A stretch of 64,000 bases of DNA from an uncultured Candidatus Saccharibacteria bacterium (GTDB taxonomy: Bacteria; Patescibacteriota; UBA1384; XYA2-FULL-43-10; 1-14-0-10-43-13): positions 356,933 to 420,932 of the forward strand of contig CAZIYE010000001.1 of the NCBI GenBank assembly GCA_964543385.1, in the 5' to 3' direction. Positions within the stretch are counted from its first letter, which is position 1; every line of letters begins with the position of its first letter. Positions 1 to 64,000 of this stretch are shown here, piece after piece. Made by a program: the position numbers and the translations under genes. The notes beneath the pieces were generated by a model. That model searched no databases, was not told the DNA's origin, and was given only the letters and a program-made list of their open reading frames with translations.

Positions 1-441
1 TAAATCAAGTTTTTCAGCTAGCTCAATATTATCAAGCGGCTTGAAATCAAATTTATTTGGCTCTCCCCATTTTCTATTAGTGGTATTATCCTTATCAGAT
101 TCACCGTCGATAACATCAGAAGCAGGTGGATTTGGAATAGCCAACATTACTTTTTTGTATTCTAGATTAGCTTTTTCTAGTTCTGGTTTGAGTTCCTTAA
201 CTTTCTCAGAAATAGTACTTGCTTCCTTGATAGAATCAATCTTCTGCTGACCATGAAACATTGCGATCTCTTTGGAAAGCTTATTCAGCTCACTCTGATT
301 GTCCTCTAGCTTGGAAATAAGATCACGTCTTCGCTGATCAAGATTAATTGCATCATCAATCAGAGCAGGCTCAGCCCCTTTTCTGGCTATCCTTTTCTTA
401 ATATCATCGGCATTTTCTCTGATGTACTTTATGTCTAGCAT
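1..441 (-). CDS. serS: seryl-tRNA synthetase, N-terminal part (gene continues beyond window start)
   Basis: Minus-strand translation from ATG at 441 gives MLDIKYIRENADDIKKRIARKG...RKWGEPNKFDFKPLDNIELAEKLDL, the classic SerRS N-terminal coiled-coil arm and start of the catalytic core; no stop within the window. Confidence 0.75.
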   Translation of the reverse strand, partial: MLDIKYIRENADDIKKRIARKGAEPALIDDAINLDQRRRDLISKLEDNQSELNKLSKEIAMFHGQQKIDSIKEASTISEKVKELKPELEKANLEYKKVMLAIPNPPASDVIDGESDKDNTTNRKWGEPNKFDFKPLDNIELAEKLDL

Positions 442-445
442 GGCT

Positions 446-2365
446 TTACTTTATTAGTTTATATTTTCCAGTCAAATCGTCAACCTTTGTCTTTTCACCG
501 TATAATAATACTCCCAGAAATTCAACATCCAAAAAATCTTTTTTAAGTGTTTTTTCTTCTACTATCTTGTCATTTGTTGTCTCTATCATCTCCCGTGTAA
601 ATTCAAACACCTCAATTCCATCTATTTTTGCCTTTTCGATCAAATCTCTCATATCATGGATGGATTTTGCCTCTCTAATCATAATTGCATGTTGGATATT
701 GAGATTTATCTCTTTGCTATCCTTGGTCATAATCTTGTCTTGTTTAAAAAGCGAACAATCAACTCTTCCGGCAAATGAGGCATTTAGATGAGCAACTGTA
801 TTCATCTGCTGCCATCTATTTAATCTAGATGCTTTATTTAAAACCACTGTAGCAACTTTTGTCACCTTTTCTTTTCCGACTCTAGATCCTACATTTATTT
901 CTGGTTTCATTAATGGGAATATCTGGGCTTCTCTTGTTGGTTTATCGGCTAGAAATGAAAATAATCTTTCAGAAAAGCCAAAGCCAGTTGTTGGTGGCAT
1001 CCCGTATTCAAGCGCCTCCACAAATTCACGATCGTGCATTTGAGCTTCAGTATCTCCCGCCTCGCGCATTCGAGCCTGCTCTTGAAAACGCTCATTTTGG
1101 TCTATAGGATCATTGAGCTCCGAATAGCCATTGCCCATTTCCGAACCTGCTAGAATAACTTGATAGCGCTCTACTAGCCGAGGATCATCCTCTTTTCTTT
1201 TTGCTAATGGAGAGACTTCTACAGGATGGTTAATTAGGAAAGCCGGCCCTGCAATAGTTTTTCTAATTTGCTTCCACAAACTGTCAATTAAACGACCACG
1301 TTTATCGCTTTGATCAAATTTAACTTTTAACTCTGACAATTTGCCCTTGAGCTCTACTTCTGTAGCTTCCAAGACATTTATATTTAATTTTTCCTTTATC
1401 GTCTCCGTATAGTCTATTTTTGGCCACTTCCCAGCAAGATCAATTTCGAAATCATTGATTTTGAATTTCAAAGTACCAAAAGATTCCTTAGATATATGCT
1501 GATATAGTTCTTGGACTAATTGCATTGAATCCTCATAGTTCGCATAGGCCCAGTAAAATTCCATTTGTGAATAGTCTTGGAGGTGCTCTCGAGATATACC
1601 CTCATTTCGAAACTGACGGCCTATCTCAAAAGTTTTTTCATATCCGCCCACCATTAATCTCTTCTGCCAAAGCTCGCCCATTGATATCCTTAAATAAACA
1701 TCTATATCGAGAGCATTATGGTGTGTAACAAACGGCTCAGCATCAGCACCTCCGGCTGTATTTTCAAGTGCAGGTGTTTCCACTTCTAGAAAACCTTTTC
1801 CAACCAAAAAGTTTCGCGTAGCTTGCCAAAATTTAGCTTTTTTGTAGAAAAGTTCTTTTACATCTTTGTTTAGCAACAGATCGAGATACCTCTTACGAAG
1901 CTTCATTTCCTCATCCTTCAAACCATACCACTGTTCTGGCATTGGACGGATAGCTTTTGTTAGAATTTTTGTTTCATGAGCTTCTACGGATAATTCACCT
2001 GCCTTAGTTATGAAAACCGGACCCTTTGCTTCAACGAAATCACCTACATCCATTAATGAAACCAATTCAAAATCTTCTGGCCTCACAAGATCAGCGCGAA
2101 AAACAAGCTGGACCTTACCTGATTCGTCCTCCAAGTCAGCGAATATTAATTTGCCATGGCCCCTCTTAGCCATCAAACGGCCAGCCGCAGTAACTTCATT
2201 CTTACTAGAGATCAATTTATCTTTTTCTTCGCGAAGATAAGCAATGGTAATATTGCGACCAGACTTTGATGGGAAGGGGTTGACTCCCAATACTCTGATT
2301 TCTTCAAGTTTCCGTAAACGGTTATCTATCAGATCTTTTTCAGTTGTTCCAAGTTCCTGCGTCAT
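446..2365 (-). CDS. lysS: lysyl-tRNA synthetase (class II) with ~150-aa C-terminal extension
   Basis: 639-aa ORF. N-terminal anticodon-binding domain and class II core motifs (FRNEGIS..., GGxGxGxDRLxM-like end ...QIFPLMKP), followed by an extra unrecognised C-terminal domain. Confidence 0.9.
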   Translation of the reverse strand: MTQELGTTEKDLIDNRLRKLEEIRVLGVNPFPSKSGRNITIAYLREEKDKLISSKNEVTAAGRLMAKRGHGKLIFADLEDESGKVQLVFRADLVRPEDFELVSLMDVGDFVEAKGPVFITKAGELSVEAHETKILTKAIRPMPEQWYGLKDEEMKLRKRYLDLLLNKDVKELFYKKAKFWQATRNFLVGKGFLEVETPALENTAGGADAEPFVTHHNALDIDVYLRISMGELWQKRLMVGGYEKTFEIGRQFRNEGISREHLQDYSQMEFYWAYANYEDSMQLVQELYQHISKESFGTLKFKINDFEIDLAGKWPKIDYTETIKEKLNINVLEATEVELKGKLSELKVKFDQSDKRGRLIDSLWKQIRKTIAGPAFLINHPVEVSPLAKRKEDDPRLVERYQVILAGSEMGNGYSELNDPIDQNERFQEQARMREAGDTEAQMHDREFVEALEYGMPPTTGFGFSERLFSFLADKPTREAQIFPLMKPEINVGSRVGKEKVTKVATVVLNKASRLNRWQQMNTVAHLNASFAGRVDCSLFKQDKIMTKDSKEINLNIQHAIMIREAKSIHDMRDLIEKAKIDGIEVFEFTREMIETTNDKIVEEKTLKKDFLDVEFLGVLLYGEKTKVDDLTGKYKLIK

Positions 2366-2446
2366 AATTGTGTTTGTTAGCCAATTTAATATTGTTTTTA
2401 CTCGCTCTAATTACATCCTTTTTATATCATAAACCCCAACAATTTA

Positions 2447-2475
2447 AAACAAAAGCCCGGTTATCCAGGCTTTTG
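2447..2475 (-). terminator. intrinsic terminator downstream of greA
   Basis: Hairpin caaaagcc(c)gg-ttat-cc(a)ggcttttg, followed on the minus strand by GTTTTAAATT. Confidence 0.5.
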
Positions 2476-2501
2476 CATATGAGACAACGATATAGATATT
2501 A

Positions 2502-2954
2502 TTAATTTACACCCAATATTGTACAAACAGATATGCCAGCCGGAGTTTTGACTTTGACTGACTCTCCCTTTTTGTGACCGATCAAAGCGGAACCTATTGG
2601 AGAATCAATAGAAATACGTCCTGAAATTGGATCAGCTTCATCAGTACCAACAATTTGATATTTCATCTTTTCCCCGTCATCTTCAATCTCGACAGTGCAA
2701 CCAACTTGTATGACTTCGCTTTTGCAGTTAGCTTTGATAATCTGGGCATTTTTAATTTTTTGCTCAGTCTCTTGCTCCTTGCCCATCAAGAAAGCTTGCT
2801 CGTTTTTGGCCTCATGGTATTCTGCATTTTCAGAAAGATCACCCATTTCGCGTGCTTCTTTAATCTTAAGGCTTACTTCCTTAAGCTTTATTTTAATCTC
2901 AACTAATTGTTTTTTGAGTTTCTCGAGCCCATCGGCGGTAATGTAGTTGCTCAT
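2502..2954 (-). CDS. greA: transcription elongation factor GreA
   Basis: 150 aa; N-terminal coiled coil and C-terminal FKBP-like domain (…SENAEYHEAKNEQAF…, …VKVKTPAG…). Confidence 0.9.
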   Translation of the reverse strand: MSNYITADGLEKLKKQLVEIKIKLKEVSLKIKEAREMGDLSENAEYHEAKNEQAFLMGKEQETEQKIKNAQIIKANCKSEVIQVGCTVEIEDDGEKMKYQIVGTDEADPISGRISIDSPIGSALIGHKKGESVKVKTPAGISVCTILGVN

Positions 2955-3094
2955 CTTTTACCTTCCTTAGAAAAAATTAAACACGGCTTATAGACGTGTG
3001 TTTCATTCCCTTAATTGCTTACTGTTTTCGCCCAAATCTTCTCAAATTTTGAGATATTTGTCAATAATTACTCAACCAAAAGCAGATTGAGCTT

Positions 3095-5056
3095 CTATTT
3101 TCGGGAAAAATAATAGCTCAATATATCCTTAGCTATAGGTGTAGCGATGGCAAAGCTTCCGCCGCCACCATCAACCAAGACTATTACAGCAATCTCTGGA
3201 TTTTCATAAGGAGCATAGCATTCAAACCATGCATGAGTTTTTTTGTTATTTAAAAACTGCGCTGTACCGGTTTTACCAGCTAGAGTTACCGGTAAATCAT
3301 TAAGATTATGAGCCGAACCAGACGGTTCTGTAATAGCCATTCTCATCCCCTTTGCAACTATTTCCAGAATATCCGGTCTAATAAAATTTTCACTCTCTAC
3401 TCTAGGACCAAATTCCTTGATGACTTTGCCATCAGTCGCAACGATCTTTTTTACTAATTGCGGCTGTAACAGCTTACCTTTATTTGCTATCGCAGCAGTC
3501 ACCCTCAACATTTGCAATGGAGTCACTAGAAGGTCACCTTGGCCTATAGAAACATGATAAGTATCACCAATGTACCAAGGCTCTTTCATAACTTTCTTCT
3601 TCCAAGGCGGATTGGGCAATAGGCCACTCGATTCTCCTGGTAGATCAATACCAGATGGCTGTCCAAGGCCAAATTTTTGCCAATATTCGTTAATTTTATC
3701 AATGCCTATACCTTTGACTCTGTCATAGCCACCGCCAATAGCATAAAAGAAAATATTATTAGATTCTGCAATTGCTCGCGTAACATCAGTTACTCCGTGA
3801 TCCCTATTGTCAGGAAAGATATAATCGCCAATTCTGATATCCGGCGGAGTGTCAAAAGACGTATTTTTCGTGATTACTCCCTCTTGAAGACCAGCTGATG
3901 CAAGAATTATCTTAGAAATTGATCCTGGGGGGTACACGCCTTTAATAGCCCTATTAAACATTGGACGGTTTTTATCTTCAATTAATTTCTTGTAATCATC
4001 ATTGGAAATTCCGGTGGCAAATAGATTATTATCATAGTCAGGAAATGAGACTAGTGATAAAACTCCACCGGTGTTAACGTCCATAACAATTGCCGTACCT
4101 CCACTCACCTCTGATCCAATCAAACGTGTAGCATTATCTATCCCTGCTCTGAGTATCTCCCCAACTTTTTGTTGCAAATCGAAATCAAGATTCAGCACTA
4201 TATCGTTTCCAGGAACAGGCTCTTTGTTTTCCTCTTTAACTAAAACTTTGACCGTGTTACCCTTCGAGTCAACCTCTATCTGTTCAACCCCATTTATACC
4301 CTTAAGAAACTTCTCATACTCATATTCCAAACCCGTTTTCCCGGTCTTGTCAGAGGGGTAATAGCCTGGAGTTTTTTTCATATCTTCTTCGGAAACTATC
4401 CCCGTATAGCCAAGTATATGAGCAAGACCATTGCCAATCTGGTACTCGCGGATCGGGGTCTTGGCTACAAAAATGCCAGGTATACCAGCGATATTCTCCT
4501 CTAACAAAAGCGCATCTTCATGAGAAATATTATTTTTGATTTCTACTCTATCGAGAGATAATAAACGATTTCTCTGCTCCCCGATTGTACCATTGCCTTG
4601 AATTGTTATTCTTAATTCATCAACCGATATCCCAGAAATTTCTGAGACTTTCTTATATACATTTTCTCTATCATCTCTATTCTTCGGTAAATCTGATGGA
4701 TAAACAGCTAGCGCAAATGATGGCCTATTCCTTGCCAGCCAATACCCATTTTTATCGCTGATTAGGCCCCTAGTAGATTCAAGAATCCTCGGCCTTATTC
4801 GATTACCCTCCGCAAGAATCTGATTAGCCTCACCTTCGAAAACTTGCAGAACAAATAATTTAAATATTAATACGCAAAAAATAAAAACTATTAAAACTTT
4901 TAAACTAAAATATGAGTGAGATGTAGTCTTGCTCTCAATCTTTCCGATAGGATCTATTGCTGTGTCTCCATAAGAATAGTTAAGATAGCCTTGCTTTTCA
5001 ACACGGCGCTTTCGACGGTCTCCGGCCAATTTTGAAAAGTTACCAAAAATATCCAT
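3095..5056 (-). CDS. mrdA: penicillin-binding protein 2 (elongasome transpeptidase)
   Basis: 653 aa; N-terminal TM anchor, SxxK (GSISK) and KTG (LAGKTGTAQ) motifs; adjacent to mreBCD. Confidence 0.8.
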   Translation of the reverse strand: MDIFGNFSKLAGDRRKRRVEKQGYLNYSYGDTAIDPIGKIESKTTSHSYFSLKVLIVFIFCVLIFKLFVLQVFEGEANQILAEGNRIRPRILESTRGLISDKNGYWLARNRPSFALAVYPSDLPKNRDDRENVYKKVSEISGISVDELRITIQGNGTIGEQRNRLLSLDRVEIKNNISHEDALLLEENIAGIPGIFVAKTPIREYQIGNGLAHILGYTGIVSEEDMKKTPGYYPSDKTGKTGLEYEYEKFLKGINGVEQIEVDSKGNTVKVLVKEENKEPVPGNDIVLNLDFDLQQKVGEILRAGIDNATRLIGSEVSGGTAIVMDVNTGGVLSLVSFPDYDNNLFATGISNDDYKKLIEDKNRPMFNRAIKGVYPPGSISKIILASAGLQEGVITKNTSFDTPPDIRIGDYIFPDNRDHGVTDVTRAIAESNNIFFYAIGGGYDRVKGIGIDKINEYWQKFGLGQPSGIDLPGESSGLLPNPPWKKKVMKEPWYIGDTYHVSIGQGDLLVTPLQMLRVTAAIANKGKLLQPQLVKKIVATDGKVIKEFGPRVESENFIRPDILEIVAKGMRMAITEPSGSAHNLNDLPVTLAGKTGTAQFLNNKKTHAWFECYAPYENPEIAVIVLVDGGGGSFAIATPIAKDILSYYFSRK

Positions 5057-5553
5057 TATATTTTTATTTCGAAAGATTTAAATCTTTTCCTTATCTTGAG
5101 ATAAAAGTAATATACGATAACTCCTACCATTGTATTAATAAAAACGAACCATGAAAAAGTTAGAAGTCCCTCATTATTCCAAGCTTTACTATAAATTAAT
5201 AATACCCCTTCAAAAATAAAGGTCGCGACCAGAAAGTACAGAGGAGATACAATTAGACTAGGCTCTGGTAAGTAGTATTTTCTGATGTAGCTAATAGCAG
5301 CTGGGATAAGAAAAAAATTAACCATAATTGGAAATAGAGGCAATGAAGAAAAGATGGAGAAGAAAAGAACCAAAGAAAGAGAAACGATTATGTAATCCTT
5401 TTTTGTTTTATCCACAAGAGTGAATATTATCATAAAAATAAATGACGTCAGTATAGTCGCACCGTAAACACCTAAAAAACTAAAAAAAGAAATATCCATG
5501 AAGGACAGAACGAAAGATAAAACTATCAAAAATAAATATTTTATATAAATCAT
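5056..5553 (-). CDS. mreD: rod shape-determining protein MreD (polytopic membrane protein)
   Basis: 165 aa, very hydrophobic with ~5 TM segments; position directly after mreC with a 4-nt overlap. Confidence 0.55.
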   Translation of the reverse strand: MIYIKYLFLIVLSFVLSFMDISFFSFLGVYGATILTSFIFMIIFTLVDKTKKDYIIVSLSLVLFFSIFSSLPLFPIMVNFFLIPAAISYIRKYYLPEPSLIVSPLYFLVATFIFEGVLLIYSKAWNNEGLLTFSWFVFINTMVGVIVYYFYLKIRKRFKSFEIKI

Positions 5554-6335
5554 TTTTTCTCGATAAACACTAATTCCAAGATAGATAAATCTATAATAGG
5601 CTCAACCCCAACGCTTTTAAAGATCCCGGAGGAATTTGACTGTATAGCACCAGCTTTACCAATTAAAATGCCTGCCTTCATTTTGCCGCCCAACCCAGAA
5701 GTGACTATATATTCCCCTACTTTGTAATCAGTATCAGATACTATATTTTCCATAAATAATCCATTTATTCCACCTTTCAATATTCCCTTTGCCCGACAGT
5801 CCTGGAGAGCAACCTGAATAATTGAATCCTTACTTGTTATCAATACTACTTTCGAATGAGTGTCCGAAACCTCTCTTATCTGACCAACTAAAACACCATT
5901 GTAAATAACTGCAGCTCCCTCTACTATGTCGTCCGCCTTCCCCTTGTCAACAATAAAATAATCCAGGAAAGAAGTAGGCTCACGCTCAATAATTTTGGCC
6001 GGAATTAAAGTTCCTTTCTCATTCTGATCCATAAAACCTAGCTCTTTCTTCAGGAGACGGTTTTCTATCTCTAACTCATTGATCCGACTTTTATCTACCT
6101 GAAGACCAATTATTTTGTCGGTAAGGACATTATTTTGATTTTTTAAATCAGATATATGGAATACAAATGAGATTTTTCTTCTCAGAGATTTTCCGAGACT
6201 GGAAAAGACATCCAGTCCGCCATCGGTCACATCGTAAGCTTCTGATCTAACAGAACTTTTGAATGATGGAGAAAAGCCGATCATTATTATCAAAGCGGCT
6301 ATTAGAAAAACAAAAAAGAAAAAGGCTCTTTTCAT
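5550..6335 (-). CDS. mreC: rod shape-determining protein MreC
   Basis: 261 aa; signal-anchor, coiled coil (…NELEIENRLLKKELGF…) then beta domain; follows mreB. Confidence 0.75.
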   Translation of the reverse strand: MKRAFFFFVFLIAALIIMIGFSPSFKSSVRSEAYDVTDGGLDVFSSLGKSLRRKISFVFHISDLKNQNNVLTDKIIGLQVDKSRINELEIENRLLKKELGFMDQNEKGTLIPAKIIEREPTSFLDYFIVDKGKADDIVEGAAVIYNGVLVGQIREVSDTHSKVVLITSKDSIIQVALQDCRAKGILKGGINGLFMENIVSDTDYKVGEYIVTSGLGGKMKAGILIGKAGAIQSNSSGIFKSVGVEPIIDLSILELVFIEKK

Positions 6336-6337
6336 GA

Positions 6338-7390
6338 TTATCTCTTAAATTCTTTTGGCAATAACACATTTGAAAGTAAATCAAGATCTTCCAATACCAT
6401 TCCGGCTCCCCTTACAACTGCTGTTAACGGATCATCAGCGATATGCACTTGTGTTTGAGTTTCGATAGCAATACGACGGTCAAGTCCTCGAAGTAATGCT
6501 CCACCACCTGATAAAACTATACCCCTGTCCATAATATCAGCAAGCAATTCTGGCGGAGTCTCTTCCATTGTGACCCTTATACTCTCCAAAATCTGATTAA
6601 GAGATTTTCTGGTCGCTTCACGAATTTGAGTATCATTGACTATAATTTCCTTTGGCAATCCAGAAACAAGATCCCTGCCTCTCATGGGGGCTTCGAGTTT
6701 CTCTTTCATTTCGATAGCAGACCCTACTTTAATTTTAATCTCCTCTGCTGTTCTTTCACCTAAAAGGAGGTTGAATTTGTCTCTGGCATATTGGATTATA
6801 TCTTCATTTAGCTCATCGCCAGCAATGCGTAGCGATCTAGAAGCCACTACTCCCCCAAGAGATATAACAGCTACCTCTGTAGTACCACCACCAATATCAA
6901 CAATCATACTGCCAGAAGCGTCCTGTATGGGCAATCTTGCACCAATTGCCGCGGCAATTGGCTCCTCTATCAAAAAAACCTCACGCGCACCGGCATTGAT
7001 TGCTCCCTCTTCGACAGCTCTTCTCTCTACTTCCGTCACGCTATGCGGAATTCCGATCACTACTCTGGGCCTAGGAATTAATGTAAATCTTTCTCTATGT
7101 ATTCTATCAAAGAAATATTTAAGCATCTGTTCAGTAATCTCAAAGTCCGAAATTACACCGTCAACAAGCGGTCTTACGGCTACTATATGCGCAGGAGTTC
7201 TACCTACCATTCTTTTAGCCTCTTCACCAACAGCCAAAATCTCCTTTGTCCGTTTATTTATCGCCACGACAGAAGGCTCCTTAATCACAATACCCTGGCC
7301 CTTAAGGTATACGAGCGTATTTGCAGTTCCAAGATCGATACCAATATCTTGCGAAAAACGATTTAAAATTTTACTGAAAGGATTTATCAC
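6338..7390 (-). CDS. mreB: actin-like rod shape protein MreB
   Basis: 350 aa; DIGTANT…, …DIGGGTTEVAV… actin-fold ATPase motifs. Confidence 0.9.
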   Translation of the reverse strand: MINPFSKILNRFSQDIGIDLGTANTLVYLKGQGIVIKEPSVVAINKRTKEILAVGEEAKRMVGRTPAHIVAVRPLVDGVISDFEITEQMLKYFFDRIHRERFTLIPRPRVVIGIPHSVTEVERRAVEEGAINAGAREVFLIEEPIAAAIGARLPIQDASGSMIVDIGGGTTEVAVISLGGVVASRSLRIAGDELNEDIIQYARDKFNLLLGERTAEEIKIKVGSAIEMKEKLEAPMRGRDLVSGLPKEIIVNDTQIREATRKSLNQILESIRVTMEETPPELLADIMDRGIVLSGGGALLRGLDRRIAIETQTQVHIADDPLTAVVRGAGMVLEDLDLLSNVLLPKEFKR

Positions 7391-7540
7391 AATAAGAGAT
7401 CCAAATTATATACTAACAAAAAACACCGATATTTTGGAAATGAACTACTGTTAGCTTCATCTCCAAATGTTCAGATTCATTTTTAGTCTAATTCAAATAA
7501 GCCTTATGGTCAAGCAGAGAACAACACCTCTTTTCAAAAA

Positions 7541-8509
7541 TTACATATAATTGTAGACATTTCTCTGATGTTCTGCAGAGTTGACAGCCGGATGAATCTT
7601 GCCATCAGTCCCATATAAGAAGAAAAAGTATTCACTAGGAGTTGGTGACAATGTTGCTTTAATACTGGCAATACCGGGATTGCAGATAGGTCCAATTGGC
7701 AAACCCTTCACCTGATAGGTATTATAACCAGAAATTACACTGGTGAATTCTGATGTTTTTGCCGACTTCCAGAAAGAGTACTCTTTCTGATCATCGACAC
7801 TAAGCTTGGCAAAATTATTTGTGTCTCGACCATATTCAACAGTTGGATCAGACTGTAATTTCATTCCTATTTTGATCCTGTTCTTATATATACCAGCGAT
7901 TAGGGCGCGGTCGGTATCATTAGCTGCTTCACGCTCAACTATCGAAGCGATGATCAGGTCGTCATCAGATAGGTTTAATCCATTGGTACGTTTCGAAAAA
8001 TCGTCAAACATCATTTTCACGATAGCCGATGCAGTCATCTTTGGTTCGAAATAGTAAGTGTCAGGAAAAAGCTTACCTTCGTAGGACTTTGCCGCGATTA
8101 GAAATTCGTTGTAATCAACAATTTTGTTCGCCTCAAGCTTGGCACCAATCTGTTCAGTCCTCCAGCCCTCTGGGATAGTAATTTTAACAACCTTAGTATT
8201 ACCAGAATCGATTATATTGATGATGTCCGACATTGAAGCATTAGCCGGTATTTCATAAAAACCAACTTTTGTTCTTTTGTTAAATATTTTGATTGCATAG
8301 ACATAAAGACTCTTATTTTTTATAAGGTTCTTTGTATACAGCAAGCTTGCCAAGTCTTTGCTAGTTTTGCCCTTTTCAATCTGAATAAGTGTATTTTCCC
8401 TAATGTCTCCGTTGGCTTTCGTATATTCTTTTTCAGCAAGAAATAACAATGACGCGATCGCCACAAAGACACAGAACAAAACAGCAAATATTATGTAAAT
8501 TACTTTCAT
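7541..8509 (-). CDS. mltG: endolytic murein transglycosylase MltG (YceG family)
   Basis: 322 aa; N-terminal TM anchor, YceG-like domain (…IPEGWRTEQIGAKLEA…, …KTYEGKLFPDTYYF…). Confidence 0.8.
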   Translation of the reverse strand: MKVIYIIFAVLFCVFVAIASLLFLAEKEYTKANGDIRENTLIQIEKGKTSKDLASLLYTKNLIKNKSLYVYAIKIFNKRTKVGFYEIPANASMSDIINIIDSGNTKVVKITIPEGWRTEQIGAKLEANKIVDYNEFLIAAKSYEGKLFPDTYYFEPKMTASAIVKMMFDDFSKRTNGLNLSDDDLIIASIVEREAANDTDRALIAGIYKNRIKIGMKLQSDPTVEYGRDTNNFAKLSVDDQKEYSFWKSAKTSEFTSVISGYNTYQVKGLPIGPICNPGIASIKATLSPTPSEYFFFLYGTDGKIHPAVNSAEHQRNVYNYM

Positions 8510-8961
8510 GAACTAATATCCGGTTTTATATATTGATCATTCTTCGAATGTTCAAGAAAACGTTCAAGGATGATTATTGCTGCCATCTCATCCACTTCGC
8601 CACTTTTTCTCTGCACTTTCTTATCATTAGAGATAAATAGGTTCTGTGCCTCTGATGAAGAAAAATTTTCTTCTTGAAAATAGATTGCTAGACTTGTGCT
8701 CCGTGAAAGTTCATCTGCAAATTTTCTGATCCTGCTATCCAATGTCCCGGCTTCTCCCTGAGATCTAGTTGGCAAACCAATTATTATGCCCGAATAATTT
8801 TCCTGTTCAACGATCTTTTTAATCTCTTCTAAAACAAAGGCATCTCCTTTGCTGGCGTCGATAACACCTAATCCCTTCGGGAAAATAGCACCCGAAGCTA
8901 AGCCAACTCTTTTCGTGCCGTAATCTATAGATAGATATTTATTGTATATTTTGTCTTCCAT
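8506..8961 (-). CDS. ruvX: Holliday-junction resolvase-like RNase YqgF/RuvX
   Basis: 151 aa; …LSIDYGTKRVGLASG… RNase H-like motif; 4-nt overlap with mltG. Confidence 0.8.
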   Translation of the reverse strand: MEDKIYNKYLSIDYGTKRVGLASGAIFPKGLGVIDASKGDAFVLEEIKKIVEQENYSGIIIGLPTRSQGEAGTLDSRIRKFADELSRSTSLAIYFQEENFSSSEAQNLFISNDKKVQRKSGEVDEMAAIIILERFLEHSKNDQYIKPDISS

Positions 8962-9038
8962 ATATAACTATTATATCATTTTGAGGGTCATCAAAAAAGA
9001 TCATCCTCCCTCTTGTCCTAAGAAATTGATGTTAGACC

Positions 9039-10829
9039 TTATTTATTATAATCAAACTCAACACTTATTTTATCCGCAATCATTGGGGTTCTTTGCCAGA
9101 AGTTCGGCAAGATATTTATAGAAGAAGAATCTACGCCGTCAACTGAACTTAGATATGATTTGGCTGCTTTTACATCTTTATTTTTAATATTGCTCTTAAC
9201 CATATCAACGTCGATCTTCTTGCCAACCTTACCAGTGAAAACAGCCTCTAGCTCCATTTCCCCGTTATCGATATTACTTGTCTTAACCTTATAAACGATA
9301 TTACTCTTTTCAGGATTGATAATCATTTCGTTAACATCTATCTTGCCTTCTATTCCCTTTGTGACTGTCTTCTTAATATCATCCTCCAGAAAACCCAGAA
9401 CAAAGAATTTGATTTTCATTTTAAAATCAAAGCTATCTGATTCATCGTCAACCTTTTTAGAAGCATCTTGCGAAACAGTCTCCGAGCTTATTTGACCTTC
9501 TAGAATCTTCAAATTACTTTCTGTAGCCTTGGCGGCTAATTCTTTCTTAGCCAATTCAAGTAGCTCAGCCTTTATATCAGCTTCCGCTTTTGTTAAGTCT
9601 TCCTCTGTTACAATTTTAACTTCTTTGTTAGTGCCACCAGTAAAAGCAGCTTTGCTCTCTGCAAAAACCTTAGTACTAACAAAACCTGCAACATCAAACT
9701 TTCTGGCTGAAAGATTGAAAGTATCACCAGATTTGTCAGCCACAACCTCAACATCAATAGTGCCAGCAGTAGTTTTAAGAACTGGAATATTATTTTCTAT
9801 CGCTGCAGTCGCCTTTGCAACTGGAACTATAACTTCGGCTTGTAAGATAAATTCTTTTGAATCACTAACTATTTTAGTGCCTTTTGCTAGTTTGATAGAA
9901 CTTTGAAAATTATAAAGGTTAGATATCGTGACAGTGCCTTTTGCCTTTTCCCCTACATTTTTTTTACCAGTAGAAGCAACTGTCTTGGTAGATTCCTTTT
10001 CCAAGTCCACAATTTTTCCAGGAGCTGCCAATGTCTCATTGGCAGATTTTATATCCCGGCCTACAAGCACACTGACTTTTTCGTCTATGTCTCTGGTCTT
10101 TAAAATTACTGTTGCTTTTGCACTAGGCAAGAAATAAACTCCGGAACCGATGATCACTACAAACAAAGCTGCGACAATTATAGCAAATAAGATTCTCCTC
10201 GAACCCTCTGTCTTGATATGTTTCTTCTTTATTATTGGATCCTGGTTATCTTGCTTCATGTAGGCTTTATCATTATTTATATATTGATCTTTATCATCAT
10301 AATTTTCCTCACTGTCTATTTCAACTTGTTGATCAATTTCGTCCTCGTAGTGCTCTATGCTTCTTTTCTTGAATTGAGGCTCTTCTTCATTATCATCTTC
10401 TACAGAATCATCAACATTTGTTTCCTCCACCCCTTCGTCAGAATCAACTTTGGCATTTAGATTAGCCAGAGAATAACGTTTGTAGGCATTGACCTTCAGG
10501 CCCATATCGCTATTAGAATTATCTTGACCTGATTTTAGTTCTTCGGCCACCGGCTTTATATGGGCCTTCTCTGCTTCAGCAACATTCGAAAAAACACTGA
10601 TTTTCAATTGATTGGCTAAATTCGCAGTAATTTTATCAGCAGAGACCAATGCTGTCGCTTTGCCATGAGTCTTAGCACTACGCATAAGCAACTTAAGATT
10701 GATGATACTCTGACCGATAGTTCCGCCACGAGGAACAACCAAAATGACAACCTCATTCTGGCTTTTCCTTATCTTATCAATGACAGAGGTTATTTCCTCA
10801 TCTGCTTCTAAATATATAATGTCGTTCAT
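9039..10829 (-). CDS. hypothetical membrane protein (cytoplasmic N-domain, acidic linker, one TM, long extracytoplasmic tail)
   Basis: 596 aa; Asp/Glu-rich linker, single TM (ILFAIIVAALFVVIIGSGVYF), Lys/Thr-rich repeat-like C-terminal region; sits where ftsZ would normally follow ftsA. Confidence 0.5.
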   Translation of the reverse strand: MNDIIYLEADEEITSVIDKIRKSQNEVVILVVPRGGTIGQSIINLKLLMRSAKTHGKATALVSADKITANLANQLKISVFSNVAEAEKAHIKPVAEELKSGQDNSNSDMGLKVNAYKRYSLANLNAKVDSDEGVEETNVDDSVEDDNEEEPQFKKRSIEHYEDEIDQQVEIDSEENYDDKDQYINNDKAYMKQDNQDPIIKKKHIKTEGSRRILFAIIVAALFVVIIGSGVYFLPSAKATVILKTRDIDEKVSVLVGRDIKSANETLAAPGKIVDLEKESTKTVASTGKKNVGEKAKGTVTISNLYNFQSSIKLAKGTKIVSDSKEFILQAEVIVPVAKATAAIENNIPVLKTTAGTIDVEVVADKSGDTFNLSARKFDVAGFVSTKVFAESKAAFTGGTNKEVKIVTEEDLTKAEADIKAELLELAKKELAAKATESNLKILEGQISSETVSQDASKKVDDESDSFDFKMKIKFFVLGFLEDDIKKTVTKGIEGKIDVNEMIINPEKSNIVYKVKTSNIDNGEMELEAVFTGKVGKKIDVDMVKSNIKNKDVKAAKSYLSSVDGVDSSSINILPNFWQRTPMIADKISVEFDYNK

Positions 10830-10880
10830 AGTATGGTTATAAAGTGACCAGTTATTTCTTCTATATTCCCCTATCTACCC

Positions 10881-12131
10881 TTAGCTTCTCAATCCTTCTG
10901 TAATTCTTTCAACCAGCCCATCTACCACACCCTCTTCTCCGGCGAGATCAATTGCTAAATTTGCAAGAGCCATTGGAGTAATATCTTGAGAACCAGTCAA
11001 CTTGCCCGTCTCGTCCTTTATAGAGATAAGTTGCTTTGGTTTTATAAAGTCAACTTTCGGCTGTTTTGCAAAAGGCAATCTTTTCACCCAGCTCTTTTTC
11101 TCTAAATACTCCTGAATATCTGGCAATAATGAACCGCCCCCACAAAGCAAAATCTTTGATGGCAAAAGCTCGATATTTGCAAAGTCTTCTAAAGCTAATT
11201 CTACACCCGCTAGCCAAACTTCACAATCATTTTCTATTGCTTTCTTTATCTTCGCATATATTTCAGAATCAGTCGGTATTTTTCCTGCTGAATAGTCAAT
11301 CTTCAGTTTCTCTGCCTCTGCAAATGTCTTATCAAAGGCATCAGCAATCGATTTAGTGAAAACACGTCCGCCGATAGCAAACATCTTAGTGCCCTCGACT
11401 CCGCCGCCTCGAACAACAGCAATATCAGTGGTACCTCCACCAATATCAATAAAGATTGAGGAAAATTCTGCTGAATCCTCAAGCCCGACACACCTAGCCA
11501 CCGCATACGGTTCAGCGGCGATAGAGAGCAGATCTAGTCCGAGCTCTTCGGCTATCGTCTGTAGGGCACCAAGATGAACAATAGGAGCAAAGGCATTGAA
11601 AATACCTACCTGGATATCTCTTCCCTGAAAACCAACAGGATTGGTCACCTTGTAGCCATCTATTCGAACATCAACAACTGCAGAGTTAACGAGTTTAACA
11701 TCAAGCTCAGCCTGACCAGTCTCCCAAGCGAGCTCGCTCCGAGTCTTCTCAAATGCCCTGCTTTGGACCTGTTCTATAATTTCTCTCAATTCTTTGACTG
11801 TAATTTTTTCTTTGGGTTTTTCTCGTGTGTAATGGACTGTTGTAGTGGCTCCCTTTACCAATTCTCCGGCAATTCCAATAACACATTGCTTTGGCGAAAC
11901 CTGAGCTACCTCGAAGGCATCTTCAAGCGCCTCATTGCAATTTTTTATGACTCCATAAATGTCGGTAACCCTTCCTCCTTGCATATCAGAAAGCTGCTGT
12001 TTCTTCTTCGAAGTGCCAACAACGTAAGCTACGTCACTCTCTATACGAAAAATAAGTACTTTGACATACTCAGTACCTATATCGAGTGATATAGCATAAT
12101 TTTTTCTACTTTTCTTCGCAAATAGTCCCAC
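10881..12131 (-). CDS. ftsA: cell division protein FtsA
   Basis: 416 aa; actin-like ATPase motifs (…ISLDIGTEYVK…, …IDIGGGTTDIAVV…); GTG start with GAGGGG SD; TATAAT -10 on the minus strand at ~12158-12163. Confidence 0.85.
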   Translation of the reverse strand: MGLFAKKSRKNYAISLDIGTEYVKVLIFRIESDVAYVVGTSKKKQQLSDMQGGRVTDIYGVIKNCNEALEDAFEVAQVSPKQCVIGIAGELVKGATTTVHYTREKPKEKITVKELREIIEQVQSRAFEKTRSELAWETGQAELDVKLVNSAVVDVRIDGYKVTNPVGFQGRDIQVGIFNAFAPIVHLGALQTIAEELGLDLLSIAAEPYAVARCVGLEDSAEFSSIFIDIGGGTTDIAVVRGGGVEGTKMFAIGGRVFTKSIADAFDKTFAEAEKLKIDYSAGKIPTDSEIYAKIKKAIENDCEVWLAGVELALEDFANIELLPSKILLCGGGSLLPDIQEYLEKKSWVKRLPFAKQPKVDFIKPKQLISIKDETGKLTGSQDITPMALANLAIDLAGEEGVVDGLVERITEGLRS

Positions 12132-12180
12132 AAAAACCCCTCATTTTAAGGTATAGATATATTATAACAAAAATTTCGTT

Positions 12181-12223
12181 AAATAAAACAACTGAGTCGG
12201 TCCGCACAATGGCGAACCGACTC
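12181..12223 (-). terminator. intrinsic terminator of the pyrF-pyrE island operon
   Basis: Minus strand: hairpin gagtcggt-tcgccattgtgcgg-accgactc followed by AGTTGTTTTATTT. Confidence 0.6.
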
Positions 12224-12261
12224 GAGTTTGTCCGTATAGGACTATCACCCCCCTTCGATAT

Positions 12262-13011
12262 TTACGCAGCGTTCATGGCCGCTTCCAGAATATCCCATTC
12301 CAGTTTGGGATGGCGCACAACCTGACCGGCAGCAATCAGCGCTGCGACCGTCGGATCATCCTGATGATATTCTTCTGTCGGCCGGAAAATGTCGCATAGT
12401 ATGGGAATCGGCGGTTTGCCGGGCCGACAAAATTCGTGTGTTTCCGGCCACGCCCGATCAACAGCGCAGATCACATATTGGACGATTCCGCCACCCTCTT
12501 CGATGAGATCTGCCATCTTACCGGTGCTTTTGCCATTATTGAAAACGTCTTCTCCGATGGCATAGCGTTTACCGGGGATAATTGGGTGACGACCTGCTTT
12601 GAACATCGAGGCTTTACGGGTGCTCTCCGTTTCCAGCGCAGTCACTATTTCATCCGGAAACCCGTATTCAATCTGGTCGTAGCCACGGTGCCAGCAGATA
12701 TGCGCGATCGCCTCTGAGAGAGTGAGACCGCCCATTGGTGAACCGTAGATCACCTCAGGAAATCCGTTCGCGTGCAGCAGGCCGAACATCATCTCGGCAA
12801 ACTGTACATTATCCGCCGTCCCTTCGACCATAGCGTAATTGTAGTACGCCGCGCCAACCCAGTGATGGATTTCATCATATTTGGCCGAATACTGTACCAA
12901 CGGCCCAACGATTTTACCATCAGGGGTTGACTTCGATTGATAGGACCCGCGGCGTTGCCGCATAAGCAGCAGCAAGCGATCTTGCTCCTGCTGATTTGGT
13001 GAATATAACAC
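12262..13011 (-). CDS. pyrE: orotate phosphoribosyltransferase-like type I PRTase (high-GC island)
   Basis: PRPP-binding motif GKRYAIGEDVFNNGKSTG aligned with the flexible-loop region (…TESTRKASMFKAG…), as in OPRTases. Likely start is GTG at 13011, preceded by AGGAGG and placed 7 nt after the pyrF TAG stop (translational coupling). The longest ORF in the track (to 13101) overlaps pyrF. Confidence 0.6.
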   Translation of the reverse strand: MLYSPNQQEQDRLLLLMRQRRGSYQSKSTPDGKIVGPLVQYSAKYDEIHHWVGAAYYNYAMVEGTADNVQFAEMMFGLLHANGFPEVIYGSPMGGLTLSEAIAHICWHRGYDQIEYGFPDEIVTALETESTRKASMFKAGRHPIIPGKRYAIGEDVFNNGKSTGKMADLIEEGGGIVQYVICAVDRAWPETHEFCRPGKPPIPILCDIFRPTEEYHQDDPTVAALIAAGQVVRHPKLEWDILEAAMNAA

Positions 13012-13024
13012 GATATCGCCTCCT

Positions 13025-13852
13025 CTAGGCGGCTTCTCTGGCCGCCAGACCTTCTTCGATCTCACGCACAGCGCGCGCCACAACACCAGCGATGTCACCA
13101 TCGGCCGGCTTGGTCAGCGGACGCCCCATTACCAGGAAGTCGGAGCCATCGGCGATTGCGATTGCAGGGGTGACGACCTGCTTCTGGTCCTGAACATCTC
13201 CATCGGCGAAGCGGATGCCCGGCGTCACGACCAGGAAATCCCGACCGCAAGCGGCCTTGATCGCCTTGACATGCTGAGCCGAGGCTACAACACCATCGAG
13301 ACCCGCTTCCTTAGCGAGAAGCGCAAGCTGTACTACTACATACTGCACGGCTGCTTTCTCGTTTTCGAAATTGATCCCGTCGGGGCTCTTGTTCATAAGC
13401 CCGAGCTGAAAGAGGTTCGCGTAGTCGAGGCTCGTCAACACAGTGACGCCGATGACGAGTGGCCGCATTGAGAGGCCAAGCGCCACGGCTTCGGCTTCGG
13501 CGGCTTCACGTGCCGCTTTCATCGCCTCAAGCCCGGAAAGACAGTGCATGTTGATCATGTGCACGCCCAGACGGACAAGAGACTTGACCGCGCCCACCAC
13601 CGTGTTCGGAATGTCGGAAAGCTTACCGTCAAGGAAGACGGCCCCACCGATCTCGATAATGTGGCGAATGACTGAGGAGAACTCGCCGGTCATAATGAGT
13701 TCCAGGCCAACCTTAAAGAACTTGACGCCCTTCGCGGCCATCTGGTCCACCATGGCGATTGCCTTTGCCGGCGAATCGAAGTCCAACGGGATGATGATCA
13801 TCCCTGCTACGCTTGCGCATAGCTGAAGCAACCATTGACGTGTTGTCTTCAC
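13025..13852 (-). CDS. pyrF: orotidine-5'-phosphate decarboxylase (high-GC island)
   Basis: OMPDC signature VFLDGKLSDIPNTV (…D-x-K-x2-D-I-P-N-T…); GTG start with GGAGAAGGAGAAGG SD; strongly G+C-rich compared with flanking genes. Confidence 0.75.
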   Translation of the reverse strand: MKTTRQWLLQLCASVAGMIIIPLDFDSPAKAIAMVDQMAAKGVKFFKVGLELIMTGEFSSVIRHIIEIGGAVFLDGKLSDIPNTVVGAVKSLVRLGVHMINMHCLSGLEAMKAAREAAEAEAVALGLSMRPLVIGVTVLTSLDYANLFQLGLMNKSPDGINFENEKAAVQYVVVQLALLAKEAGLDGVVASAQHVKAIKAACGRDFLVVTPGIRFADGDVQDQKQVVTPAIAIADGSDFLVMGRPLTKPADGDIAGVVARAVREIEEGLAAREAA

Positions 13853-14040
13853 TTAGATTACCTTCTCCTTCTCCATATCATTAGATACGGAACACAGCCC
13901 CGATCGAGTCGGGGTCAAGTTGTCGTTCGGTTGTTAACCGATATGGTACAAAAAAAGCTCCGCTATCTTCGAATCATAGCCAAGCCCTCTTATGGTAGTA
14001 ATATAGAGAAAAACTATATGGAAAGCAACAAATATGGTCC

Positions 14041-14075
14041 TATTAATGCGAAAGCGGTCCCCATACGGGGACCGC
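14041..14075. terminator. hairpin terminator downstream of cdsA, weakly bidirectional
   Basis: Perfect hairpin gcggtcccc-atac-ggggaccgc; minus strand is followed by TTTCGCATT. Confidence 0.45.
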
Positions 14076-14083
14076 TCTGCTAA

Positions 14084-14938
14084 TTAACCGACCAGGCTAA
14101 GGATGATATATGCAATTGGCGCTGCATATATCATACTATCGAGCCTGTCGAGTATCCCTCCATGACCGGGGAGAAGGTCACCGGAATCCTTTTTCTTGAA
14201 ATTCCTTTTCAAAAAAGATTCAACCAGGTCTCCGACCTGACCGAGGAGTCCGATAACTGGCCCAAGAAGGACCAGAAACGGGTTATGGAGAGTCATAGCG
14301 AATGCAATTGCAAATGCCAGTGCTGCCACAAAGCCAGCAACCGAACCACCGATGGTCTTCCCCGCGCTGACATCTGGGCAGAGCTTGGCGCTCTTTATCC
14401 GGCTACCGATCAGGTAAGCCGTAATGTCTATTGCCCAAATCGTAACCAGGAATACTAACAGTAGCACAGGCCCCTTGGACAAACTCAATCCCCCGATTTC
14501 AACATGTCCTGGAATAGACCTGATAGCGACTAAGAAGCTTGGCAGCACACTGACATAGACCGCAAACCTGAGAAGGTTCGTAGGTTCTAGGTAGAACTTT
14601 CTATCGAGAAGTTCTGATCCTAGAAAAATGACAGTGAACACAGCAAGCATACAGAGTGGCGCAGACCACAGACTATCAGCCAAAGCAACAGTGCTTAGCA
14701 TGAAAGTGGCGACAGCCATGAAAATCCATGGCAACTTTACAATTCCTTTTACTTCCATCAAGTCACAGTATTCGCTCGCCATGATGGCGATCAAAACAGC
14801 AACAATAATGGAGAATAACAGGTCGTTGCAAAAAAAGATGGCAACAACTGCTAGGGGTATCCCAATCACAGTTACTACCAATCTTTGCAGGAATTTTTTC
14901 ATATCCCTACCCCCGAAACAGCGTGCCACCCTGGTCAC
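14084..14938 (-). CDS. cdsA: phosphatidate cytidylyltransferase
   Basis: CdsA signature …KRNFKKKDSGDLLPGHGGILDRLDSMIY…; probable true start at 14902 (MKKFLQRL…). Confidence 0.85.
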   Translation of the reverse strand: MTRVARCFGGRDMKKFLQRLVVTVIGIPLAVVAIFFCNDLLFSIIVAVLIAIMASEYCDLMEVKGIVKLPWIFMAVATFMLSTVALADSLWSAPLCMLAVFTVIFLGSELLDRKFYLEPTNLLRFAVYVSVLPSFLVAIRSIPGHVEIGGLSLSKGPVLLLVFLVTIWAIDITAYLIGSRIKSAKLCPDVSAGKTIGGSVAGFVAALAFAIAFAMTLHNPFLVLLGPVIGLLGQVGDLVESFLKRNFKKKDSGDLLPGHGGILDRLDSMIYAAPIAYIILSLVG

Positions 14939-14967
14939 GTCTTATGTTTGGTCGTCGTATTTAGCGA

Positions 14968-15020
14968 CCCATAATAATACAAATAAATGGCACTATTGTC
15001 AAGACAATATGCCATTTATT
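14968..15020 (-). terminator. intrinsic terminator downstream of alaS
   Basis: Nested palindrome AAATAAATGGCA-cTATTGTC-aag-GACAATAt-GCCATTTATT, followed on the minus strand by GTATTATTATG. Confidence 0.5.
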
Positions 15021-15044
15021 ACAGAACCATCTATAGTTAAAATA

Positions 15045-16808
15045 TTATTTGAGAACAGCCTTTATTCGTCGAACACCAGAGGAAGAACTCTCTTCTTTTT
15101 GTATTTCAAAATGACCTAGCTCTCCAGTACGACTGGCATGAGGCCCACCACAAATTTCCTTTGAAAATTCACCAATAGTATATACTTTTACTTTTTCACC
15201 ATATTTTGAATCAAATACGCCCATCGCTCCCTGCGCTTTAGCCTCGTCCACACTCATTTCTGTCATATCGATAGATAAATTTTTCTGGATTTGCTCATTG
15301 ACCAAATCCTCCACTTGCTTGATCTGTTCAGGAGTCATCTTCTCCGGATGCGAAAAATCAAACCTCAATCGATCAGGTGTAATATTAGAACCTTTTTGAT
15401 AAACATGATCTCCTAAAACTTTTCGAAGTGCTGCGAGCATCAGATGAGCTGCCGTATGGAGTCTCTTCGTCTCTTCACCAGCATCAGCAAGTCCACCTTT
15501 AAACATACCAGAAGAGGCGGTACGAGATTTTTCTTGATGATCCTTATAAAAAATATTGAATTTATCTATAGCATCATCAGCCAATAACACTTTCCTGACA
15601 TTTAATTCTTCAACAGAAATTTCTAATGGGATACCTCTTGATTGATATAGATCAAAAAGTTCATGGCCGTCTACTTTAACACCATTTTTCTCAAAATGCT
15701 TTTGATAAGAGTTGATTTCGATCAGTCCGGCGATAAGAGTTTTTCTGAATTTGTTCTCCTCTTTTTCAATTTCAGAAAGAATAGTTTCCTTATTGAAGTT
15801 ATACACCCCTTCATAAATCTCAAAGACCTTCTCAGCAATTTTGGTTGTGAAATTTTCACTAATTGCAAGCTGATGGCCTTTAACAATCGCCCGACGAATT
15901 AACCTTCTTAAGACATATCCCCTGTCTTTATTAGATGGTACCACTCCATCATTTATCATAAATGTAGCAGCCTTTAGATGGTCTGCAATAATACGAAAAT
16001 CTTTCTCATTTTCAGAATATTTTTTGCCAGAAATTTGCTCAATTTCTTTTAAAATTAGTTCAAAAAGGTCAGTTTCAAAGACATTATCTCGTCCATCAAG
16101 GTATGACAATATTCTCTCTAATCCACCACCAAAATCAACATTCTTTTGAGTTAAAAGTTCGAATTTGCCATCCTCTGCTTTGTTGTACTCCATAAAAACA
16201 TCGTTGCAAATTTCCACCCAATTTTTGTCTTTTGGATCATATTTTTGAGGTGCTACTCCCCCACCAGTCCAAACAAACATCTCAGTATCAGGGCCACATG
16301 GTCCGGTTACTCCCGCCGGCCCCCACCAGTTATCTTCATAGCCAAGAAAAGCGATTCTTTTCTCCGGGATTCCCAAAGCTTTCCAAATGGCAGCAGACTC
16401 ATTATCTTTTGGGATGCCACTCGATGGATCACCCTCGAAACAGGTAACTGCCAAATTTTTAGGATCAATTTTCAATACCTTGGTTAGAAATTCAAATATG
16501 TATTCTATAGCGTCTTTTTTGAAGTAATCACCAAGCGACCAATATCCAAGCATCTCAAAGAAGGTGCAATGAGTCTTGTCGCCAACTTCATCAATATCGC
16601 CGGTCCTGATACATTTCTGAACATTAGTAAGCCTTTTACCGGCAGGGTGCTTTTCACCTATTAAATATGGCACCAGTGGGTGCATACCAGCAGTTGTAAA
16701 TAAGACTGTGGGATCATTTTCTGGCACCAAAGAAGCAGAAGGAAGCACAAAGTGCCCCTTCTCTTTAAAAAACCCAATAAATTTATTTCTTAACTCTCTT
16801 GAATCCAT
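15045..16808 (-). CDS. alaS: alanyl-tRNA synthetase, short form (catalytic plus editing-motif region, no C-Ala domain)
   Basis: 587 aa; N-terminal …FKEKGHFVLPSASLVPENDPTVLFTTAGM…; HxxxH (HTAAHLM) and CGGPH editing/zinc motifs near the C-terminus. Confidence 0.85.
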   Translation of the reverse strand: MDSRELRNKFIGFFKEKGHFVLPSASLVPENDPTVLFTTAGMHPLVPYLIGEKHPAGKRLTNVQKCIRTGDIDEVGDKTHCTFFEMLGYWSLGDYFKKDAIEYIFEFLTKVLKIDPKNLAVTCFEGDPSSGIPKDNESAAIWKALGIPEKRIAFLGYEDNWWGPAGVTGPCGPDTEMFVWTGGGVAPQKYDPKDKNWVEICNDVFMEYNKAEDGKFELLTQKNVDFGGGLERILSYLDGRDNVFETDLFELILKEIEQISGKKYSENEKDFRIIADHLKAATFMINDGVVPSNKDRGYVLRRLIRRAIVKGHQLAISENFTTKIAEKVFEIYEGVYNFNKETILSEIEKEENKFRKTLIAGLIEINSYQKHFEKNGVKVDGHELFDLYQSRGIPLEISVEELNVRKVLLADDAIDKFNIFYKDHQEKSRTASSGMFKGGLADAGEETKRLHTAAHLMLAALRKVLGDHVYQKGSNITPDRLRFDFSHPEKMTPEQIKQVEDLVNEQIQKNLSIDMTEMSVDEAKAQGAMGVFDSKYGEKVKVYTIGEFSKEICGGPHASRTGELGHFEIQKEESSSSGVRRIKAVLK

Positions 16809-16835
16809 AACCGTTCTAAAATTAATAAACCATTA

Positions 16836-17501
16836 CTAGAAATTAAACACGTTGCCAAAGATTCTTGACCAAACAAAACCTCTGATTTTAGCCTCTTCTT
16901 CCTCTGGCGCAGCCTGTTTTAGCTCGACAGCTTCAAAAATACCAAGTTCTCGAGGATACATTGTTCTGTAAACATTTTGATAATTAATTACTTTCTTCAC
17001 GTAGTTTACAGTTTCTCCTTTTGAATTACTATTAATAATCTTGTCAAAGATATTCCGTCTAATCCAACTATCAGCAGTCCCGGTTCCAGCATTATAGCCT
17101 ACCAGTGCTTGCTCAACAGAACCATTGTATTTCCTCAAGAGGTCACGCAAATGAGCAGCACCAAATTCTACTGAAGTTTCTGCATCAAAAATATCATAAT
17201 TTGGCCATCTGCCAGTCTCCTTTGCCATTGTTGCAGCAGTTCCTGGCATAAATTGCATCAATCCCCTTGCCCCCATCGGAGAAACAGCTTTGGGGTTGAA
17301 TCGGCTTTCCTGAAAAATCACTGCCGCTACCAATGCTGGGTCAACATCATATTTGTCAGAATATGTACGGATATAATCTTCGTACTTCAAAGGATAAACC
17401 TCATCTGCAAACATCTTAGGTAAATAAAAATATAAGGCTAGTGCCCCCAAAACACAAAGAGAAATAGCCAAATATGCTTTAATTTTCTTCTTTTTCAACA
17501 T
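16836..17501 (-). CDS. lytic transglycosylase (SLT domain) with N-terminal TM anchor
   Basis: …IFQESRFNPKAVSPMGARGLMQFMPGTA… SLT catalytic motif. Confidence 0.75.
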   Translation of the reverse strand: MLKKKKIKAYLAISLCVLGALALYFYLPKMFADEVYPLKYEDYIRTYSDKYDVDPALVAAVIFQESRFNPKAVSPMGARGLMQFMPGTAATMAKETGRWPNYDIFDAETSVEFGAAHLRDLLRKYNGSVEQALVGYNAGTGTADSWIRRNIFDKIINSNSKGETVNYVKKVINYQNVYRTMYPRELGIFEAVELKQAAPEEEEAKIRGFVWSRIFGNVFNF

Positions 17502-17572
17502 AGGTATGGCCCTTTTTTATTTGTCTAATAATAACACAGGACAAATGATATGAGAAGTTATCGCCTAGCGAC

Positions 17573-18478
17573 TTACATCCAGCTTCTCTTTCTAAAATAG
17601 AAAAGCATAGTAATACTGATAAAAACAAGGAAACCAAAAATTATTTCGGTTGAGAATCGGCTTTCAGCAAATGGCAATCCAGAAACATTCATTCCATAGA
17701 AACCAGTAATCACTGTCAAAGGAAGCATTATTACCGAAATAATCGTTAGAATCTTCATGACTTCATTCAAACGTTGAGTTAGGAGAGACTCGTTTGTACG
17801 CTGCAACACATCTACAACTTCCTTATTACTGTCTAGAAGTTCCCAAATTCTATCAATCTTATCGGCGATATCTTCATAATAAAATTCCAGGTCTTCGGCA
17901 ATGAATTTTGTCTTAATCGCCTCTAAATCCTCAATAAAATATCGCTGTGGTCGAATAACTCTTCGAAAATTGATAATGTCCTGAGCAATAATCGAAAGTT
18001 CTTCCAACGTATTCCTGGATTGGTCGACATAAAGTTCATCTTCTACACGATCAAGGTTAAATCCTATTTTCTCTAGCATTGGAAAACAATAATTAAATGA
18101 GGTATTCAATATCTCATAAAGCAAATAGGCCGGTGACGAATATTTTAGTTGACCAGTATTTTTTGAAATTTCTGCAAAGTACCTATTAAGTGGTTTAAGA
18201 TCACCATTGTGGAGAGTAATTACATAGTTCTTACCCAAAAAAACGTTTAGTTCTAGTGCGACAGTCCTCCTTGAAACCTTCAAATATCGCGGAAGATGGA
18301 AAACCATAAAAAGATAACTTTCATAATCATCAATCTTCGGCTGCTGTATACTTAAACGGCAATCTTCGATAGCTAAATGGTGAAATTTATATTTTTCTTC
18401 CAAAAAATCTAGATCTGTATTGGTAGGATCAACGATATTTATCCAAGAGAAATTTTTGAATTTTACTTCCTGACGCAT
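17573..18478 (-). CDS. corA: Mg2+/Co2+ transporter CorA
   Basis: 301 aa; YGMNV (GMN) signature and two C-terminal TM helices. Confidence 0.85.
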   Translation of the reverse strand: MRQEVKFKNFSWINIVDPTNTDLDFLEEKYKFHHLAIEDCRLSIQQPKIDDYESYLFMVFHLPRYLKVSRRTVALELNVFLGKNYVITLHNGDLKPLNRYFAEISKNTGQLKYSSPAYLLYEILNTSFNYCFPMLEKIGFNLDRVEDELYVDQSRNTLEELSIIAQDIINFRRVIRPQRYFIEDLEAIKTKFIAEDLEFYYEDIADKIDRIWELLDSNKEVVDVLQRTNESLLTQRLNEVMKILTIISVIMLPLTVITGFYGMNVSGLPFAESRFSTEIIFGFLVFISITMLFYFRKRSWM

Positions 18479-18625
18479 AATTTCCCTATCTATATTAAAT
18501 TGTTTACAGCTTCAATGAATATGCCATATAAATCATATAATGACAAACAAATACTGTCAAAGCAAGAGCCATTTTATGAATTATGGCAAAGAATTAATAG
18601 CTTTTTTACCATCAAATAAGCTAGA

Positions 18626-18655
18626 TTTACAAGAGAAATATTATTGGGCTATAAT
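18626..18655 (+). promoter_or_regulatory. sigma70-like promoter for the FtsX/ABC operon
   Basis: TTTACA, 18-nt spacer, TATAAT; about 35 nt upstream of AAGGGAG-N6-ATG. Confidence 0.45.
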
Positions 18656-18688
18656 ATTGTTTGTTTAATAAAAGCTAAGGGAGCAAAT

Positions 18689-19855
18689 ATGGATATATTG
18701 AAAAATGTATTTAAGCGAAAAATGCGTGCCTTTTTGACAATTTTCGGTATTGTGATCGGCATCCTGGCTCTTGTCATGATGGGTTCTATTGCTGAAAAAT
18801 TAACTCTATTAGTTGATGGTGGGACAAAATATTATTCAGATAAAGTCACTGTTTCGGAAGCCTCAAACGCTATAACAGGCTTTGGGACAAACCCTCTGTC
18901 TATCGACAAGATCGCTGACCTCGAAAAGGTTGATGGCGTTGCTAGGGCCAGTTCTGGTATAGCCATGATGCTCGACGAAGAGATGAGCTCGGTAAATATG
19001 GGCGTTCCTCCAAATATTCAAGGCACAGATTTTCGAGACGAAGGCTTTGAGAGTTTTAAGATTTTTTACTCATCCGGTAGAGCATTAGCACCCGATGATA
19101 ACGGTAAAGTTGTTGTCGGCTCTGACCTAGTAAAGAAGTTAAGCGCAAAAGTTGGGAACAAGGTAAAAATTCGCGGAAAATATTTTGAGGTCGTAGGAAT
19201 TATGGAAAAAACCCTGACTGCTCCTGATTCGGCAGTTATGATGACCCTTTTAGACTCGCAAGATCTTTATGCAAAAACCCTGCCAGAAGCTATCAGAACA
19301 CAGGTAGATATAAAAAAACTTGTTACTTCTATAGTCGTATTTCCTAAAAAAGATGTGAACCCTGACGAACTTGCTAAAAAAATTAATGCTGAGGTAAAAG
19401 GAGTAAAAGCAACCGGGCCAGCAGATTTCCAAAGGGATATCGCCGAGCCGATGAAACCATTCAAGGCAATCATCTTTGGTGTTGCATTAATTTCCTTAAT
19501 TGTTGGCGGACTCTCAATTATCAACACTATGACTATGTCTGTGTCTGAAAGAACTCGAGAAGTGGGAATCCGCAAAGCTATAGGTGCATCAGAAGGAAGC
19601 ATCATCAAACAATTCCTCCTAGAGTCAGCATTTATTGGTTTTCTTGGAGGCATTATTGGCTTAGGATTAGGATATCTTCTGACTATTTTATTGAACAAAG
19701 CAGGTGCTGACAATAACATGGCCATATTTCTGCTTACACCAAGACTAGCTATCGGATCGATTTCCTTTTCTCTATTCTTGGGGATTTTTTCAGGTATTTA
19801 TCCAGCATGGTATGCTTCTAGACTAGATCCGATTAAGGCATTAAGATACGAGTAG
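18689..19855 (+). CDS. FtsX-family ABC transporter permease (MacB/LolE-like)
   Basis: N-terminal TM, large periplasmic domain, C-terminal 3-TM FtsX domain; ATG at 18689 with AAGGGAG SD (track ORF starts upstream at 18644). Confidence 0.75.
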   Translation: MDILKNVFKRKMRAFLTIFGIVIGILALVMMGSIAEKLTLLVDGGTKYYSDKVTVSEASNAITGFGTNPLSIDKIADLEKVDGVARASSGIAMMLDEEMSSVNMGVPPNIQGTDFRDEGFESFKIFYSSGRALAPDDNGKVVVGSDLVKKLSAKVGNKVKIRGKYFEVVGIMEKTLTAPDSAVMMTLLDSQDLYAKTLPEAIRTQVDIKKLVTSIVVFPKKDVNPDELAKKINAEVKGVKATGPADFQRDIAEPMKPFKAIIFGVALISLIVGGLSIINTMTMSVSERTREVGIRKAIGASEGSIIKQFLLESAFIGFLGGIIGLGLGYLLTILLNKAGADNNMAIFLLTPRLAIGSISFSLFLGIFSGIYPAWYASRLDPIKALRYE

Positions 19856-19865
19856 AGGAATAACA

Positions 19866-20531
19866 ATGATAAAAGTAAAAAATATTTCAAAAAGATACCA
19901 ACTCGGCAAAGATAATTTTGTCGACGCATTACGAGGTGCTTCACTCGAAATTAGTGAAGGGGAAATGGTTGCAATAATGGGCCCTTCCGGCTCAGGTAAG
20001 TCGACGATGATGCATCTCATCGGCTGTCTAGACCATCCAACCAGTGGAGAATTATACTTAAATGACAAAAGATTAGATAACCTCAATAGACATGAGCTCA
20101 CAAAGGTTAGAAGCCAGGAAATAGGTTTCATCTTCCAGGGATTTAATTTAATTCCAACACTTACAGCTCTTGAAAATGTTTCTCTTGCAGCTGAGTATGC
20201 TGGAAACACCAAAGCTAAGGCCATTTCTCTAGCCGAAGAAGCGTTAGACAAGGTTGGTTTGAAGAATAGAGCAAAACATCTACCGAGTGAATTATCAGGT
20301 GGACAGCAACAAAGAGTTGCCATCGCTAGAGCCTTGGTCAACAAACCAAAAGTGATACTTGGAGACGAACCAACTGGTGATTTAGATACCGCCAGCTCTG
20401 AAGAAATTATAAATATGATGAGAAAAGTAAATAAAGAGACTAAAACAACTTTTATTTTGGTCACACACAATCCCGATGTTGCAAAATTTTGTGATCGCAC
20501 AGTCAATATGAAAGATGGTAAAATAGTTTAG
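19866..20531 (+). CDS. ABC transporter ATP-binding protein (MacB/LolD-like)
   Basis: Walker A GPSGSGKST, signature LSGGQQQRVAIARAL, Walker B ILGDEPTGDLD. Confidence 0.85.
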   Translation: MIKVKNISKRYQLGKDNFVDALRGASLEISEGEMVAIMGPSGSGKSTMMHLIGCLDHPTSGELYLNDKRLDNLNRHELTKVRSQEIGFIFQGFNLIPTLTALENVSLAAEYAGNTKAKAISLAEEALDKVGLKNRAKHLPSELSGGQQQRVAIARALVNKPKVILGDEPTGDLDTASSEEIINMMRKVNKETKTTFILVTHNPDVAKFCDRTVNMKDGKIV

Positions 20532-20636
20532 TTTACAAAAAATATATAGAACTGATACTAGAAGACGCACGCATATATTGTACATATGGGTATAAAAATG
20601 TTATAAAAAAGCAACTGCCCCAAGAGGAGATTAATC

Positions 20637-20939
20637 ATGAACAGATTGGCCAGATTCTTTTTCCGCCTGTTCGTTCCGGAAAGCAAAGCTTTCAAGAGCT
20701 TTCTACAAACAGTGTCAAACCGTCGATGCCGTCGAGAGATGGCAAAACGCTATCGTCCCAAGCCAGTCACACCTGGAATTATTACCATCATCAGGGAGTC
20801 ATGGCACCTTATGCTAGGGGCAAGTGATTGCCCCAAATGTGAAGGCGTTATGATCCCTCAAATCTTCTTTTCCAGCCCTGAAGACACGACGGGCACAAAA
20901 GGAGGTGAGGTATGCTCCAGATGTCAGCTAAAGCGCTGA
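20637..20939 (+). CDS. small basic zinc-ribbon protein (CPKC…CSRC)
   Basis: 100 aa; GAGGAG SD; two CxxC pairs 24 residues apart; G+C visibly higher than neighbours. Confidence 0.5.
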   Translation: MNRLARFFFRLFVPESKAFKSFLQTVSNRRCRREMAKRYRPKPVTPGIITIIRESWHLMLGASDCPKCEGVMIPQIFFSSPEDTTGTKGGEVCSRCQLKR

Positions 20940-21024
20940 TGACGGCAGTAATGGCAAGTTCCGGTAGTGTATGTTGTTTCGACAATGTGCGCTACCACCC
21001 ATTCACTTTTAAACATATACAAAA

Positions 21025-21055
21025 TAAAAAAGCTCCATTTCTGGAGCTTTTTTAT
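21025..21055. terminator. bidirectional intrinsic terminator
   Basis: AAAAAAGCTCCA-tttc-TGGAGCTTTTTT between convergent genes. Confidence 0.7.
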
Positions 21056-21072
21056 TTATCAGTGCAGAATAA

Positions 21073-21408
21073 TTATCTGTTGAAAGATCGTCCGCCACCA
21101 AAACCGCCATTACCACCGCCACGGTTGAAACCGTCACGTTTTTCTTGTGGTCTAGCAAGGTTGACGAAGATTTGTCTGCCTTCGATTTCTTTACCGTTCA
21201 TCTCTTTGATAGCAATCTCTGCCATCTCATCAGTTTCAAGGGTAACGAATCCAAAGCCTTTTGATCTACCATCATTGAATTTATCAGTGATGACTTTTGC
21301 TTCGACAACTACAACGCCTTCAATTTCGCTGAACATGCTAAGAAGCATTTCATCATCGACTTTGTAAGCTAAGTTGCTAACAAAAAGTTTGTTTTTTTCG
21401 TTTTGCAT
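21073..21408 (-). CDS. RRM-type RNA-binding protein with Gly-rich tail
   Basis: RNP-2 LFVSNL and RNP-1 KGFGFVTL; C-terminal RGGGNGGFGGGR. Confidence 0.8.
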   Translation of the reverse strand: MQNEKNKLFVSNLAYKVDDEMLLSMFSEIEGVVVVEAKVITDKFNDGRSKGFGFVTLETDEMAEIAIKEMNGKEIEGRQIFVNLARPQEKRDGFNRGGGNGGFGGGRSFNR

Positions 21409-21708
21409 TTTGTCCTTTTGGGATCTATTTAAAAATCGACCTTTTAGTTTTTCCCCGGCCGATTCATTTAGTACATGATACTTAAATTCAGTTGGCGAGT
21501 AATTTAACTTGGGTTAACAATACCATATTGAATAACATAAGTCAATGTCAAAGCAAGAAACTACTGTTTAAAATAAATATTTACCGCAAGATCTGCTGGC
21601 TACAATTACTCTAGACCTATCTATCTGACATATTTAAGAGTAACGTTGATAATTGGGCACAAATTCTAGTCTAGTAATAGCCCCTCTAACCGAAAGCAGA
21701 ACCTTAAA

Positions 21709-22905
21709 ATGAATATATTATTTATTTCCCCTAGTTCTCCGCGAGAAAGCATTGGCGGAGTTGAGCGATATATCAATAATCTAATTGATTATTGCAAAAA
21801 CCAACCAGAAATTAATACCAACATTCTCCTGCCGACATATGGTAAAGAATATGTTGAGGGAGATAATAATGTCACTCTGTACTTTAATAATGATATTGCA
21901 CTCGCCCCTAACATATCATCAGTGGAGGTTTCTGGTAAAGCTCGCTCTTTTGCAAATGCCGTTGAGAAGATCATCTTAGATAAGAAAGTTGATATTATTT
22001 GCGCTGAGAATTTCCAAATCGGTCTTTCGCCAGCGTATAGCATCTTGCTCAATATGATCTCCGAGATTCATAAGATACCTTTAGTTCTAAGGCTTCACTC
22101 CTTTGCAACCACCGATTTACAAAGAGAGCTTATCAACCAATTAATGTGGCAAAGGATTAGTTGTGTCAGCATCAGCGTTGCCGGAGACTGTTTTACTAAA
22201 GGTGCCGATATTCATACCCTCTCCACCGAATATCTTGGCGTGAACACAAAAGATTTTAATGACAAAAAACAAGTCAGGAAAATTAAGGATGAATTATCGC
22301 TAAATAACAAAAACAAGATTATATTAACAGCATGCCGAATTATTGATGAAAAAAATAATATACTGGCAGAAAAAGGAGTCATAAATCTTATTGAATCATT
22401 TTCAAAGATTTTACCTCGATATCCCGATCTCAAATTGTTAATTGCCGTTGGTAAACCACCCGAAAGCCTGAAGAATGAATTCAACGTTGCTCTAGAAATG
22501 TTAGCGGGGTATATACAGATTCACAACGTATCAGAGCAAACCATCATTAAAATATTCAGTTTAGAAGAAATGCCCGATGTTTACCGCGGCTCAGATATAT
22601 TTGTCTTGGCATCAGAAAACGAGACTTTCGGCCAAGTTTTTATAGAATCTATGGCGTGCGGCCTACCTGTCATCGGCACAAAAGTCGGTGGAATTCCAGA
22701 GATTATAAGCGATTCCTATAATGGTTATTTGGTTCCACCAGGAGATGCTAGCATATTGGCACAGAAGATAGAAGCAATGCTCAATAATCACTCAATAAGA
22801 GAAAGCTTTATAAAAGCTGGCAAGAAAACTATCCAAGAAAAATTTACCCTCGAAAAACAGTTTGGGAGTTTTATAGAAATGCTAAAGGGAATGATTCAAA
22901 AATAG
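21709..22905 (+). CDS. glycosyltransferase family 4 (GT-B)
   Basis: 398 aa; C-terminal …ETFGQVFIESMACGLPVIGTKVGGIPEII… GT4 motif. Confidence 0.8.
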   Translation: MNILFISPSSPRESIGGVERYINNLIDYCKNQPEINTNILLPTYGKEYVEGDNNVTLYFNNDIALAPNISSVEVSGKARSFANAVEKIILDKKVDIICAENFQIGLSPAYSILLNMISEIHKIPLVLRLHSFATTDLQRELINQLMWQRISCVSISVAGDCFTKGADIHTLSTEYLGVNTKDFNDKKQVRKIKDELSLNNKNKIILTACRIIDEKNNILAEKGVINLIESFSKILPRYPDLKLLIAVGKPPESLKNEFNVALEMLAGYIQIHNVSEQTIIKIFSLEEMPDVYRGSDIFVLASENETFGQVFIESMACGLPVIGTKVGGIPEIISDSYNGYLVPPGDASILAQKIEAMLNNHSIRESFIKAGKKTIQEKFTLEKQFGSFIEMLKGMIQK

Positions 22906-22931
22906 TTAACAGAAAATTGTACTATATACAT

Positions 22932-22964
22932 AAAAAAAGATCGATAATAATCGATCTTTTTTTA
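22932..22964. terminator. bidirectional intrinsic terminator
   Basis: AAAAAAA-GATCGAT-aata-ATCGATC-TTTTTTT. Confidence 0.65.
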
Positions 22965-23050
22965 TGGTACCCGAGGCCGGACTCGAACCGGCACGCTGTT
23001 TAGAGCAAAGGATTTTAAGTCCTTCGTGTCTACCATTCCACCACTCGGGC
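22965..23050 (-). tRNA. tRNA-Leu(TAA)
   Basis: Cloverleaf GCCCGAG…ACTTAAAAT anticodon loop…long variable arm…GGTTCGAGTCC…CTCGGGTACCA; CCA encoded. Confidence 0.85.
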
Positions 23051-23057
23051 ATATCAG

Positions 23058-24017
23058 TTACACAACTCGCCAACCGTTTCCATCAATCTCTAGCTTCCCT
23101 TCGATTGTAAAGCCAGAGGCTTTTTTATGACCACCACCACCTAGCAATTTTGCTAATTGAGCAAGATCAATATTATCACAATCAGTGCGTAAACTGCCTT
23201 TGATTTTAGCATCTTTGGTCTCATAAAGCAACAAAGCGGCCTTCGATTCTGGTGCAGAGTTTAGAAGGTTTACAAGCCCAGATACGTCATCATCGTTAGC
23301 ACCACAATCCTGTAAATCACTTTGGGTAACTACTGAAATTGATATACCTAAATCCTTGTTTAATATCATCCTATTTAAAGCAATCCCCCAAAGTTTAAAA
23401 ACGGAAACAGGTTTATGGATAGAGATATTTTCCGAAATTTTTTGTAGTTTGGCTCCTCTTTTGAGTAAGTCAGCCGCAATACCTAAGACAGTTTCCGTTG
23501 TATTTGAATGACGAAAACCACCAGTATCGTAAAAAATCCCTGTCAAAAGAGCCGTGGCCGCTGATGGAGTAATCTCGTGGTTTAGGCCAACTAGAATATT
23601 GTAGATTAACTCTGATGTGGAAGAGACATCCTCATTGGAATAATTTACATCTGCGATCTTCCAAAGATCATTTTTGGGATGATGGTCGATATTTATTACC
23701 GGGACGCCATTTCCCATAGCTAATGTTATCTCCTCGACAAAACCTGTCCTTCGGAAATCACCATTGTCCAGGAGAATAATCGCCTCAAATTCTTTTCGAG
23801 GAAAAGTATTTTCTATAAGAAGAGAATCGTTTAAATAATGTAGAATCGCTGGGGCTGCATCCCTGCAGACGAGATGAACATCCTTCTTTTTCGTCTTTAG
23901 TACCTCAGCAAGACTAAGCATAGAACCGATAGCATCGCCGTCTGGCTCAATATGGCAAACCAAAAGAAAGCTTGCTTTGTCCTCCAACAGTTTCTTTAGT
24001 TTATTGAAAGAGCCCAT
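23058..24017 (-). CDS. nrnA: DHH-family oligoribonuclease/pAp phosphatase
   Basis: …HIEPDGDAIGS…, …INIDHHPKND… DHH motifs and DHHA1-like C-terminus. Confidence 0.8.
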   Translation of the reverse strand: MGSFNKLKKLLEDKASFLLVCHIEPDGDAIGSMLSLAEVLKTKKKDVHLVCRDAAPAILHYLNDSLLIENTFPRKEFEAIILLDNGDFRRTGFVEEITLAMGNGVPVINIDHHPKNDLWKIADVNYSNEDVSSTSELIYNILVGLNHEITPSAATALLTGIFYDTGGFRHSNTTETVLGIAADLLKRGAKLQKISENISIHKPVSVFKLWGIALNRMILNKDLGISISVVTQSDLQDCGANDDDVSGLVNLLNSAPESKAALLLYETKDAKIKGSLRTDCDNIDLAQLAKLLGGGGHKKASGFTIEGKLEIDGNGWRVV

Positions 24018-24078
24018 TTAAGAAAATCCCGGGTTTAGAAGATGAAAAAACCGAATAATTATATGTCTTTTCTGGTCA

Positions 24079-24582
24079 CTATTGGTTTTTCAGAATGATG
24101 ATCTGTCTTTCTTCTTCTGGTAGATCTGATTTCCTAATCTTTAAAATATCAATCTCATTATCTGTTATTCCCTCGCTCTTCTTAAACTCAGCGATATCAC
24201 TATAAAGCATCGGGATAACGACTCGAGGATCTATTTTTGAAACCAATTTTAGAGCTACCTTCAAGTCGATAGTGTCCATTTCTCCAAGTGGAAGAAATAG
24301 AATATCAACATCCCCTATCTGTTTGATTTCTTCTTCTGAAAGTTCATGTTTAATGTGACCAAGATGACACAAATTCACCTCCTCAACTCTAGCCACATAG
24401 ATGGTATTATCTTGATCAGCAATACCGTTTAAGATAACACCACCCTTCTCATATTCTCCAGGTCCTGGAAAAGTGAAATTATTTATGGTGACTTTATCAG
24501 CCAATATGACATCGAGATCTTTTGATTTTATCTCAAAATAATCTTTGCCCTTATATTTGATCTGCATATTTCCTCCGCACAA
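24079..24582 (-). CDS. hypothetical protein (possible truncated metal-dependent hydrolase fold)
   Basis: 167 aa; …CHLGHIKHELSEEE…DILFLPLGE…; no confident family assignment. Confidence 0.35.
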   Translation of the reverse strand: MCGGNMQIKYKGKDYFEIKSKDLDVILADKVTINNFTFPGPGEYEKGGVILNGIADQDNTIYVARVEEVNLCHLGHIKHELSEEEIKQIGDVDILFLPLGEMDTIDLKVALKLVSKIDPRVVIPMLYSDIAEFKKSEGITDNEIDILKIRKSDLPEEERQIIILKNQ

Positions 24583-24653
24583 TTTAATTTCTTTAGCCAG
24601 CTTGTTTTGCCCTGTACGCCCTTAGTTCAATGGAACAAAACAATATAGAATAA

Positions 24654-25919
24654 TTATTCTGTGATCTCTTCAACCTTTTTTGTCTTTTTGACTTTTTTTC
24701 CGTCTAGGCTCGCCTTAGCCGAGACTGACGGTTTCTCTACGGCAATTGCTTCGGTTTTCTCTTCAACAACTTCAGCCTCTTCTTTTGCTTTTGTCTTGGT
24801 CTTTTCAGTTTTTCCATCAACTTTCATCGATAGACCAAGTCTATGATTTTCAGCCTCTATAGAAATAATTTGGAATTTATATTTCTTTCCGAGTTCAACA
24901 ATTTGTCCTGGATCAACGATTCTGTCTGAGGACAATTCTGAGATATGGACCAAGCCATCGATATCCTCATCTAGGGATACAAAGGCGCCAAATGGTGTAA
25001 TCTTAGTTACTTCACCTTCGACAACATCGCTAACTTTGTATTTAGAAGCTGCCTTGACCCAAGGATCTGGTAAAAGTCTTTTTACTGAAAGCGAAACACG
25101 ACCATCATCAACTGAAATTATCATTGTTTCGACTTCATCACCAACTTTGAAAAGCTTGTGTAGATCATTTACTCTTGTCCATGAAATCTCAGAAATATGT
25201 GCTAAAGCTTCAATTTCTGGATCGATTGAGACAAATAGACCAAAATCTACTATGCCGGTAATCTTACCTTTGACCCTGTCGCCAACTTTGAATTTATCAA
25301 TCTTTGTCTTGACTTCCTGAGCCTTAACAGCTTTTTCAGAGAAGATGAGTTTGTTAGTATCTTTTTCACAATTTATAACTTTTACTGCAATTTCCTGACC
25401 AATAAATCTTCGTAATCTGTTTAAAATTTCATCTTTATCACCGCCAGAAACACGTGGATAGTGAGCTGGAGCTAACTGCGAAACAGGCAAGAATCCGAGG
25501 ATTCCTCCGACATCAGCAATCAAGCCGCCCTTATTTGCATCAGTAACTTTGATAGAAACAGGTTCGCCAGTTTTATAACCATTCTCCATTTCAAGCCAGA
25601 ATTTTTCTCTGTCAGCACGTTTCATCGAGAGAACGACGTTACCGTCCTCGTCCTCCATAGCAACGACTGTTGCCATGATTTGGTCACCCTTCTTTAAGCC
25701 AGTTTTCGAAGTAATTTCTTTTTCTGGAATAAAACCAAGGGACTGTCCGGCTACATCAACCCAGATTCTGTTACCACTGACGGCTAGAATTGTTGCGTCA
25801 ATCATTTCTCCTTCAGCAAAAGGCAACAGTCTATCACCTAATTCATCAATAAGCTGCTCCATGGATTCTGCTGCTGGGGCATTTTTCTTTTCTTCTACAA
25901 TCTCTTTCTCTTCTGTCAT
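24654..25919 (-). CDS. rpsA: 30S ribosomal protein S1 (short, 4 S1 domains)
   Basis: 421 aa with repeated S1/OB folds (…GDQIMATVV…, …GDRVKGKITGI…, …GDEVETMIISV…), Lys/Glu-rich C-terminal tail. Confidence 0.85.
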   Translation of the reverse strand: MTEEKEIVEEKKNAPAAESMEQLIDELGDRLLPFAEGEMIDATILAVSGNRIWVDVAGQSLGFIPEKEITSKTGLKKGDQIMATVVAMEDEDGNVVLSMKRADREKFWLEMENGYKTGEPVSIKVTDANKGGLIADVGGILGFLPVSQLAPAHYPRVSGGDKDEILNRLRRFIGQEIAVKVINCEKDTNKLIFSEKAVKAQEVKTKIDKFKVGDRVKGKITGIVDFGLFVSIDPEIEALAHISEISWTRVNDLHKLFKVGDEVETMIISVDDGRVSLSVKRLLPDPWVKAASKYKVSDVVEGEVTKITPFGAFVSLDEDIDGLVHISELSSDRIVDPGQIVELGKKYKFQIISIEAENHRLGLSMKVDGKTEKTKTKAKEEAEVVEEKTEAIAVEKPSVSAKASLDGKKVKKTKKVEEITE

Positions 25920-26036
25920 TTTACATTTTCCTTTCTAATCCTCTGATCTCGTCTGAGATAGAGGGGGGTCATCCAGTTCTGCTGGATGTTTACCCTGTGA
26001 AATGTCGCCAATCGCCTTGGCCAATATTTCACAGGG
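25920..26036 (-). promoter_or_regulatory. structured 5' leader of rpsA (three hairpins)
   Basis: Minus strand: 11-bp stem ccctgtgaaat/atttcacaggg with 22-nt loop (25994-26036), hairpin catccag-cagaa-ctggatg (25970-25988), hairpin cctct(g)atctc-gtct-gagatagagg (25940-25964), then AAAGGA SD. Confidence 0.35.
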
Positions 26037-26060
26037 CGAACTATTGTTAATTAATAAATA

Positions 26061-26468
26061 TTATCTTTTCTTTTTTGCCTTTGATTTCGGTAAATATTTG
26101 TCAAATCTCGAGTTAGTCTCTTGCTCCTTCTGATAAACCGGTAAAAGCCTTGTTGTATTCATTGCAAGTGTAATAAGCCATGCAATAAATGTTGTTATAA
26201 CCAAAATCAGAAAAAATCTTGATGCAAGCCATGGCAATTGTTCATATCTTGCCCCCAGATGCACCATTCCCAGAAACCCAGTTAATATAGAAGGCGTTAT
26301 GTACCCCTTCCATATCTTTACATGATCTTTTCTGATGAATATCCAAAGTGTGATTCCTATCAAAATAAGCAAACAAAAGGAAATCATCAGAGGAATATAA
26401 AAATCAGATTGAACCGGTGGTACGGAGCTGAAGATAAATTCTTTTGTTAAAAACTGTGTTGTGTTCAT
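26061..26468 (-). CDS. hypothetical membrane protein (4 TM)
   Basis: 135 aa, hydrophobic; basic C-terminus (KSKAKKKR). Confidence 0.45.
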   Translation of the reverse strand: MNTTQFLTKEFIFSSVPPVQSDFYIPLMISFCLLILIGITLWIFIRKDHVKIWKGYITPSILTGFLGMVHLGARYEQLPWLASRFFLILVITTFIAWLITLAMNTTRLLPVYQKEQETNSRFDKYLPKSKAKKKR

Positions 26469-26481
26469 AATTTACTTTCTT

Positions 26482-26569
26482 TGGTGGGCAGAACAGGACT
26501 TGAACCTGCACGGGATTGCTCCCACTACCACCTCAAGGTAGCGTGTATACCAATTTCACCACCTGCCCC
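26482..26569 (-). tRNA. tRNA-Leu(GAG)
   Basis: GGGGCAGGTGGTGAAATTGG…anticodon loop TTGAGGT…long variable arm…GGTTCAAGTCC…GCCCACCA. Confidence 0.85.
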
Positions 26570-26576
26570 TATTTTA

Positions 26577-26653
26577 TGGTGCGCGCTGAGGGACTTGAAC
26601 CCCCGACATCCTCGGTGTAAACGAGGCGCTCTAGCCAACTGAGCTAAGCGCGC
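26577..26653 (-). tRNA. tRNA-Val(TAC)
   Basis: GCGCGCTTAGCTCAGTTGGCTAGAGC…loop TTTACAC…GGTTCAAGTCCC…GCGCGCACCA. Confidence 0.85.
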
Positions 26654-26779
26654 ATGATACAAAAAAACGGGCACCAACCCGAATAATACTCTTTAACAAT
26701 ATTCAAGATGGTTTAATAATTTAAGTAACTAATACAGACTATAACAAATATCTCTCAAAATGTCAAAACAGAAAAACGT

Positions 26780-26864
26780 TGGTGCCGAAGGCGGGATTTG
26801 AACCCGCAATCCGTGAGGAACACGGTTCTGAACCGTGCGCGTATGCCAATTCCGCCACTCCGGC
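26780..26864 (-). tRNA. tRNA-Leu(CAG)
   Basis: GCCGGAGTGGCGGAATTGG…loop TTCAGAA…long variable arm…GGTTCAAATCCCGCC…TTCGGCACCA. Confidence 0.85.
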
Positions 26865-26892
26865 ATTTTCCGATTCCCTTCCCCTTTTCACT

Positions 26893-28404
26893 TTATCTTT
26901 TTACCCTTTTTTCCTTTATATACCATTTCGAGATATTGTCATACCTGGAATAAGGTTGTGCACCTAAAACAGTGCCAATGCCTTTGATATTATCCTTGGC
27001 CCCAAAATTATAACTTATTGGGTCATAAAGTTGTATCAAATATTCTTTAGTAACCAGATCAAAGAATTCATCATATTTTTTATTCCTAGCCGCAACATCA
27101 GTTACCATTCTTGCATCCTCTAATAGAATATCAGAATTCTTATCAGACCAGCCTGCAAAGTTTTGGTCATTTAGCTGACTAGAATGCCAAAAAGGATACG
27201 GATCACGATCATAAGCGAAATCAAATCCATAGAGCAGTAAATCATAGTTCTTGGCTGCTAAAATATCCTGAAGCTTAACAGCACTGAAATAGAAAACTTC
27301 TAGTTGAATATTTTGGCTCACAAAATTTTTCTTTATTTCCTCTGCTTTATCGCGCTGAAGCGGAGAGTCAAGAGTTGTGAGACCAATACTGATGGCTGTA
27401 TCAAATTTTTGACCTTCAAGTATTTTCTGGCGTACAGCTTTATCTTTTAATTTATCGCTTCTTGAATTAAAAATTAAACCCAACCTACGCGACGATCTAA
27501 AATCATATTTATTTCCGATTGATGATGCCTCCCCGAAAAGACCATCTATCTTGTCATCATCTGTGAAGGCATTTTCAGCATTGCCCCTTTGGGGATAAAT
27601 CTTTATACGTAAATCTTCGATAAATACCTTGCTACCAAAATAATTATTGTTGCGTTTCAATCTTATTTCTGTAATCTTGTCAGCTTTCTTCAATACTTTA
27701 ACGAATTCAAAAGCCCCTGAACCAACTGGCTTTCTGGAAAAATCACTGCTCGATACAGCAGCTGGGAGTATGCCAAAGTTACAGTTATATATAAATGGTC
27801 CGTAAGCACTCGGTAACTCCATTAGAATAGTATACTGATCTATCACGCTGATCTGAGTATCCACCCATCTTTTATTCAATGGACTTTTCAATTCTGAGGC
27901 CTTAATAGAATCGATAGTATAAGCAACATCTTGAGCAGTGAATTGTAAATCATTAACAAATTTTACATCCTGCCTTAGATAAAAAGTATATTTTTTACCA
28001 TCAGGAGAAATCTCATATCTTTCGGCAAGTTCCGGCATGATATTGCCATCAGCAGATATTCGTATAAGACTAGAAAACATTAGGCTAGAAAGACTTTTCT
28101 CAGCATCAGTTTGAGCCAATATCGGATTTAAATATTTTATTTCTCCCAATACTGCCTCAGTGTACTGCCCCCCAACCGCTGGCTCTATGACAGTCCAACC
28201 TAAATACGATCTGTAAAACTTGAACCCCAAGAGGGATATAGAAACAAAAAGGAGCGTAAACATTAAATATCGCTCCTTTTTTGCCATCAAACCATAGCTC
28301 GTACTAATATTTTTCAATATACTGAATAAAAGTGAAAAAGGTTTCTTTAGAAACCCAAAAAAATTACTATCCCTCCAAGAGGAAATTTTAAATTTATACT
28401 TCAT
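26893..28404 (-). CDS. ABC transporter substrate-binding protein, family 5 (oligopeptide/nickel type), solitary
   Basis: 503 aa; SBP_bac_5-like core (…YTFYLRQDVKFVNDLQFTAQDVAYTI…); probable start at internal MAKKERYLMFTLLFVSI (signal anchor). No permease gene adjacent. Confidence 0.7.
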   Translation of the reverse strand: MKYKFKISSWRDSNFFGFLKKPFSLLFSILKNISTSYGLMAKKERYLMFTLLFVSISLLGFKFYRSYLGWTVIEPAVGGQYTEAVLGEIKYLNPILAQTDAEKSLSSLMFSSLIRISADGNIMPELAERYEISPDGKKYTFYLRQDVKFVNDLQFTAQDVAYTIDSIKASELKSPLNKRWVDTQISVIDQYTILMELPSAYGPFIYNCNFGILPAAVSSSDFSRKPVGSGAFEFVKVLKKADKITEIRLKRNNNYFGSKVFIEDLRIKIYPQRGNAENAFTDDDKIDGLFGEASSIGNKYDFRSSRRLGLIFNSRSDKLKDKAVRQKILEGQKFDTAISIGLTTLDSPLQRDKAEEIKKNFVSQNIQLEVFYFSAVKLQDILAAKNYDLLLYGFDFAYDRDPYPFWHSSQLNDQNFAGWSDKNSDILLEDARMVTDVAARNKKYDEFFDLVTKEYLIQLYDPISYNFGAKDNIKGIGTVLGAQPYSRYDNISKWYIKEKRVKR

Positions 28405-28407
28405 AAT

Positions 28408-28626
28408 TTAAGCAAAGAATACAGAGAAGAGGGCAATGGTACAGAACAAAACAGCAACTACTATAGTAGCGTAAAATAAGAACTTTTCGACCCCGCGACG
28501 TGAACGGTAGACATTTCCCTCTCCTCCAAAAGCCATACCTAAACCCGAACCGCGTTGTTGCAGCAATACTAAAACGATTAGCAATACTGCAAAAATAATT
28601 TGTAAAATTTTAAATGTGTCAATCAT
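28408..28626 (-). CDS. secG: preprotein translocase subunit SecG
   Basis: MIDTFKILQIIFAVLLIVLVLLQQRGSGLGMAFGG… typical SecG. The track ORF extends to 28794 but that would overlap tRNA-Trp, so start is taken at 28626. Confidence 0.7.
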   Translation of the reverse strand: MIDTFKILQIIFAVLLIVLVLLQQRGSGLGMAFGGEGNVYRSRRGVEKFLFYATIVVAVLFCTIALFSVFFA

Positions 28627-28633
28627 AATTTTT

Positions 28634-28708
28634 TGGAGCGGGTAACGGGAGTCGAACCCGTATTTCGTCCTTGGCAAGGACGCATAATAGCCGCTATACG
28701 ATACCCGC
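28634..28708 (-). tRNA. tRNA-Trp(CCA)
   Basis: GCGGGTATCGTATAGCGG…loop TGCCAAG…GGTTCGACTCCCG…CCCGCTCCA. Confidence 0.85.
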
Positions 28709-28799
28709 AAATATTTAACTTTACAATGACCAATTCTAAAACAATTTCTCAAGAAATTCAATCCTTGAAGAAAAATGAACCTAACAATAACCAATTTCT

Positions 28800-28873
28800 T
28801 GGAGGCCTGGTCGGGAATCGGACCCGACTACGCGGTTTTGCAGACCGCTGCCTAACCTCTCGGCCACCAGGCC
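28800..28873 (-). tRNA. tRNA-Cys(GCA)
   Basis: GGCCTGGTGGCCGAGAGG…loop CTGCAAA…GGGTCCGATTCCCG…CAGGCCTCCA. Confidence 0.85.
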
Positions 28874-28954
28874 AAAAACTTCAAGCTTCGTTTAAGTTCA
28901 AGGCAAACCTTTAATAGAAATGGCCTGCCATGAATCCAGCTTCGCTGTGGTTCA

Positions 28955-29029
<75 letters not shown>

Positions 29030-29166
29030 GTAAACACAACATATTTAATATAAAACTTCAAATATAGTAGCATAGATTCACTATCCAGTAAAGACTGTTA
29101 CGAATAGCATTGCGAAATTACTAATAATAAAGTAATTTATAAATTACTAAGAGAATAAGGAGATTT

Positions 29167-29499
29167 ATGTCGAAGAAAAAGAACAAAAAGTTTAAGAAAT
29201 CATCTACAGCCAGTCAGCCAAGCATATCGATGCCAAGAGAAAGCACTCCCGAAAAACAACCTTCCACTTTGCAAGCGCATACCCAGATCTCCAATACTAC
29301 CCTAAAAAACAATGATCCTTATGCAATTAGCATATTAAATGAGAAATATTTGCACGTCCGCAAAGATGTTAATAAACTTCTGATTGTTCTATTGATATTG
29401 GCTATCGTTCTGATGGGAATCTACTTTATTGGTTTAAAAACAAATATTCTCACAGTTGTTGGTGATTGGCTCTACAAGATCGGCAACTTCGCAATCTAG
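29167..29499 (+). CDS. hypothetical small membrane protein (Lys/Ser-rich N-terminus, one C-terminal TM)
   Basis: 110 aa; AAGGAG SD 6 nt upstream of ATG. Confidence 0.5.
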   Translation: MSKKKNKKFKKSSTASQPSISMPRESTPEKQPSTLQAHTQISNTTLKNNDPYAISILNEKYLHVRKDVNKLLIVLLILAIVLMGIYFIGLKTNILTVVGDWLYKIGNFAI

Positions 29500-29505
29500 A
29501 CCCTA

Positions 29506-31044
29506 TTAATAAGTTTTTTCCTTTGGCCTATATTGCAATGCCTCTGCAATATGGCTAGTTTTAATCGTATCCGCACCCTCTAGGTCAGCTATAGTTCGAG
29601 CTAATTTTAACAGCCTGTGATAAACTCTGGCCGATAATTTCATCGATTCAACTGCTTGAGCGATTAATTTTTTAGCATCTTCCTCGAGTCGACAAAATCC
29701 TTTTATTTCCTTTGAGCTCATCTCTGAATTTGATTTCATTTTAAGACAGCTGAATCTAGCAATCTGTCTTTTTCTAGCTTCTTCGACTCTTGCTTTTACT
29801 TTGTCCGATTCCTCAGCAAAACAATCCTCCGACAGCTTCTCATATTTAACTCTAGGAACTTCAATATGAATATCTATTCTGTCTAGTATGGGCCCTGATA
29901 TTTTTTTCTGATAACGGATAATTTGAGTGGGCGTGCAAATACACCGTTTTTCTGGATCGGACATATAGCCACAGGGACAAGGATTCTGAGCAGCTACCAA
30001 AAGAAACTCAGCTGGAAAAGTAACACTGCCGGTCGCCCTAGATACCGTGACAATACCATCTTCCAAAGGCTGGCGAAGTGCTTCCAGAACATCCCTTTGA
30101 AACTCCGGAAATTCATCTAGAAACAGTATACCTCGATGGGAGAGTGATATCTCGCCAGGCCTAGGCCAAGACCCTCCTCCTACTATTGCAACACTCGAAG
30201 TTGTATGATGCGGAGAACGAAAAGGTCTGACCAGCGACGGCGCTTTACCGCGATTTAAAAGGCCAGCAACCGAGTATATCTTCATAACATCAAGAATTTC
30301 TTCTTCATCCATTGATGGTAAAATTGAAGGCATACTTCTAGCCAGGAGAGTCTTGCCCGACCCTGGGGGACCTGAAAGCAGAATATTGTGACCTCCAGCT
30401 GCCGCAATTTCTAACGCTCTTTTTGCCTGTTCTTGTCCGGCGATATATTTAAAATCAAATTCGCTGTTTCTCCCCCCTTGCACTTTCCCCTCTCTACTTT
30501 CTGCCTTATAAGCCATAATAATCTCTTCGCCCCTCAAATGCCTAACCAACTGTTTAAGGGATTTAACTGGTATTATCTCTATCCCTCTTACCAGCGCCGC
30601 CTCAGCTACATTCACTTCAGGCAAGAAAATACGTTTTAGACCCTTTTCGGCTGCAAACATCGCTACCGGCAACACCCCATTTACGTGACGAAGCTTTCCA
30701 TCTAGAGAAAGTTCCCCCAAAAATACTGATTCTTTATACTCGGTGATCATTTCTATCTGTTCATCTGCCAATAAAATTCCTACTGCCATCGGCAAATCAA
30801 ATGAAGGTCCCTCTTTTTTGACATCAGCTGGGGCCAAATTTATAGTCAGACGATGTTGAGGAAAAAATATCCCCGAATTCTTAATAGCAGCTCTGGTTCT
30901 CTCCTTGCTTTCATCAATTGATTTATCGGGCAATCCGACTATGGTAAAAGATGGCAACCCTGCCCCTATATCTACTTCTACCTCAACCAAATAAGAGTCC
31001 AGCCCCACAGTGGCAGCACTAAAAATTTTGGCGATTTTGTCCAA
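29506..31044 (-). CDS. yifB: Mg-chelatase-like AAA+ ATPase YifB/ComM
   Basis: 512 aa; Walker A ILLSGPPGSGKTLLA; Lon-like N-domain; C-terminal ChlI-type region. Confidence 0.85.
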   Translation of the reverse strand: MDKIAKIFSAATVGLDSYLVEVEVDIGAGLPSFTIVGLPDKSIDESKERTRAAIKNSGIFFPQHRLTINLAPADVKKEGPSFDLPMAVGILLADEQIEMITEYKESVFLGELSLDGKLRHVNGVLPVAMFAAEKGLKRIFLPEVNVAEAALVRGIEIIPVKSLKQLVRHLRGEEIIMAYKAESREGKVQGGRNSEFDFKYIAGQEQAKRALEIAAAGGHNILLSGPPGSGKTLLARSMPSILPSMDEEEILDVMKIYSVAGLLNRGKAPSLVRPFRSPHHTTSSVAIVGGGSWPRPGEISLSHRGILFLDEFPEFQRDVLEALRQPLEDGIVTVSRATGSVTFPAEFLLVAAQNPCPCGYMSDPEKRCICTPTQIIRYQKKISGPILDRIDIHIEVPRVKYEKLSEDCFAEESDKVKARVEEARKRQIARFSCLKMKSNSEMSSKEIKGFCRLEEDAKKLIAQAVESMKLSARVYHRLLKLARTIADLEGADTIKTSHIAEALQYRPKEKTY

Positions 31045-31062
31045 GAAACCCCCTCCGCTTAT

Positions 31063-31467
31063 TTAGACTTCTTTTATCCTATCCCAATCGGCATAGAACT
31101 TTTTGATCTCCAGATCAGGAAAATGATTCTCAACTATCTTTGCTGCCTGAATCAATTTATCAATATGAAATTCTTTCTCATCGTTATTGTGAAATCGCTC
31201 ACTACCACCATAAGCACCACAATCAACATGGTCGATAAGCCACACTTCTTTGATTCCATGAAGCCTGACCGAAGTTTCGACTACCTTGAAAAATGAATCC
31301 CGATCCTCCTCATTGGCGAGAATCGCTTTGCTTGATCCTACACCAGTTCTAAAATCGAATACTCCACCGGTTTGCCTAGTCAACCAGTCAACTGTTTTTT
31401 TGATAAATCTACCATCAATACACGCACAGGCCAGGACATCCCACTTCTCGATTCTTTGTATATGCAT
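31063..31467 (-). CDS. minimal beta-carbonic-anhydrase-like protein
   Basis: 134 aa; CxDxR (ACIDGR) and HxxCG (DHVDCGA) motifs with the ~65-aa spacing seen in beta-CAs, but shorter than typical enzymes. Confidence 0.45.
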   Translation of the reverse strand: MHIQRIEKWDVLACACIDGRFIKKTVDWLTRQTGGVFDFRTGVGSSKAILANEEDRDSFFKVVETSVRLHGIKEVWLIDHVDCGAYGGSERFHNNDEKEFHIDKLIQAAKIVENHFPDLEIKKFYADWDRIKEV

Positions 31468-31482
31468 AGTTTTTTAGAATAA

Positions 31483-31498
31483 ATTATCAATTGATAAT
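31483..31498. repeat. 16-bp perfect palindrome ATTATCAATTGATAAT
   Basis: Read directly from sequence; lies 16 nt upstream of the start codon of 31063..31467 and ~70 nt from the edge of the GC-rich segment. Confidence 0.6.
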
Positions 31499-31570
31499 AA
31501 TTCTACCACAAAGCCCATTTTGTTCAACAATAATATAGACTAAGCCAACATTTTTAGTAAACCAGAAAAA

Positions 31571-32077
31571 TTAATATTTGATTAGATTTCTCTGGTTTCC
31601 TGCCGAACACATCCTGTGTCGGCCGGAGATTTTCCCCAGACTCGTTGTCCGAAAGTCTGGTTTGGTTTTCTTGTCCATTGTCGTCGGATAGACCGTATAT
31701 ATCCAATAATAGGTTTTTCCGACTTTTCGAATTTCACTACCAGTAACTCGGCAGGCATTCGCTCCCCAGTAGTCGACAAGGAGTTGCGAATACTCCACGA
31801 TCAACTGAGCTTGAGTATGATCATCGTTATCAGGGATAAGGACATCCGCTCCATACTGGAGAGCGATAATCTTAGCCTTAGGCAAACGAATGATGCCACC
31901 GGCCAAGCGACTGACCGCCTCCTCACGAGACATAACTGCCAGGCTGACCTGACGGTCTGCTTTCTTGTGGAGGGAAACACGATGCCAGATAAACAAGCTG
32001 GCAAGCAATGTGAACCACACAAGACAGAGGATGAGAGACCATTTGAAACTCAATTTCACGGTGAGTACCCCTTTCAA
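31571..32077 (-). CDS. hypothetical membrane-anchored protein (GC-rich cassette)
   Basis: 168 aa; TTG (or GTG 7 codons in) start with GAGGAA/AAGGGG SD; N-terminal TM LILCLVWFTLLASLFIW; no recognised domain; G+C clearly above flanking DNA. Confidence 0.4.
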   Translation of the reverse strand: MKGVLTVKLSFKWSLILCLVWFTLLASLFIWHRVSLHKKADRQVSLAVMSREEAVSRLAGGIIRLPKAKIIALQYGADVLIPDNDDHTQAQLIVEYSQLLVDYWGANACRVTGSEIRKVGKTYYWIYTVYPTTMDKKTKPDFRTTSLGKISGRHRMCSAGNQRNLIKY

Positions 32078-32168
32078 AGTGCATTCCTCGGAGGAACGTT
32101 ATTGTTTTTTACCAGAAAAATGACTGATTTTCAATCAGATCAACACAAAGTAAGACAAAAATAGAAAT

Positions 32169-32197
32169 TTGAAATTAAACAAAATATTATTTATAAT
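32169..32197 (+). promoter_or_regulatory. near-consensus sigma70 promoter (TTGAAA-17-TATAAT)
   Basis: Exact -35/-10 hexamers with 17-nt spacing; drives the structured RNA at 32204-32357. Confidence 0.5.
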
Positions 32198-32203
32198 CTT
32201 TAG

Positions 32204-32357
32204 CAAGCTGAGCAGTCCGCCAATAAACCATGACTAGAAAAGCACTCCTATATCTTGCGAAAGCAAGTGCGGACTGAGGTTCATTTAAATGTGGTTTTTA
32301 AGCCGATGCTTGCGTACCGTGCGGTATCCTCTTCTGGATTGCCGCACCGTTTTTGTT
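32204..32357 (+). ncRNA. candidate ~150-nt structured small RNA / leader element ending in an intrinsic terminator
   Basis: 8-bp helix cagtccgc(32213-20)/gcggactg(32269-76); GNRA hairpin cttgc-GAAA-gcaag (32254-67); terminator gtgcgg(t)atcc-tcttct-ggat(tg)ccgcac + TTTTTGTT (32319-32357). No ORF with an SD. Confidence 0.4.
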
Positions 32358-32407
32358 ATATGGCAAAAATGTGAATCCGCTATTACCATATTTATATTTT
32401 ACCGTCA

Positions 32408-32713
32408 ATGATATATATACTTGACGCTCCAATTTGTGTAATGTTAATTTATTGTCAAGGTAATAAAGCCCTACTTATTTTTATGAAAAAAACCTTACTC
32501 TTTTCCTTTTCGCTGATTGGTCAGATCGGCTTCTCAGTAGCAATCCCCTTACTAGTATTGGGACTTTTGGGTCGCTATCTGGATAAGATAGCTAGCACAT
32601 CTCCCTATCTCTTTCTGCTAGGGCTAGCCTTGGCTACTGTATTTATTTATTTTTATTTAAGACAGCTAGTCAAAAAATCGATAAAAGAGTTCGATAAATT
32701 AAACAAAGAGTAG
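32408..32713 (+). CDS. ATP synthase protein I/AtpZ-like small membrane protein
   Basis: 2-TM hydrophobic protein immediately upstream of atpB; probable start ATG at 32483 (MKKTLLFSF…). Confidence 0.5.
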   Translation: MIYILDAPICVMLIYCQGNKALLIFMKKTLLFSFSLIGQIGFSVAIPLLVLGLLGRYLDKIASTSPYLFLLGLALATVFIYFYLRQLVKKSIKEFDKLNKE

Positions 32714-33466
32714 ATGGAAATTTCCCTTGCCGCAGAAAAAATAGCTCACATAGGAGAAATGCCAATCACCAATTCAATGGTGACTAGTTGGATTGGCTCA
32801 ATTATTTTAATTGTTTTCGCGCTCGTAGCTACCAGAAAGATGAAAATGGTTCCAACTGGTGTACAAAATGTTTTCGAGTTTGCTATTGAATCACTCTACA
32901 ATATGGCAAACAGCGTTATCGATAATGAAAAAGCCACCAGAAAATACTTTCCCCTGGTAGCAACAATATTTCTTTTTATCATTTGTAATAATTGGCTTGG
33001 CCTGCTTCCTGGCGTCGGCACTATAGGAATACATGAAGTGATACATGGCAAAGAAGTCCTAGTGCCGCTTTTCCGCTCAGGCAACGCTGATCTAAATATG
33101 ACGCTGGCTTTGGCTATCATTACCGTACTGGCTATTCAAATTTTCGGCATTGCAGCTATTGGTGTATTCAAATACGGCAAAAAATTCATTAATTTCTCAA
33201 ATCCAATTAACTTTGTTGTCGGTATTCTAGAATTAATTGGTGAAGTTTCTAGAATTATCTCTTTCTCCTTTCGTCTTTTCGGCAACGTATTCGCTGGTGA
33301 GGTTTTATTAACTGTTATCGCATTCATCGTACCTTTTATTGCCCCACTACCTTTTTACGGCCTAGAGATTTTTGTCGGCTTCATCCAGGCTCTTGTTTTC
33401 ACAATGCTTACTTTAGTATTCATCAAATCAGCTATTACTGATCATGAAGCAGAACATGCACATTAG
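32714..33466 (+). CDS. atpB: F0 ATP synthase subunit a
   Basis: 250 aa, 5-6 TM, conserved …SFSFRLFGNVFAGE… (essential Arg region). Confidence 0.85.
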   Translation: MEISLAAEKIAHIGEMPITNSMVTSWIGSIILIVFALVATRKMKMVPTGVQNVFEFAIESLYNMANSVIDNEKATRKYFPLVATIFLFIICNNWLGLLPGVGTIGIHEVIHGKEVLVPLFRSGNADLNMTLALAIITVLAIQIFGIAAIGVFKYGKKFINFSNPINFVVGILELIGEVSRIISFSFRLFGNVFAGEVLLTVIAFIVPFIAPLPFYGLEIFVGFIQALVFTMLTLVFIKSAITDHEAEHAH

Positions 33467-33481
33467 AAATTAATAATATAA

Positions 33482-33733
<252 letters not shown>

Positions 33734-33813
33734 TAGAACGTAGATTGGTAGAATGTAGACTGGTTTTAGCCTTTCTACCTTCTACTTTCCACTTTCTACA
33801 TTAAGGAGAAACA

Positions 33814-34296
33814 ATGGAATCACTTGGAATAGATTTAAAACTTTTAATCGCACAGGCTATAAACTTTATTATCGTCATGCTTTTACTTTGGAAATTTGCT
33901 TACACACCTATTCTAAAAATGTTAAATGATCGCAAAGACAAGATTGCCAAAGGATTGGATGATGCTTCTGCCGCAGCTAAGAGTCTTCAGAAGGCAAAAG
34001 GCGAAAGTGATAAGATCCAAGAGAAAGCTTTCTCTGATGCAAATGAAATAATAAAAAACGCCAAAGAGGCAGCAAATGCCGAGGCCCTGCTTATATTGGA
34101 CAAAGCGAATAGCCAGGCAGATAGAATTATAAAATCAGCAAAAGAAGAAGCTTCTTCACTGAAAGACAAGACAATGGCTAGCGCCAAGAAGGAAATTTCC
34201 GACGTTGTTATCATGGCTTTAGACAAAATTGTAAATGATGAATTAACAAAAGAGCAAAAGGTAAAATTAACCAGCAAAGCAATTGCCGAATTATAA
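33814..34296 (+). CDS. atpF: F0 ATP synthase subunit b
   Basis: 160 aa; N-terminal TM then long Ala/Lys/Glu-rich helix. Confidence 0.75.
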   Translation: MESLGIDLKLLIAQAINFIIVMLLLWKFAYTPILKMLNDRKDKIAKGLDDASAAAKSLQKAKGESDKIQEKAFSDANEIIKNAKEAANAEALLILDKANSQADRIIKSAKEEASSLKDKTMASAKKEISDVVIMALDKIVNDELTKEQKVKLTSKAIAEL

Positions 34297-34349
34297 TGAT
34301 CATTAATTGTTTATTTGTATATTAGTCTAATTAGTAATCTGTTATTCCC

Positions 34350-34745
34350 ATGAAGATAAAGCCTCAACAATATGCTCAAATGCTCATTGAGAGCGTCACT
34401 GAAAAGTCCGATCTAAAAAAGATTGCTGCTTCCCTGTGGCATTCCCTCCAGAAAAACAAGCAATACCGAGACCTACCAAAAATATTGGAGTTAATCGATG
34501 AGGAATTCGCTAAGAAAAATAAGCTTACTCTAGCAAAAGTTTATTCTGAGGATAGATTGAGTGAAACCGAAATCGAAAATATCCGAAAAAAACTAGAGTT
34601 AGAAAATTCCAATATTCAATATTCAATATTCAATATTCAAAAAAAGAATCTGGTTGGCGGGATCACAGTCAAAATTGAAGATAAAATCATAGACTTGAGT
34701 GTTACAGATAGAATTAACAAATTAAAACAACAATTGAACAACTAA
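34350..34745 (+). CDS. atpH: F1 ATP synthase subunit delta (OSCP), short form
   Basis: 131 aa, position between atpF and atpA; C-terminal …IIDLSVTDRINKLKQQL… OSCP-like. Confidence 0.6.
   Translation: MKIKPQQYAQMLIESVTEKSDLKKIAASLWHSLQKNKQYRDLPKILELIDEEFAKKNKLTLAKVYSEDRLSETEIENIRKKLELENSNIQYSIFNIQKKNLVGGITVKIEDKIIDLSVTDRINKLKQQLNN
34611..34638 (+). repeat. (AATATTC)x4 perfect tandem heptamer inside atpH
   Basis: Read directly: aatattcaatattcaatattcaatattc; encodes …NIQYSIFNIQ…. Confidence 0.9.
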
Positions 34746-34763
34746 TAATATCTTTGGAATAAC

Positions 34764-36311
34764 ATGAGTACAAACATCATCGAGGAATTGAAAAAAGAAA
34801 TTTTGGATTTTGATGCCAAAGCGAAAAGTGATACTTTTGGGGAAATAGCCGAGATTGGCGACGGTATTGCTAAAATTTATGGACTCAAGGAGGCAAAATC
34901 AGGAGAACTTCTCAATATCGAAACAAAAGATGGCATAGTCACCGCTATGGCCTTGAATCTTGAGGAAGCATCTATCGGTGCTATCGTCTTGGGTAATTAT
35001 AAAAATATAATGGCCGGAGACAAAGTAAAGTGCACAGGTGAAATTGCTAAAGTTGATGTTTCAGAGGACATCATCGGACGAGTTGTAAATCCTTTAGGAT
35101 TTCCTATCGATGACAAGGGTAAAATCAAAGCAGATAAATCAATGCCTATCGAAAAAGTTGCTCCTGGCGTTATTACCAGACAATCAGTTTCCGTGCCTCT
35201 TCAAACTGGCTTAAAGGCTATTGATGCCTTGATCCCTATTGGCCGAGGGCAGCGCGAGCTTATTATTGGTGATCGTGGGACCGGCAAAACAGCTATCGCG
35301 ATTGACACTATCATCAATCAAAAAGACCTGCCAAAAGAAAAACGACCTATTTGTATTTATGTTGCTATTGGACAGAAGAAATCTAAAGTTGCCCGCATCA
35401 TGGCAAAATTAGAAGAGGTCGGGGCGATGGAATATACAATCATCGTCTTGGCCGGCGCCTCTGACCCTGCCTCACTTTCATATATTGCACCGTATACTGG
35501 CTGCGCTATTGGCGAATATTTTATGGAAAAAGGCATGGATGTTCTCATCGTTTTTGATGACCTAACCAAACAAGCTTGGGCCTATAGACAGGTATCCCTC
35601 CTTCTTCGCCGACCCCCTGGACGCGAAGCTTATCCTGGCGACGTCTTTTATCTCCATTCTAGATTACTAGAAAGATCAGCCAGATTAAATAAAGACTTTG
35701 GTGGCGGTTCGATGACCGCTCTTCCAATTATCGAAACTCAAGCTGGTGATGTCTCTGCCTATATTCCAACAAATGTAATTTCTATCACTGACGGTCAAAT
35801 CTTCCTAGAATCAGATCTCTTCTACCAGGGCATCAGGCCAGCTCTAAACATCGGCATCTCCGTTTCTCGTGTTGGTGGCGCTGCCCAGATCAAAGCAATG
35901 AAAAAAGTAGCGGGTAAACTAAAGCTTATGATGGCTCAATATCGTGAGCTTGCCGCTTTTGCCCAATTTGCCTCCGATCTTGATGCCGAAACAAAGAAAA
36001 CTATCGAACGCGGCAAGAGAATCACAGAGGTTATGAAACAACCACAATACATGCCGATGCCCGTGGAGGAGCAGGTAGTAATATTATACGCCGTCAACAA
36101 TGGTTACCTTGACAACTATGAGGTTTCAAAAATTGTTGATATTGAGAAAGAGATCCTAACTAAGGCGAAGACAGGTATTAAAGATATCCTCACAAATATC
36201 CGAGAGACAGGCGAACTTTCCGACAAAGACGAGAGAAAACTTCAGGAGTTTCTTGAGAAAAATACAAAAACGGTAGAGGCAGAGATAAAGGTTCAAGAAG
36301 AAATAAAATAA
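34764..36311 (+). CDS. atpA: F1 ATP synthase subunit alpha
   Basis: 515 aa; Walker [12 protein letters not shown]; …[42 protein letters not shown]…. Confidence 0.95.
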
Positions 36312-36327
36312 ACATCGAATAAAGAAA

Positions 36328-37239
36328 ATGGCTTCAACACAAGAATTCAGACGCCGAATCAAATCGGTCAATAATACAAAACAAATTACCAAAGCAATGG
36401 AAATGATCGCCTCTATTAAGATGCAAAAGGCAACTCGTTTTGCTGCAATGGCTAGAAGCTACACCCAAAACGCTTGGAATATGCTTTTAAAGCTTGCAAC
36501 AATTGTACTGCCAGAGGCACATCCCCTATTGAATCCAAGAGAAGTAAGGAGAACAGCGGTAGTCTTATTGACTTCAGATCGTGGACTTTGTGGTTCATAT
36601 AATTCGGAAGTACTGAAAAAATTTGTTGCATTCGAAAAGGAACAATGCGCCTGCAATCAAAAAAGTTGCGGTGAATTTGTAGGAAATTGTGATGTAATTA
36701 CTATCGGTAAAAAGGGCGCGGAATTCACCAAAAGATATAAAACAGGCAAACTAATCGCTGAATTCCCCGGCTTCGAAAATAATATTCAGGCAGAAGATGT
36801 TATGCCTATCTCCAAAATGACAAGCGATGAATACCTAGCCGGCAAATATGACCGAGTAGTAGTTATTTACTCTCATTTTGAATCATCACTAAAACAAATA
36901 CCGGTCGTCAAACAGATTTTACCTATATCAAACGACCATATTGATAAACCAGAAATATGGACACAAACCGATGAGGCTGAGACCGAATACAAATTTGAGC
37001 CAAGCCCAGATGACGTTCTAGAAGGAATACTTAAGCAATTTCTGAGAGTTCAAATATACGGCGCAATCCTAGAGGCCAATGCCTCAGAACATTCTGCCCG
37101 TATGGTAGCAATGAAAAATGCTACTGACAGCGCTGGTGATCTGATAGATGAGCTCAAACTGGTATACAACGCTGTCCGCCAAGGCTCAATCACTCGTGAA
37201 ATTGCTGAGATATCTGGCGCAGCGGAAGCAATGAAGTAG
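36328..37239 (+). CDS. atpG: F1 ATP synthase subunit gamma
   Basis: 303 aa; N-terminal …RRRIKSVNNTKQITKAMEMIASIKMQKA… and C-terminal …NATDSAGDLIDELKLVYNAVRQGSITREIAEI…. Confidence 0.85.
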   Translation: MASTQEFRRRIKSVNNTKQITKAMEMIASIKMQKATRFAAMARSYTQNAWNMLLKLATIVLPEAHPLLNPREVRRTAVVLLTSDRGLCGSYNSEVLKKFVAFEKEQCACNQKSCGEFVGNCDVITIGKKGAEFTKRYKTGKLIAEFPGFENNIQAEDVMPISKMTSDEYLAGKYDRVVVIYSHFESSLKQIPVVKQILPISNDHIDKPEIWTQTDEAETEYKFEPSPDDVLEGILKQFLRVQIYGAILEANASEHSARMVAMKNATDSAGDLIDELKLVYNAVRQGSITREIAEISGAAEAMK

Positions 37240-37447
37240 CACATTTAAAAAAACCAGGCCGCCACTTACTTGATTTCGGCGGCAGCCTGGAGATGGGAAG
37301 GCGGGACCATTCCTCGTCTTCATCGGAGACGAACTCGTGTTCGTCGCTACGGCCGAGGGGCCGTGTCTGTTGCCCTTGCTTCGGGCAATCGGCGGTATCC
37401 ATGCAGGAGCACGGACACAGATCATCATCGCGGCCACAGTCGGCCAT
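37190..37447 (-). CDS. hypothetical Cys-rich small protein (GC-rich cassette antisense between atpG and atpD)
   Basis: AAGGGGG SD 8 nt upstream of ATG at 37447; MADCGRDDDLCPCSCMDTADCPKQ… then acidic stretch; ORF reads through the terminator hairpin into antisense atpG, so its true 3' end is uncertain. Could instead be a non-coding RNA. Confidence 0.3.
   Translation of the reverse strand: MADCGRDDDLCPCSCMDTADCPKQGQQTRPLGRSDEHEFVSDEDEEWSRLPISRLPPKSSKWRPGFFKCATSLLPLRQISQQFHE
37246..37290 (-). terminator. intrinsic terminator on minus strand just after atpG stop
   Basis: Minus strand: ccaggctgccgcc-gaaatcaagtaagt-ggcggcctgg followed by TTTTTTTT. Confidence 0.6.
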
Positions 37448-37471
37448 AGTGGTGTCCCCCTTTTCGAAACG

Positions 37472-37500
37472 TTGTCCGGAAACCGGATGGGAGATACAAT
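37472..37500 (+). promoter_or_regulatory. near-consensus sigma70 promoter restarting transcription before atpD (TTGTCC-17-TACAAT)
   Basis: Hexamers and spacing read directly; followed by AAGGAG SD and the atpD ATG at 37536. Confidence 0.5.
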
Positions 37501-37535
37501 AAAATAAATTAGTTAATATGTCAATAAGGAGATAG

Positions 37536-38900
<1,365 letters not shown>

Positions 38901-38904
38901 GAAT

Positions 38905-38950
38905 CCCATCCAAAGTGTATCGGCCGAAACCGATCGACCCTAAGGATGGG
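38905..38950. other. nested hairpin immediately after atpD stop
   Basis: cccatcc-…atcgg-ccgaaa-ccgat…-ggatggg; on the minus strand it follows the stop of the small membrane ORF and precedes TTCCTATTTTCC. Confidence 0.4.
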
Positions 38951-38976
38951 CGGAATTGTATGGCTGTTCCCCTTCA

Positions 38977-39186
38977 TTACTTCTTCTTTGGCCCTTTTGG
39001 CGGAACCGAAGGAAGATGTATCTTCGAGAAGCATCCAAGCCGTGCCATGATGATGATAACCATCACTATTACGGCTACTGCCGGAGTAATTGCGCAGGCA
39101 AGTCCCATCTTTAGATAGATCAAGATAGCCTCCGCTATCGCGGCCATGCCAAGCGTAATCAGCAAGTCTCTGAGAATCGGATCCAT
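38977..39186 (-). CDS. hypothetical 69-aa two-TM membrane peptide (GC-rich cassette antisense between atpD and atpC)
   Basis: GGGGGGTGA SD 6 nt upstream of ATG at 39186; MDPILRDLLITLGMAAIAEAILIYLKMGLACAITPAVAVIVMVIIIMA… basic C-terminus PKGPKKK. Confidence 0.4.
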   Translation of the reverse strand: MDPILRDLLITLGMAAIAEAILIYLKMGLACAITPAVAVIVMVIIIMARLGCFSKIHLPSVPPKGPKKK

Positions 39187-39231
39187 GGTTTCACCCCCCA
39201 TTCGTTTCCAGTAAAGTAGTGTCAACCTTGC

Positions 39232-39684
39232 TTGTTTTATATCATTAATAAATTAGCATTTCAAATGAAAACAAATTTCAACTTAAAAATCATCGCCCCT
39301 GATGGCGTCAAATATGAGGAAGAGGCCACCGAAATTAGCCTTCCGACTCCAGATGGCTATATTACCATCCTGCCAAATCATATGCCTCTAATAGCACTAT
39401 TAAAGCCAGGCGAGATTATCATCAAGAACGGTTCGAAAATCCATGAGCTAGCAACCGAGGGCGGTATTGTAGAAATCTCGAATAACCTAGTTAAAATCTT
39501 GGCTGATACAGCTGAAGAGGTCAATAATCTTAACGAACTAAGAATTATTGAGGCCAAAAAAGCCGCCGAAGAGAGATTAAAAAATGCCAAGGATGATGTT
39601 GAGTTTGCCGATGCAGCCGCTCATTTAGAAAAACAATTAGCAAAGCTAAGTATCCTTAACAAACGCAGAAAAAAATACCGCTAA
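39232..39684 (+). CDS. atpC: F1 ATP synthase subunit epsilon
   Basis: N-terminal beta-sandwich (…LKIIAPDGVKYEEEATEISLPTPDGYITILPNHMP…) plus C-terminal helices; likely true start ATG at 39265. Confidence 0.8.
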   Translation: MFYIINKLAFQMKTNFNLKIIAPDGVKYEEEATEISLPTPDGYITILPNHMPLIALLKPGEIIIKNGSKIHELATEGGIVEISNNLVKILADTAEEVNNLNELRIIEAKKAAEERLKNAKDDVEFADAAAHLEKQLAKLSILNKRRKKYR

Positions 39685-40002
39685 CTAATCTCTTCTGTCT
39701 TTGCCTTTGTTCGGGATTAAAAACCGAATTATTGCAGCAATTATATACGCAATAACCGCGTAAATGACTATGGCAATTAATGTTGTGATCTCGAAAACAA
39801 AACCGCCTTCTACCACAGGAGAAGGAAAAATGCCTATGAATGGATAAAGTAGAGGCGAAGTCACATCATAAATCCAGTCAGCAAAAGGTGCGGCTAGATT
39901 AGCGCCAAACAATCTTAATAGAAACCTAACCAACAACAATAAGATCGCTATTCCGAAAACAAGATTAACAATAAAAATTAAAATTCTTGATATTGTATTC
40001 AT
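39685..40002 (-). CDS. YggT/Ycf19-family small membrane protein
   Basis: 105 aa; …FGANLAAPFADWIYDVTSPLLYPF… matches YggT core. Confidence 0.55.
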   Translation of the reverse strand: MNTISRILIFIVNLVFGIAILLLLVRFLLRLFGANLAAPFADWIYDVTSPLLYPFIGIFPSPVVEGGFVFEITTLIAIVIYAVIAYIIAAIIRFLIPNKGKDRRD

Positions 40003-40077
40003 AAGATAATCTTATGAGTGATCAAACAAGAAATATATATAATAATTTCTAGCTATTTAGAAATGATTAAAAATGTC

Positions 40078-40671
40078 TTATGATTGTCTCGCCCGAAGTC
40101 TTTCTTGGGCAGCTAAAAGATGGTTTTTTTTCGCCTCTAAATAGGCAACCATGCCTTTTCTTCGTGATTCATGAATTGAATCTGGATGACTCAAAGTGAA
40201 TTCAATAGATTCAAGATTTTTTTTGATATAGTCGTTAACTGGACCAGGAGGAATAGACTCCTCAAATTTATCAAGAAACGCGCCGTAAGAACGTTCAATT
40301 TTTTTAAACGCTTGTGGTTGTGCTTCTGGAATACCAATATTACGTTGTTCAGCTTCTAAAGCCTCACTAAAATCTTTGCTAGCGGCACCAACTCCTTCAA
40401 TCAGATCTTTTACTCGAGGATCATTTACTTTATCTGGTTCACCAAAAAACTCAGTGACCATTCTGCTTGGACTTACTCCAACATCCCACATACTAGTTCT
40501 TTCACCCGAGGCCTCACGGGGATAACTCAGCATCCTTCTTGCCTCTGTCCAGTCCTCACCATTTACGGCCTCCTGAAACTCCGAGAACGTGCCTCTCTCA
40601 ACAACCTGGGCCAGAAAAGGATTATCAACTCCTTTTGGCCGTTCTTCAATCCCATTTTCTTCTTCTATCAT
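40078..40671 (-). CDS. hypothetical acidic soluble protein
   Basis: 197 aa, no TM, no recognised motif; G+C somewhat above neighbours. Confidence 0.45.
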   Translation of the reverse strand: MIEEENGIEERPKGVDNPFLAQVVERGTFSEFQEAVNGEDWTEARRMLSYPREASGERTSMWDVGVSPSRMVTEFFGEPDKVNDPRVKDLIEGVGAASKDFSEALEAEQRNIGIPEAQPQAFKKIERSYGAFLDKFEESIPPGPVNDYIKKNLESIEFTLSHPDSIHESRRKGMVAYLEAKKNHLLAAQERLRARQS

Positions 40672-40701
40672 TGAATCCTCCCATTTTAATGTAGTTTTAT
40701 T

Positions 40702-42477
40702 CTACTTTACTGTCACACTCTTTGCCAGATTTCTTGGTTTATCAGGATCAAGATTCTTCTCAAGTGCAATATAGTATGCAAGGATCTGACCGTATAAGAT
40801 TGCGGAGATTCCAGTGTAAATTCCGCTATCAGCCGCAGGAAGGTAGGTATCGAAAACAGTATTATTCTCAAAAGAAATTCCAATAACATCGGCTCCACGA
40901 GCCTTTACCTCCATCGCATTGGAGATAATCTCTTTCTCCGACCCATCCTTCGCCACGAAGACCAAAACAGGTACTCCTGTCTCTATGAGAGCAATTGGAC
41001 CATGTTTTAAATCTCCTCCGGCATAACCCTCTGCATGGATGTAAGAAACTTCTTTTATCTTAAGACAGGCTTCCAATGAAGTTGGGTAATTTATTCCCCT
41101 ACCAATAGCATAAATATTTGGCACGCTTGATAATTTTTTAGCAACATTTTTTATTTTCAAAAGGCTCTTTTTGTCTAGAATATTCTCAATGTCACTTTTT
41201 AACTCGCGAAGCACTTTTTTGCCGTCTCCGATGTTATCGCTGAGCGCAAAAGAGAGCATTGTAAACATCCCAAGCTGAGAAACATAGGCTTTTGTAGATA
41301 GAACACAGATCTCCGGTCCTGCTTTGGTGATTATCGAATAGTCAGCTACCCTCATCAGAGTCGATCCCATCACATTTACTAGTGCTAATATCTTAGCTCC
41401 ACCTGCTTTGGCAATTTTTACTGCCTCCAAAACATCAGCCGTTTCACCACTTTGAGAAACAGTGATTATCAAATCATTTTTATTAACAAACTGAGCAAAA
41501 TATGGGAACTCTGCTGCTGATATAGGCCTCAAATTTATTCCATTATTTTTTGCAAAAATATAACTACCATACATAGCTGCATGAAGAGCCGTACCGCAAG
41601 CTACAACGTAGATAGTCCTTGCTTTTCTTATCATCGCAATTGCCTGGTCAAGATCAGCCGAAGCTGTTGCAATCGTTTTTTCGAGAACCATTGGCTGCTC
41701 GCTCATTTCCTTGATCATAAAATTCGGAAATCCGCCCTTCTCTGCTTCGTCGAACGTCCATTCTATCTTCGTGACTTTCTTTACTACTTTTTTCCCAGTT
41801 TGAACATCAAAAATCTCGTAACCACTAGAATCAGCCGCTACCATTTCCATATCATCAAGGAATATAACCTTGTCCGTATATTTTAAGAAAGCAGGTACAT
41901 CTGAGGCTAAAAAGTTCTCCTTTTCGCCGATACCAAATACCAAAGGACTACCCTTTCGAGCGCCAATCATTACATTACTATCCTGATCTATAATTGCTAA
42001 TGCATAATTTCCTTCAAGATAGCCTAGAACACTTTTTACTGCATCACTCAGGGTTTTGCCCTTATCCAACTCAAGTTCTATGGCATGTGGCACTACCTCT
42101 GTATCGGTTTGAGACAGGAATTGAATGCCTTTTGCCTCAAGATCACGACGCAACTCCTGATAATTCTCGATAATTCCATTATGAACGACTGCTATCCTCT
42201 TGCTCTTAGAAAAATGTGGATGGGAATTTATCTCTGTGACTCCCCCATGAGTTGCCCAACGGGTATGGCCGATGGCAATGCCACTAGAAAAATTGGGTAA
42301 TTCCTTTTTGAGATCAAAGGAACCGATCTTGCCTACCTGTTTATGAATGTCGAGCTTATCTCCTTTTTTTATTGCAATCCCCCAGGAGTCATAACCACGA
42401 TACTCGAGTTTTTTGAGCCCTTCAAAAACTATATTTGCACCATCTTGCTTACCAATGTAACCAACAATTCCACACAT
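40702..42477 (-). CDS. glmS: glutamine--fructose-6-phosphate aminotransferase
   Basis: 591 aa; N-terminal MCGIVGYIG Ntn nucleophile; two SIS domains; C-terminal …KSVTVK-like end. Confidence 0.9.
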   Translation of the reverse strand: MCGIVGYIGKQDGANIVFEGLKKLEYRGYDSWGIAIKKGDKLDIHKQVGKIGSFDLKKELPNFSSGIAIGHTRWATHGGVTEINSHPHFSKSKRIAVVHNGIIENYQELRRDLEAKGIQFLSQTDTEVVPHAIELELDKGKTLSDAVKSVLGYLEGNYALAIIDQDSNVMIGARKGSPLVFGIGEKENFLASDVPAFLKYTDKVIFLDDMEMVAADSSGYEIFDVQTGKKVVKKVTKIEWTFDEAEKGGFPNFMIKEMSEQPMVLEKTIATASADLDQAIAMIRKARTIYVVACGTALHAAMYGSYIFAKNNGINLRPISAAEFPYFAQFVNKNDLIITVSQSGETADVLEAVKIAKAGGAKILALVNVMGSTLMRVADYSIITKAGPEICVLSTKAYVSQLGMFTMLSFALSDNIGDGKKVLRELKSDIENILDKKSLLKIKNVAKKLSSVPNIYAIGRGINYPTSLEACLKIKEVSYIHAEGYAGGDLKHGPIALIETGVPVLVFVAKDGSEKEIISNAMEVKARGADVIGISFENNTVFDTYLPAADSGIYTGISAILYGQILAYYIALEKNLDPDKPRNLAKSVTVK

Positions 42478-42597
42478 AGTTACCTCCGGTTAATATGCAT
42501 TATTCTATCAATATAGTCTTTAATAGAAAAGCGGATAATACAAAATACTAGAGATATGAAAATCTCCGTGTTTTGATCCGTGCAAAAATTGTTGCGC

Positions 42598-44088
42598 CTA
42601 ATGAGTATTGCTGTCTATTTCGCTCTGAGGTGGTATTTTGGAGATTATCTGCTGTTGGCTCTTATCAATATTTGTCCTTGTAAAAGGAAAAGTTATCGTG
42701 AATTGGCTGCCAGAATTTTCCATACTATCGACAAAAATCTCCCCCCTCATCTTTTCGACCATTTCTTTAGTTATCCAAAGCCCTAGTCCAGTACCAGGGA
42801 TATCTCTGGTGGCATCTGTTTTGATCCTGTAGAATTTTGTAAATAAATTTTTCCGCGATTCTGGAGACATTCCGACACCAGTATCTTTTATAATTGTTTT
42901 TATCCTGTCTTTATCAATGACATGGTAAATATTCACGCTACCAGAAAGCGTATACTTTATTGCGTTACCTATTATATTTGTCAATACTTCTCGCAATCGG
43001 TTTTGGTCTGCAGAAATCTCGATATCATTCATCGGCTCATACTTCAACTCTAGGTTCTTTTCTTGGGCCTGAATGGAAAGATTATCGACTACCTCGCCAA
43101 CAAATTTACTCATATTTAGAGGTTCAAACTCAAATTGCAAACGACCTTGTTCTAGCCGCGAAACATTAAGTAGATCATTTACAAGATCATTTAGACGTGA
43201 AGCCTGTTTGTCAACAATACCAATATTCGCCCTTGCTTTCTCGTCAATTGAACCGCCGACACCATCTACAATATTTGAAAGATACCCCCTGATTGCGGCT
43301 ATTGGAGTCTTCAGTTCATGTGAAGCGATTGAAATAAAATCATCCTTCATTTGGTCTACTTCCTGAAGCTTTCTGACAAGCATTGCCCTTTCGAAGAAAC
43401 GAAAATGATTTATCAACAAAAGCAAAATAATTATTATTGTAGCGATTAATACAATAAACGAACGTTCAAATGACTCCTGAACCAATTCGTCGATACTCTT
43501 CAATGACACTTTTGTGTCAATCAAACCCAACTTATTTTCCCCATTTGCTACTAAGTTAGTCACAGACCACACTCGCATAGAAGAATTTGAACTATCGGCA
43601 TAGCTACCTAGGATAGCTACAGGCTTATTTTCTTTCCAAGCAATATCCGACTGATAACCTTCTGCGACCGTGTCTATCTTTTCCTTACTTGTGCTAGCCA
43701 AAACAACAAAGTTTTCTCCGTCTCTTGTTAGGATAGAGACCTCCATAACATCTTTAGCATTGACCTTAATCTTCTCCAGCTTAGTCTGTGCTAATGTTTT
43801 ATTAGAAAAAATTTCCGAATCAGCAACACTGGCGAATATTTCGTTCGCCAATACTGCTTTCTCGTGCAGCTCATTATCCATATTTTGCTTAGCAGATTGC
43901 CAAATCCAAAAAATATTTCCAACTAACAACGTCGGAATTAGGACAACGAGAAGGATAGAATACACGAGCTCAAACTTACTATTCGCCTTTTGACTCAGAA
44001 TCGGTTTCATCCGCCTCCACATATCTAAATTTACGCAAACCGAAAAACAAAATTGCCAGAACTGCCAAACCAACAACGATAGTAACAT
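42598..44088 (-). CDS. sensor histidine kinase (orphan, no response regulator adjacent)
   Basis: H-box SIASHELKTPIAAIRGY; N, G1, G2 boxes (…NAIKYT…, …DTGVGM…, …GTGLGLWI…); real start probably internal because the track ORF overlaps the upstream gene. Confidence 0.75.
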   Translation of the reverse strand: MLLSLLVWQFWQFCFSVCVNLDMWRRMKPILSQKANSKFELVYSILLVVLIPTLLVGNIFWIWQSAKQNMDNELHEKAVLANEIFASVADSEIFSNKTLAQTKLEKIKVNAKDVMEVSILTRDGENFVVLASTSKEKIDTVAEGYQSDIAWKENKPVAILGSYADSSNSSMRVWSVTNLVANGENKLGLIDTKVSLKSIDELVQESFERSFIVLIATIIIILLLLINHFRFFERAMLVRKLQEVDQMKDDFISIASHELKTPIAAIRGYLSNIVDGVGGSIDEKARANIGIVDKQASRLNDLVNDLLNVSRLEQGRLQFEFEPLNMSKFVGEVVDNLSIQAQEKNLELKYEPMNDIEISADQNRLREVLTNIIGNAIKYTLSGSVNIYHVIDKDRIKTIIKDTGVGMSPESRKNLFTKFYRIKTDATRDIPGTGLGLWITKEMVEKMRGEIFVDSMENSGSQFTITFPFTRTNIDKSQQQIISKIPPQSEIDSNTH

Positions 44089-45187
44089 AAACTATATAGT
44101 TTTTTATCATTCCGTAGAATGGATCATCTAAAACTATACCTTTGTTACCAGGGATATCCAACATTGACGAAGCAGCTCGAGCCTTTGAAATAAAGAAGCT
44201 TTTTGCTTCAGTGCGTAGAATCTCTTTAGTTTGAGGGTCCTCAATCAACACGTAGCTCTCATGTTTCCCAGTATCAAGTGGTCTATCGAGTATGTATTGC
44301 CAATTGCCATTTTCGTCTGCCTTGACCGACACGACTATCGGATCGCTAAAAATATATAGATATATTATAGAATTTGGCTTAGCTTTACCAGAAAAAGAAA
44401 TTGCATCTTTTTTATTCGTACTATTAGCTGTATCAGCCGAGGACAACTCAATATTTTTGACACTTTCTATGGTAACCATCGCTTGGTTATCAGACCTCAT
44501 AACATTCGTGGACTTAATCTGCTCAATACTTTTGACGAACTTTTCGGGTAAGATCGTTGAATCAACAGCAACTTGACTGGAAGCTATTTGATCAGCATTA
44601 GGGCTTGAACTACTAGCTTGGTCACCAGATGTAGTTATGGGCGCCTCTGATTGTTGTATTGAGGGCTGCTTATAACCAGTCGGCTTTGGGTCTATAATAT
44701 TGGATCCTGTTTTCGAAGCTATCGATGTATCAGTGGATAATCCAGTTGAGGTCTGTGAAACCGGAGTCTTTATAACATAGCTAACCATGTTGGATTGGCC
44801 AAAAACACTAGTTCCAGCATCAGCTACGGCGTAAGAGGTGTAATTACCCGGTGTGAAATTAGTGGTTGGCAACACAAGAAACCATGTTCCATCCGACATT
44901 CTAATGGGAATATTAATTCTTGTCTCACCATTATCACTCCTGCTATAAATAGTAACTGCCGTTAAGCCTAGAGGTGTTACTTTCATACTAATTCTACTGT
45001 CTTCAACCGAAATAGCCAGAATTGGTTTTGGCAAATTGGCATTCGCTAATGGAATAATTGCTGGATTATTGCTTCCGACTGTTTGATCAATTAGGGCATT
45101 GGCCAAAGTACGATTAGCAACAAAAAAACCAGCTACCATCAAAAATAATATCGATAGCAAACCGAGCGCAAAATAGACCTTTTTCAT
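43979..45187 (-). CDS. hypothetical cell-surface protein (N-terminal signal anchor, Ser/Thr-rich middle, C-terminal TM anchor)
   Basis: 402 aa; TM at both ends, acidic cytoplasmic tail. Confidence 0.5.
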   Translation of the reverse strand: MKKVYFALGLLSILFLMVAGFFVANRTLANALIDQTVGSNNPAIIPLANANLPKPILAISVEDSRISMKVTPLGLTAVTIYSRSDNGETRINIPIRMSDGTWFLVLPTTNFTPGNYTSYAVADAGTSVFGQSNMVSYVIKTPVSQTSTGLSTDTSIASKTGSNIIDPKPTGYKQPSIQQSEAPITTSGDQASSSSPNADQIASSQVAVDSTILPEKFVKSIEQIKSTNVMRSDNQAMVTIESVKNIELSSADTANSTNKKDAISFSGKAKPNSIIYLYIFSDPIVVSVKADENGNWQYILDRPLDTGKHESYVLIEDPQTKEILRTEAKSFFISKARAASSMLDIPGNKGIVLDDPFYGMIKNYIVYVTIVVGLAVLAILFFGLRKFRYVEADETDSESKGE

Positions 45188-45207
45188 CCCCTCCTGTTCT
45201 TTTTCTT

Positions 45208-46110
45208 TTAGTGTTCAAGATACATTTTAACAAATCTTTTTACTTCTGGGAAATCACCTAGCCAATTTATCTCCGGAAAACGTTTAAACCATGTGATTTG
45301 ACGACGAGCGAATTGATGAATTTTGTATTTAAGTTGCTGCTTCATTGCTTCTTGCGATTTATCAGTACTATCATCAGCCAAATACTGTGTTATTTCTCGA
45401 TATTCCAATCCTAAGTTTATCAACCATTCCTTACTCACACCTCGCTCCAAAAGTCCTGTAACCTCTTCTAGCATTCCAGCTTCAAACCTTTCATCAACCC
45501 GACGATCAATTCTTTCGTGAAGTTCTTTTCTATAAACCTCTATACCAATTTGAAGAACTTCAAAGTCAGGTTTTTTCTTGATTGGTTCTAGCCCTTCTTG
45601 AGCTAATTCAATAGCACGTATCAAGCGGTGATTATTTTTTTTATCAACCATTTCAAGCTTATCAGGATCAATTTCATACAAAATTTTGCACAATTCGTCA
45701 GCAGATTTATTTTCAAGATCTTTTCTTAAGAAATTTATTTTTTGTTTCTTGTCTTTTGTTTTTTGTAAATAAAATCCTTCTACTAATCCCTGAATATACA
45801 ACCCTGTTCCTCCCACAATTATTGGTAGCTTTCCTCGATCACAAATATCATCTATTTTAGCTCTAGCCAAAGGCAAATAATCAAACAATGTCATCTTTTC
45901 TTCTGGTTCAACAATGTCAATCATATGGTATTTGACACCATCATATTCCGATAGATCTTTCCCTGTGCCTAAATCAAGCCCACAATAAACTTGGCGAGAG
46001 TCCGCAGAAATTATTTCTCCATCAAATTCCTTTGCTAATCTAACGCCAACAGTAGTTTTTCCGGATGCTGTTGGCCCGACAATGGCTACTACCTTCTTTC
46101 GATTGGTCAT
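45208..46110 (-). CDS. miaA: tRNA dimethylallyltransferase
   Basis: 300 aa; P-loop GPTASGKT; …DSRQVYCGLDLGTGK…. Confidence 0.9.
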   Translation of the reverse strand: MTNRKKVVAIVGPTASGKTTVGVRLAKEFDGEIISADSRQVYCGLDLGTGKDLSEYDGVKYHMIDIVEPEEKMTLFDYLPLARAKIDDICDRGKLPIIVGGTGLYIQGLVEGFYLQKTKDKKQKINFLRKDLENKSADELCKILYEIDPDKLEMVDKKNNHRLIRAIELAQEGLEPIKKKPDFEVLQIGIEVYRKELHERIDRRVDERFEAGMLEEVTGLLERGVSKEWLINLGLEYREITQYLADDSTDKSQEAMKQQLKYKIHQFARRQITWFKRFPEINWLGDFPEVKRFVKMYLEH

Positions 46111-46222
46111 CTCTTAATGTTCCTGCTTGATTTATTTGATCATTTGCTTATATAATTTATCTATAATAGTTACTCGCTTGGAGGGATTTTACCAAATTTT
46201 GGATAAAAAATCTATTTTGCTT

Positions 46223-46930
46223 ATGATCAGCATTGATAAACTTACAAAAAAATACGAAGGACAGACCATTGTCGATAATATTAGCCTAAAGATTAACAAA
46301 GGCTCTATCTTCGGTTTTTTGGGCCCAAATGGCGCCGGCAAAACCACTACAGTCAAAATGATCGTAGGTCTTTCTTGCCCGTCCAGTGGGAAAATTGAAT
46401 TGGATAGCAAAAAAATAAATCTTGGGCAAATTGGCTATATGCCGGAAGATCCTTATTTTTATGATCGCTTAACAGCTGCAGAGTTTCTCAATTTTGTTAA
46501 AAGTCTTTTTCCTAATCAAAAAACAACATTAAAAACAAAGGAATGTCTAGAAATGGTTGGGCTAGAAAAATCAGGAAACAAACAAATATATAATTTTTCA
46601 AAAGGCATGAAACAGCGCCTAGGACTCGCCCAAGCAATTATTAATGACCCGGAATATCTTTTCCTAGATGAGCCTCTCGATGGACTTGACCCGATCGGAA
46701 GATTGGAGTTCAAAAAAATAATCTTGAGTTTAAAGAAACAGGGCAAAACAATATTTTTTAATTCTCATGTTCTTTCCGACGTCGAAGAAATCTGTGATGC
46801 AATAGGAATACTAAACCATGGCAAATTAATCTACTCAGGATCTATCAAAGATTTTTCCGGCAAAGAATCGCTAGAAAAAAAGTTCGTTGAGATAATAACC
46901 AAACAGACAATTTCGCAGAACAATGAATAA
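46223..46930 (+). CDS. ABC transporter ATP-binding protein (ABC-2 type)
   Basis: Walker A GPNGAGKTT; signature FSKGMKQRLGLAQAI; Walker B LFLDEP. Track ORF starts at 46127; ATG at 46223 fits the conserved N-terminus. Confidence 0.8.
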   Translation: MISIDKLTKKYEGQTIVDNISLKINKGSIFGFLGPNGAGKTTTVKMIVGLSCPSSGKIELDSKKINLGQIGYMPEDPYFYDRLTAAEFLNFVKSLFPNQKTTLKTKECLEMVGLEKSGNKQIYNFSKGMKQRLGLAQAIINDPEYLFLDEPLDGLDPIGRLEFKKIILSLKKQGKTIFFNSHVLSDVEEICDAIGILNHGKLIYSGSIKDFSGKESLEKKFVEIITKQTISQNNE

Positions 46931-47420
46931 AAAAATAAAATTAAAAATTGGTGTCATTATAGAAGATGACAATGGCAGGATTTTCCTTCAAAAAGAAAAG
47001 TTCTCTAGGAATCTAGTTCATAAATGGAATATTATTACCGGCAGTTTCGAAGAAAAAGACAATTGCATGCCAGATACAGCGATTAGAGAATGCAAGGAAG
47101 AGGCCAATCTTGATATCAAATTGACAGGAATATTTCAGGTATTAACTATCAACAAATCTGGTGGCTATAAGATATATGTAATTTTTACAGCTAAACCCTT
47201 AAGTGGCCACGCGTTGTCACACCAGTCACTCCAAGAAAAGTTTGGAGAGAGCATAATCGAACAAAAGTGGTTTACAAAAGAAGAGATCGCAAACATAAAT
47301 AAGAGCGATTTTGTGACAAGTTCTTTAGCCGCAACAATCAGCCAATATGCTTCGAGCGACCATGCCACGATAATGCCTCTCCTCAACTTACAACATTTTG
47401 AGGGGGAGTGTTACAATTAG
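46923..47420 (+). CDS. NUDIX hydrolase
   Basis: Nudix box GSFEEKDNCMPDTAIRECKEEANL; 8-nt overlap with upstream ABC gene. Confidence 0.75.
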   Translation: MNKKIKLKIGVIIEDDNGRIFLQKEKFSRNLVHKWNIITGSFEEKDNCMPDTAIRECKEEANLDIKLTGIFQVLTINKSGGYKIYVIFTAKPLSGHALSHQSLQEKFGESIIEQKWFTKEEIANINKSDFVTSSLAATISQYASSDHATIMPLLNLQHFEGECYN

Positions 47421-47453
47421 AATCGTAATATTTATCAGTTTATACACCAATTT

Positions 47454-48218
47454 ATGAATAACATCATTTCTATCGCTAAAAATACCTTTAAAGAAACTGT
47501 CCGAGATAGGATTCTTTATGGCATAGTGGCATTTGCTCTGCTTTTTCTGGTTTCGACGATATTTATCAGCTCGCTTTCCCTTGGGGAAGATATCAAGGTA
47601 ACAAAAGACCTTGGTCTAGCAGGGATCTACATATTTAGTATTATAATTACTATTTTCTTAGGATCTTCTCTCATTCATAAAGAACTAGAGAAGAGAACTA
47701 TCTATATTGTCCTTTCTAAACCTGTCTCTTCTCTAGAATTTATTCTAGGTAAATTTCTAGGCTTATTCACTAGTATAAACCTTAACCTTTTGCTAATGAC
47801 AATTGCATACCTTGCATTAGTAGCTTACAAAGGCGGAGGTTTCGATTATATGTCCCTTTTCTCTATACTTCTTCTGATGTTTGAACTTGCGATTTTTGTA
47901 GCCCTAACTCTCCTCTTCTCTGTATTTACAACTCCACTTGCAAGCATGATATATTCGATGATAATTCTCTATGCTGGACACTCACTATCAATGCTGACAA
48001 AAACAGCTGAAAAATCTGGAAATTTATTTGCAAAAACTTTATCTTACGCGGCATATTACGGATTTCCCAATCTTGAGAAATTCAACATTCGCAATTCTGT
48101 TGTGTACGGCATGACTCCAGATGCGAGTCAGATCATATTTCCTATTTTATATTCAACTATCCTTATCACAATTTTGCTATGGCTAGCTACCATAGCAATT
48201 AAGAAACAAGATCTATAA
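47454..48218 (+). CDS. ABC-2 family transporter permease
   Basis: 254 aa, 6 TM. Confidence 0.65.
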   Translation: MNNIISIAKNTFKETVRDRILYGIVAFALLFLVSTIFISSLSLGEDIKVTKDLGLAGIYIFSIIITIFLGSSLIHKELEKRTIYIVLSKPVSSLEFILGKFLGLFTSINLNLLLMTIAYLALVAYKGGGFDYMSLFSILLLMFELAIFVALTLLFSVFTTPLASMIYSMIILYAGHSLSMLTKTAEKSGNLFAKTLSYAAYYGFPNLEKFNIRNSVVYGMTPDASQIIFPILYSTILITILLWLATIAIKKQDL

Positions 48219-48219
48219 A

Positions 48220-49014
48220 ATGGCCAAAAGAATATATTTAACAGCTGTTTTTTCATTACTCGCCGCAGGATTATTCACAACCCAATACTTTTTTGATCAG
48301 AATAAAAAAAGGCAAATTCCGATAGAACCAATCGTTTTGAGCTCAGAAATCATTAAGATTGTAGATCTGGGTTTACACAATGCAGCAGCCGATTTTGCCT
48401 GGTTGTCAGCAATTCAGTATTTTGGTGGACCATCAAAAAGTAATTACGAAAAAATAGATGATTATTTATATCTCGCTTCAGATTTAGATCCCAAATTTGC
48501 ATATCCCTATGCATTTAGTTCGATAGTGCTACCATCAGTCAACCAGACAGACAAAGCTATTGAATTGGCAAAGAAGGGCATTGCCGAGGCTACACCAGAT
48601 TGGCGCATCCCCTATTTTTTAGCAACCACCTATCATATAGATAAAGAAGATAGCAAAAATGCATCCTATTATTTTGATCTTGCCGCTCATACAAAAGGGG
48701 CGCCAGAGGGAGCAAGGAAAGTTGCTGCAACATATGGATCACGTCCAGACATTAGAGACCAAACAAAACAAATTTGGCTTGGTATATATGAAAGTTCAAA
48801 TGATGAGATAGTAAAAGAAAGAGCCAAGAATTATATTATCCATTTCGAAATACTTTCTTTTCTAGAAGAAGCAGCCAGACAATACAAAAAGCAATTCCAG
48901 AAATTCCCAGTAACACCCGAGGAAATGATCCCGTCAATTCTTAAAAATGTTCCTAACGATCCTTTAGGTCTGCAGATCAAATTCGACGAAAACGGTCGGG
49001 CAGTGATAAAATAA
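48220..49014 (+). CDS. hypothetical exported/membrane-anchored protein
   Basis: 264 aa; N-terminal TM, no recognised domain; 2 nt after the permease stop. Confidence 0.45.
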   Translation: MAKRIYLTAVFSLLAAGLFTTQYFFDQNKKRQIPIEPIVLSSEIIKIVDLGLHNAAADFAWLSAIQYFGGPSKSNYEKIDDYLYLASDLDPKFAYPYAFSSIVLPSVNQTDKAIELAKKGIAEATPDWRIPYFLATTYHIDKEDSKNASYYFDLAAHTKGAPEGARKVAATYGSRPDIRDQTKQIWLGIYESSNDEIVKERAKNYIIHFEILSFLEEAARQYKKQFQKFPVTPEEMIPSILKNVPNDPLGLQIKFDENGRAVIK

Positions 49015-49052
49015 GAGAATAAAAATTATACTAGAAAGTAGAGGTTCAAAGA

Positions 49053-50795
49053 ATGCATAAAGGAGAATCTATATCAAAAATTATTTTCTCGGTTATTGCT
49101 ACATTATTTTTTATTTATCCAACATCTATACAAGCGCGTGATACTTCTAAAATTACCGATTGGTATATAAAGGATTTCAAAAGTAAAATTATCGTCAACA
49201 GAGATTCCAGCCTCGATATTACGGAAGAAATTACCGCTGATTGTGGAAATTTGCCTGATAAACACGGAATCTTTAGAAGCCTCCCGGCCTATTACCAGAG
49301 AACAATGAATGAAGAGGTGAAAACACCTATTAAACTTTTAGGTATAACTGGATCTGAAGGACAGTCAATTGAATATTCGACAATAAAAAATAACAATTCT
49401 ATCACCTGGAAAATCGGTGACACAAATAAAACAGTTACCGGTGAAAATACCTATATCATCAGATATAAAGTAAAAAATACTATTCGTTTTGCAGACAGCG
49501 GGGACTTCGATGAACTTTATTGGAACTTAAATGGCAATTTCTGGCAGATTGAGACCGATAAGTTCATCGGCACTATAAAATTTCCCCAAGAAATAACAAA
49601 AGACAATACAACTATTTCCTCTTATTCTGGTAAAACGGGTATAAACAGCAATAATCTTGCATCTTATTCATGGATCGATAAAAATACTCTACAAGTTACC
49701 TCCAAGACAATTCTAAAAGCAGGAGAAGGCATAACCGCTTCAATCACATTCCCCAAAAATATTATCTCGCCCTACACACCTCCGTTTATGGAAAAATACG
49801 GCTTCTTCATCTTTTTACTTTTTCCACTTTTGGTTTTCGTCTTCGCATTTCGATATTGGTCAAAATATGGCAAAGATCCTAGGCTAGACAATCCAGAAAT
49901 GGCTCAATACGATCCACCTGAGAAGATGACACCTCTTGAAATCGGTATGATAATCTCAAACGGCAGATTTGACGCCAAATTCGTCTCTGCTTGCATCGTC
50001 GACTTAGCCGTCAGGAAATTTATCGTCATCGAAGAAGTAACCAAGAAAGGGATGTTTGGCAAAAAAGATTTCCTCCTTCGCCGGCTCAATGACCAAGAAA
50101 CCAATTTAACAGAGGCAGAGAAAGAATTAATGACAGATTTATTCGTCGGCGAAAAAGCAGTCAGAATATCTGATCTGCAGAACAAATTCTACTTGAGTCT
50201 GCCTAAAATCTCTAAAAAGGTTATGGATAAATTTTACTCAGAAGCCATCTTTGATCAAAAAGCCCAATCAAAGATGACAACTTTACTTGTGATTGGATTT
50301 ATTCTCCTGGCAATTGGTGGATATATCGCCTCCTTCAATCTGATACTTGGAATAAATATAATGCTAGGCGCTATTATAACGATCATTTTCGGTATCCTCA
50401 TGCCCAGACGTACCGAAAAGGGCGCCGATCTCCTCTGGAAAGCCCAGGGCTTTCGACTATTTATCAAGATGACTGAGAAATATCGCCAAGAGTTCAATGA
50501 GAAGGAAAACATTTTCGAAAAATTCCTGCCCTACGCCATGGTCTTCGGACTTGTCTCGGTCTGGGTCAACAATATGAAAAAGATTTATGGCGAACAATAC
50601 TTCGCGACCTACCACCCCTACTGGTACACCGGCCATACCTTTGCCAATTTCGACGCCAACAAATTCAATTCAATGATCTCAGATCTCTCAAACAACATGG
50701 CAACAACAATGGCATCAAATCCCTCATCCTCAGGCAGTGGTGGTGGTGGCTTCTCCGGTGGCGGAGGGGGCGGAGGGGGCGGTGGCGGTTGGTAA
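49053..50795 (+). CDS. DUF2207-family membrane protein with C-terminal poly-Gly tail
   Basis: Signal peptide, N-terminal DUF2207-like domain (…SLDITEEITADCGNLPDKHGIFRSLP…), 3 TM, tail SSGSGGGGFSGGGGGGGGGGGW. Confidence 0.6.
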   Translation: MHKGESISKIIFSVIATLFFIYPTSIQARDTSKITDWYIKDFKSKIIVNRDSSLDITEEITADCGNLPDKHGIFRSLPAYYQRTMNEEVKTPIKLLGITGSEGQSIEYSTIKNNNSITWKIGDTNKTVTGENTYIIRYKVKNTIRFADSGDFDELYWNLNGNFWQIETDKFIGTIKFPQEITKDNTTISSYSGKTGINSNNLASYSWIDKNTLQVTSKTILKAGEGITASITFPKNIISPYTPPFMEKYGFFIFLLFPLLVFVFAFRYWSKYGKDPRLDNPEMAQYDPPEKMTPLEIGMIISNGRFDAKFVSACIVDLAVRKFIVIEEVTKKGMFGKKDFLLRRLNDQETNLTEAEKELMTDLFVGEKAVRISDLQNKFYLSLPKISKKVMDKFYSEAIFDQKAQSKMTTLLVIGFILLAIGGYIASFNLILGINIMLGAIITIIFGILMPRRTEKGADLLWKAQGFRLFIKMTEKYRQEFNEKENIFEKFLPYAMVFGLVSVWVNNMKKIYGEQYFATYHPYWYTGHTFANFDANKFNSMISDLSNNMATTMASNPSSSGSGGGGFSGGGGGGGGGGGW

Positions 50796-50808
50796 AATAT
50801 TTATAACG

Positions 50809-50846
50809 AAAAAAGGCAGACGGAAAGACCATCTGCCTTTTTTTAA
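50809..50846. terminator. bidirectional intrinsic terminator
   Basis: AAAAAGGCAGA-cggaaagacca-TCTGCCTTTTTTT. Confidence 0.65.
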
Positions 50847-50855
50847 TAGAAAATC

Positions 50856-51203
50856 TTATGCTTGAGAAACGACAGACTCAGAATATTTTGAATCATCGAA
50901 AGCAATTATTGGATAGCCAATAAAACTAAACAATCCGAGAAAAAAGAAACCGAAGGCAGCGCTCTTGCCGAACCGCTTTGCCAGCTCAATTGCGATGATA
51001 AATGCTATCACGATATTGACAATTGGCACTAACAATAGGATGAACCACCAGACAGGTTTGTTAACAATCTGCAATTGAACGATAATATTGTAGATTGGTA
51101 TAATACTTGCCCAACCAGCCTTCCCTGCTTTTAAAAACATTTTCCACAGTGACACAATCATTAACACACCCACTAATATCCCTACCCACATCGAACCGTC
51201 CAT
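50856..51203 (-). CDS. small membrane protein (…KAGKAGWASIIPIYNIIVQLQIVNKPVWW… family)
   Basis: 115 aa, 3 TM; conserved-looking KAG…GW…IP.YN motif seen in a widespread uncharacterised small-membrane-protein family. Confidence 0.45.
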   Translation of the reverse strand: MDGSMWVGILVGVLMIVSLWKMFLKAGKAGWASIIPIYNIIVQLQIVNKPVWWFILLLVPIVNIVIAFIIAIELAKRFGKSAAFGFFFLGLFSFIGYPIIAFDDSKYSESVVSQA

Positions 51204-51233
51204 AATCCTCCATTTTACTAATTATATATAAAA

Positions 51234-51437
51234 TTATTCTTTATTTGGAAAACTGAAACGAGCTATTTTTTCTGCAAATATAATTAGTAATGCACCTAAA
51301 ATTAAAGCAACTACTCCATATAGAGGCTTCGCCCAGATATAGAGCACCCAAGAAAGTCCGACTAGCAATACACCACCTATGTAATTTCGTATTTTATCAA
51401 TTTTGTAGGCAATGTTATCAGACTTTTTACTTTTCAT
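51234..51437 (-). CDS. hypothetical 67-aa two-TM peptide
   Basis: Hydrophobic hairpin; weak evidence only. Confidence 0.3.
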   Translation of the reverse strand: MKSKKSDNIAYKIDKIRNYIGGVLLVGLSWVLYIWAKPLYGVVALILGALLIIFAEKIARFSFPNKE

Positions 51438-51485
51438 TTTTCCTTTACTGAATTAAATATTAATAATAAACGAATAATAATAGAT

Positions 51486-52076
51486 CTATCCCCTTGTCCG
51501 CTCAAACAAAGCGATTACCACTCCAGAAAAAGCAATCAGGGTCTTTTCTTCTTCTGACAAATCCCTCAGATTATCTATTCCAAAATTGCTTTCAAAAAAT
51601 GATCTCTTCTTAGTTACCCTAGCTACATCCTGTCCATCATTATCAATTATCTTAAATTTAGGGTTAAGGAAAAGCCCACAAAATATGCCAACAAGTGGTA
51701 TTTCGCCTACTAATGCATCAACAAACTTTATTATTGGATTCTCTTCAATAATTTTATATTTAACATTACCATCAATAATAATCTCCCATTGACCCTTAAT
51801 CAGAGATTTCCATCCTGAGCGCTTCAAAGATACAATTGCCCTACCATTGCTGTCAGATATATCTAGCCGTGGTGAAAAATCGATTATCCTATCTGCATTG
51901 ATCTGATAGAGCTCTTTTCCCTTTTGACGATTATTATAAATAATAATTTTTTCCTTAAGCTTCCAATATTGCTTATAGATATAAAACAACTCTTTACCAT
52001 CTTTGTCAGAAAGATAAACTTGGGGAACAAAAGCCAATATTTTAAATTTTAGATTCAATGGGAATTCCATAAACAC
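51486..52076 (-). CDS. hypothetical protein, possibly LURP-one-related/tubby-like fold
   Basis: 196 aa; repeated beta-strand pattern (…DKDGKELFYIYKQYWKLKEKIIIYNN…GRAIVSLKRSGWKSLIKGQWEIII…). Confidence 0.35.
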   Translation of the reverse strand: MFMEFPLNLKFKILAFVPQVYLSDKDGKELFYIYKQYWKLKEKIIIYNNRQKGKELYQINADRIIDFSPRLDISDSNGRAIVSLKRSGWKSLIKGQWEIIIDGNVKYKIIEENPIIKFVDALVGEIPLVGIFCGLFLNPKFKIIDNDGQDVARVTKKRSFFESNFGIDNLRDLSEEEKTLIAFSGVVIALFERTRG

Positions 52077-52161
52077 CTTTTTTTATTTATTAAATTATTA
52101 TAGCAATTTACCATTATAGCTTACAAATAAAAAATACTATCTTGCGATAGCATCCTTTATT

Positions 52162-52245
52162 TGGTGCCCGGGAGAGGACTCGAACCTCCACGGCTTGCGC
52201 CACCAGTTCCTAAGACTGGCGTGTATACCATTTCACCACCCGGGC
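52162..52245 (-). tRNA. tRNA-Leu(TAG)
   Basis: GCCCGGGTGGTGAAATGG…loop CTTAGGA…long variable arm…GGTTCGAGTCCTC…CCGGGCACCA. Confidence 0.85.
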
Positions 52246-52371
52246 AATGACAGGATTATATTATAAATTCCCTGTTTTTTCAAGACGAAACCACTCGCCT
52301 ATCTTAACCATTGCCTAAATAATCTATTTTCGGTATCATGATGCAGATCATTAATAAAACAAAAAACAACT

Positions 52372-53301
52372 ATGGATTTTGGATCAATAATAATTGTAGT
52401 ACTAGGCTTGTGTCTCTTCGAGGTTGTCTCGAGCATAGATAACGCAATAATAAATGCCGAAGTACTATCAACGATGCAAGAAAAATATCGGAAATGGTTC
52501 CTTCTTTGGGGTATTATTTTTGCCGTCTTTCTTATCAGAGGCTTGCTCCCATGGATGATAGTTTGGTTTGCAACCCCTAGTCTTGGTTTCATTGGTTCCC
52601 TCACTGCAACATTTAGCAGCGACCCGAAAGTATTACATTCTATAGAAATGTCAGCTCCTATTTTGCTTGCCGGAGGTGGAACATTCCTAGTATTCTTATT
52701 TTTCCATTGGCTTTTTCTTGAGAGCAAAAACTTTGGTATTATTGGCGAAAAATTTTTCTATTCAAACGGCGTCTGGTTTTATGCCGTAGTTTCAATAATT
52801 TTAAGTGCTATAGTCTGCCTTGCGCTGCAGATGAATCCCCTGATGGCGTTTGGTGCGGTTATAGGGTCGACTGCCTTCTTCATCACTCACGGTTTCAAGC
52901 AAAATGCTGAGCAAAGTGAGCAAAAAATAATGAAAAGCGGCATGTCAGATATTAGCAAAATTCTGTACTTAGAGGTTATAGATGCAACATTTTCAATTGA
53001 CGGCGTTTTGGGCGCTTTTGCTTTCACCCTCTCTGTGCCTCTAATTCTAATTGGTAATGGAATCGGTGCTATAGTCGTAAGACAGCTGACCATGGGCAAC
53101 ATTCATAGAATAAAGAAATACGTTTTCCTAAAAAATGGTGCAATGTACTCAATATTATTCCTCGGAAGCATCATGCTTCTCGATAGTTTTGGTGTACACA
53201 TAGCCAGCTGGGTATCGCCAGTCATCACATTTGGAGTAGTTGGATTCTTTTTCTTAAAATCCAAAAGACACTTGGATAAAAATGGCTGTTTGGCCGTCTA
53301 G
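52372..53301 (+). CDS. DUF475/TerC-related integral membrane protein
   Basis: 309 aa, ~8 TM; …SIDNAIINAEVL… and …SIDGVLGAFAFT… twin motifs. Confidence 0.6.
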   Translation: MDFGSIIIVVLGLCLFEVVSSIDNAIINAEVLSTMQEKYRKWFLLWGIIFAVFLIRGLLPWMIVWFATPSLGFIGSLTATFSSDPKVLHSIEMSAPILLAGGGTFLVFLFFHWLFLESKNFGIIGEKFFYSNGVWFYAVVSIILSAIVCLALQMNPLMAFGAVIGSTAFFITHGFKQNAEQSEQKIMKSGMSDISKILYLEVIDATFSIDGVLGAFAFTLSVPLILIGNGIGAIVVRQLTMGNIHRIKKYVFLKNGAMYSILFLGSIMLLDSFGVHIASWVSPVITFGVVGFFFLKSKRHLDKNGCLAV

Positions 53302-53407
53302 CTTACTTTTTGGATTTTACGGCCGGATAAGATAATTATTGCAATATCAAAACAAAGCAGTTAAAATATACTTAACTAAAATATAAATATCTCAAAAGGA
53401 GGGATAT

Positions 53408-54037
53408 ATGGACTTTGGATGGAATAAACCTGCCAGTCAGGATCAAAATAATAGTACTCAAGTTACAACAGATGATGCAAAAACTCCAGTAGTTGATGAT
53501 ACACCAGCTGCTACTCCTGCAGCAACGCCAGCTTCTTCGTGGGATTTACCTGGAGATAATAATAAACAAGACACTCAAGGCGGGATGACTTCCTCGGAGG
53601 AAGACTTAGACTTTTCGGCTAGTAAATCAGATGATTCTTTTGGCAACGATTTCACGGTCAACCCATCTACTAATACGAAGCAGGTGGAGGATAATATACC
53701 AGAGGAAAAAGACGAAAAAGAAGCCTCCCCAGAAGATGATCAAGCAGAGACACCTTCTATAGAAAAGACTGAAGAGGACCAAATAGAAGCGGTAAAAACA
53801 GAGATAGAGGAAAAATCAGAACCGACAGAAGATGATATTCAAAATGCGGCCCCAACAAATGGCGGCAAATCTCTGACAGAGTTGGAGAATGATATATTGG
53901 GTCAAAAAAACAAAGTTGATAAAGATTTGGCTGATCTGCAAACAAAAGCTACCAAGCTCGAGGAGCTTCTCTCAAAGATTAGAAAAATGCAAGATGAGGA
54001 AAAGAATCTTATACAAGAAATATCAAGCGCCCTATAG
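53408..54037 (+). CDS. hypothetical acidic low-complexity protein with C-terminal coiled coil
   Basis: 209 aa; AAGGAGGG SD; Asp/Glu/Thr/Pro-rich; C-terminal …LADLQTKATKLEELLSKIRKMQDEEKNLIQEI…. Confidence 0.5.
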   Translation: MDFGWNKPASQDQNNSTQVTTDDAKTPVVDDTPAATPAATPASSWDLPGDNNKQDTQGGMTSSEEDLDFSASKSDDSFGNDFTVNPSTNTKQVEDNIPEEKDEKEASPEDDQAETPSIEKTEEDQIEAVKTEIEEKSEPTEDDIQNAAPTNGGKSLTELENDILGQKNKVDKDLADLQTKATKLEELLSKIRKMQDEEKNLIQEISSAL

Positions 54038-54051
54038 TAAGTTGTTTCTAT

Positions 54052-54080
54052 AAAAAAGAGCTGATCATCAGCTCTTTTTT
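54052..54080. terminator. bidirectional intrinsic terminator
   Basis: AAAAAAGAGCTGATCATCAGCTCTTTTTT. Confidence 0.65.
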
Positions 54081-54612
54081 ATATCGTTATTAGGTCCTTG
54101 ATTTTATTGAAAATTAAATTACCTATCCCTTTTACCTCCTTGACCTGATCTATGGTTTTAAACCCGCTATGACTTTGACGATATTCAACGATCTTTTTAG
54201 CATATGCCGGACCGATACCGGGCAGCGTATCAAGTTCCCCTTCAGACGCAGTATTGATATTTATTTTACCAGGGATTTGTTTTACCACAGCTTTATGGGA
54301 TTCTGGAGTAAAGTTGGTTATGCCCGCTACTTTTCCGCCATCATCACTAGATGATGATACCTCCTTACTTTCAGAAATAAGCTTCTCAACTTCAACCGGC
54401 AAAGCAGACAAGTCTTCCTTTCTATCTTGCTCTAGAACAAAGAGCCTATTCTCGGCCAGACTCACTCTTTTTTTGATTTCAGGCATTAAGTAGTTTTCTC
54501 GCCAAAGTAAGAAAATCGAACTAGCTATAATTATGCAAAGTAATAATGAGCCAATCAAATACTTATAATGTTCCACTATTGCACTAAAGTTATTAATTTT
54601 GGAATTTTCCAT
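54079..54612 (-). CDS. comEA: competence protein ComEA (HhH DNA-binding)
   Basis: N-terminal TM; C-terminal …NINTASEGELDTLPGIGPAYAKKIVEYRQ…FKTIDQVKEVKGIG…. Confidence 0.7.
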   Translation of the reverse strand: MENSKINNFSAIVEHYKYLIGSLLLCIIIASSIFLLWRENYLMPEIKKRVSLAENRLFVLEQDRKEDLSALPVEVEKLISESKEVSSSSDDGGKVAGITNFTPESHKAVVKQIPGKININTASEGELDTLPGIGPAYAKKIVEYRQSHSGFKTIDQVKEVKGIGNLIFNKIKDLITI

Positions 54613-54635
54613 TTAAATAAAGTTTTATCTAGCTC

Positions 54636-56684
54636 TTATTCTAAGTGTTTATTTATCAAATATTGCTGGATTTTTTCTAAAAGTATAGGATAATTACTTA
54701 TTCTTGGCGCAATTTCCTTAGCTGCCTCCGAAGCTTCTAGAACCAATATTCTATCAGAGATAGAAGCCATTTTAAGGTCAAGCATACCGGACTGCTCTAG
54801 GCCAAAGATTGCCCCTGGACCACGCATCTCCAAATCAACTTCAGCCAGTTGAAATCCATCTGATATTTCTTCAAGACTTTTTAGACGCTCTAACGCCTTT
54901 TCACTCTTTGTATTAGAGAAAAGAAAACAAAATGATTGATAACTGCTTCTGCCTACTCTGCCACGAAACTGATGTATCTGAGCCAAGCCAAATCTTTCAG
55001 CATCTTCTACTATCATAACTGAAGCATTTGGGATATCCACGCCGACCTCAATGACCGACGTGCTGACCAAAATGTCGGTCTTGCAATCAGAAAAATCCTC
55101 CATAACACTCTCCTTTTCCTTGGATTTCATCTTGCCATGTAACATGCTAATTTTGAATTCTGGAAAAATGTTCTTTAATTTTTCGAACTCTACCTTAACA
55201 GATTTCTGCTCCTCTTCCCATAACTCGCTCTTGACAATTACCAATTCTGACTTGTCTTCTATCAGCGGACAAACAACAAACACCTGCCTTCCAGTTTTTA
55301 TCTGTTTACCAATAAAGTCATATGCCTTTTCGCGGTTCCATGATTCAACAAAACGAGTCTTTATCTCTCTTCTATCCGTTGGCTTATCCCGAATAATAGA
55401 GACATCAAGATCTCCAAATAGTGCCAAATGGAGAGTTCGCGGAATAGGCGTCGCGGTCATGCTAAGAAAATGAGGTCTCATTTCAACTGATTGTTCATTG
55501 GATATCGAAAGTTGCTGCAAAGACTGCCTTTGTCTGACTCCAAAACGATGTTGTTCATCAACTATTACTAATCCTAGGTTATCAATTTTGTCTAAATTTA
55601 ATAATGCGTGAGTTCCTATAAGAATCGGCGCGCTATGATTTTCCTTCTTCGAAGACGTAACAACCCCGATATTTTCATCACTAAATAATTTTTTAAAAAC
55701 TTCATAATGTTGATTTGCTAGAATTTCAGTCGGAGCCATTAATATTGTTTTATAACCAGCTTTCTTCACGACAGATGCTGCGATCGCTGCCACTATCGTT
55801 TTACCACTGCCGACATCGCCGTTTAACAAACGGTTCATCGGCATTGCCATCTCTAAATCTTGCACGATTTGCCAAAGTGCCTTCTTTTGATCTCCTGTCA
55901 GTTGAAATGGCAGATTGCCAATAAAATCTTTTAAATCATCAAGACTAACTAAAACTGGCGGCGCCTTCTTTTCCGCAATCTCCAGTTTGGCAATATTAGC
56001 CTTTAATGAAATGGCAAATAGCTCATCAAAGGCTAAACGTCTCCGTGCCTCCTGAAGTCTCGAAGCGCTGTTTGGTTCGTGAATGTTGGAAATTGCTTCT
56101 TGAATTGAGATTAATTTATGCTTATCTAGCACTTCTTTCGGCAACCATTCAGAGATTTCTTCTGTGTATTGTTTTACTTTTGAATAAACCTTCGCAATGA
56201 AAAAGCTGGTCATCCCGGCTGTTTCGGAATAAACTGGAACAATTTTAGCTGAGTTTGATCTTGTTGGTGACTCCATCGTGTACAATTTAGAGAAGCTATC
56301 AAATTTTACCGGCCCGTTCAGAGTCAGTTTACTACCGTTTCCTAGCATCTTGGCCAAATATGGCTGGTTAAACCATATTACTTTTAGCGATCCGGTATCA
56401 TCAGCAACAACCGCTTCTGTGACTGTAAAACCTCTTCTGCGCGTCTTTTTATTAGCGATACCCAAAAGAGTCCCTTTTATCGTAAATACTTCCTTATTTT
56501 GGTTCTGACCAACTTTGTTACCTAGATCATTAATCTGAGTTACTGTTGTATAATCCTCATACTTTCTTGGAAAATAAAAAAACAGGTCATGAGGACATTC
56601 AAGACCTAATTTCTTCAATTTCAAAAAACTCTTCTCACCGATACCAAGCGCTTCTATATCTATAAATTTTTTATACAAATTCAT
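54636..56684 (-). CDS. recG: ATP-dependent DNA helicase RecG
   Basis: 682 aa; wedge domain plus SF2 helicase motifs (GDVGSGKT, DEQHRFGV, …QLRGRVGR…). Confidence 0.9.
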   Translation of the reverse strand: MNLYKKFIDIEALGIGEKSFLKLKKLGLECPHDLFFYFPRKYEDYTTVTQINDLGNKVGQNQNKEVFTIKGTLLGIANKKTRRRGFTVTEAVVADDTGSLKVIWFNQPYLAKMLGNGSKLTLNGPVKFDSFSKLYTMESPTRSNSAKIVPVYSETAGMTSFFIAKVYSKVKQYTEEISEWLPKEVLDKHKLISIQEAISNIHEPNSASRLQEARRRLAFDELFAISLKANIAKLEIAEKKAPPVLVSLDDLKDFIGNLPFQLTGDQKKALWQIVQDLEMAMPMNRLLNGDVGSGKTIVAAIAASVVKKAGYKTILMAPTEILANQHYEVFKKLFSDENIGVVTSSKKENHSAPILIGTHALLNLDKIDNLGLVIVDEQHRFGVRQRQSLQQLSISNEQSVEMRPHFLSMTATPIPRTLHLALFGDLDVSIIRDKPTDRREIKTRFVESWNREKAYDFIGKQIKTGRQVFVVCPLIEDKSELVIVKSELWEEEQKSVKVEFEKLKNIFPEFKISMLHGKMKSKEKESVMEDFSDCKTDILVSTSVIEVGVDIPNASVMIVEDAERFGLAQIHQFRGRVGRSSYQSFCFLFSNTKSEKALERLKSLEEISDGFQLAEVDLEMRGPGAIFGLEQSGMLDLKMASISDRILVLEASEAAKEIAPRISNYPILLEKIQQYLINKHLE

Positions 56685-56702
56685 TAGCCAGAAAATTGAT
56701 AG

Positions 56703-56912
56703 TTATCTTTTCATCGTTATTGATGCAGATGCTACCATTATAACTCCCAAAACAAGAAAAGCACCACCAATCCATAACAGAATACGGAATATGTCTGCAC
56801 TTGGATCGACGTAAGTACTGTCAGCACCAACGCTACCAACACCCAACGATGTTGCGACAGCAATAATACCGAACAGAAAAGCGAAGAAACCAAACGTAAA
56901 TACTTTTTTCAT
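56703..56912 (-). CDS. hypothetical 69-aa two-TM peptide downstream of macB-like gene
   Basis: MKKVFTFGFFAFLFGIIAVA… signal-like TM, second TM near C-terminus. Confidence 0.4.
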   Translation of the reverse strand: MKKVFTFGFFAFLFGIIAVATSLGVGSVGADSTYVDPSADIFRILLWIGGAFLVLGVIMVASASITMKR

Positions 56913-56921
56913 AATTTTCTC

Positions 56922-58874
56922 CTATTCATATCTTAAGGCTTCTAACGGCGATAATTTGGCTGCTCTTCTTGCGGGGTATAAGCCAGCCAAAAGCGAAACT
57001 AATACAGTTAAGACTACCATCTCGATGGCGAAAAAGGTAGGGGTTATAAATATTTGCATTGATCCCGGAATGTCGCTCATTTTCATCAATAGATTTACTA
57101 TGAAATTTACAAATTCTCCAAAGAAATAAGTAGAAAGAACTCCGGCAAGTGAACCATAAAGCCCAAACATAATCACTTCATATTCAAAAATACGTTTTAT
57201 ATCGATATTTGTTGCTCCGATAGCCTTCATTATTCCAACTTCGTGTGTTCTCTCCAGCAGAGATATAGTCATGATGTTTACTATACCAATAAGTGCAACT
57301 ATCAAGGCGACACCACCAATTACTCCAAGAACAATTTGCATGATAAGAAATACTTTGTCAACTTGCTTTATAAGATCAATAACTGAAGATGTTGTAAAAC
57401 CAGCTCTTTCGATATTATCCCTGACTGATTCAACCTTAGATCGATCTGACGCTTTAACCTTGACGCTATTATATTTGCCTACTCCTGTTATTTTTTTCGC
57501 CGATTCCAGAGATATGATAGCCGTACTTAGTAATTCATCACCATAAACACCAACAATTTTTTCATCCAATTCAACACTTTTTAGATCAGATATTTTACCA
57601 GATTCCTCCGAGACAACAAGCATTGTTAATTTGATGTTCTTACCTACTGCAGTTGAAGGATCTTTTATATCAAAATTCTTTAAAAGACCTTTAGATACTA
57701 CCACTCCTGACTTGTCAGTAAATTTACTACCAGAGATTAAAATAACTCCTTCAAACTCTAGCGCATTAGGAGCAATCCCCTGCACAATTATCTGAGAGTT
57801 AGAGCTGTCTATGTTCGCCTTAGAGGCAACAGTTACAGATGGACTTACAATAGCAACATTTGATATTTTTTTAAGTTTATCTACTGCTTTATCATCAAGG
57901 TTTTCTATCGAATTCTTGCTCAAAGATACATTAATAGTCACCAATGCATCGAGAGAAGCCAGCTGGCTTGAAGTTATTTTCTGAAGACCAACCCCAAGAG
58001 AAACCAACGTAACTATTGATCCGACGCCCATTGCAACACCAAGAGTTGTTAAAAAACTCCTCAGTTTATTGCTAAAAAAATGAATTCTAGAAAAACGAAG
58101 GGTTTCTAGAATCTTCATTGATCCTTTTTTATTGGAAACATAGTATTTAGGAGTCTTGCTGTCTTCAGAATAGGAGGTGCTTTTATTATTACTATCAACC
58201 CTTACCATCTCGCCATCACGCATATATAATATTCTGTCGCCAAATTTAAGAAAATCAGGATTATGAGTGACTAGAACAATCGTCCTACCCCACTTCTTAT
58301 TGATCTTGCATATTAGATCCATTATCTCATTCCCTGTCGGTATATCTAGATTTCCAGTAGGTTCGTCAATCAGGAGAATCCCTGGATTTGCCGACAATGA
58401 TCTAGCAATTGCAATTCGTTGTTGTTGCCCTCCGGACATCTCCGAGGGCCTATGGTCTGCTCTATCACCAAGTCCAACAACAGCAAGAAGCTCTTCTGCT
58501 CTGGCATGAGCCTCTTTTCTATTAACTCCAGACAAGATCAAAGGCATTGCTACATTGTCTCGCGCAGAAAGTGTCGGAACAAGATTAAATTGCTGAAATA
58601 CCATACCGACCCTAGTTCGGCGATATTCAGATAACTTGTTCTCTTTTAGATCAAATATATTAGTCCCCTTATAGAGAACTTTACCCAATGAAGGATAATC
58701 CAAACCGCCCAGAAGACTTAAAAGTGTGCTCTTGCCACAACCAGATGGCCCAAAAACAACCACAAATTCACCAGCATTTATGTCAAAAGTAGCACCTTTA
58801 AGTGCCTGTACCTCGTTTTCTCCAACGAAAAACGACTTCTGTAGATTATCAACTCTGATTACAGGCTCTTTCAT
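56922..58874 (-). CDS. MacB-type fused ABC ATPase-FtsX permease
   Basis: 650 aa; Walker A GPSGCGKST, LSGGQQQRIAIARSL, ILLIDEPTGNLD, followed by 4-TM FtsX domain. Confidence 0.8.
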   Translation of the reverse strand: MKEPVIRVDNLQKSFFVGENEVQALKGATFDINAGEFVVVFGPSGCGKSTLLSLLGGLDYPSLGKVLYKGTNIFDLKENKLSEYRRTRVGMVFQQFNLVPTLSARDNVAMPLILSGVNRKEAHARAEELLAVVGLGDRADHRPSEMSGGQQQRIAIARSLSANPGILLIDEPTGNLDIPTGNEIMDLICKINKKWGRTIVLVTHNPDFLKFGDRILYMRDGEMVRVDSNNKSTSYSEDSKTPKYYVSNKKGSMKILETLRFSRIHFFSNKLRSFLTTLGVAMGVGSIVTLVSLGVGLQKITSSQLASLDALVTINVSLSKNSIENLDDKAVDKLKKISNVAIVSPSVTVASKANIDSSNSQIIVQGIAPNALEFEGVILISGSKFTDKSGVVVSKGLLKNFDIKDPSTAVGKNIKLTMLVVSEESGKISDLKSVELDEKIVGVYGDELLSTAIISLESAKKITGVGKYNSVKVKASDRSKVESVRDNIERAGFTTSSVIDLIKQVDKVFLIMQIVLGVIGGVALIVALIGIVNIMTISLLERTHEVGIMKAIGATNIDIKRIFEYEVIMFGLYGSLAGVLSTYFFGEFVNFIVNLLMKMSDIPGSMQIFITPTFFAIEMVVLTVLVSLLAGLYPARRAAKLSPLEALRYE

Positions 58875-59143
58875 CTTTTCTCTATCTCTTCCTCTAATTC
58901 CTCTACCTCGCGCTCCACCTCCAACAACTTAGTCATTGACTCAAACGCAGTGATAGTTAGCAACACGGTGATCACAGAAATTGTAATGAATACTCCTGCT
59001 ACGATTGCCTTCTTTTGAAATGAAGATTCTGGATAATAGAAGAATAGTACGATGCCCAATACTAGTAAAAAGATAGCGACGATTATCCCAACCAACAAGA
59101 GTAGATAAGAACCCATTTTGATCAATTTTTTGTTGTTTGCCAT
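58871..59143 (-). CDS. hypothetical 90-aa membrane protein translationally coupled to macB-like gene
   Basis: 2 TM then Glu-rich coiled-coil tail (…LEVEREVEELEEEIEKR); 4-nt overlap ATGA with downstream gene. Confidence 0.4.
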   Translation of the reverse strand: MANNKKLIKMGSYLLLLVGIIVAIFLLVLGIVLFFYYPESSFQKKAIVAGVFITISVITVLLTITAFESMTKLLEVEREVEELEEEIEKR

Positions 59144-59318
59144 TTTAAAAATTTAGATTAGATAATAGCCAAAAAGGTGCCAACGACAAATCATTGCACA
59201 CATAAGAATATAAAGCCTAGTACAGTCATACCCCTCGCTTTCCACAGTATTTATAGCTTGATCCAAGCTACCGTTTATCTATAAATAAATTATAACAATT
59301 GGAAAGCAATTATACAAA

Positions 59319-60473
59319 CTAATCAACTCTGTCGATTATGCCGCCGCCGACAACTTCATCGCCATGATAGAAGACAGCACTTTGCCCGGGAGTGACGGCT
59401 CTTTGTGATACATCCAGAATGACCTTGAACTTTCCTTCCTGAATCTCATTGATTTGGCAGGTGACCTCTCTGGCCTTATACCGAATTCTAACCTTTAAAT
59501 CTCCATAGTCTGATCTGGGACCAGTCCAATATGTATTTACAATTTCAAACTCTTTTTTATATAGATCTTCATCAGCGCCGACAATTAGCTCATTTTTGCG
59601 TAAATCAAATCCAATAGCATAAAGAGGCTTCTTATTTTCACCTTTATTCATAATTTTTAATTCTTGATTGACATCCTTACGTTGGCCGATTGTGTAGTTA
59701 ACCAACCCGTTATGAATACCTACTGTAAAACCACTCTTGTCAACAATTTTACCGGATTTAAAATATGACTCGTCTAGATGTCTTTTTAGAAATTCACGAT
59801 AATCATTCCCTGCTACAAAACAAATTTCTTGGCTATCTTTTTTCTTATAAGTAAGCAGACCTTCTTTCTCTGCAATTGCCCTAGTGTCTTCCTTGCTCAT
59901 TTCTGAAAGTGGAAATACAACTTTAGAGAGTTTATCCTGACCAAGCTGATACAGAAAATAAGATTGATCCTTAGCTTTATCAAAGCCCTTAGAGAGATGA
60001 TAAAATTCTTCATCATCTTGGGTTATTTTTGCATAATGTCCAGTCGCAAGCTTATCGCATCCAACTTTTTCCGCAAAATCTAAAAGCCATCCAAACTTTA
60101 TTTTTTGATTGCATAGAATGCATGGATTTGGGGTTCTTAGGTTTTTATATTCATCAATAAAATAATCAACGATCTCTTTTTTAAACACCTTCCGAGCGTC
60201 TACTACATAAAACGTTATTCCTAATTGAGTAGCAACTTTGCGTGCATCCATCAAGGCTCGTTCATCGCAGCAAGCATTCTCCGATGTACCGCAAGGATCG
60301 TGCCAAAGCTTCATAAAAAAGCCGACAACATCATATCCTTGTTGTTTTAGAAGCAACGCTGAAACAGAGGAATCAACTCCTCCGGACATGCCCACCGCAA
60401 CTTTTATTTTCGATTTGTCCAATATAATTCCATTCTGATATAGAACTTGATGATACCCTTGATCTGTTACCAA
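59319..60473 (-). CDS. mnmA: tRNA-specific 2-thiouridylase
   Basis: PP-loop …KIKVAVGMSGGVDSSV…; …CNQKIKFGWLLDFA…; TTG start in track, true start possibly slightly downstream. Confidence 0.85.
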   Translation of the reverse strand: MVTDQGYHQVLYQNGIILDKSKIKVAVGMSGGVDSSVSALLLKQQGYDVVGFFMKLWHDPCGTSENACCDERALMDARKVATQLGITFYVVDARKVFKKEIVDYFIDEYKNLRTPNPCILCNQKIKFGWLLDFAEKVGCDKLATGHYAKITQDDEEFYHLSKGFDKAKDQSYFLYQLGQDKLSKVVFPLSEMSKEDTRAIAEKEGLLTYKKKDSQEICFVAGNDYREFLKRHLDESYFKSGKIVDKSGFTVGIHNGLVNYTIGQRKDVNQELKIMNKGENKKPLYAIGFDLRKNELIVGADEDLYKKEFEIVNTYWTGPRSDYGDLKVRIRYKAREVTCQINEIQEGKFKVILDVSQRAVTPGQSAVFYHGDEVVGGGIIDRVD

Positions 60474-60487
60474 ATAAATGGTATAAA
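60459..60487 (+). promoter_or_regulatory. sigma70-like promoter (TTGATC-17-TATAAA) for the Cys-rich peptide gene
   Basis: Hexamers and 17-nt spacer read directly; overlaps the mnmA start region on the opposite strand. Confidence 0.35.
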
Positions 60488-60502
60488 TATGCTTATCATT
60501 TT

Positions 60503-60528
60503 CGATATCCTAACGGATATCGTTTTTG
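60503..60528 (+). promoter_or_regulatory. leader hairpin plus U-tract (attenuator-like) between the promoter and the SD
   Basis: Perfect 8-bp palindrome cgatatcc-taac-ggatatcg followed by TTTTTGG. Confidence 0.4.
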
Positions 60529-60554
60529 GTAAAACCCCTATTGGAGGATGTTCG

Positions 60555-60722
60555 ATGATTAACCCCTGCCTGCGCGCCCAATTGCGGCGCGACGTCGCCC
60601 GTCGCTGGAAGGCGACCACGGAAGCACTCCGTAACTCTGAATGCCAGAACTGCGTTCTCGCAGACAGCGGATCGTGCGCTCCGGCCAACTGTCCGGGCCA
60701 TCAGGCCCAATCGCGGCACTAG
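60555..60722 (+). CDS. 55-aa Cys-rich peptide (GC-rich cassette)
   Basis: GGAGG SD 7 nt upstream of ATG; MINPCLRAQLRRDVARRWKATTEALRNSECQNCVLADSGSCAPANCPGHQAQSRH (CxxC-x7-C-x4-C at the C-terminus; basic N-terminus). Confidence 0.45.
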   Translation: MINPCLRAQLRRDVARRWKATTEALRNSECQNCVLADSGSCAPANCPGHQAQSRH

Positions 60723-60734
60723 CCGCACTGCGTC

Positions 60735-60770
60735 CCGCCACTCCCCTCAAAGGAGTGGCGGTTCTTTTTA
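60735..60770 (+). terminator. strong intrinsic terminator of the peptide gene, abutting the folD stop
   Basis: ccgccactcc-cctcaaa-ggagtggcgg followed by TTCTTTTTA. Confidence 0.7.
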
Positions 60771-61610
60771 TCCAACAACATTTTTAAACAACATTGCAAT
60801 AGTTACTGGTCCTATCCCACCAGGGACAGGAGTATAATAACGTGACTTTTCGTAAGCTTCTGGATCAATATCGCCAATAAAATCACCATTTTCCTCTGCC
60901 GTTCCAGCGTCGATTAGAACAACGCCGTCTTTGACCATATTTTCTTTTATTAATTTTGGGCTACCCGTAGCAGAAATTATAATGTCAGCATCCTTGATTG
61001 TTTCTACAAGATCATTCTTGCCTTTGTTGACCACCCTTAGATCAGCTTCTTTAAAATCCTCAATCAGACATTTCTGAAGTGGTGAGCCGACAAGAAAACC
61101 AAGACCTACTTGAGCAATCTTAGTTTTTTCATTTATTCTGGCTCCAGAACGTTTTATAGCTTCAAGAATTGCTAAAACGACCGGCGGTTTAAATTTAGAG
61201 TCCAACCCTGCACAGAAGCGAAGACCGTCAATGTCCTTGTCAGGACTGATTTTTGCAATCAGCTTTTCTCGGCTGAAAACTTTAGGAAGAGGAATTTGGA
61301 TCATAATACCATCAGTCTCTGGATCATTATTCAAATAGTTTATAGCTTCAATAATTTCTTCCTCTGAATCCTTCTCACCAAATGTATATAGGCAAAACTG
61401 GATACCAGTTTTCTCAGCCATTTTCTTTTTTAGCTCAACATACTGACGACAAATAGGATTATCTCCAATCAAAAAAACAGCCATTGTTGGCTTTCTCTTC
61501 ATCGTTACTATTTTATTTGCAAGATCACTCAAGATTTCGTCTCGGATCTTTTTACCATCAAAATAATTTTCCATACGAACTATATTAGCAGAAAACACTC
61601 GACTTGTCAT
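60768..61610 (-). CDS. folD: bifunctional methylene-THF dehydrogenase/cyclohydrolase
   Basis: …DGKKIRDEILSDL…; …GDNPICRQYVELKKK…; …VVNKGKNDLVETIKDADIIISATGSPKLI…; probable true start ATG at 61574. Confidence 0.85.
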   Translation of the reverse strand: MTSRVFSANIVRMENYFDGKKIRDEILSDLANKIVTMKRKPTMAVFLIGDNPICRQYVELKKKMAEKTGIQFCLYTFGEKDSEEEIIEAINYLNNDPETDGIMIQIPLPKVFSREKLIAKISPDKDIDGLRFCAGLDSKFKPPVVLAILEAIKRSGARINEKTKIAQVGLGFLVGSPLQKCLIEDFKEADLRVVNKGKNDLVETIKDADIIISATGSPKLIKENMVKDGVVLIDAGTAEENGDFIGDIDPEAYEKSRYYTPVPGGIGPVTIAMLFKNVVG

Positions 61611-61622
61611 CAGTATTAGCAG

Positions 61623-62015
61623 CTATTTATTTTTCTTGCCTTCATAATCAGCGATAGCCTTTTGCAGAGCTTCAGCCGAAAGAATCGAACAGTGATATTT
61701 TTGTTTCGGCAAAATACCAAGAGCTTTATTGATGTCATCTCTAGTCATTTTCTTGACTTCCTTAATAGTCGCTCCTTTAGCAAGCTCTGTCATCATACTC
61801 GAAGCAGCAATAGCTGCTGCACAACCAAGCGTCTTGAACTTAACATCCTCGATATAATCAATGCCGGCCTCATTCTTGGCTACCTTAATATAAACATGCA
61901 TAATATCACCACACTTCATATTTCCAACTTGACCGACACCATCAGCATTCTCAATCTCCCCCACATTGCGTGGATTATAGAAATGATCTAATGCTTCTTT
62001 TGTATACTCTTCCAT
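61623..62015 (-). CDS. iscU: Fe-S cluster scaffold IscU/NifU-like
   Basis: …GNMKCGDIMHVYIKV…, …FKTLGCAAAIAASSMMTE… (three conserved Cys). Confidence 0.8.
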   Translation of the reverse strand: MEEYTKEALDHFYNPRNVGEIENADGVGQVGNMKCGDIMHVYIKVAKNEAGIDYIEDVKFKTLGCAAAIAASSMMTELAKGATIKEVKKMTRDDINKALGILPKQKYHCSILSAEALQKAIADYEGKKNK

Positions 62016-62037
62016 ATATATCCTTGAATTATAGCCT

Positions 62038-63261
62038 CTACTTAAATGGGCTCATCTTTCTTAATTTATCAATAATTCCTGGCAAAACTTCAATAACTTT
62101 ATCAACTTCCTCATCGGTTGTATAACGACTTAGAGAAAATCTGATTGAACCATGTGCCTTCTCTGGCACAATACCCATAGCCGATAAGACATGACTAGGA
62201 TCTAATGATCTTGAAGTACAGGCAGACCCTGATGAAACAGCAATCCCTAAGAAATCCAGATTCAACACGATGGCCTCTCCCTCAGCATTTATAAAACTGA
62301 AATTTACAATATGAGGTGCATGCCTCTCTTTGCTACCGTTGAATATTATATCGGGTATAGATTTTTCCAGAGAAGTAACTAATTTATCTCTAAGCTTTAT
62401 AAGCCTTTTTGCTTCATGGCTAAACTTTAGCTCTGGCAGACCATTATTGATCAAATTATCAGACTCAGATCTCTCTTTAAGGATAAGATCAAGCGCTTTT
62501 GAAAAACCTGCTATTCCAGAAATGTTCTCCGTTCCTGCTCTTTTGCGTAGTTCCTGACTGCCACCAGTGATTTGAGATTTTATTTTAATATTATTTCGAA
62601 GATACAAAGCACCGATCCCCTTCGGTCCATGAAGTTTGTGAGCCGTGAATGTTAGCAAATCGACTTTCAAATACTCAGGTGAAATCTCAAAAAATTCTGC
62701 AGCTTGGACAGCATCAGTATGAAAATAGATCCGACTCTCTTCGTCACGATTTATATTTTCTTTTTCAAGCATGAGACCAATCTCCCTGATAGGAGAAATT
62801 ACGCCGGTCTCATTATTAACATAGATTATTGAAACTAACGTTGTATTGTCTTTTATAGCTTCTCGGACTGAATCAGCTGAAATAATCCCATTATTATCAG
62901 GTTTGATATAAGTAGCTTCGACTTTACCCTCTTTTTCAAGATCTTGTATTGTATGAAGCACAGCATGATGCTCGACCGCACTTGTAATGATATGGGCTTT
63001 CTTTCCACTTTCCACTATTCCCCTGATCGCTAGATTATCTGATTCGGATCCACCAGAAGTAAAAATTATCTCCTCAGGCTCACAGCCGGCAAAGAAGCTA
63101 ACGAATCGGCGCCCATCATCTATTATTTTCCTCGCCTCCTGACCGACAGAATGAATTGATGAAGGATTGCCAAAATATTTCGAATTTACATCGTTTATTG
63201 TCTGAACCACCTCTTTTGCGACTTGAGTCGTCGCAGCGTTGTCTAAATATATTCTATCCAT
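62038..63261 (-). CDS. iscS: cysteine desulfurase IscS/NifS
   Basis: 407 aa; PLP lysine TFTAHKLHGPKGIGALY; active-site …SSGSACTS…. Confidence 0.9.
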   Translation of the reverse strand: MDRIYLDNAATTQVAKEVVQTINDVNSKYFGNPSSIHSVGQEARKIIDDGRRFVSFFAGCEPEEIIFTSGGSESDNLAIRGIVESGKKAHIITSAVEHHAVLHTIQDLEKEGKVEATYIKPDNNGIISADSVREAIKDNTTLVSIIYVNNETGVISPIREIGLMLEKENINRDEESRIYFHTDAVQAAEFFEISPEYLKVDLLTFTAHKLHGPKGIGALYLRNNIKIKSQITGGSQELRKRAGTENISGIAGFSKALDLILKERSESDNLINNGLPELKFSHEAKRLIKLRDKLVTSLEKSIPDIIFNGSKERHAPHIVNFSFINAEGEAIVLNLDFLGIAVSSGSACTSRSLDPSHVLSAMGIVPEKAHGSIRFSLSRYTTDEEVDKVIEVLPGIIDKLRKMSPFK

Positions 63262-63284
63262 AAAAACTCTATGATTTAATCAAC

Positions 63285-63494
63285 CTACTCATTAATCTTT
63301 TTAGCTATTTTTCTTAAATCCTGCAAACAGGCTTTGCAGCCAGAACCAGAGATTAAATTTTCAAATTCCTCTTTTGAAACGAGATAAGCAACCGACTTTG
63401 AATACCTATTAACTTCATAAATTTCCCCTGCTTCAACTTCCTTAATAATTTTCGAAAGGTGATTTTGTAATTCGTTTGTAGTAATTTTTTTCAT
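63285..63494 (-). CDS. Phd/YefM-fold small DNA-binding protein with C-terminal CxxC, in IscR-like position upstream of iscS
   Basis: MKKITTNELQNHLSKIIKEVEAGEIYEVNRYSKSVAYLVSKEEFENL… matches the Phd/YefM antitoxin N-domain; tail …SGSGCKACLQDLRK…; no toxin gene follows, and iscS starts 23 nt downstream. Confidence 0.55.
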   Translation of the reverse strand: MKKITTNELQNHLSKIIKEVEAGEIYEVNRYSKSVAYLVSKEEFENLISGSGCKACLQDLRKIAKKINE

Positions 63495-63510
63495 ATATGT
63501 TTATGGTTAT

Positions 63511-63557
63511 GTAATATAACAAGTAATATAACAAGTAATATAACAAGTAATATAACA
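63511..63557. repeat. 12-nt tandem repeat GTAATATAACAA x3.9
   Basis: Read directly; begins 17 nt upstream of the Phd/YefM-like gene start. On the minus strand it is TTGTTATATTAC x4 and contains -35-like TTGTTA hexamers. Confidence 0.9.
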
Positions 63558-63602
63558 TTTAAGGAATTGCCTGTCAATTAGTAAACATAAAACGAAAACG
63601 AG

Positions 63603-63630
63603 CCCTGGTACATCATGTACACAGGGCCCG
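63603..63630 (-). terminator. intrinsic terminator of the truncated high-GC gene
   Basis: Minus strand: ccctgtgtaca-tga-tgtac(c)aggg followed by CTCGTTTTCGTTTTATG. Confidence 0.6.
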
Positions 63631-63661
63631 CTCGGATTTTTGACCTGAGCGCGAACGCCCG

Positions 63662-64000
63662 GGTCATCTCCCACTTCCTTTGTTCAGCTCCACCAGCGGT
63701 CCGATGACCACCTTCTGGAGCATGATCCTACGATTCTCGGGGTTCCGCAGCCTCCAGCTGTCTCCTCCCAGGAATCGGCGCTGCTCAGCAGCAGACAGCC
63801 CCTTCCAGCGTGGATCCTTCGCCTGAGCGGCGATCTCAGCATCGCTGTTTGGGACGCCGCACTCGAGTAGCACCTTGTTCTCGATCGTGTTATAACCACC
63901 GAGAACATCGAAGGTCTTTGCTAAAGTGCAGTTGACTGGCTTGCCGAACCGTTTCCGGCCATAGCCCTGATCAAGCAGAACATTCTCGATCAGTCCGGCC
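63662..64000 (-). CDS. C-terminal part of a high-GC gene of unknown function (continues beyond window end)
   Basis: Open frame from the window edge: …AGLIENVLLDQGYGRKRFGKPVNCTLAKTFDVLGGYNTIENKVLLECGVPNSDAEIAAQAKDPRWKGLSAAEQRRFLGGDSWRLRNPENRRIMLQKVVIGPLVELNKGSGR*; strongly G+C-rich. Confidence 0.4.

Follow-up and report, generated by a model that had tools for sequence, protein, structure and literature searches.

Organization of the Locus

In the 64-kb stretch of DNA analysed here (the window), part of a small and AT-rich genome of the Patescibacteria (CPR), the slot between alaS and ftsA holds a short GC-rich island that comprises pyrF, for an orotidine-5'-phosphate (OMP) decarboxylase, and a gene for a phosphoribosyltransferase (PRTase), hereafter PRTL, which resembles orotate phosphoribosyltransferases (OPRTases); cdsA lies upstream (Table 1). 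The PyrF translation contains AVFLDGKLSDIPNTV and the PRTL reading frame GKRYAIGEDVFNNGKSTG. No other pyrimidine-pathway gene was found among the window ORFs checked (26 by Pfam, the rest by eye), in agreement with a preliminary description of this DNA. The genes probably form one transcription unit, in which PRTL would be translated from the strong AGGAGG directly behind the pyrF stop codon. The junction reads TAG-AGGAGG-cgatatc-GTG, and the GTG starts noted earlier for both genes stand; in the P0002 contig, pyrF and PRTL overlap by 4 nt. The G-rich Shine-Dalgarno (SD) sequences of the island had been contrasted with AAGGAG-type SDs of host genes, a distinction that does not hold: the SD region upstream of the pyrF GTG (GGAGAAGGAGAAGG) itself contains AAGGAG, and most host genes have a weak SD or none.

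The transcription unit would end at a terminator-like hairpin and T-run that closes the island on its 3' side, some 60 nt upstream of ftsA, where the preliminary description had placed a terminator of the island's own. At the other end, the spacer between cdsA and pyrF is predicted to be highly structured, with an RNA fold of -83 kcal/mol vs -57.2 +/- 4.0 for shuffled sequences (z = -6.4), and may act as a terminator or attenuator. An Rfam scan of the spacers and leader gave chance-level matches only (mir-32 and a Na+ riboswitch, both under gathering score), and no PyrR site was found in the same regions. The true start of cdsA is likely the ATG at 14902, and a promoter-like site upstream of this gene is a possible promoter for cdsA-pyrF-PRTL.

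Table 1. Features of the cdsA-pyrF-PRTL locus, in the direction of transcription (window positions).
Feature	Position	Strand	Basis
Promoter-like TTGACA-17-TATTAT, upstream of cdsA	14974-15002	-	Consensus match alone, 11/12
cdsA, phosphatidate cytidylyltransferase	14084-14938	-	PF01148, 162.6 bits
Structured 231-nt spacer, cdsA to pyrF	13853-14083	-	RNA fold
cdsA-terminal hairpin	14053-14076	-	Within cdsA-pyrF spacer
Second hairpin, then T7	~13990-13950	-	Within cdsA-pyrF spacer
Third hairpin	~13895-13915	-	Within cdsA-pyrF spacer
pyrF, orotidine-5'-phosphate decarboxylase type 1, 275 aa, GTG start	13025-13852	-	HMM scores and catalytic motif
13-nt spacer with AGGAGG SD (13019-13024) right after pyrF TAG, 7 nt before PRTL GTG	13012-13024	-	Sequence
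PRTL, 249-aa type I PRTase of a Patescibacteria-specific OPRTase-like family, GTG start; predicted to convert orotate + PRPP to OMP	12262-13011	-	Profile, fold, pyrF linkage or fusion
Intrinsic-terminator-like hairpin, 12-bp stem (8 G-C pairs), 6-nt loop, then T-run AGTTGTTTTA	12194-12223	-	Sequence

Composition of the Island

The GC-rich segment previously noticed between ftsA and cdsA is real: 750-nt intervals within 12200-13900 have a GC content of 0.531-0.588, vs a mean of 0.385 (sd 0.030, maximum 0.481) outside 12-15 kb in the 64-kb window (z ~5.9). The background, at 38-39%, is higher than the one-third estimated by eye. Of the extent first assigned to the segment (12181-14083), the rise in GC is confirmed but not the limit at cdsA, since a weaker rise runs on through that gene (14084-14902/14938), which is moderately enriched (GC 0.475). 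The excess sits at synonymous sites, with a GC3 of 0.69 in pyrF, 0.56 in PRTL and 0.51 in cdsA; ftsA, alaS, slt and orf596 have 0.31-0.35 and all plausible window genes 0.26-0.42. The synonymous-site composition of pyrF and PRTL (0.56-0.69) is thus atypical of its surroundings, as in genomic islands.

This contrast is not unique to the window. At 41 of 43 CPR loci the pyrF+PRTase module exceeds its flanks in GC (median +0.079), and GC at codon positions 1 and 2 is also higher in the module at 32 of 34. The pyrF genes of the window and of the relative L001 have the same GC3 (0.69 and 0.70) in hosts of differing GC despite a dS of 0.48, and so give no sign of amelioration.

The OMP Decarboxylase

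PyrF scores above the curated cutoffs of three models, namely NF001273 (210.7 bits, cutoff 193), TIGR01740 (156.5, cutoff 92.3) and PF00215 (146, cutoff 27), the whole-protein equivalog score placing it in the type 1 OMP decarboxylases. It carries the D-x-K-x-x-D motif as DGKLSD (FLDGKLSDIPNT), the upstream Lys in FFKVGLEL (FKVG) and an Asp in IIPLDFDS, residues that we take to be catalytic as in established OMP decarboxylases. The original assignment was therefore correct, and pyrF is, by sequence, a genuine gene for a type 1 OMP decarboxylase, with a predicted OMP to UMP activity. Comparison with L001 (88% nucleotide identity, dN 0.035, dN/dS ~0.07) indicates that the gene is under purifying selection.

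The origin of this pyrF is less easily traced. Among 5.8 billion sequences, no match above 50% identity was found outside its own small clade, and a search for a donor lineage, as originally suggested, accordingly gave none closer than ~50%. The nearest relatives beyond the clade (45-50% identity) are taxonomically mixed (Armatimonadota, Omnitrophota, Pacebacteria), and the best named ones are non-CPR, e.g., Armatimonadota at 48-50% over ~85% of the length. The closest full-length pyrF with readable context (P0008, 48%) has a PRTase as its neighbour, in a gene context like that of CPR. The pyrFs linked to PRTL elsewhere in the CPR were considered as its source and rejected, being at most 40% identical vs 45-50% for general bacterial type 1 PyrFs.

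PRTL and Its Family

PRTL had been labelled a PyrE homolog, and the label itself does not survive curated thresholds. The protein has no match in a Pfam scan (including PF00156 at E <= 0.01) and falls far below the PyrE cutoffs (TIGR01367, 26.7 vs 150.25 bits; TIGR00336, 18.1 vs 106.8); other family members likewise remain under cutoff (24-49 bits). The broader claim of an OPRTase-like partner was upheld by profile, fold, and linkage or fusion with pyrF. PRTL has a type I PRTase fold with an acidic PRPP-binding motif and is nearer to OPRTases than to other PRTases; the top solved structures found with the family profile are OPRTases (4paw, 2.2e-9; 2wns, 8.4e-8), and fold matches also include APRT and PurR. 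Two invariant elements have OPRTase counterparts in the alignment, Arg186 being matched to the Arg of the (D/N)R motif and Y56-x-N58-F to the SPIYID hood segment, the roles of the hood, this Arg and the flexible-loop lysines being presumably those given in the OPRTase literature. The PRPP loop is altered, reading NN(F/G)(S/K)(T/S)T instead of TTGGT, and there are 8-11 additional residues in the flexible loop. From its linkage and fusion to pyrF (below) and its profile matches, the most likely activity of PRTL is that of an orotate phosphoribosyltransferase. In the clade of the window protein, which includes P0002 and P0003, ~15 near-invariant columns depart from the family, including E120D, K121E, F160G, S161K and N185D. 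In the alignment, the family K121 lies close to the flexible-loop lysines that are catalytic in OPRTases, and such departures mean that activity could be altered or lost in this sub-clade.

The family comprises at least 478 protein clusters and was defined by two alignments (A1 and A2), the second of 120 sequences, in all of which, the window protein included, 14 columns are invariant. An exhaustive HMMER search yielded 301 representatives, of which 230 have E-values below 1e-10, and the window PRTL matches more than 150 representatives with E-values of 1e-37 to 1e-16 over approximately residues 10-248. Those members that carry a taxon name all fall in the Patescibacteria (Uhrbacteria, Paceibacterota, Staskawiczbacteria, Parcubacteria).

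A recurrent property of the family is a tie to OMP decarboxylase, either as a probable operon partner or within a fused protein. Scans of genome and metagenome contigs for PRTL with a single protein gave no match; with a narrower PRTL alignment, pyrF adjoined PRTL at 57 of the 68 metagenome loci with enough sequence (immediately upstream in 55, immediately downstream in 2) and was absent from the adjacent position in 11. The two genes are adjacent in all eight contigs inspected singly (including L007, L014, L087, L088, L089, P0002 and P0003). In these seven, every partner PyrF but that of L014 passes the equivalog cutoff for type 1 or type 2. All nine long members tested have an N-terminal OMP decarboxylase domain fused to a C-terminal PRTL. 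The PyrF domains of these fusions are both type 1-like and type 2, which suggests that the fusions arose independently.

Probable Exchange in the alaS-ftsA Slot

How did the pair come to lie between alaS and ftsA? In 14 relatives the slot has no insert, and others carry unrelated cargo there. The module is present in L001, L004, L007, L013 (pyrE only) and L014, and absent in L003, L005, L006, L008 and L009. Four types of PRTase, barely or not alignable with one another, follow pyrF in the slot (stand-alone in L013), and the pyrF genes of slot-mates are just 41-42% identical while FtsA is 80% identical.

The comparison with L001 is particularly informative. In ftsA, alaS and slt, third-position identity is 0.34-0.37 and dS is saturated and thus undefined, against a dS of 0.48 in pyrF, which bears out the earlier view that the island is foreign to its surroundings. 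Nucleotide homology (88%) crosses the pyrF-PRTL spacer and breaks off exactly where PRTL begins, at its start codon (13009). L001 has this pyrF too, with an unchanged SD and start context, and behind it lies another gene, a pyrE of more canonical type; PRTL and this pyrE were rejected as orthologues, as BLASTP aligns the PRPP motif alone (E 0.003). A recognisable pyrE after the same pyrF argues for functional equivalence of PRTL.

The variable cargo probably includes cdsA. In L003 the slot holds cdsA alone, with a GC content of 0.51 vs 0.40 for the remaining locus, and the gene order cdsA-pyrF-PRTL recurs in the P0003 contig. Divergence discordant with the flanks and a patchy distribution, both marks of genomic islands, support horizontal acquisition. 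At the island borders there are no integrase, tRNA or mobile-element genes and no att-like or flanking direct repeats beyond chance. No viral-contig relatives of PRTL or pyrF were found, nor a plasmid DNA match to the whole island or a phage match, and a mobile-element explanation thus has no support.

Origin and Function of the Module

The most probable reading is that the segment is horizontally exchanged cargo, carrying pyrF and an OPRTase-like PRTL, in a variable alaS-ftsA slot of a Berkelbacteria/Saccharibacteria-like Patescibacterium. Its core would be a two-gene module in which PRTL forms OMP from orotate and PRPP and PyrF converts it to UMP, and we infer that its physiological use is orotate salvage. 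The module would have arrived in, or been replaced in, this lineage after it had diverged from those relatives that have been sequenced, probably through recombination with other Patescibacteria of the same alaS-ftsA synteny, and a non-CPR host is an unlikely source. It had been proposed before that the pair was captured from a high-GC, non-CPR donor, which might be the host of the symbiont. The strong GC and GC3 excess and the non-CPR affiliation of the best named pyrF matches fit that proposal, but the named PRTL family members are all Patescibacteria, the module recurs across the phylum, analogous modules occupy the same slot of related CPR genomes, the P0008 pyrF has its PRTase neighbour in a CPR-like context and, among the 5.8 billion sequences searched, no protein above 50% identity lies outside the small clade; we consider such a capture very unlikely. 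Vertical inheritance of a module that is intrinsically GC-rich, through its amino acids, codon-use selection or GC-biased gene conversion, would account for the GC excess at CPR loci generally and for the equal pyrF GC3 in two hosts. It is nonetheless quite unlikely given the unsaturated pyrF dS beside three saturated flanking genes, the patchy occurrence among the closest relatives, the divergent pyrFs of slot-mates with similar FtsA and the swap of the second gene for a non-homologous one. A chimeric assembly or a contaminating fragment is hardly credible as an explanation of the island. The change in composition is abrupt, and the contig of L002, the nearest GTDB relative, starts at a match to window position 12205, inside the terminator hairpin and hence at the island boundary; however, three independent assemblies have GC-rich genes between the same host genes (alaS-...-pyrF-pyrE-ftsA in L001, alaS-pyrF-PRTL in P0002, cdsA-pyrF-PRTL in P0003), and these shared junctions argue against misassembly.

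The function of PRTL admits a further alternative, that it is a PRTase for another base or a PyrR/PurR-like PRPP- or nucleotide-binding regulator merely travelling with pyrF. Scores below every curated cutoff, the altered PRPP loop, the longer flexible loop, the lack of K121 in the window clade, and APRT and PurR among the fold matches all point this way. PyrF acts on OMP, and its need for this substrate, the consistent linkage and fusion to OMP decarboxylase, the first rank of OPRTases by both profile and fold, and the replacement by a recognisable pyrE in the same pyrF context of L001 weigh against it, and we judge it unlikely. An OPRTase-like PRTL in horizontally exchanged cargo remains the reading that we prefer.

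Implications for Patescibacteria

CPR/Patescibacteria are usually described as incapable of nucleotide synthesis. CPR genomes mostly lack nucleotide synthesis (PMC4742961), with near-complete pyrimidine pathways in some Parcubacteria (PMC5220378), and no literature was found linking CPR, Patescibacteria or Saccharibacteria to orotate or OPRTase. We tentatively suggest, as a possibility short of an even chance, that pyrF+PRTL is a self-contained orotate-salvage cassette that circulates among Patescibacteria by recombination and, owing to frequent transfer or GC-biased conversion, retains a GC-rich composition of its own in any host genome. Nucleotide-auxotrophic episymbionts could then make UMP from orotate that hosts or neighbours release, with PRTL as an uncharacterised structural class of OPRTase (NNFSTT 5'-phosphate loop, longer catalytic loop, extra N- and C-terminal elements). 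If true, a widespread two-gene unit from orotate to UMP would be a specific nutritional link between episymbionts and their hosts or communities. As the family falls under Pfam and NCBIfam thresholds, and is often labelled “hypothetical protein” at NCBI, the OPRTase step in CPR may be under-counted by surveys of pathway completeness. Both the alaS-ftsA slot, in which one PRTase partner has repeatedly given way to a non-homologous one, and the GC excess that the module shows throughout the phylum could be of use to population genomics of recombination in ultra-small bacteria. No new biochemical principle is involved, the reaction and fold being classical.

Comparison With Known Systems

Genomic islands and recombination hot spots between core genes share with this island an atypical GC and GC3, patchy presence, a fixed position (here alaS-ftsA) and divergence discordant with the flanks. 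Unlike typical genomic islands, it lacks an integrase, a tRNA attachment site, flanking repeats and phage/plasmid relatives, and its cargo is just two or three housekeeping-type genes. Fused UMP synthases of OMPDC-OPRT order are known (NF004034, PRK05500; Leishmania UMP synthase, 3qw4), whereas the window genes are separate; in the CPR fusions the PRTase half is a PRTL-family domain instead of a canonical PyrE, and these proteins match NF004034 only across the OMPDC half.

For adenine phosphoribosyltransferase genes there would be no cause for linkage or fusion to pyrF. The PRTL family profile matches this enzyme (E. coli Apt, 2dy0) with E-values ~10,000-fold weaker than those for OPRTases, and the aligned region of APRT has no equivalent of the OPRTase-type Arg186. 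By profile, the closest solved structure is the OPRTase 4paw (H. pylori HP1257; TIGR01367, pyrE_Therm), to which PRTL is only 13% identical. The 4paw-type enzymes are ~190 aa long with a 5'-phosphate loop of TTG-x-(S/T), whereas PRTL has ~250 aa and reads NNGKST (NNFSTT in the family), with ~50 extra N-terminal residues, an insertion of ~11 residues in the flexible loop and a C-terminal extension bearing the family-invariant K236 and W239.

A GC-Rich pyrF-PRTase Segment

The GC-rich island at ~12.2-13.9 kb is one instance of a module found across the Patescibacteria (CPR), in which pyrF is paired with PRTL, a divergent and poorly annotated family of OPRTase-like phosphoribosyltransferases (PRTases), and it occupies a recombination-prone slot between alaS and ftsA. 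The preliminary description, a GC-rich pyrF-pyrE pair possibly captured from the host, was right in its observation and partly right in its interpretation.

Mean GC of the whole window is 39.2%, and 750-nt windows outside 12-15 kb average 0.385 (sd 0.030, maximum 0.481), a background of ~38% rather than the one-third first estimated. Across 12200-13900 such windows reach 0.531-0.588, ~5.9 sd higher. The excess is located at synonymous positions: GC3 is 0.69 in pyrF and 0.56 in PRTL, vs. 0.31-0.35 in ftsA, alaS, slt and orf596 and 0.26-0.42 across all plausible window genes. The GC-rich island is therefore confirmed, but its proposed extent holds only in part, as cdsA, upstream of pyrF, is also anomalous, more weakly (GC3 0.51). 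Both motifs quoted earlier were found in translations of the minus-strand ORFs, both GTG-started, and the junction sequence and the island's own terminator are as claimed.

Features of the window and of the alaS-ftsA slot in relatives (L, loci of relatives or other CPR; P, proteins)
Feature	Position	Strand	Description
pyrF	13025-13852	minus	275 aa; GTG start; motif VFLDGKLSDIPNTV
PRTL (second ORF)	12262-13011	minus	249 aa; GTG start; motif GKRYAIGEDVFNNGKSTG
pyrF/PRTL junction		minus	TAG-AGGAGG-N7-GTG (sequence reading)
Terminator-like 12-bp hairpin + T-run	12223-12194	minus	closes pyrF-PRTL unit
Slot	12132-15044		alaS-ftsA gap
cdsA-pyrF spacer	13853-14083	minus	231 nt
Hairpin then T7	~13990-13950		in spacer, ~100 nt upstream of pyrF
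Promoter-like site	15002-14974		TTGACA-17-TATTAT, upstream of cdsA
Class II tRNA synthetase	446-2365	minus	Lys/Asp/Asn-type
Alanyl-tRNA synthetase	15045-16808	minus	587 aa
Seven tRNA genes	26485-29029	minus	groups 26485-26864 and 28637-29029
L001 slot	PRTase 7058-7741		alaS-paaX-like-pyrF-pyrE-ftsA
L004 slot	PRTase 7903-8631		pyrF + pyrE_Therm-like gene
L013 slot	PRTase 9112-9816		pyrE_Therm-like gene alone
L007 and L014 slots			pyrF + PRTL
P0002 contig			alaS-pyrF-PRTL
P0003 contig			cdsA-pyrF-PRTL
L087 (Staskawiczbacteria contig)	9119-16114		pyrF-PRTL and purine genes

The suggested contrast with AAGGAG-type SDs in host genes fails. The SD region of pyrF (GGAGAAGGAGAAGG) itself holds AAGGAG, and host genes (e.g., starts at 2365, 5056, 10829, 16808, taking the start codons of the longest ORFs) mostly begin with ATG and a weak or absent SD, whereas the island genes combine GTG with a strong SD. 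The promoter-like site upstream of cdsA is a strong match. The cdsA-pyrF spacer folds much better than shuffled sequences (z = -6.4) and had no match in Rfam; its hairpin and T7 may act in termination or in attenuation of the pyrimidine type.

The alaS-ftsA Slot in Relatives

Scanning GTDB species representatives for FtsA gave 80 loci, labelled Candidatus Berkelbacteria, Saccharibacteria or Patescibacteria, most of which keep the order slt-alaS-[slot]-ftsA-orf596. Slot content differs among loci of this Berkelbacteria/Saccharibacteria-like clade (L001-L081). In 14 loci alaS and ftsA are separated by an empty gap of 52-422 nt, L003 has only cdsA there, and many others contain assorted unrelated, mostly unidentified ORFs; pyrimidine genes occur in only some of the closest relatives. 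Three closer metagenome contigs (L001 and those of P0002 and P0003) have the window-type pyrF clade, the window-type PRTL clade or both at the same place, and because these independent assemblies place the genes alike, an assembly chimera is ruled out. In the nearest relative from GTDB (L002) the contig begins inside the terminator hairpin (its positions 1-70 match window 12205-12132), and its assembly thus breaks exactly at the island boundary; across ftsA and part of orf596 its DNA is only ~77% identical to the window, despite 96% FtsA protein identity.

Other features of the window include a C-terminal DUF2000 domain (residues 507-639) on the class II tRNA synthetase, an unusual fusion, and an SBP_bac_5 solute-binding protein gene between the two tRNA groups; the 64-kb window has no rRNA genes. 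The alanyl-tRNA synthetase has catalytic and tRNA_SAD domains only and is far shorter than typical bacterial enzymes, with relatives' versions at 598-630 aa.

Origin of the Module

How did the segment arrive? The window was compared with L001 gene by gene.

Divergence between the window and L001
Gene	Nucleotide identity	dN	dS	Third-position identity
pyrF	88% (857 nt)	0.035	0.48	0.73
ftsA	0.69	0.16	undefined (saturated)	0.36
alaS	0.60	0.37	undefined (saturated)	0.37
slt	0.57	0.38	undefined (saturated)	0.34

Homology begins 13 nt before pyrF and stops at 13009, at the start codon of the gene that follows; in L001 that gene is a different, recognisable pyrE (TIGR00336, 73 bits) with only the PRPP motif in common with PRTL. 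Because synonymous divergence is limited in pyrF and saturated in its flanks, and homology stops at that codon, the two pyrF copies have a common ancestor much younger than the chromosomes, and the partner gene was exchanged. Where slot-mates share 80% FtsA identity, their pyrFs are just 41-42% identical, and the PRTases that follow pyrF (alone in L013) are of four types with scant or nil mutual alignment (window, L001, L004, L013), which looks like repeated non-orthologous replacement. Repeated recombination between chromosomes of shared synteny would fit both observations. No integrase, repeats, tRNA, or phage or plasmid relatives of the island were found, and the transfer route is thus only inferred. 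The dS contrast and GC3 excess uphold the view that this is a foreign GC-rich module, but a host donor is not supported, since no close non-CPR relative was found and all known PRTL sequences come from CPR.

GC enrichment is also a general CPR phenomenon. Among 43 CPR loci flanked by 6 kb or more (GC noted for L084, L087-L089 and L090-L169), module GC exceeds the flank in 41 (median excess +0.079; >+0.10 in 15), the window's +0.17 lying at the upper end. Module GC3 is above the flank median in 25/34 loci and above every flanking ORF in 18/34, but where the flanks themselves are richest in GC (e.g., L145, L162, L166) it only equals or falls below theirs; eight individually inspected loci behave likewise. 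The module seems to keep its own composition. The first two codon positions are also GC-richer in 32/34 loci, so part of the excess reflects amino-acid composition, and the GC3 part is compatible with either frequent transfer or biased gene conversion.

Predicted Function of PyrF and PRTL

The OMP decarboxylase assignment is secure (PF00215, 146 bits; NF001273, 210.7 vs. cutoff 193; TIGR01740, 156.5 vs. 92.3; D-x-K-x-x-D present). Among 5.8 billion proteins, a small clade (P0004-P0006) is 80-93% identical to PyrF; the best matches outside it are 45-50% identical and taxonomically mixed, including Armatimonadota, Omnitrophota and Pacebacteria. The module plausibly makes UMP from orotate. CPR in general are reported to lack nucleotide synthesis (PMC4742961), and some have near-complete pyrimidine pathways (PMC5220378). 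In L087, pyrF-PRTL lies directly upstream of a purC/purE fusion, purB and purL (purine de novo genes), and in some CPR the module therefore goes with genuine synthesis of nucleotides, not with salvage alone.

PRTL had no Pfam hit, its top NCBIfam match was pyrE_Therm (26.7 bits vs. cutoff 150), and alignment to PDB sequences was confined to the PRPP motif region. Word-indexed searching found only three proteins; exhaustive HMMER searching gave 301 cluster representatives (230 at <1e-10), mostly 235-265 aa, and a family profile 478 clusters. All taxon-bearing names are Patescibacteria, labelled "hypothetical protein" or "phosphoribosyltransferase" by NCBI and "orotate phosphoribosyltransferase" or "adenine/guanine PRTase-like" by IMG.

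PRTL adjoins pyrF in most contigs inspected. Upstream sequence was sufficient in 68 of 80 metagenome loci: in 55 of these pyrF directly precedes PRTL, in 2 it directly follows, and the other 11 have no adjacent pyrF. Three long CPR contigs also show the order pyrF-PRTL, with 14-36 nt between the two genes. About 15 representatives have 384-573 aa, and 9/9 tested carry an N-terminal OMP decarboxylase domain, some type 2 above the equivalog cutoff and others type 1-like. PyrF partners exceed type 1 or type 2 cutoffs, L014 excepted.

The family profile ranks OPRTases first (Helicobacter pylori 4paw, 2.2e-9; human domain 2wns, 8.4e-8; best APRT, 4e-5). The earlier PyrE-like reading thus stands on profile ranking and pyrF linkage and fusion, but not on the curated pyrE cutoff or Pfam. 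Window PRTL groups with P0002 and P0003 in a divergent sub-clade that keeps 14/14 invariant residues yet departs at ~15 near-invariant ones (including K121E), and PRTL is for this reason called OPRTase-like: it is predicted to work like an OPRTase and is not a PyrE family member by curated thresholds. In profile alignments the invariant R186 lines up with the (D/N)R arginine of OPRTases, and Y56-x-N58-F with their hood segment SPIYID. Canonical OPRTases have a TTG-x-T 5'-phosphate loop, whereas the family has NNFSTT (NNGKST in the window), a flexible loop ~11 residues longer and family-specific N- and C-terminal regions.

Follow-up and report, generated by a model that had tools for sequence, protein, structure and literature searches.

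Introduction

Many hotspots of horizontal gene transfer (HGT) lack mobile elements, and their contents are turned over by recombination in the flanking core genes, notably in transformable species (Oliveira, Touchon, Cury & Rocha 2017, PMC5635113). The window that we analysed, a stretch of 64,000 nucleotides carrying several compact GC-rich segments, resembles such hotspots in that accessory genes are packed in few intervals between conserved core genes, contents vary among related genomes, with empty sites among them, and no integrase, transposase or recognisable mobile element is present, as expected in naturally transformable organisms. It differs from them in the very small size of its slots (0.2-1.7 kb, often a single micro-ORF), in that some slots lie within the atp operon, a housekeeping one, where the insert is antisense, and in that the genomes compared here are genus-level or more distant relatives and not strains of one species.

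Three other kinds of units invite comparison. Phage morons are a concept reportedly introduced by Hendrix and Juhala. They are self-contained units (promoter, gene, terminator) of atypical composition, found between adjacent conserved genes without a recombinase or repeats. The units of the window are likewise self-contained, atypical in composition, set between conserved genes and devoid of recombinase or repeats. However, morons are defined in (pro)phage genomes, whereas the host here is a cellular chromosome with housekeeping neighbours, and the promoters in the window are consensus matches only; the searches revealed neither phage genes nor viral matches. Integron cassettes, including isolated attC sites, are similarly compact, made up of a single short ORF and an imperfect hairpin downstream of it, and have no mobility gene of their own. 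Yet the gene tables of the window contain no integrase, its units are scattered and mostly antisense instead of forming a co-oriented array, several have their own Shine-Dalgarno (SD) motif and a possible promoter, and their hairpins are mutually unrelated T-run terminators that share no sequence and thus presumably no common attC-like core. Finally, MITEs and other non-autonomous insertion elements are short, intergenic, hairpin-containing and free of transposase, but each unit here is single-copy in the window, unrelated to the others, and without terminal inverted repeats or a convincing target duplication. One relative (L088) does carry true MITE-like palindromic repeats, which look quite different from the units of the window.

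Results

Base composition and assembly

The window belongs to a Berkelbacteria-like CPR genome, that of an AT-rich, ultra-small bacterium. Its GC content is 0.392 (about 39%), with a mean of 0.39 and a standard deviation of 0.063 when computed per 150 nt. The six GC-rich segments of the preliminary description (A to F, Table 1) are real, both as sliding-window peaks and as outliers in third-position composition (GC3). The peaks reach 0.62-0.66 at 12.2-13.9, 37.15-37.5, 60.5-60.8 and 63.6-64.0 kb, and 0.51-0.54 at 31.8-32.05 and 38.9-39.2 kb, the remaining peaks being tRNA genes or Gly-rich stretches in host proteins. Core GC3, computed on 56 host ORFs of the window, is 0.340±0.037 (maximum 0.44), the lowest among all relatives sampled, and the flagged ORFs depart from it with z = 4.4-10.6 (binomial P from 4e-4 to 3e-32). 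All six segments, the zinc-ribbon ORF (Z) and cdsA are strong GC3 outliers (0.50-0.73); cdsA was absent from the preliminary list of segments.

Table 1. Features of the GC-rich segments and their surroundings
Feature	Position	Strand	Description
Intrinsic terminator of the pyrF/PRTase-like operon (A)	12194..12223	-	12-bp stem with 8 GC pairs, then T-rich tail
Divergent PRTase-like gene (A)	12262..13014	-	250 aa; GC 0.53, GC3 0.57
pyrF (orotidine-5'-phosphate decarboxylase) (A)	13025..13852	-	GC 0.58, GC3 0.69
cdsA (CTP_transf_1)	14084-14938	-	intermediate outlier, GC3 0.51; 3' half GC-richer
Zinc-ribbon ORF (Z)	20637..20939	+	100 aa, CPKC...CSRC; GC3 0.50
Segment B	31571..32077	-	168-aa ORFan with N-terminal membrane anchor; GC3 0.53
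Promoter-like site and hairpin	32169..32355	+	11/12 match, about 150 nt, hairpin terminator 32319-32347 and T-run
Segment C	37190..37524	-	antisense, between atpG and atpD
C, promoter-like site	37524-37496	-	10/12 match, about 250 nt upstream of the terminator
C, ORF	37447-37190	-	85 codons, Cys-rich, SD AAGGGGGA; GC3 0.60
C, intrinsic terminator	37254-37290	-	stem; T7 run at 37247-37253
Segment D	38901..39231	-	antisense, between atpD and atpC
D, ORF	39186-38977	-	69 aa, hydrophobic, SD GGGGGGTGA; GC3 0.56
D, hairpin terminator	38905-38950	-	CCCATCC...GGATGGG
Segment E	60543..60771	+	antisense, between folD and mnmA; SD GGAGGA at 60543-60548
E, ORF	60555-60722	+	55 aa, Cys-rich; GC3 0.73
E, terminator	60735-60761	+
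Segment F	63585..64000	-	terminator and 3' part of a GC-rich ORF
F, terminator	63585-63633	-	hairpin 63600-63633
F, ORF	stop 63664-63666	-	>111 codons, running beyond the window end; GC3 0.67

An assembly chimera or contamination, in which high-GC reads were fused to a CPR contig, is extremely unlikely. Over 881-22131, 28985-34639, 34611-48900 and 52201-63540 the window shows 100% identity to Logan assemblies made independently from four sequencing runs, which covers segments A (the pyrF operon), Z, B, C, D and E with their junctions; those of B are confirmed in Logan L121 and in an NCBI assembly. Segments A to E are genuine chromosome sequence. Moreover, pyrF and D are found at the same loci in other genomes, and all segments sit exactly within intergenic gaps, their signals being correctly oriented. 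What a chimera would have in its favour is segment F, for which a search found no homologue: it starts directly after a 12-nt tandem repeat (four copies) within which every Logan contig ends, at about 63540. The junctions are thus confirmed for five of the six segments, that of F lying beyond the reach of all Logan contigs, although even there a terminator followed by a host promoter makes a functional order.

Transfer of pyrF

Evidence of exchange comes from pyrF, identified by its matches to PF00215 (2e-42) and NF001273 (211 bits). A distant relative, L084, has pyrF at the same locus, with 88% nucleotide identity over 857 bp, against 70% in the flanking ftsA; the homology spans positions 13865-13009 and is limited by the SD and the stop codon of the gene. 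At third (synonymous) positions the identity is 0.74, compared with 0.38-0.42 in five core genes (ftsA, mreB, alaS, yceG and mreC). Close relatives of the gene are 80-93% identical, while all other matches have at most 51% identity, the named ones being mostly from Armatimonadota. Judged by these comparisons, pyrF is a demonstrable case of horizontal transfer as a gene-sized module, and the synonymous sites show that it was exchanged long after the lineage of the window split from L084, which carries it at the same locus. Neither neighbour is the same in the two genomes. In L084 a canonical PyrE stands in place of the divergent PRTase-like gene of the window, and a PaaX_M-like gene in place of cdsA, which may share one variable island with pyrF between alaS and ftsA. 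Because the homology ends at the gene and the flanks differ, a simple double crossover in the core flanks is insufficient by itself.

The PRTase-like gene starts with GTG, 8 nt downstream of a GGAGG motif, and is also the next gene after pyrF in a JGI contig and in Logan L085. Pfam and PDB searches gave no match; an NCBIfam scan with a 279-aa ORF as query (12265-13101) gave weak matches to pyrE families at residues 109-217 (E=4.7e-6, under the family cut-off), and the PRPP-loop region can be aligned to the PyrE of L084. Of the segments claimed as imports, pyrF is the one whose transfer is demonstrated, by synonymous identity; the sole signs of a foreign origin in B to F are their composition and their absence in relatives.

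Small units and slot turnover

Segment B separates a carbonic-anhydrase-like gene from the atp operon. Its single real homologue among 1.84 billion representatives searched is P0242 (51% identity), and an 11-nt direct repeat of weak significance (ACCAGAAAAAT, at 31561 and 32111) surrounds it. Within the GC-rich segment that had been placed at 31.57-32.36 kb there is a further unit (32169..32355), upstream of the native atp promoter (32421-32449), with a fold z of -2.2 and no match in Rfam; it may be an sRNA or a leader. ORF Z sits in a convergent gap between genes for an ABC ATPase and an RRM protein; it forms a singleton cluster in a 15-billion-protein collection and had no match in family searches.

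Segments C, D and E are antisense to their operons. The D hairpin adjoins the stop codon of atpD, and the T-run of the E terminator overlaps that of folD. The ORF of C reads through its own terminator to a stop codon 50 nt further, inside atpG, which makes its coding status doubtful. It is uncertain whether C and E code for proteins at all, and C looks non-coding or decayed. B and D probably encode small envelope proteins. An unlikely reading takes C in particular, and possibly E, for genes of small structured or antisense RNAs, GC-rich as structured RNAs are in an AT-rich genome, which may modulate the host operon by convergent transcription. The ORF of C has no stop before a strong terminator, preceded by a promoter-like site; the fold z-score is -4.9 in C and -3.3 in E; at 57-64% GC, chance would be expected to yield ORFs of 55-85 codons (P about 0.05-0.2 per frame, our own estimate from base composition); and none of the ORFs of C, D and E was ever called as a gene in the 15-billion-protein collection. 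But these z-scores include the terminator hairpin, D has a z of -0.8, and Rfam gave a single weak, chance-level match at E<=1. SD-like motifs stand at the correct distance from ATG, E and F have the coding-like order GC3>GC1>GC2, and the counterpart of D in L088 retains an open membrane-protein ORF.

The slots that hold these units vary widely among relatives, which are distant (AtpG 67-88% identical), so that gains and losses are not separable with confidence. The slots atpA-G, atpG-D, atpD-C, CA-atpI, folD-mnmA and ftsA-alaS are empty in some relatives (0-57 nt) and elsewhere hold small genes that are different and unrelated, which makes them hotspots of gene turnover. In the two closest relatives the G-D spacer is AT-rich with 151 nt (L087, AtpG 88% identical) or has 57 nt (the P0124 contig, 85%), and the D-C spacer has 14 and 15 nt, respectively; CA-atpI, the slot of B, has 181 nt in the latter. 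L088 (82%) has antisense ORFs in the A-G, G-D and D-C slots, and L090, L092 and L093 have antisense zinc-ribbon ORFs in A-G. The folD-mnmA slot ranges from 0 to about 1080 nt, with antisense GC3-rich membrane ORFs, GIY-YIG genes or coiled-coil ORFs, and segment F is missing upstream of phd in relatives. A sign of recombination in the flanking core genes is limited to a weak discordance of AtpC. The non-random sites of the segments follow the known pattern of HGT hotspots.

The D slot of L088 carries a hairpin homologous to that of the window and an antisense 75-aa membrane ORF, with a GC3 of 0.63 (0.56 in the window) and synonymous sites near saturation between both genomes. High GC is thus not always a mark of recent arrival. 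This conserved unit, together with the antisense membrane ORF family of folD-mnmA, which is GC3-rich in three genomes, would fit the idea that some segments are old residents, their GC kept by intrinsic constraint (amino-acid or structure) or by biased repair as the remaining genome moved towards AT, and their absence elsewhere due to loss. We consider this quite improbable: a GC3 of 0.6-0.73 concerns silent positions, unexplained by protein composition, the synonymous divergence of pyrF is clearly unsaturated, and the tight spacers found in the closest relatives where the window has C, D and B would require several precise deletions.

Relations between segments

The segments had been described as one coherent stream of imports with a shared architecture and their own promoters, not recognised as a described type of element. 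The parts of this architecture fared unequally. Both genes of the pyrF operon, as well as C, D and E, do have an SD-like motif ahead of their ATG or GTG. Terminators stand out clearly in the pyrF operon and in E and can be read in C, D and F, but none was found for B, and the promoters are consensus matches whose counts in scans do not exceed those in shuffled sequences. An SD, an ORF and a terminator are the generic anatomy of a bacterial monocistronic gene, and the shared layout is no more than a self-contained gene requires.

The lack of a transposase, an integrase or long direct repeats was borne out, since none of the gene tables of the window has a transposase or integrase Pfam domain and the repeat search found no long repeats flanking the segments. 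A single class of mobile cassettes, each a compact unit of SD, small ORF and hairpin, inserted by a common mechanism without an element-encoded recombinase and drawn from a common high-GC source, has little probability. Several observations speak for it: C, D and E share an antisense position in an operon spacer, with the terminator adjoining the stop codon of the upstream gene; in relatives, small antisense ORFs occupy the same slots, a number of them encoding Cys-rich zinc ribbons or small membrane proteins and a number being rich in GC3; and pyrF acts as a module the size of one gene, with homology that extends no further than the gene boundaries. A number of arguments go against it. First, no inverted ends, convincing target duplications or shared terminal motifs were found across the segments, and blastn comparisons among the segments, and of the segments with the window, gave chance matches only. 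Second, the hairpins have no motif in common and are ordinary Rho-independent terminators, unrelated to one another. Third, the segments measure 0.23 to 1.7 kb and their contents are unrelated (the operon of pyrF and the PRTase-like gene, a membrane-anchored ORFan, three tiny antisense ORFs and one partial ORFan), with no relatedness in an all-against-all comparison of the proteins. Fourth, the dinucleotide signatures of the short segments fall within the noise of host chunks and do not cluster, D being far from the others. Fifth, slot genes of relatives have GC3 values of 0.31-0.70, above and below those of the host, and antisense insertion of any gene would give this layout. With signatures and matches unrelated, the hypothesis of a class fails, and the database matches point to no single donor that could be named.

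Discussion

Ordinary HGT into hotspots accounts for these segments better than an element of undescribed type, for which we find no support. It is fairly probable that they are heterogeneous accessory genes, acquired by ordinary HGT at different times and lodged in slots between core genes, in a host whose own core genes have drifted to unusually low GC. The route is probably DNA uptake followed by recombination. DNA would enter by natural competence (the window has ComEA-like and ComM-like genes) and would be fixed by recombination, which could be homologous, at conserved flanks, or illegitimate. Natural competence is a trait of Saccharibacteria, in which flanked cassettes integrate experimentally at intergenic sites (PMC10633639); Patescibacteria exchange genes mainly among themselves, and most transferred genes are of unknown function (PMC12455944). 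The donors would be relatives with higher GC (core GC3 0.40-0.58) or other bacteria, and any arrival would look GC-rich here because such donors exceed the host in GC.

CPR bacteria are generally short of nucleotide synthesis, and the same is presumed for the organism of the window. PyrF and the product of the PRTase-like gene would probably provide the step from orotate to UMP. The common look of the segments may in turn reflect a survivorship filter. In a genome that is compact and dense in operons, the only insertions to persist would be those with their own SD and terminator that are non-polar on the host operon, by 1) antisense orientation, 2) a one-way terminator towards the upstream gene and 3) a promoter for the downstream gene. 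Within operons, selection probably tolerates inserts that lie antisense and end in a one-way terminator.

Composition and authenticity of the GC-rich segments

The window has a GC content of 39.2% and is made of tightly packed housekeeping genes of a Berkelbacteria-like CPR genome. The best named AtpG homologues are from Candidatus Berkelbacteria MAGs (70-73% identity), and the nearest AtpD matches among 185,579 species genomes, all from Patescibacteria/CPR MAGs, are only 72-76% identical. Sliding windows reveal GC maxima of 0.62-0.66 at 12.2-13.9, 37.15-37.5, 60.5-60.8, and 63.6-64.0 kb, and smaller ones (0.51-0.54) at 31.8-32.05 and 38.9-39.2 kb. These patches are called here segments A (an operon of pyrF and a PRTase-like gene) to F, and a zinc-ribbon ORF is called Z; the remaining maxima are tRNA genes or Gly-rich protein tails. 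The GC at third codon positions (GC3) of host ORFs is 0.340±0.037, with a maximum of 0.44 (n=56 ORFs), and the outlier ORFs (Table) depart from it by z = 4.4-10.6 (binomial P from 4e-4 down to 3e-32), which bears out the unusual composition reported in the preliminary description. The core GC3 of the window (0.34) is also the lowest among the sampled relatives (0.40-0.58), so that nearly any gene coming in from the clade or beyond would appear GC-rich here.

Over 881-22131, 28985-34639, 34611-48900, and 52201-63540, the window matches independent Logan assemblies of four runs at 100% identity. These stretches take in segments A, Z, B, C, D, and E together with their junctions, none of which is thus a chimera of assembly; contamination or chimeric assembly, which the preliminary description regarded as fatal to its own reading, is ruled out for A to E. 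All Logan contigs end at about 63540, within a tandem repeat of the 12-nt unit GTAATATAACAA (four copies), and the identity check thus stops short of the F junction, which lies outside the assembly coverage. For F only, an assembly artefact is a small possibility.

In segment F, a terminator follows the 3' portion of a GC-rich ORF, and no homologue of F was found among 5.8 billion cluster representatives. The tandem repeat sits between the start of a phd-like gene, which encodes a PhdYeFM-antitoxin-like protein, and a strong minus-strand promoter-like site. This gene is the first before iscS-nifU-folD-mnmA in at least six relatives (L094, L096, L097, L099, L100, and L104; 61-80% identity). No accompanying toxin gene can be seen, and the product has the look of an antitoxin-fold protein domesticated as a regulator of the isc operon. 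The gene content upstream of phd varies among relatives, and F is not found there.

Table. Features of the window discussed in the text, with coordinates, strand, and GC3 where available.
Feature	Position	Strand	GC3	Remarks
Terminator of segment A operon	12223-12194	-		strong
PRTase-like gene (A)		-	0.57	250 aa; second gene of two-gene operon, 10 nt after pyrF
pyrF (A)	13025-13852	-	0.69	first gene of operon; PF00215 2e-42, 146 bits (cut-off 27); NF001273 210.7 bits (cut-off 193)
cdsA	14084-14938		0.51
Zinc-ribbon ORF (Z)	20637-20939	+	0.50
ComM-like gene	29506-31044			ChlI/Mg_chelatase domains
ORF of B	31571-32077		0.53	168-aa ORFan; N-terminal membrane anchor
Direct repeat around B	31561-31571 and 32111-32121			11 nt, perfect
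Candidate sRNA/leader	32169-32355	+		promoter-like site 11/12; about 150 nt; terminator hairpin 32319-32347 + T-run
Native atp promoter	32421-32449			TTGACG-17-TTAATT
ORF of C	37190-37447		0.60
Terminator stem of C	37254-37290			followed by seven U
Promoter-like site before atpD	37472-37500
ORF of D	38977-39186		0.56
atpC	39265-39684
ComEA-like gene	54079-54612			HHH_3
Terminator-like hairpin near E	60503-60522	+		followed by TTTTTGG
ORF of E	60555-60722		0.73
phd-like gene	63285-63494	-		69 aa
12-nt tandem repeat	63511-63558
Promoter-like site before phd	63577-63549	-		11/12 match with TG
ORF of F	63664 to window end		0.67

The segments share no sequence, ends, or signature

The preliminary description grouped the segments into one undescribed class of compact cassettes with a common mechanism. 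Three observations speak for such a class: the antisense layout of three units, the presence of antisense Cys-rich or membrane micro-ORFs in relatives, and the behaviour of pyrF as a gene-sized module. Nothing molecular joins the segments, however, and we find a single class improbable. Comparisons of the segments with each other and with the window (blastn and blastn-short) returned only chance 9-12-mers, no pair of segment ORF products shows significant similarity, and the terminator hairpins are unrelated in sequence. Terminal motifs or target-site duplications, which had been proposed as a check, did not emerge from a repeat scan: terminal inverted repeats and target duplications are absent at A, C, D, E, and F, the sole exception being a weak 11-nt repeat at B. 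The dinucleotide signature, a test underpowered for pieces of 230-500 nt, places only pyrF and the PRTase-like gene beyond the host 95th percentile; short segments are within the noise of equal-size host chunks, and pairwise signature distances form no cluster, with D distant from the others. Each segment is single-copy in the 64-kb window, and 115 related loci (1.7 Mb) contain no further copy apart from that of pyrF in L084, a contig of a relative.

The claim that no transposase, integrase, or long repeat accompanies the segments holds, since the gene tables covering the window contain no integrase or transposase domains and the repeat scan was empty save for the 11-mer. B, C, D, E, F, and Z have no matches in Pfam, NCBIfam, PHROGs, or PADLOC, nor do alternative frames of C, D, E, and F in Pfam. 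No viral-contig relatives of B, C, E, and F were found, there are no meaningful PHROG matches, and C, E, and F have no plasmid matches by blastn. No donor can be named for the segments; host-derived (e.g., actinobacterial) DNA was considered as a donor and dropped for want of any supporting match.

Known element types fit poorly. Integron cassettes need a nearby IntI or a co-oriented array, whereas the units of the window are scattered, lie on either strand, and have no integrase domain nearby. The attC sites of cassettes have R/L boxes in common, whereas the window hairpins share no sequence and are followed by T-runs as in terminators (as judged from blastn comparisons and a repeat scan). 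MITEs and other transposable elements have inverted ends, target duplications, and multiple copies, and the segments fail on inverted ends and on copy number. Classical islands and prophages are blocks of more than 10 kb next to a tRNA, with integrase or phage genes; the segments span 0.23-1.7 kb and none adjoins any of the eight tRNA genes.

Horizontal acquisition of pyrF

The product of pyrF exceeds the family cut-offs for the OMP decarboxylase domain (PF00215, NF001273). Its neighbour in the operon, the PRTase-like gene, obtains 26 bits for TIGR01367 against a cut-off of 150 and remains far under the cut-offs of the pyrE models. Its product aligns with the PyrE of L084 only in the PRPP-loop region and has no PDB match, and its single-sequence AF2 model (pLDDT 34) was unusable.

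PyrF has three close relatives (80-93% identity) and further matches of at most 51%; the named ones among the latter are mostly from Armatimonadota MAGs, with single Omnitrophota, Pacebacteria, Deltaproteobacteria, and Moorella entries. The one lead towards a donor is an origin close to Armatimonadota, at about 50% identity. The 93%-identical protein is encoded on L084 (48% GC), which belongs to a syntenic yet distant relative (protein identity to the window of 50-58% for AlaRS, 78% for FtsA, and 89% for MreB), in the same alaS-ftsA interval as in the window. The DNA match covers 857 bp at 88% identity and extends exactly from the SD to the stop codon (window 13865-13009); the adjoining ftsA DNA is 70% identical. 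At identical amino acids, third-position identity between the window and L084 is 0.74 for pyrF, against 0.38-0.42 (saturated) for five core genes. This indicates that pyrF was exchanged, or taken twice from one source, long after the lineages split. Since homology stops at the gene borders, double crossover in shared core flanks would be insufficient on its own to explain the transfer.

Neither neighbour of pyrF is shared: in L084 it is flanked by a PaaX_M-like gene and by a gene for a canonical PyrE, a clear OPRT, and in the window by cdsA and the divergent PRTase-like gene, which makes the alaS-ftsA island a mosaic. The position of cdsA, a gene absent from the preliminary list, is taken in L084 by the PaaX_M-like gene. 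Its 3' half is richer in GC (0.50 over 14084-14500), and cdsA may be another import, or an older one. At the level of sequence comparison, horizontal acquisition is demonstrated for pyrF alone among the segments. The suggestion of imports from high-GC sources hence survives as far as imports are concerned (0.74 in pyrF against about 0.40 in core genes), and not as one new class. For B, C, D, E, and F, atypical GC3 and patchy presence suggest a possible foreign origin.

Antisense units in operon spacers

Segments C, D, and E occupy, in antisense orientation, the spacers that separate host genes of one direction (atpG/atpD, atpD/atpC, and folD/mnmA, respectively). Each has an SD-like G-rich motif 4-7 nt ahead of an ATG, and in each the terminator hairpin adjoins the stop codon of the upstream host gene. 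The proposed architecture of SD, small ORF, and terminator is therefore recognisable in these three units, although no terminator was found for B and the ORF of C overruns its own, to stop 50 nt beyond, within atpG. On the plus strand, the hairpin of C is preceded by an A-run and has no U-run after it. The proposed own and restart promoters have counterparts in the promoter-like sites before atpD and phd, but these are consensus matches no commoner than in shuffled sequences.

Phage morons are units of promoter, gene, and terminator, with atypical composition, inserted between conserved genes. They are the closest anatomical analogue of the window units, which have atypical composition and terminators too; the differences are that the genome is cellular, that no phage signal was found, and that the promoters are such consensus matches.

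Given the overrun of its terminator, a promoter-like match of 10/12 some 250 nt upstream, and a fold z of -4.9, C may encode an RNA or be an ORF in decay. By an estimate from base composition, it would not be surprising to meet ORFs of 55-85 codons by chance at 57-64% GC, and none of C, D, and E appears among the called genes of a collection of some 15 billion proteins. In Rfam, only eight tRNAs reach gathering scores in the window, and E-value scans of 31.4-39.4 and 60.3-64.0 kb gave nothing, or one chance-level match (E 0.45). An RNA-gene reading of the segments, which concerns chiefly C, strikes us as unlikely. Two further candidates were dropped: type I toxin-antitoxin systems, as the antitoxin RNA partner is not in evidence, and RiPP precursors, as modifying enzymes are absent nearby. 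Between the start of mnmA and the SD of E there is a terminator-like hairpin (CGATATCCTAACGGATATCG), which could be an attenuator in the 5' region of E or the end of an antisense transcript.

Among 1.84 billion representatives, a single genuine homologue of segment B turned up (51% identity). A further match, P0243, involves a eukaryotic reverse-transcriptase array and is inflated by repeats, for which reason it was discarded; nor was a weak similarity between B and an ORF in the atpG-atpD spacer of the related contig L088 (E 0.007) accepted as homology. The ORF of B and its SD are bracketed by the perfect direct repeat ACCAGAAAAAT, which could be a target duplication, with an estimated chance expectation of about 0.2 in this AT-rich kilobase. 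Next to B, on the plus strand, a candidate sRNA or leader has a fold z of only -2.2 and no Rfam match. It precedes the native atp promoter, which was placed by a leader alignment upstream of atpI that is mis-registered and was used solely for this; translation of the atpI-like gene probably begins at the ATG at 32483.

The intervals are slots of gene turnover

The syntenic core borders of the segments (atpA-G-D-C, phd-iscS-nifU-folD-mnmA, and alaS...ftsA) are found in relatives, in which the same intervals are empty or have different accessory content, with ORFs that are unrelated. Across genomes, the atpG-atpD spacer measures 57, 151, 296, or 679 nt (296 nt, with C, in the window) and the atpD-atpC spacer 6-15, 115, 331, or 438 nt (331 nt, with D, in the window). 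These spacers have 151 AT-rich nt and 14 nt in the contig L087 (AtpG 88% identical), and 57 and 15 nt in the contig P0124 (AtpG 85%), where only 181 nt separate a carbonic-anhydrase-like gene from atpI, the place of B in the window. L088 (AtpG 82%) carries antisense ORFs in three spacers: a 132-aa zinc-ribbon in atpA-atpG, an 87-aa ORF in atpG-atpD, and a 75-aa membrane ORF in atpD-atpC. Three other contigs (L090, L092, and L093; AtpG 71-74%) have antisense zinc-ribbon ORFs of 67-99 aa in atpA-atpG, which has 16 nt in the window.

The order phd-iscS-nifU-folD-mnmA is kept in ten metagenomic relatives, with a folD-mnmA spacer ranging from 0 nt (L099 and L101) to about 1080 nt. This spacer contains antisense membrane ORFs of 111-120 aa in L094, L096, and L104 (GC3 0.59-0.70 against 0.40-0.46 in their hosts) and coiled-coil ORFs in L098 and L100, none of the contents being related to E. 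Small GIY-YIG nuclease-like genes with host-like GC also occur there (L096 11453-11827, L097 3859-4149, and L102 713-1003), recalling free-standing homing-endonuclease genes between conserved genes. The GC3 of slot genes in relatives spans 0.31-0.70, under and over that of their hosts. These intervals are gene-turnover slots.

The hairpin of the atpD-atpC unit of L088 (CCCATCC...GGATGGG) is homologous to the terminator of D. The homology resides in this flanking hairpin DNA, the D product and its 75-aa counterpart having no significant similarity. D is GC-rich in two lineages with near-saturated synonymous divergence, so high GC is not always a mark of recency. The segments, and chiefly D, might then be old residents with intrinsically high GC, a reading in which we place little confidence. 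Next to the D slot, AtpC is closer to the window in L088 (78%) than in L087 (72%), which reverses the order seen with AtpG and AtpD. This discordance is the sole, weak hint of recombination in the flanking core genes.

Two other features of L088 were observed. Palindromic MITE-like copies (CCTCACC..CTCTCCTT..AAGGAGAGG..GGTGAGG) occur in its atpA-atpG and atpG-atpD spacers (6080-6190 and 8200-8310), and nothing like them is found in the window. After the atpD stop (9699-9775) there is a 62-nt AT-rich insert, bordered by an imperfect 13-nt copy of the 3' end of atpD (GGTAGGGAAATAG / GGTAGGAAAATAAG), which could be the footprint of the arrival of a D-type unit or of a small element.

Origin and meaning of the mosaic

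We think it probable that the segments are independent ordinary acquisitions in hotspot intervals and do not form a single family of elements. Among described concepts, the nearest is the HGT hotspot free of mobile elements: many hotspots lack such elements, and their turnover takes place via recombination at flanking core genes, notably in transformable species (PMC5635113). Saccharibacteria are naturally competent, and flanked cassettes integrate at intergenic sites in them (PMC10633639), and gene exchange in Patescibacteria is mostly internal, the majority of the transferred genes having no known function (PMC12455944). The segments may have entered by competence-mediated DNA uptake followed by recombination. 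The window encodes ComM-like and ComEA-like proteins, which is consistent with a capacity for DNA uptake and recombination. Their common look could result from a survivorship filter, because an insertion inside an operon would persist only if it were non-polar; such a filter would favour antisense orientation, a U-run terminator on the insert strand only, and a promoter for the downstream host gene. Examples of such traits are the hairpin of C, with its A-run on the plus strand, and the promoter-like sites before atpD and phd.

A more speculative reading, which we hold to be a long shot, is that, in Berkelbacteria-like CPR bacteria, the spacers of conserved operons (atp and isc-folD-mnmA) are docking slots for circulating recombinase-free micro-genes, i.e., Cys-rich or zinc-ribbon peptides, tiny membrane proteins, and possibly antisense RNAs, which would face the upstream gene convergently and could adjust the host operon through antisense transcription. 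If true, gene flow and operon regulation would have a distinct mode shared across the clade, and the micro-genes would not be random HGT debris.

Under the hotspot explanation, the result is a clean negative: the GC mosaic of an AT-rich CPR genome can be explained, with no need for a new mobile element, by turnover of the hotspot type in a lineage with a core genome that has drifted towards low GC. Two findings are of modest value beyond this. One is a quantified case in which distant ultra-small bacteria recently exchanged a nucleotide-salvage gene, pyrF, that both carry at the same locus. The other is that antisense micro-ORFs are tolerated again and again within the spacers of the ATP-synthase operon in this clade, and these are worth attention because the small proteins and antisense RNAs of the CPR are, to our knowledge, essentially unstudied.

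Follow-up and report, generated by a model that had tools for sequence, protein, structure and literature searches.

A putative stand-alone small RNA gene beside the ATP synthase operon in a sub-group of Candidatus Berkelbacteria

The window, by which we mean the whole 64-kb stretch of DNA that was analysed, carries an ATP synthase (atp) operon. Among named sequences, those that match its AtpB protein best come from Candidatus Berkelbacteria, a lineage of the CPR (Patescibacteria). Directly upstream of this operon, and in the same orientation, lies an intergenic element with a predicted promoter (32169-32197), a structured body (32203-32313), and an intrinsic terminator (32316-32358), all on the plus strand. 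The T-run of the terminator ends about 125 nt before the ATG of atpI at 32483. G+C content is 0.36-0.49 in the element compared to 0.22-0.31 in both flanks, in keeping with an earlier note on this DNA that described the interval as richer in G+C than its surroundings. On its other side the element is flanked by a divergent 168-aa ORF (31571-32077, minus strand), which has a hydrophobic N-terminal segment and no Pfam match. Among the close relatives read, this ORF was found in the window lineage only; in two related lineages (L164 and L176), a Pro_CA_2 gene directly flanks the element. The region near the atp operon is also dense in tRNA genes. Rfam identifies seven of them on the minus strand within about 6 kb (22968-29029), with one at 22968, three at 26485-26864, and the others at 28637-29029.

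Two of the atp genes deserve comment in their own right. The atpI ORF was listed as 32408-32713 (101 aa), and it probably encodes 76 aa from the ATG at 32483, since relatives share the start ATGAARAA. No Shine-Dalgarno (SD) sequence precedes this start, and in several relatives a small hairpin and U-run (AAGGCAcaaaaGCCTTATATTTTT) are located just before the ATG. The ATP synthase delta subunit (OSCP; 34350-34745) is short, with 131 aa in the window and 128-141 aa in relatives.

The predicted promoter of the element is of the sigma-70 type, with a -35 hexamer TTGAAA (32169-32174), a 17-nt spacer, and a -10 hexamer TATAAT (32192-32197). The near-consensus promoter proposed in the earlier note was thus found, with 11 of 12 consensus positions matched, and it is the top promoter-like site within 31000-34000. 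The whole window contains eight sites with at least 11 of 12 matches, compared to 3.0 +/- 1.8 after local shuffling of the sequence. Among the eight, a site with identical hexamers and spacing (TTGAAA-17-TATAAT; 52255-52283, minus strand) is located directly upstream of a tRNA gene (52165-52245). A further 11/12 site, with its first hexamer at 26766 on the minus strand, is inside the tRNA cluster at 26485-26864.

The body of the predicted RNA (32203-32313) is a 111-nt unbranched rod consisting of helices P1 and P2, an apical hairpin P3, and large internal loops. The 5' strand of P1, GCAAGC (32203-32208), starts at the predicted transcription start and pairs with GCTTGC (32308-32313). P2 is a conserved long-range helix between AAACCATG (32225-32232) and TGTGGTTT (32290-32297), and its 3' side includes most of a conserved ATGTGG at 32289-32294. 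P3 is the GAAA-capped hairpin CTTGC-GAAA-GCAAG (32254-32267), which had already been recognized by eye. The most conserved block of the element, CAAGTGCGGAC (32264-32274), is identical in the window, L164, and a third related lineage, L169, and reads CAGTGCCGGGC in L176. Beyond the rod, the terminator consists of a stem (32316-32350; 11 core pairs and 2 outer pairs, ensemble pair probability 0.98-1.0) followed by TTTTTGTT. This confirms the strong intrinsic terminator that had been placed about 150 nt downstream of the promoter, with pair probability close to 1; a simple terminator scan missed it because the stem is bulged. The motif GTGCGG occurs twice in the element, at 32267 and 32319, as had been observed previously. 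The folding energy of the window copy is only modestly below chance (z = -2.4 when the whole element is folded, -1.4 when the rod is folded by itself), so the case that the element exceeds chance comes from comparative evidence and not from thermodynamics.

Coding potential and known RNA families were considered as explanations for the interval. The only SD-like candidate ORF starts at ATG 32289 (40 codons), with GAGG located 9 nt upstream. The earlier statement that no SD-preceded ORF is present needs this qualification; the ORF is not conserved. A small conserved ORF or toxin peptide was rejected; when the sequences were read by eye, the candidate was frameshifted in L164 and reduced to ATG-TGA in L176. 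At the gathering score, Rfam 15 found only tRNAs in the whole window. At E<=10, the copies from the window, L169, and L176 matched no family, giving only chance-level scores of 8-17 bits to unrelated families; this null result covers SRP RNA, 6S RNA, tmRNA, RNase P RNA, the DUF1646 Na+ riboswitch, and the ATPC motif. These searches support the earlier proposal of a discrete structured non-coding unit that runs from promoter to terminator and is no known housekeeping RNA. A hammerhead-like CUGA...GAAA core was also rejected, since by eye it reads CUGAGCA and not CUGANGA, and Rfam was empty. In the searchable literature, we found no small RNAs described for CPR bacteria, nor an RNA of this kind.

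Comparison with related genomes is useful for establishing whether such an element is maintained. Contigs of close AtpB homologues were fetched singly, and 12 related Berkelbacteria lineages were compared. The RNA is present at the same site and orientation, directly upstream of the atp promoter, in 4 of the 12: the window lineage (identical copies L001-L003), L164, L169/L170, and L176. AtpB identity to the window protein is 94% for L164, 84% for L169/L170, and 83% for L176. The distance from the RNA to the -35 of the atp promoter is about 45-60 nt in the four carrier lineages. The genes upstream of the RNA vary among carriers and include the 168-aa ORF, a Pro_CA_2 gene, and an AIRS_C gene.

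At the same site, the RNA is absent from 8 of the 12 lineages (L004, L165-L168, L172, L173-L175, L177, L178/L179, L180/L181, and L182). The absence is clean in L165, L172, and L178. In L177, which shares 96% AtpB identity with L169, the flanks are kept, and about 21 nt stand in place of about 190 nt. Comparison of L177 (about 2600-2670) with L169 (2440-2660) indicates that the RNA gene was deleted internally and that its -35 was degraded. As read from the two sequences, this deletion is direct evidence of recent loss of the RNA gene. The RNA is apparently confined to a sub-group of Berkelbacteria. Its gene has been lost repeatedly and is thus apparently dispensable, at least at this locus.

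Searches for additional copies gave a similarly narrow range. Scans seeded with AtpB returned, among the matches listed, mostly distant relatives (AtpB identity <=82% in genomes and <=70% in metagenomes), and none carried the RNA. A search with nhmmer using the window sequence matched only L164 and contigs identical to the window. A regular expression based on the core motif added L169/L170 and L176, with one false positive in a coding region of L049. Covariance models built from L169 and L176 (R1) and from the window and L164 (R2) found no further copies in the window, about 180 atp loci, and 29 viral loci; each model was blind to the other clade. Two candidates from these searches were rejected. 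A match of R2 at 7387-7509 in the window (E = 1.5) is AT-rich intergenic noise, and 29 matches from a pattern scan of viral contigs are about the number expected by chance on a rough estimate, with none scoring with R2. Homology between the two pairs is thus indicated by synteny, shared architecture, and the CAAGTGCGGAC and ATGTGG blocks at matching spacing, and not by the covariance models.

The four homologues share their organization as well as their position. In all of them a promoter with a -35, a 17-nt spacer, and a -10 ends 5-8 nt before P1, the rod measures 109-113 nt, and past a gap of 2-4 nt there is a separate 3' hairpin. Only L169 has a poor U-tract behind this hairpin (AUUUACC); the window, L164, and L176 have a good one. 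When each sequence was folded alone, the minimum-energy structure was a single unbranched rod over at least 90% of the length in all four. Such a fold was found in only 4-6% of dinucleotide shuffles, a test that is partly circular in that the rod ends were chosen using P1. Folding z-scores of the rod are weak in two of the four (-1.4 and -1.2).

Compensatory base changes provide evidence that a predicted helix is under selection. P2 is paired in 32 of 32 cells across the four sequences, with two-sided changes in four of its eight pairs. Its covariation score was 0.83, compared to 0.41 +/- 0.11 in shuffles (1 of 500 was as high), and when the 3' partner was slid by 1-3 columns as a control, only 25-46% of cells paired. 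The window and L164 copies are 90% identical. Their differences include a double compensatory change in P2, along with three single changes there that preserve pairing, and one double change in P3, where a G-C pair in the hairpin cttgc-GAAA-gcaag becomes A-U in this nearest homologue. Between L169 and L176, 20 of 20 pairs are retained, with three double and two single changes. In these two lineages the sequence of the closing helix P1 is unlike that of the window (CAGAGACUU/AAGUCUCUG and CAAUGGUCC/GGAUCGUUUG); one two-sided change between the two was computed, and three further ones in its inner part were counted by hand. The counterparts of P3, CCGGC-UCAC-GCCGG in L169 and CCGA-UGAAU-UCGG in L176, have one two-sided change between them. 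Pairing in P1, P2, and P3 is thus kept through compensatory substitutions in the four sequences. Because these represent four sequences in two pairs, the covariation counts are suggestive and not statistically strong.

Other parts of the fold are conserved in different ways. In L169 and L176, an inner CAC/GUG helix (P2a) is clear, formed by nested pairing of the conserved block with CCG-A-CAC or CUCG-U-CAC on the 5' strand; this helix is ambiguous in the window. The best-conserved bases, CAAGUGCGGAC (32264-32274) and AUGUG (32289-32293), are on the 3' side of the large internal loop. A MAFFT alignment of the four full rods left the 5' half out of register, and the usable alignments were those within clades and one trimmed at the P2 boundaries. 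The strand was assigned from the promoter and terminator only, as neither G-U pairs nor folding energy discriminated between strands; the reverse strand folds about equally well, and better in L169.

The long-range helix on which the conserved rod is built is not the one that had been proposed. The earlier note described an 8-bp helix cagtccgc/gcggactg, and this helix is present in the window, where CAGTCCGC (32213-32220) can pair with 32269-32276. Its conservation is another matter. In L164, three of its eight pairs are broken and are uncompensated in register, with a shifted 5-bp GAGUC/GACUC helix as the alternative there, and its 5' segment does not exist in L169 or L176. A check of covariation thus supported P1, P2, and P3 (in four sequences), and the 8-bp helix failed it. 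The 8-bp helix is incompatible with P2, and in the window ensemble the two mutually exclusive helices have probabilities of 0.67 and 0.33, respectively. The window RNA may thus adopt an alternative fold particular to its lineage, distinct from the conserved one.

The relationship of the element to the adjacent operon is central to its interpretation. The atp operon has its own predicted promoter outside the RNA (32403-32450, plus strand; TTGACG-18-TAATTT), with its -35 at 32421-32426 and a TG-extended -10 at 32445-32450. The -35 forms the right half of an inverted repeat in this promoter, CGTCAA-N12-TTGACG. The promoter region is kept in 11 lineages (L001, which is the window, L164, L165, L169, L172, L173, L176, L177, L178, L180, and L182), and seven of these 11 have no RNA. 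Across lineages the repeat has the form (C/G)GTCAA-N12/13-TTGAC(G), whether the RNA is present or absent. From its sequence, the inverted repeat looks like the operator of a regulator of ATP synthase expression. Since this predicted promoter is also conserved in relatives that lack the RNA, the atp operon appears to be independent of the promoter of the RNA.

These observations bear on the possibility that the element is a cis-regulatory leader, either a riboswitch or an attenuator. Here the rod would sense a ligand or protein and gate read-through, adding transcripts from the upstream promoter to atp. The position of the element suits such a role: it is co-oriented with atp and directly upstream of it in four lineages, despite rearranged genes further upstream, and a structured domain followed by a terminator is the layout of a transcriptional riboswitch. 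Some read-through is plausible in L169, where the U-tract of the 3' hairpin is poor. GUGCGG is found both in the rod and in the 5' strand of the terminator in the window and L164, and the earlier note had proposed from this repetition that the 3' strand of the terminator could switch between partners. This switch did not stand up to folding. Forcing the GUGCGG within the rod to pair with the 3' strand of the terminator gives -33.7 kcal/mol, 14.7 kcal/mol worse than the -48.4 kcal/mol of the unforced fold, and the alternative pairing has a probability of 0.0. By eye, L169 and L176 offer complementarity of only 4-5 bp for such a switch. The separate atp promoter, with its operator-like palindrome, lies past the terminator and is unchanged in relatives without the RNA, which also argues against the leader proposed earlier.

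Sequence turnover provides a further argument. Ligand-binding aptamers have strongly conserved cores, and the two clades of the element are barely alignable at 84% AtpB identity. Structured RNA motifs are known next to atp genes, including the Na+ riboswitch/DUF1646 motif (PMC9337991) and the cyanobacterial ATPC motif (PMC1950547). The element resembles these in having a structured RNA and then a terminator beside atp genes. It differs from them in having a separate atp promoter, no competing anti-terminator, and no strongly conserved core, and it matches neither motif, nor any other family, in Rfam. Duplexes between the RNA and atp translation starts were also considered. Those with atpI had z-scores of -1.1 to -3.1 and involved a different part of the RNA each time, and they were not counted as evidence. 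Taken at its own merits, a leader function is unlikely, and the element is probably not a switch controlling ATP synthase.

The patchy distribution of the element raises a different explanation: a palindromic piece of DNA that has no function or is decaying, such as what is left of a MITE/ERIC-like repeat, or a relic locus, with promoter-like and terminator-like flanks that are incidental or left over. ERIC and MITE repeats are similarly intergenic, similarly differ in presence and absence among close relatives, and can likewise be imperfect palindromes of about 110 bp. The rod is itself an imperfect palindrome, one that folds equally well on either strand, and its sequence turns over rapidly. 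The clean absences in L165, L172, and L178 and the internal deletion in L177 relative to L169 fit this explanation, and with absence in 8 of 12 lineages the RNA could be decaying. Repeats of this type differ from the element in several respects, however. The element is single-copy in the sequence searched, with one copy in the 64-kb window and no second copy in about 1.1 Mb of sequence from related bacteria, which covered about 180 atp loci. It has no conserved termini: there is no terminal inverted repeat beyond the 6-9 bp of P1 and no target-site duplication at the borders, and P1 varies among lineages by compensatory changes, unlike the conserved end expected of a transposase-binding site. 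Each of the four lineages keeps the promoter and the terminator at set distances from the rod, and the compensatory double substitutions in its helices indicate selection on pairing. We regard a palindromic remnant as improbable.

A housekeeping RNA that has diverged strongly could also account for an unbranched rod behind a strong promoter, either as a miniature 6S-like RNA that binds RNA polymerase or as a 4.5S/SRP-like RNA. The promoter hexamers are those of a tRNA promoter in the window, which would make the two promoters equal in strength, and Rfam detects no 6S or SRP RNA elsewhere in the window. Like 4.5S or small SRP RNA (RF00169), the element is a stand-alone, unbranched, irregular hairpin of about 110 nt, and it has a GNRA apical loop in two of four copies. 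SRP RNA is characterized by conserved symmetric and asymmetric loops in domain IV together with a GNRA tetraloop. By eye the element lacks this domain-IV motif (a GGAA loop with AGCA/AGG loops), and its apical loop is variable (GAAA, GAAA, UCAC, and UGAAU in the four copies). It is also dispensable: the gene is missing at this site in most close relatives and was deleted in place in L177, which is unexpected for SRP RNA.

The resemblance to 6S RNA is one of shape. 6S RNA forms a rod 150-200 nt long around a large, open central bubble; it binds the RNA polymerase holoenzyme and serves as the template for a short product RNA. The element shares with 6S RNA (RF00013) a strong promoter, a shape that is kept over sequence, and a large helix-flanked internal loop, which measures 9-16 nt by 16-19 nt between conserved helices and resembles the central bubble. 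At about 110 nt, however, its rod reaches about 60% of the length known for 6S RNAs, and its internal loop is predicted to be partly self-paired. Neither the 6S nor the SRP model scored at E<=10 on three homologues. We therefore consider a diverged housekeeping RNA highly unlikely.

The explanation that we favor, with somewhat better than even confidence and from comparison of sequences, is that the element is a stand-alone gene for a small RNA, restricted to certain lineages and belonging to a new, uncatalogued family. In the four homologues a predicted promoter and a 3' hairpin bracket a non-coding interval, and of the two options offered in the earlier note, an independent sRNA fits better than a leader of the atp operon. 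Generic bacterial sRNA genes similarly have their own sigma-70-type promoter, a length of about 150 nt, and a structured body with a Rho-independent terminator hairpin and U-tract, and they are intergenic, narrow in phylogenetic range, and frequently lost. The element differs from them in lacking a conserved single-stranded seed, in forming one long rod instead of separate hairpins, and in having a CPR host.

As a small RNA gene, the element would be transcribed from its own strong sigma-70-type promoter, with a start no more than a few bases from the first nucleotide of P1. The transcript would fold into an unbranched rod of about 110 nt in which P1, an internal loop, P2, a large internal loop, and P3 follow one another, and the large internal loop would carry the best-conserved bases (GUGCGGAC and AUGUG). 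Termination about 45 nt beyond the rod would yield an RNA of roughly 150 nt, and the downstream atp operon would be transcribed from its own conserved promoter. The selection on helices and a few loop bases, with no long single-stranded seed and no aptamer-like core, leads us to guess that the RNA works in trans, either bound to protein or as a regulator, and not in cis on atp. The RNA is beside atp in every carrier, and a role in cis is possible.

The practical result of this analysis is a correction: a rod based on P2 replaces the 8-bp helix described previously, and a riboswitch or atp leader is the less likely reading of the element. The importance of the RNA is limited by its narrow family and its loss in close relatives, and we regard it as a real though modest finding, a probable small RNA from a bacterial phylum that has been little explored. 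A bolder version, which we consider very unlikely, is that this is the first CPR-specific structured RNA with a dedicated cellular partner, either a miniature 6S-like RNA or RNA of an unknown ribonucleoprotein, or else a leader of a new type, which senses a ligand and supplies atp with a second, strong promoter. If either form of this version were true, it would represent a new kind of control of energy metabolism in the reduced genomes of CPR bacteria. CPR genomes are tiny, and a stable RNA at this locus would add one candidate regulatory RNA to the group; its constant place next to the ATP synthase operon hints at where its function should be sought.

Follow-up and report, generated by a model that had tools for sequence, protein, structure and literature searches.

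The window analysed here, a stretch of 64,000 nucleotides from a genome of ~0.67 Mb, contains the isc genes, folD, mnmA, an ABC transporter and recG in one neighbourhood. The products of the genes next to the region of interest were confirmed by the precomputed Pfam annotation as MnmA, FolD, IscU (NifU_N) and IscS (Aminotran_5), in agreement with the first-pass annotation. Between folD and mnmA, the opposite strand carries what appears to be a stand-alone expression unit with its own promoter-like site, Shine-Dalgarno sequence (SD), ORF and terminator. This had been proposed before, and only slight corrections of the coordinates were necessary. The following features were assigned:

60423..60767, plus strand: inserted cassette, corresponding to the entire folD-mnmA spacer and missing in the relatives L031, L034 and L035
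60459-60771, plus strand: expression unit from promoter to terminator (corrected coordinates)
60459..60487, plus strand: promoter-like site TTGATC-17 nt-TATAAA, read from the sequence
60459-60464, plus strand: -35 element TTGATC, with the 17-nt spacer downstream
60482-60487, plus strand: -10 element TATAAA, with TGG just 5' of it (a motif like an extended -10)
60494..60531, plus strand: whole leader stem-loop, consisting of lower stem, upper stem and U-tract
60494-60498 / 60527-60531, plus strand: lower stem of the leader, 5 bp
60503-60522, plus strand: leader hairpin CGATATCC-TAAC-GGATATCG, directly followed by TTTTT and terminator-like according to the scan
60503-60510 / 60515-60522, plus strand: upper stem of the leader, 8 bp
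60523-60527, plus strand: U-tract of the leader
60543-60547, plus strand: SD GGAGG, 7 nt 5' of the ATG at 60555
60555..60722, plus strand: ORF for a basic Cys4 mini-protein of 55 aa, MINPCLRAQLRRDVARRWKATTEALRNSECQNCVLADSGSCAPANCPGHQAQSRH, with the conserved residues C30, C33, C41 and C46
60735..60771, plus strand: predicted intrinsic terminator, a 10-bp stem with 8 G-C pairs and a 7-nt loop, followed by TTCTTTTTAT
60735-60761, plus strand: stem-loop of the terminator, the T-tract TTCTTTTTAT running over the folD stop codon (60768-60770)

Tryptic peptides of the 55-aa protein are WKATTEALR and NSECQNCVLADSGSCAPANCPGHQAQSR, and the stretch CGTCGCTGG..GCGACCAC of the cassette can be used as a k-mer query.

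The 8-bp leader palindrome with its U-tract, the GGAGG sequence and the 55-aa ORF are present as claimed previously, and the 10-bp GC-rich terminator that overlaps the folD stop codon was recovered by the terminator scan. It is predicted for the plus strand only, since no U-tract follows the stem on the minus strand. The promoter-like site is absent from the output of a strict consensus scan, which is explained by a -10 element without the final T. The G + C content was calculated as 0.66 for the ORF and terminator, 0.33 for the promoter and leader, 0.37 for folD and 0.39 for the whole window, and it doubles abruptly at the start codon, from 0.33 to 0.66. The ORF is thus, as noted in the first-pass annotation, much richer in G + C than its surroundings (0.66 compared to 0.37-0.38 in the flanking genes), and the body of the cassette has 64-66% in a genome with 39%. 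That this GC-rich segment might be an assembly artefact is excluded by a Logan contig (SRA run), which is 100% identical across 11.3 kb, stems from an independent assembly and was seen in four samples.

The folD-mnmA junction was compared among the relatives. In L031, L034 and L035, only 0-10 nt lie between folD and mnmA. In L002 two and in L032 five unrelated small genes are located on the opposite strand between them, and the unrelated small genes found at this site include membrane proteins. In L020 the promoter and leader known from the window precede another cargo, which is AT-rich; this cargo, also found in L033, encodes a Lys/Arg-rich protein. The folD genes of L020, where the site is occupied, and L031, where it is empty, are 99.8% identical, and one species is polymorphic, its junction being empty in one contig and filled in another with an AT-rich cargo that follows the promoter and leader of the window. 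From this comparison of sequences, the folD-mnmA spacer is an insertion hotspot whose content varies between lineages and strains. As the site is empty or differently filled in relatives, the neighbourhood provides no functional information here, and the case calls for caution in general, since gene neighbourhood tells nothing at insertion hotspots. For mnmA itself there are three start candidates, TTG at 60473, TTG at 60422 and the ATG of GMSGG, the last of which is apparently used by an NCBI-derived entry of 356 aa. The longest form is disfavoured by an indel between the window and the relative L030 that is not a multiple of three and lies upstream of the conserved NGI residues.

L030 carries an orthologous unit with ~76% nucleotide identity, which encodes a protein of 50 aa. 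The complete folD-mnmA spacer shows ~80% nucleotide identity between the window and L030, compared to 81% for folD and 71% for mnmA. The window, L030 and L020 agree in the two hexamers of the promoter-like site TTGATC-17-TATAAA, which had been described in the window, and in their 17-nt spacing, but not in the letters of the spacer. Such conservation may in part be due to mnmA on the opposite strand. The leader hairpin including its lower stem folds at -15.9 kcal/mol (z = -3.3) and is near-invariant in the three genomes, the differences being a single change from C-G to U-G in L030 and a mismatch in L020. The SD region TTGGAGGA is invariant in all three, and SD and ATG are kept. The stem-loop, previously considered as an attenuator, could equally be a 5' stabilizing element or a palindromic operator common to the divergent mnmA promoter. 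Within the window it occurs as a single copy. A Fur, Zur or IscR box in the palindrome was considered and dropped, as the match to the Fur box, judged by eye, was an unconvincing ~12/19. Likewise, an assignment of the spacer to repeats or MITEs was rejected, with no second copy in the window and a unique leader. No similarity of the cassette to the other GC-rich islands of the window was detected.

The occurrence of one promoter and leader with two different cargos might be explained by a portable "expression socket" of promoter, leader hairpin, SD and ATG at the folD-mnmA junction, behind which small ORFs are exchanged; of two near-identical strains, one may have the whole unit and the other lack it. 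We regard this explanation as unlikely. If it were true, the socket would represent a recombinase-independent cassette exchange in genome-reduced CPR epibionts and would let them try out and express micro-genes of foreign, possibly host, origin. A comparable antisense GC-rich unit is located between atpG and atpD (37240-37535), which would be a second instance of such a socket.

The coding status of the ORF was analysed by codon comparison with L030, the statistics resulting from one pairwise comparison because just two full-length orthologues exist (n = 2). Mismatches are distributed over the three codon positions as 6/10/23 (chi-square p = 0.002), and the codon differences comprise 13 synonymous and 15 non-synonymous ones. 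With a dS of 1.02, the resulting dN/dS is 0.17, compared to 0.15 for mnmA and to a range of 0.07-0.15 at a dS of 0.8-2.3 for the flanking genes. Both indels (12 and 3 nt) are in frame, and of the six frames, the annotated one alone is open in both genomes with a low dN/dS. The window and L030 both have an intact start, stop, SD and terminator, and the terminator stem is identical. Judged from these codon-level signatures, the ORF is maintained by purifying selection and codes for a real protein, the latter as the first-pass annotation had assumed. By exact look-up, the 55-aa peptide is not on record and the gene was therefore never called; it would be a bona fide micro-gene overlooked by gene callers, missing from the Logan gene calls as well as from the protein databases.

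As an alternative, the GC-rich segment could be a structured small non-coding RNA, or one with dual function, in which the ORF is incidental because GC-rich DNA seldom contains stop codons. The whole unit does fold better than shuffled sequences on the plus strand (z = -5.3), comes with a promoter-like site and a terminator of its own, and keeps a high G + C content at third codon positions (GC3) in both lineages at a dS of ~1. However, the z-score is due to the leader hairpin and the terminator, whereas the structure of the ORF body is unexceptional (z = -1.56 in the window and +0.21 in L030), and the minus strand folds just as well, which is predicted by composition alone. Four compensatory pairs between the window and L030 were found by RNAalifold in local hairpins inside the mRNA, which may reflect some constraint at the RNA level. 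The search against Rfam gave no match at the gathering thresholds, and in a permissive search (E up to 10) the best match reached 18.6 bits compared to a gathering score of 40, was driven by the terminator and is at chance level. Given, in addition, the codon-periodic substitutions, the indels in multiples of three, the low dN/dS in a single frame and the conserved SD and ATG, we consider this alternative very unlikely. The codon comparison of two genomes is thus sufficient to tell a GC-rich non-coding RNA from a small protein.

The encoded protein was examined for conserved residues and structure. Both orthologues have Cys at the positions of C30, C33, C41 and C46, with a synonymous change from TGC to TGT in three of the four codons, while the N-terminal Cys5 is not conserved in L030. 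In the window the cluster reads C-x2-C-x7-C-x4-C-P, in L030 C-x2-C-x3-C-x4-C-P. Of the CxxC-x7-C-x4-C cluster described earlier, the four Cys residues are conserved and the x7 spacing is not; a rigid metal site would not usually vary from x7 to x3 between its second and third Cys. The indels fall in the Cys-rich C-terminal part, and the 26 N-terminal residues are better conserved than this part. A structure prediction had been suggested, and AlphaFold2 with the single sequence predicts a long helix (residues 4-36, mean pLDDT 77) followed by the Cys-rich tail at low confidence. The four conserved potential ligands are arranged as two pairs, as in zinc-knuckle and zinc-ribbon proteins. None of the zinc-finger family models matches the protein of the window or that of L030 at threshold: in Pfam there was no match for the former and an E-value of 0.09 below threshold for the latter against the PR zinc-knuckle model, and the best NCBIfam match, an RCKP rubredoxin-like model, was below the cutoff at E = 0.057. 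The product is best read as an orphan basic Cys4 protein that probably binds Zn.

The peptide could also be the precursor of a ribosomally synthesized and modified peptide (RiPP) of the ranthipeptide/SCIFF, sactipeptide or lanthipeptide type, with a helical leader and a Cys-rich core. SCIFF and ranthipeptide precursors are similar to it in size and Cys content, and the better conservation of its N-terminal 26 residues would fit a leader. However, SCIFF cores are rich in Gly and Thr, unlike the Cys-rich part found here. The neighbours in both genomes are mnmA and folD, no partner gene accompanies the insertion hotspot in either of them, and the genome has a size of only ~0.67 Mb. The 64-kb window contains no real gene with the CxxxCxxC motif of radical-SAM enzymes, the one ORF with this motif being a spurious antisense frame. 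The profile searches recommended in the first-pass annotation for zinc-ribbons, RiPP precursors and small Fe-S proteins gave no model above threshold in Pfam or NCBIfam. The RiPP interpretation, raised there, finds no support in these results and is given a very low probability.

Even less probable is a function as an Fe-S or persulfide accessory factor working with IscS, IscU or MnmA, for which the location between the isc genes and mnmA and the four conserved Cys residues ending in C-P, recalling the CxxCxxCxxxCP motif of ferredoxins, could be adduced. The inconstant spacing (x2, x3/x7, x4) differs from this motif, and the gene lies antisense to the operon, has a foreign codon usage and occurs in just two genomes. 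Relatives with the same isc, folD and mnmA genes have an empty site or unrelated small proteins. The link to sulfur trafficking through mnmA, iscS and iscU, which had been thought conceivable, is not supported, the spacer being a variable insertion and folD and mnmA standing side by side in L031, L034 and L035.

Homologues were searched in several databases. A word-indexed search of 5.8 billion proteins revealed none, and an exhaustive phmmer search of 1.84 billion representatives resulted in three matches, all to long tandem-repeat proteins, which were judged as spurious because their scores add up 5-17 weak stretches. Nothing significant was found in Pfam, NCBIfam, PHROGs, PADLOC or the PDB sequences, the best matches being sub-threshold in PHROGs (E = 0.026) and no relative in the PDB (E = 0.19). 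Phage and plasmid databases, searched with DNA and tblastn, gave chance matches or none. No relatives were detected in JGI metagenomes scanned with the leader pattern and back-translated peptide patterns or in a scan of viral contigs.

The codon usage of the ORF deviates from that of the genome in both lineages. The GC3 is 0.73 in the window and 0.62 in L030 compared to 0.34 for the genome, and in both orthologues 7/7 Arg codons are CGN, whereas 56% of the Arg codons in the genome are AGR. Foreign composition, the absence of homologues and the location in a variable spacer would also suit a non-functional remnant of horizontally gained GC-rich DNA with a chance open frame, which can hardly be reconciled with an ORF kept since the divergence of the window and L030 (dS ~1) under a dN/dS similar to that of mnmA, with SD, start, stop and terminator intact in both genomes and Cys residues kept through synonymous codon changes.

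The interpretation that we prefer, with moderate confidence, is a laterally acquired, moron-like mini-cassette for the orphan basic Cys4 protein with its probable Zn site. A small autonomous plus-strand cassette would have been inserted antisense into the iscS-iscU-folD-mnmA operon of a CPR/Saccharibacteria-like bacterium. Its promoter would give rise to a short mRNA, the 5' leader of which consists of the highly conserved stem-loop and the U-tract, the strong SD and the ATG would allow translation of a protein of 50-55 residues, and the GC-rich intrinsic terminator would end transcription at the stop codon of folD. The protein is predicted to comprise an Arg-rich amphipathic helix at the N-terminus (residues ~4-29), followed by the C-x2-C-x3/7-C-x4-C-P cluster, in which the four Cys may form a knuckle-like site for a single metal ion, most likely Zn. 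The basic helix may touch nucleic acid or another protein, and both properties together would point to a small protein with a regulatory or binding role and not to an enzyme. The module of ORF and terminator (66% GC, all-CGN Arg) would have been gained horizontally from a presumably GC-rich donor before the split of the window and L030 and would by now be partly ameliorated, at a site that appears to serve as a hotspot with different small genes or none in relatives. While the present evidence describes an orphan small protein in two genomes with a biochemical function deduced from sequence features, a metal-binding regulator from a GC-rich donor would bear on the uptake and domestication of foreign DNA in ultra-small epibiotic bacteria.

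The cassette was compared with several known systems. With leader-terminator attenuators it shares a hairpin and U5 between the region of the transcription start and the SD, kept in three genomes. No alternative antiterminator, leader peptide or ligand-binding domain was identified in the leader; in the folds, no mutually exclusive antiterminator or sensing element is evident, just the lower stem that extends the same hairpin. SCIFF and ranthipeptide precursors are likewise ~45-55 aa long and combine a conserved N-terminal part with a Cys-rich C-terminal one, whereas the cassette peptide has no nearby radical-SAM maturase and no HMM match. An integron gene cassette does not apply, with no integrase among the neighbours and the conserved palindrome located 5' and not 3' of the ORF. 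With small Cys4 zinc-binding proteins the cassette protein shares a comparable size, the basic character and a CxxC pair followed by a second pair spaced x4. Among classical short zinc motifs, the zinc knuckle is CX2CX4HX4C and ribosomal protein L36 has CX2CX12CX4H. The cassette protein differs by its short and variable inter-pair spacing (x3 or x7), and it has no family model at threshold and no PDB relative.

Phage morons are a concept of Hendrix and Juhala. They are characterized by insertion between adjacent genes, an own promoter and/or terminator, a different G + C content and hotspots in which one place is taken by different morons (PMC2920897). In contrast to them, the cassette is located in a housekeeping operon of a bacterial chromosome and not in a phage or prophage, phage genes are not adjacent, and it has no significant match in PHROGs or the phage databases. 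A promoter and leader common to different cargos (window and L030 versus L020) also lie outside the moron definition. In common with morons, the cassette sits between two genes that abut in relatives, is predicted to have its own promoter-like site and intrinsic terminator, deviates by ~27 points in G + C content from the flanking genes, and is replaced by different cargo at the same site in different genomes.

Pfam domains precomputed for a public contig of identical sequence give the minus-strand gene order IscS, IscU, FolD, MnmA. A spacer of 345 bp separates the folD stop (60768-60770) from the start of mnmA, for which TTG 60422 is the most likely codon. All parts of the plus-strand unit described in the first-pass annotation, namely a promoter, a leader hairpin with U-tract, a GGAGG Shine-Dalgarno (SD) site, a 55-aa ORF and a terminator over the folD stop, were found again in this spacer:

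60459-60464 (+), -35 element TTGATC, from the sequence
60482-60487 (+), -10 element TATAAA, preceded by TGG, at 17-nt spacing from the -35 element
60503-60522 (+), leader stem-loop, upper stem a perfect 8-bp palindrome (CGATATCC/GGATATCG), then TTTTT
60543-60547 (+), SD site GGAGG
60555-60722 (+), 55-codon ORF, ATG at 60555, TAG at 60720-60722
60735-60761 (+), terminator, 10-bp stem (8 GC), then TTCTTTTTAT

The T-tract of the terminator extends across the folD stop. In a consensus scan both the leader hairpin and the 3′ hairpin were scored as terminator-like; the promoter TTGATC-17-TATAAA is absent from the scan's list because its -10 element lacks the final T. The window is AT-rich (39% GC), and the GC content is 0.33 for promoter and leader, 0.66 for ORF and terminator, 0.37 for folD and 0.38 for mnmA, which agrees with the earlier remark that the ORF is GC-richer than its surroundings. 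The step from 0.33 to 0.66 lies exactly at the start codon. An assembly artefact is ruled out, since a Logan contig from a separate SRA-run assembly, present in 4 samples, matches the window at 100% identity across 11.3 kb, the spacer among them.

Relatives were found by MnmA and FolD searches and retrieval of the encoding contigs. The only genome from these searches holding an orthologous Cys4 unit at the matching folD-mnmA position is the Logan contig L030 (85% FolD and 68% MnmA amino acid identity, ~76% nucleotide identity overall), with nucleotide identities of ~80% in the spacer, 81% in folD and 71% in mnmA. Its unit comprises identical -35 and -10 elements with 17-nt spacing, the hairpin, TTGGAGGA, an ATG and a 50-codon ORF (MISPYLRAQLRRFVARRWEATTAALRKPKCTNCNGSCSPANCPDHGQSQR), and the terminator stem is identical to that of the window. 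The mnmA start itself is ambiguous between 60422 and 60473 (minus strand), and the longest ORF, from TTG 60473, would overlap the plus-strand -35 element. An indel relative to L030, not a multiple of three and located upstream of the conserved NGI residues of mnmA, argues for a predicted start at or after TTG 60422; in the NCBI-derived MnmA entry P0004 (356 aa) the start apparently lies 11 codons further in.

Structured RNA genes in AT-rich genomes usually look like this, a GC-rich island that ends in a terminator, and for this reason such a gene was tested for first. Using Rfam at gathering thresholds, nothing except eight tRNAs was detected in the whole window, and permissive thresholds gave chance-level matches only, aligned to the terminator. 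On either strand the full unit folds better than shuffled sequences (z = -5.3 and -5.6), the source of this signal being the leader hairpin and the terminator; for the ORF body alone, z is -1.56 (window) and +0.21 (L030 orthologue). RNAalifold reported four compensatory pairs in local mRNA hairpins, a minor caveat as two sequences are too few to evaluate. The question was decided by the codon-level conservation in L030, and an RNA gene is improbable.

The codon comparison covered 51 aligned codons of this single pair, with 6, 10 and 23 mismatches at codon positions 1, 2 and 3, respectively (chi-square p = 0.002). The differing codons are 13 synonymous and 15 non-synonymous, and both indels in the ORF (2/2) are multiples of three. 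By the Nei-Gojobori method, dN is 0.18 and dS 1.02, giving a dN/dS of 0.17, and like-for-like comparison of the flanking genes gave 0.07 for folD, 0.10 for iscU and 0.15 for mnmA (dS from 0.8 to >2); thus, the small ORF evolves like its neighbours. The annotated frame is the only one of the six that is open in the window and in L030 and has a low dN/dS; in L030 a stop interrupts the antisense frame with common third positions. Four cysteines (C30, C33, C41 and C46) are invariant, three of them via TGC-to-TGT changes, and Cys5 of the window protein is Tyr in L030. From this sequence comparison it is concluded that 60555-60722 is a real protein-coding gene, as the first-pass annotation had proposed.

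Residues 4-29 form an Arg-rich amphipathic helix with seven Arg and a hydrophobic face of L6, L10, V14, W18, T21/T22 and L25; single-sequence AlphaFold2 predicted a helix at residues 4-36 (mean pLDDT 77) and a low-confidence tail. The tail of the window protein reads C-x2-C-x7-C-x4-C-P-x-H, that of the L030 protein C-x2-C-x3-C-x4-C-P-x-H. A word-indexed search of 5.8 billion proteins found no relative, nor did searches of Pfam, NCBIfam, PHROGs, PADLOC and PDB sequences, tblastn against phages and plasmids, or scans of JGI metagenomes and IMG/VR with back-translated patterns. An exhaustive phmmer search of 1.84 billion representatives gave three matches and no true relative; these were spurious, being long tandem-repeat proteins whose scores are sums of many weak stretches. 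The absence from protein databases is explained by the gene being uncalled on both Logan contigs, the window-identical one and L030. The window and L030 proteins are the two known members of a new, orphan family of small proteins. As to the suggested metal binding, the Cys cluster is conserved and profile searches matched no family; from these sequence features the protein is inferred to be a single Zn-type Cys4 knuckle on a basic helix that would act as a small binding or regulatory protein.

The ORF has foreign codon usage: GC3 reaches 0.73 in the window ORF and 0.62 in the L030 ORF against 0.34 in the genome, all Arg codons (7/7) are CGN in both ORFs whereas 56% of genomic Arg codons are AGR, and the CAI-like score lies below that of every open frame of at least 100 codons in the window. 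The intermediate GC3 and a dS of ~1 since the lineage split would fit a gene from a very GC-rich donor under amelioration. No segment-like DNA was found in phages or plasmids.

In three relatives (L031, L034 and L035) folD and mnmA abut with a gap of 0-10 nt. Two more distant ones carry opposite-strand genes at the junction: L002 (MnmA 58%) two unrelated genes for small two-helix membrane proteins at 5290-5991, each with its own SD and terminator, and L032 (MnmA 60%) five small genes at 2653-4000. Every one of these cargos exceeds its flanks in GC content, and none gave a significant family match; among them are two-helix membrane proteins and a protein of 65 aa with the motif CSRC-x6-CHIC. 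Furthermore, L020, L031 and L033 represent one species (95-99.8% nucleotide identity), yet differ at the junction:

L031, 1040-1060, empty
L020, 3084-3262, promoter, leader hairpin, SD and ATGAT as in the window, then a different AT-rich ORF (MMRKKRILKSSL...)
L033, 997-1022, AT-rich non-mnmA sequence straight after the folD stop

With empty, occupied and differently filled junctions, gain, loss and renewed filling of the spacer thus take place over short times. The left flank is 99.8% identical among these single-species contigs and the right flank 96.5%, a hint of recombination. The AT-rich ORF of L020 continues into a scaffold gap. The GC step at the ATG and the promoter and leader in common with the other cargo of L020 suggest modular replacement of the ORF-terminator part, on which no firm statement is made because of that gap. 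A portable promoter and leader 'socket' exchanging small-ORF cargo in CPR genomes, the tiny-genome group of the source, is considered quite improbable. Proximity to iscS, iscU and mnmA, from which a sulfur or Fe-S role had been proposed, is uninformative on the function of the gene; given the variable junction, this hypothesis loses its main support, and the sulfur or Fe-S role counts as unsupported.

From the -10 element through the U-tract (47 nt), only 2-4 positions differ among three genomes that are otherwise ~76% identical. The leader stem is conserved: one C-G pair has become U-G in L030, and L020 has a single mismatch inside the stem. A 5-bp lower stem (UAUCA/UGRUA) is conserved too. 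The hairpin could equally be a 5′ stabilising stem-loop, a palindromic operator common with a divergent mnmA promoter, or, from the hairpin and U5, an attenuator, for which no antiterminator or sensor was found.

Other GC-rich or Cys-rich elements were observed in the window. A second GC-rich (~60%) unit lies antisense within the operon between atpG and atpD:

37240-37535 (-), TTGACA-17-TATTGT, SD AAGGGGGA, ATG 37447

Its Cys/Asp-rich ORF (MADCGRDDDLCPCSCMDTADCPK...) has no Pfam, PHROG or PADLOC match and no stop ahead of a minus-strand terminator (~37252-37290, with T7); the stop is at 37190, within atpG antisense. A 2.3-kb block of 55-65% GC (12192-14475), with a gene for OMP decarboxylase (PF00215, E = 2e-42) next to an ORF of 279 aa without Pfam match, is as atypical in codon usage as the Cys4 ORF and is probably another horizontal acquisition. 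A 100-aa ORF at 20637-20939 (+; GC 0.49) with an SD-like site encodes a zinc-ribbon-like CPKC...CSRC knuckle pair. The GC-rich (~60%) window end (63589-64000) encodes the C-terminus of a minus-strand protein without Pfam match. Before it lies a short, AT-rich sequence repeated in tandem about four times (GTAATATAACAA; 63507-63555), within which the independent Logan contig breaks (63540).

Compared with known systems, the unit was judged not to be an integron cassette. In size and layout the protein is similar to precursors of SCIFF-type RiPPs, but the RiPP reading put forward earlier found no support, with no maturase in the 64-kb window and no match to RiPP precursor HMMs. Likeness to small zinc proteins of the Cys4 type was also noted, without a match to any family model. 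Phage morons are autonomous units that differ in composition from their surroundings and separate genes which adjoin in related genomes, at hotspots with varied units (PMC2920897). The folD-mnmA unit likewise has its own promoter, gene and terminator and a deviant composition, and it too separates genes that adjoin in relatives, at a site with different units, but it lies outside a phage or prophage and so lacks the defining feature; it is moron-like, not a moron. The mini-cassette with the Cys4 gene, variable and acquired laterally, belongs to a known kind and is cleanly documented here.
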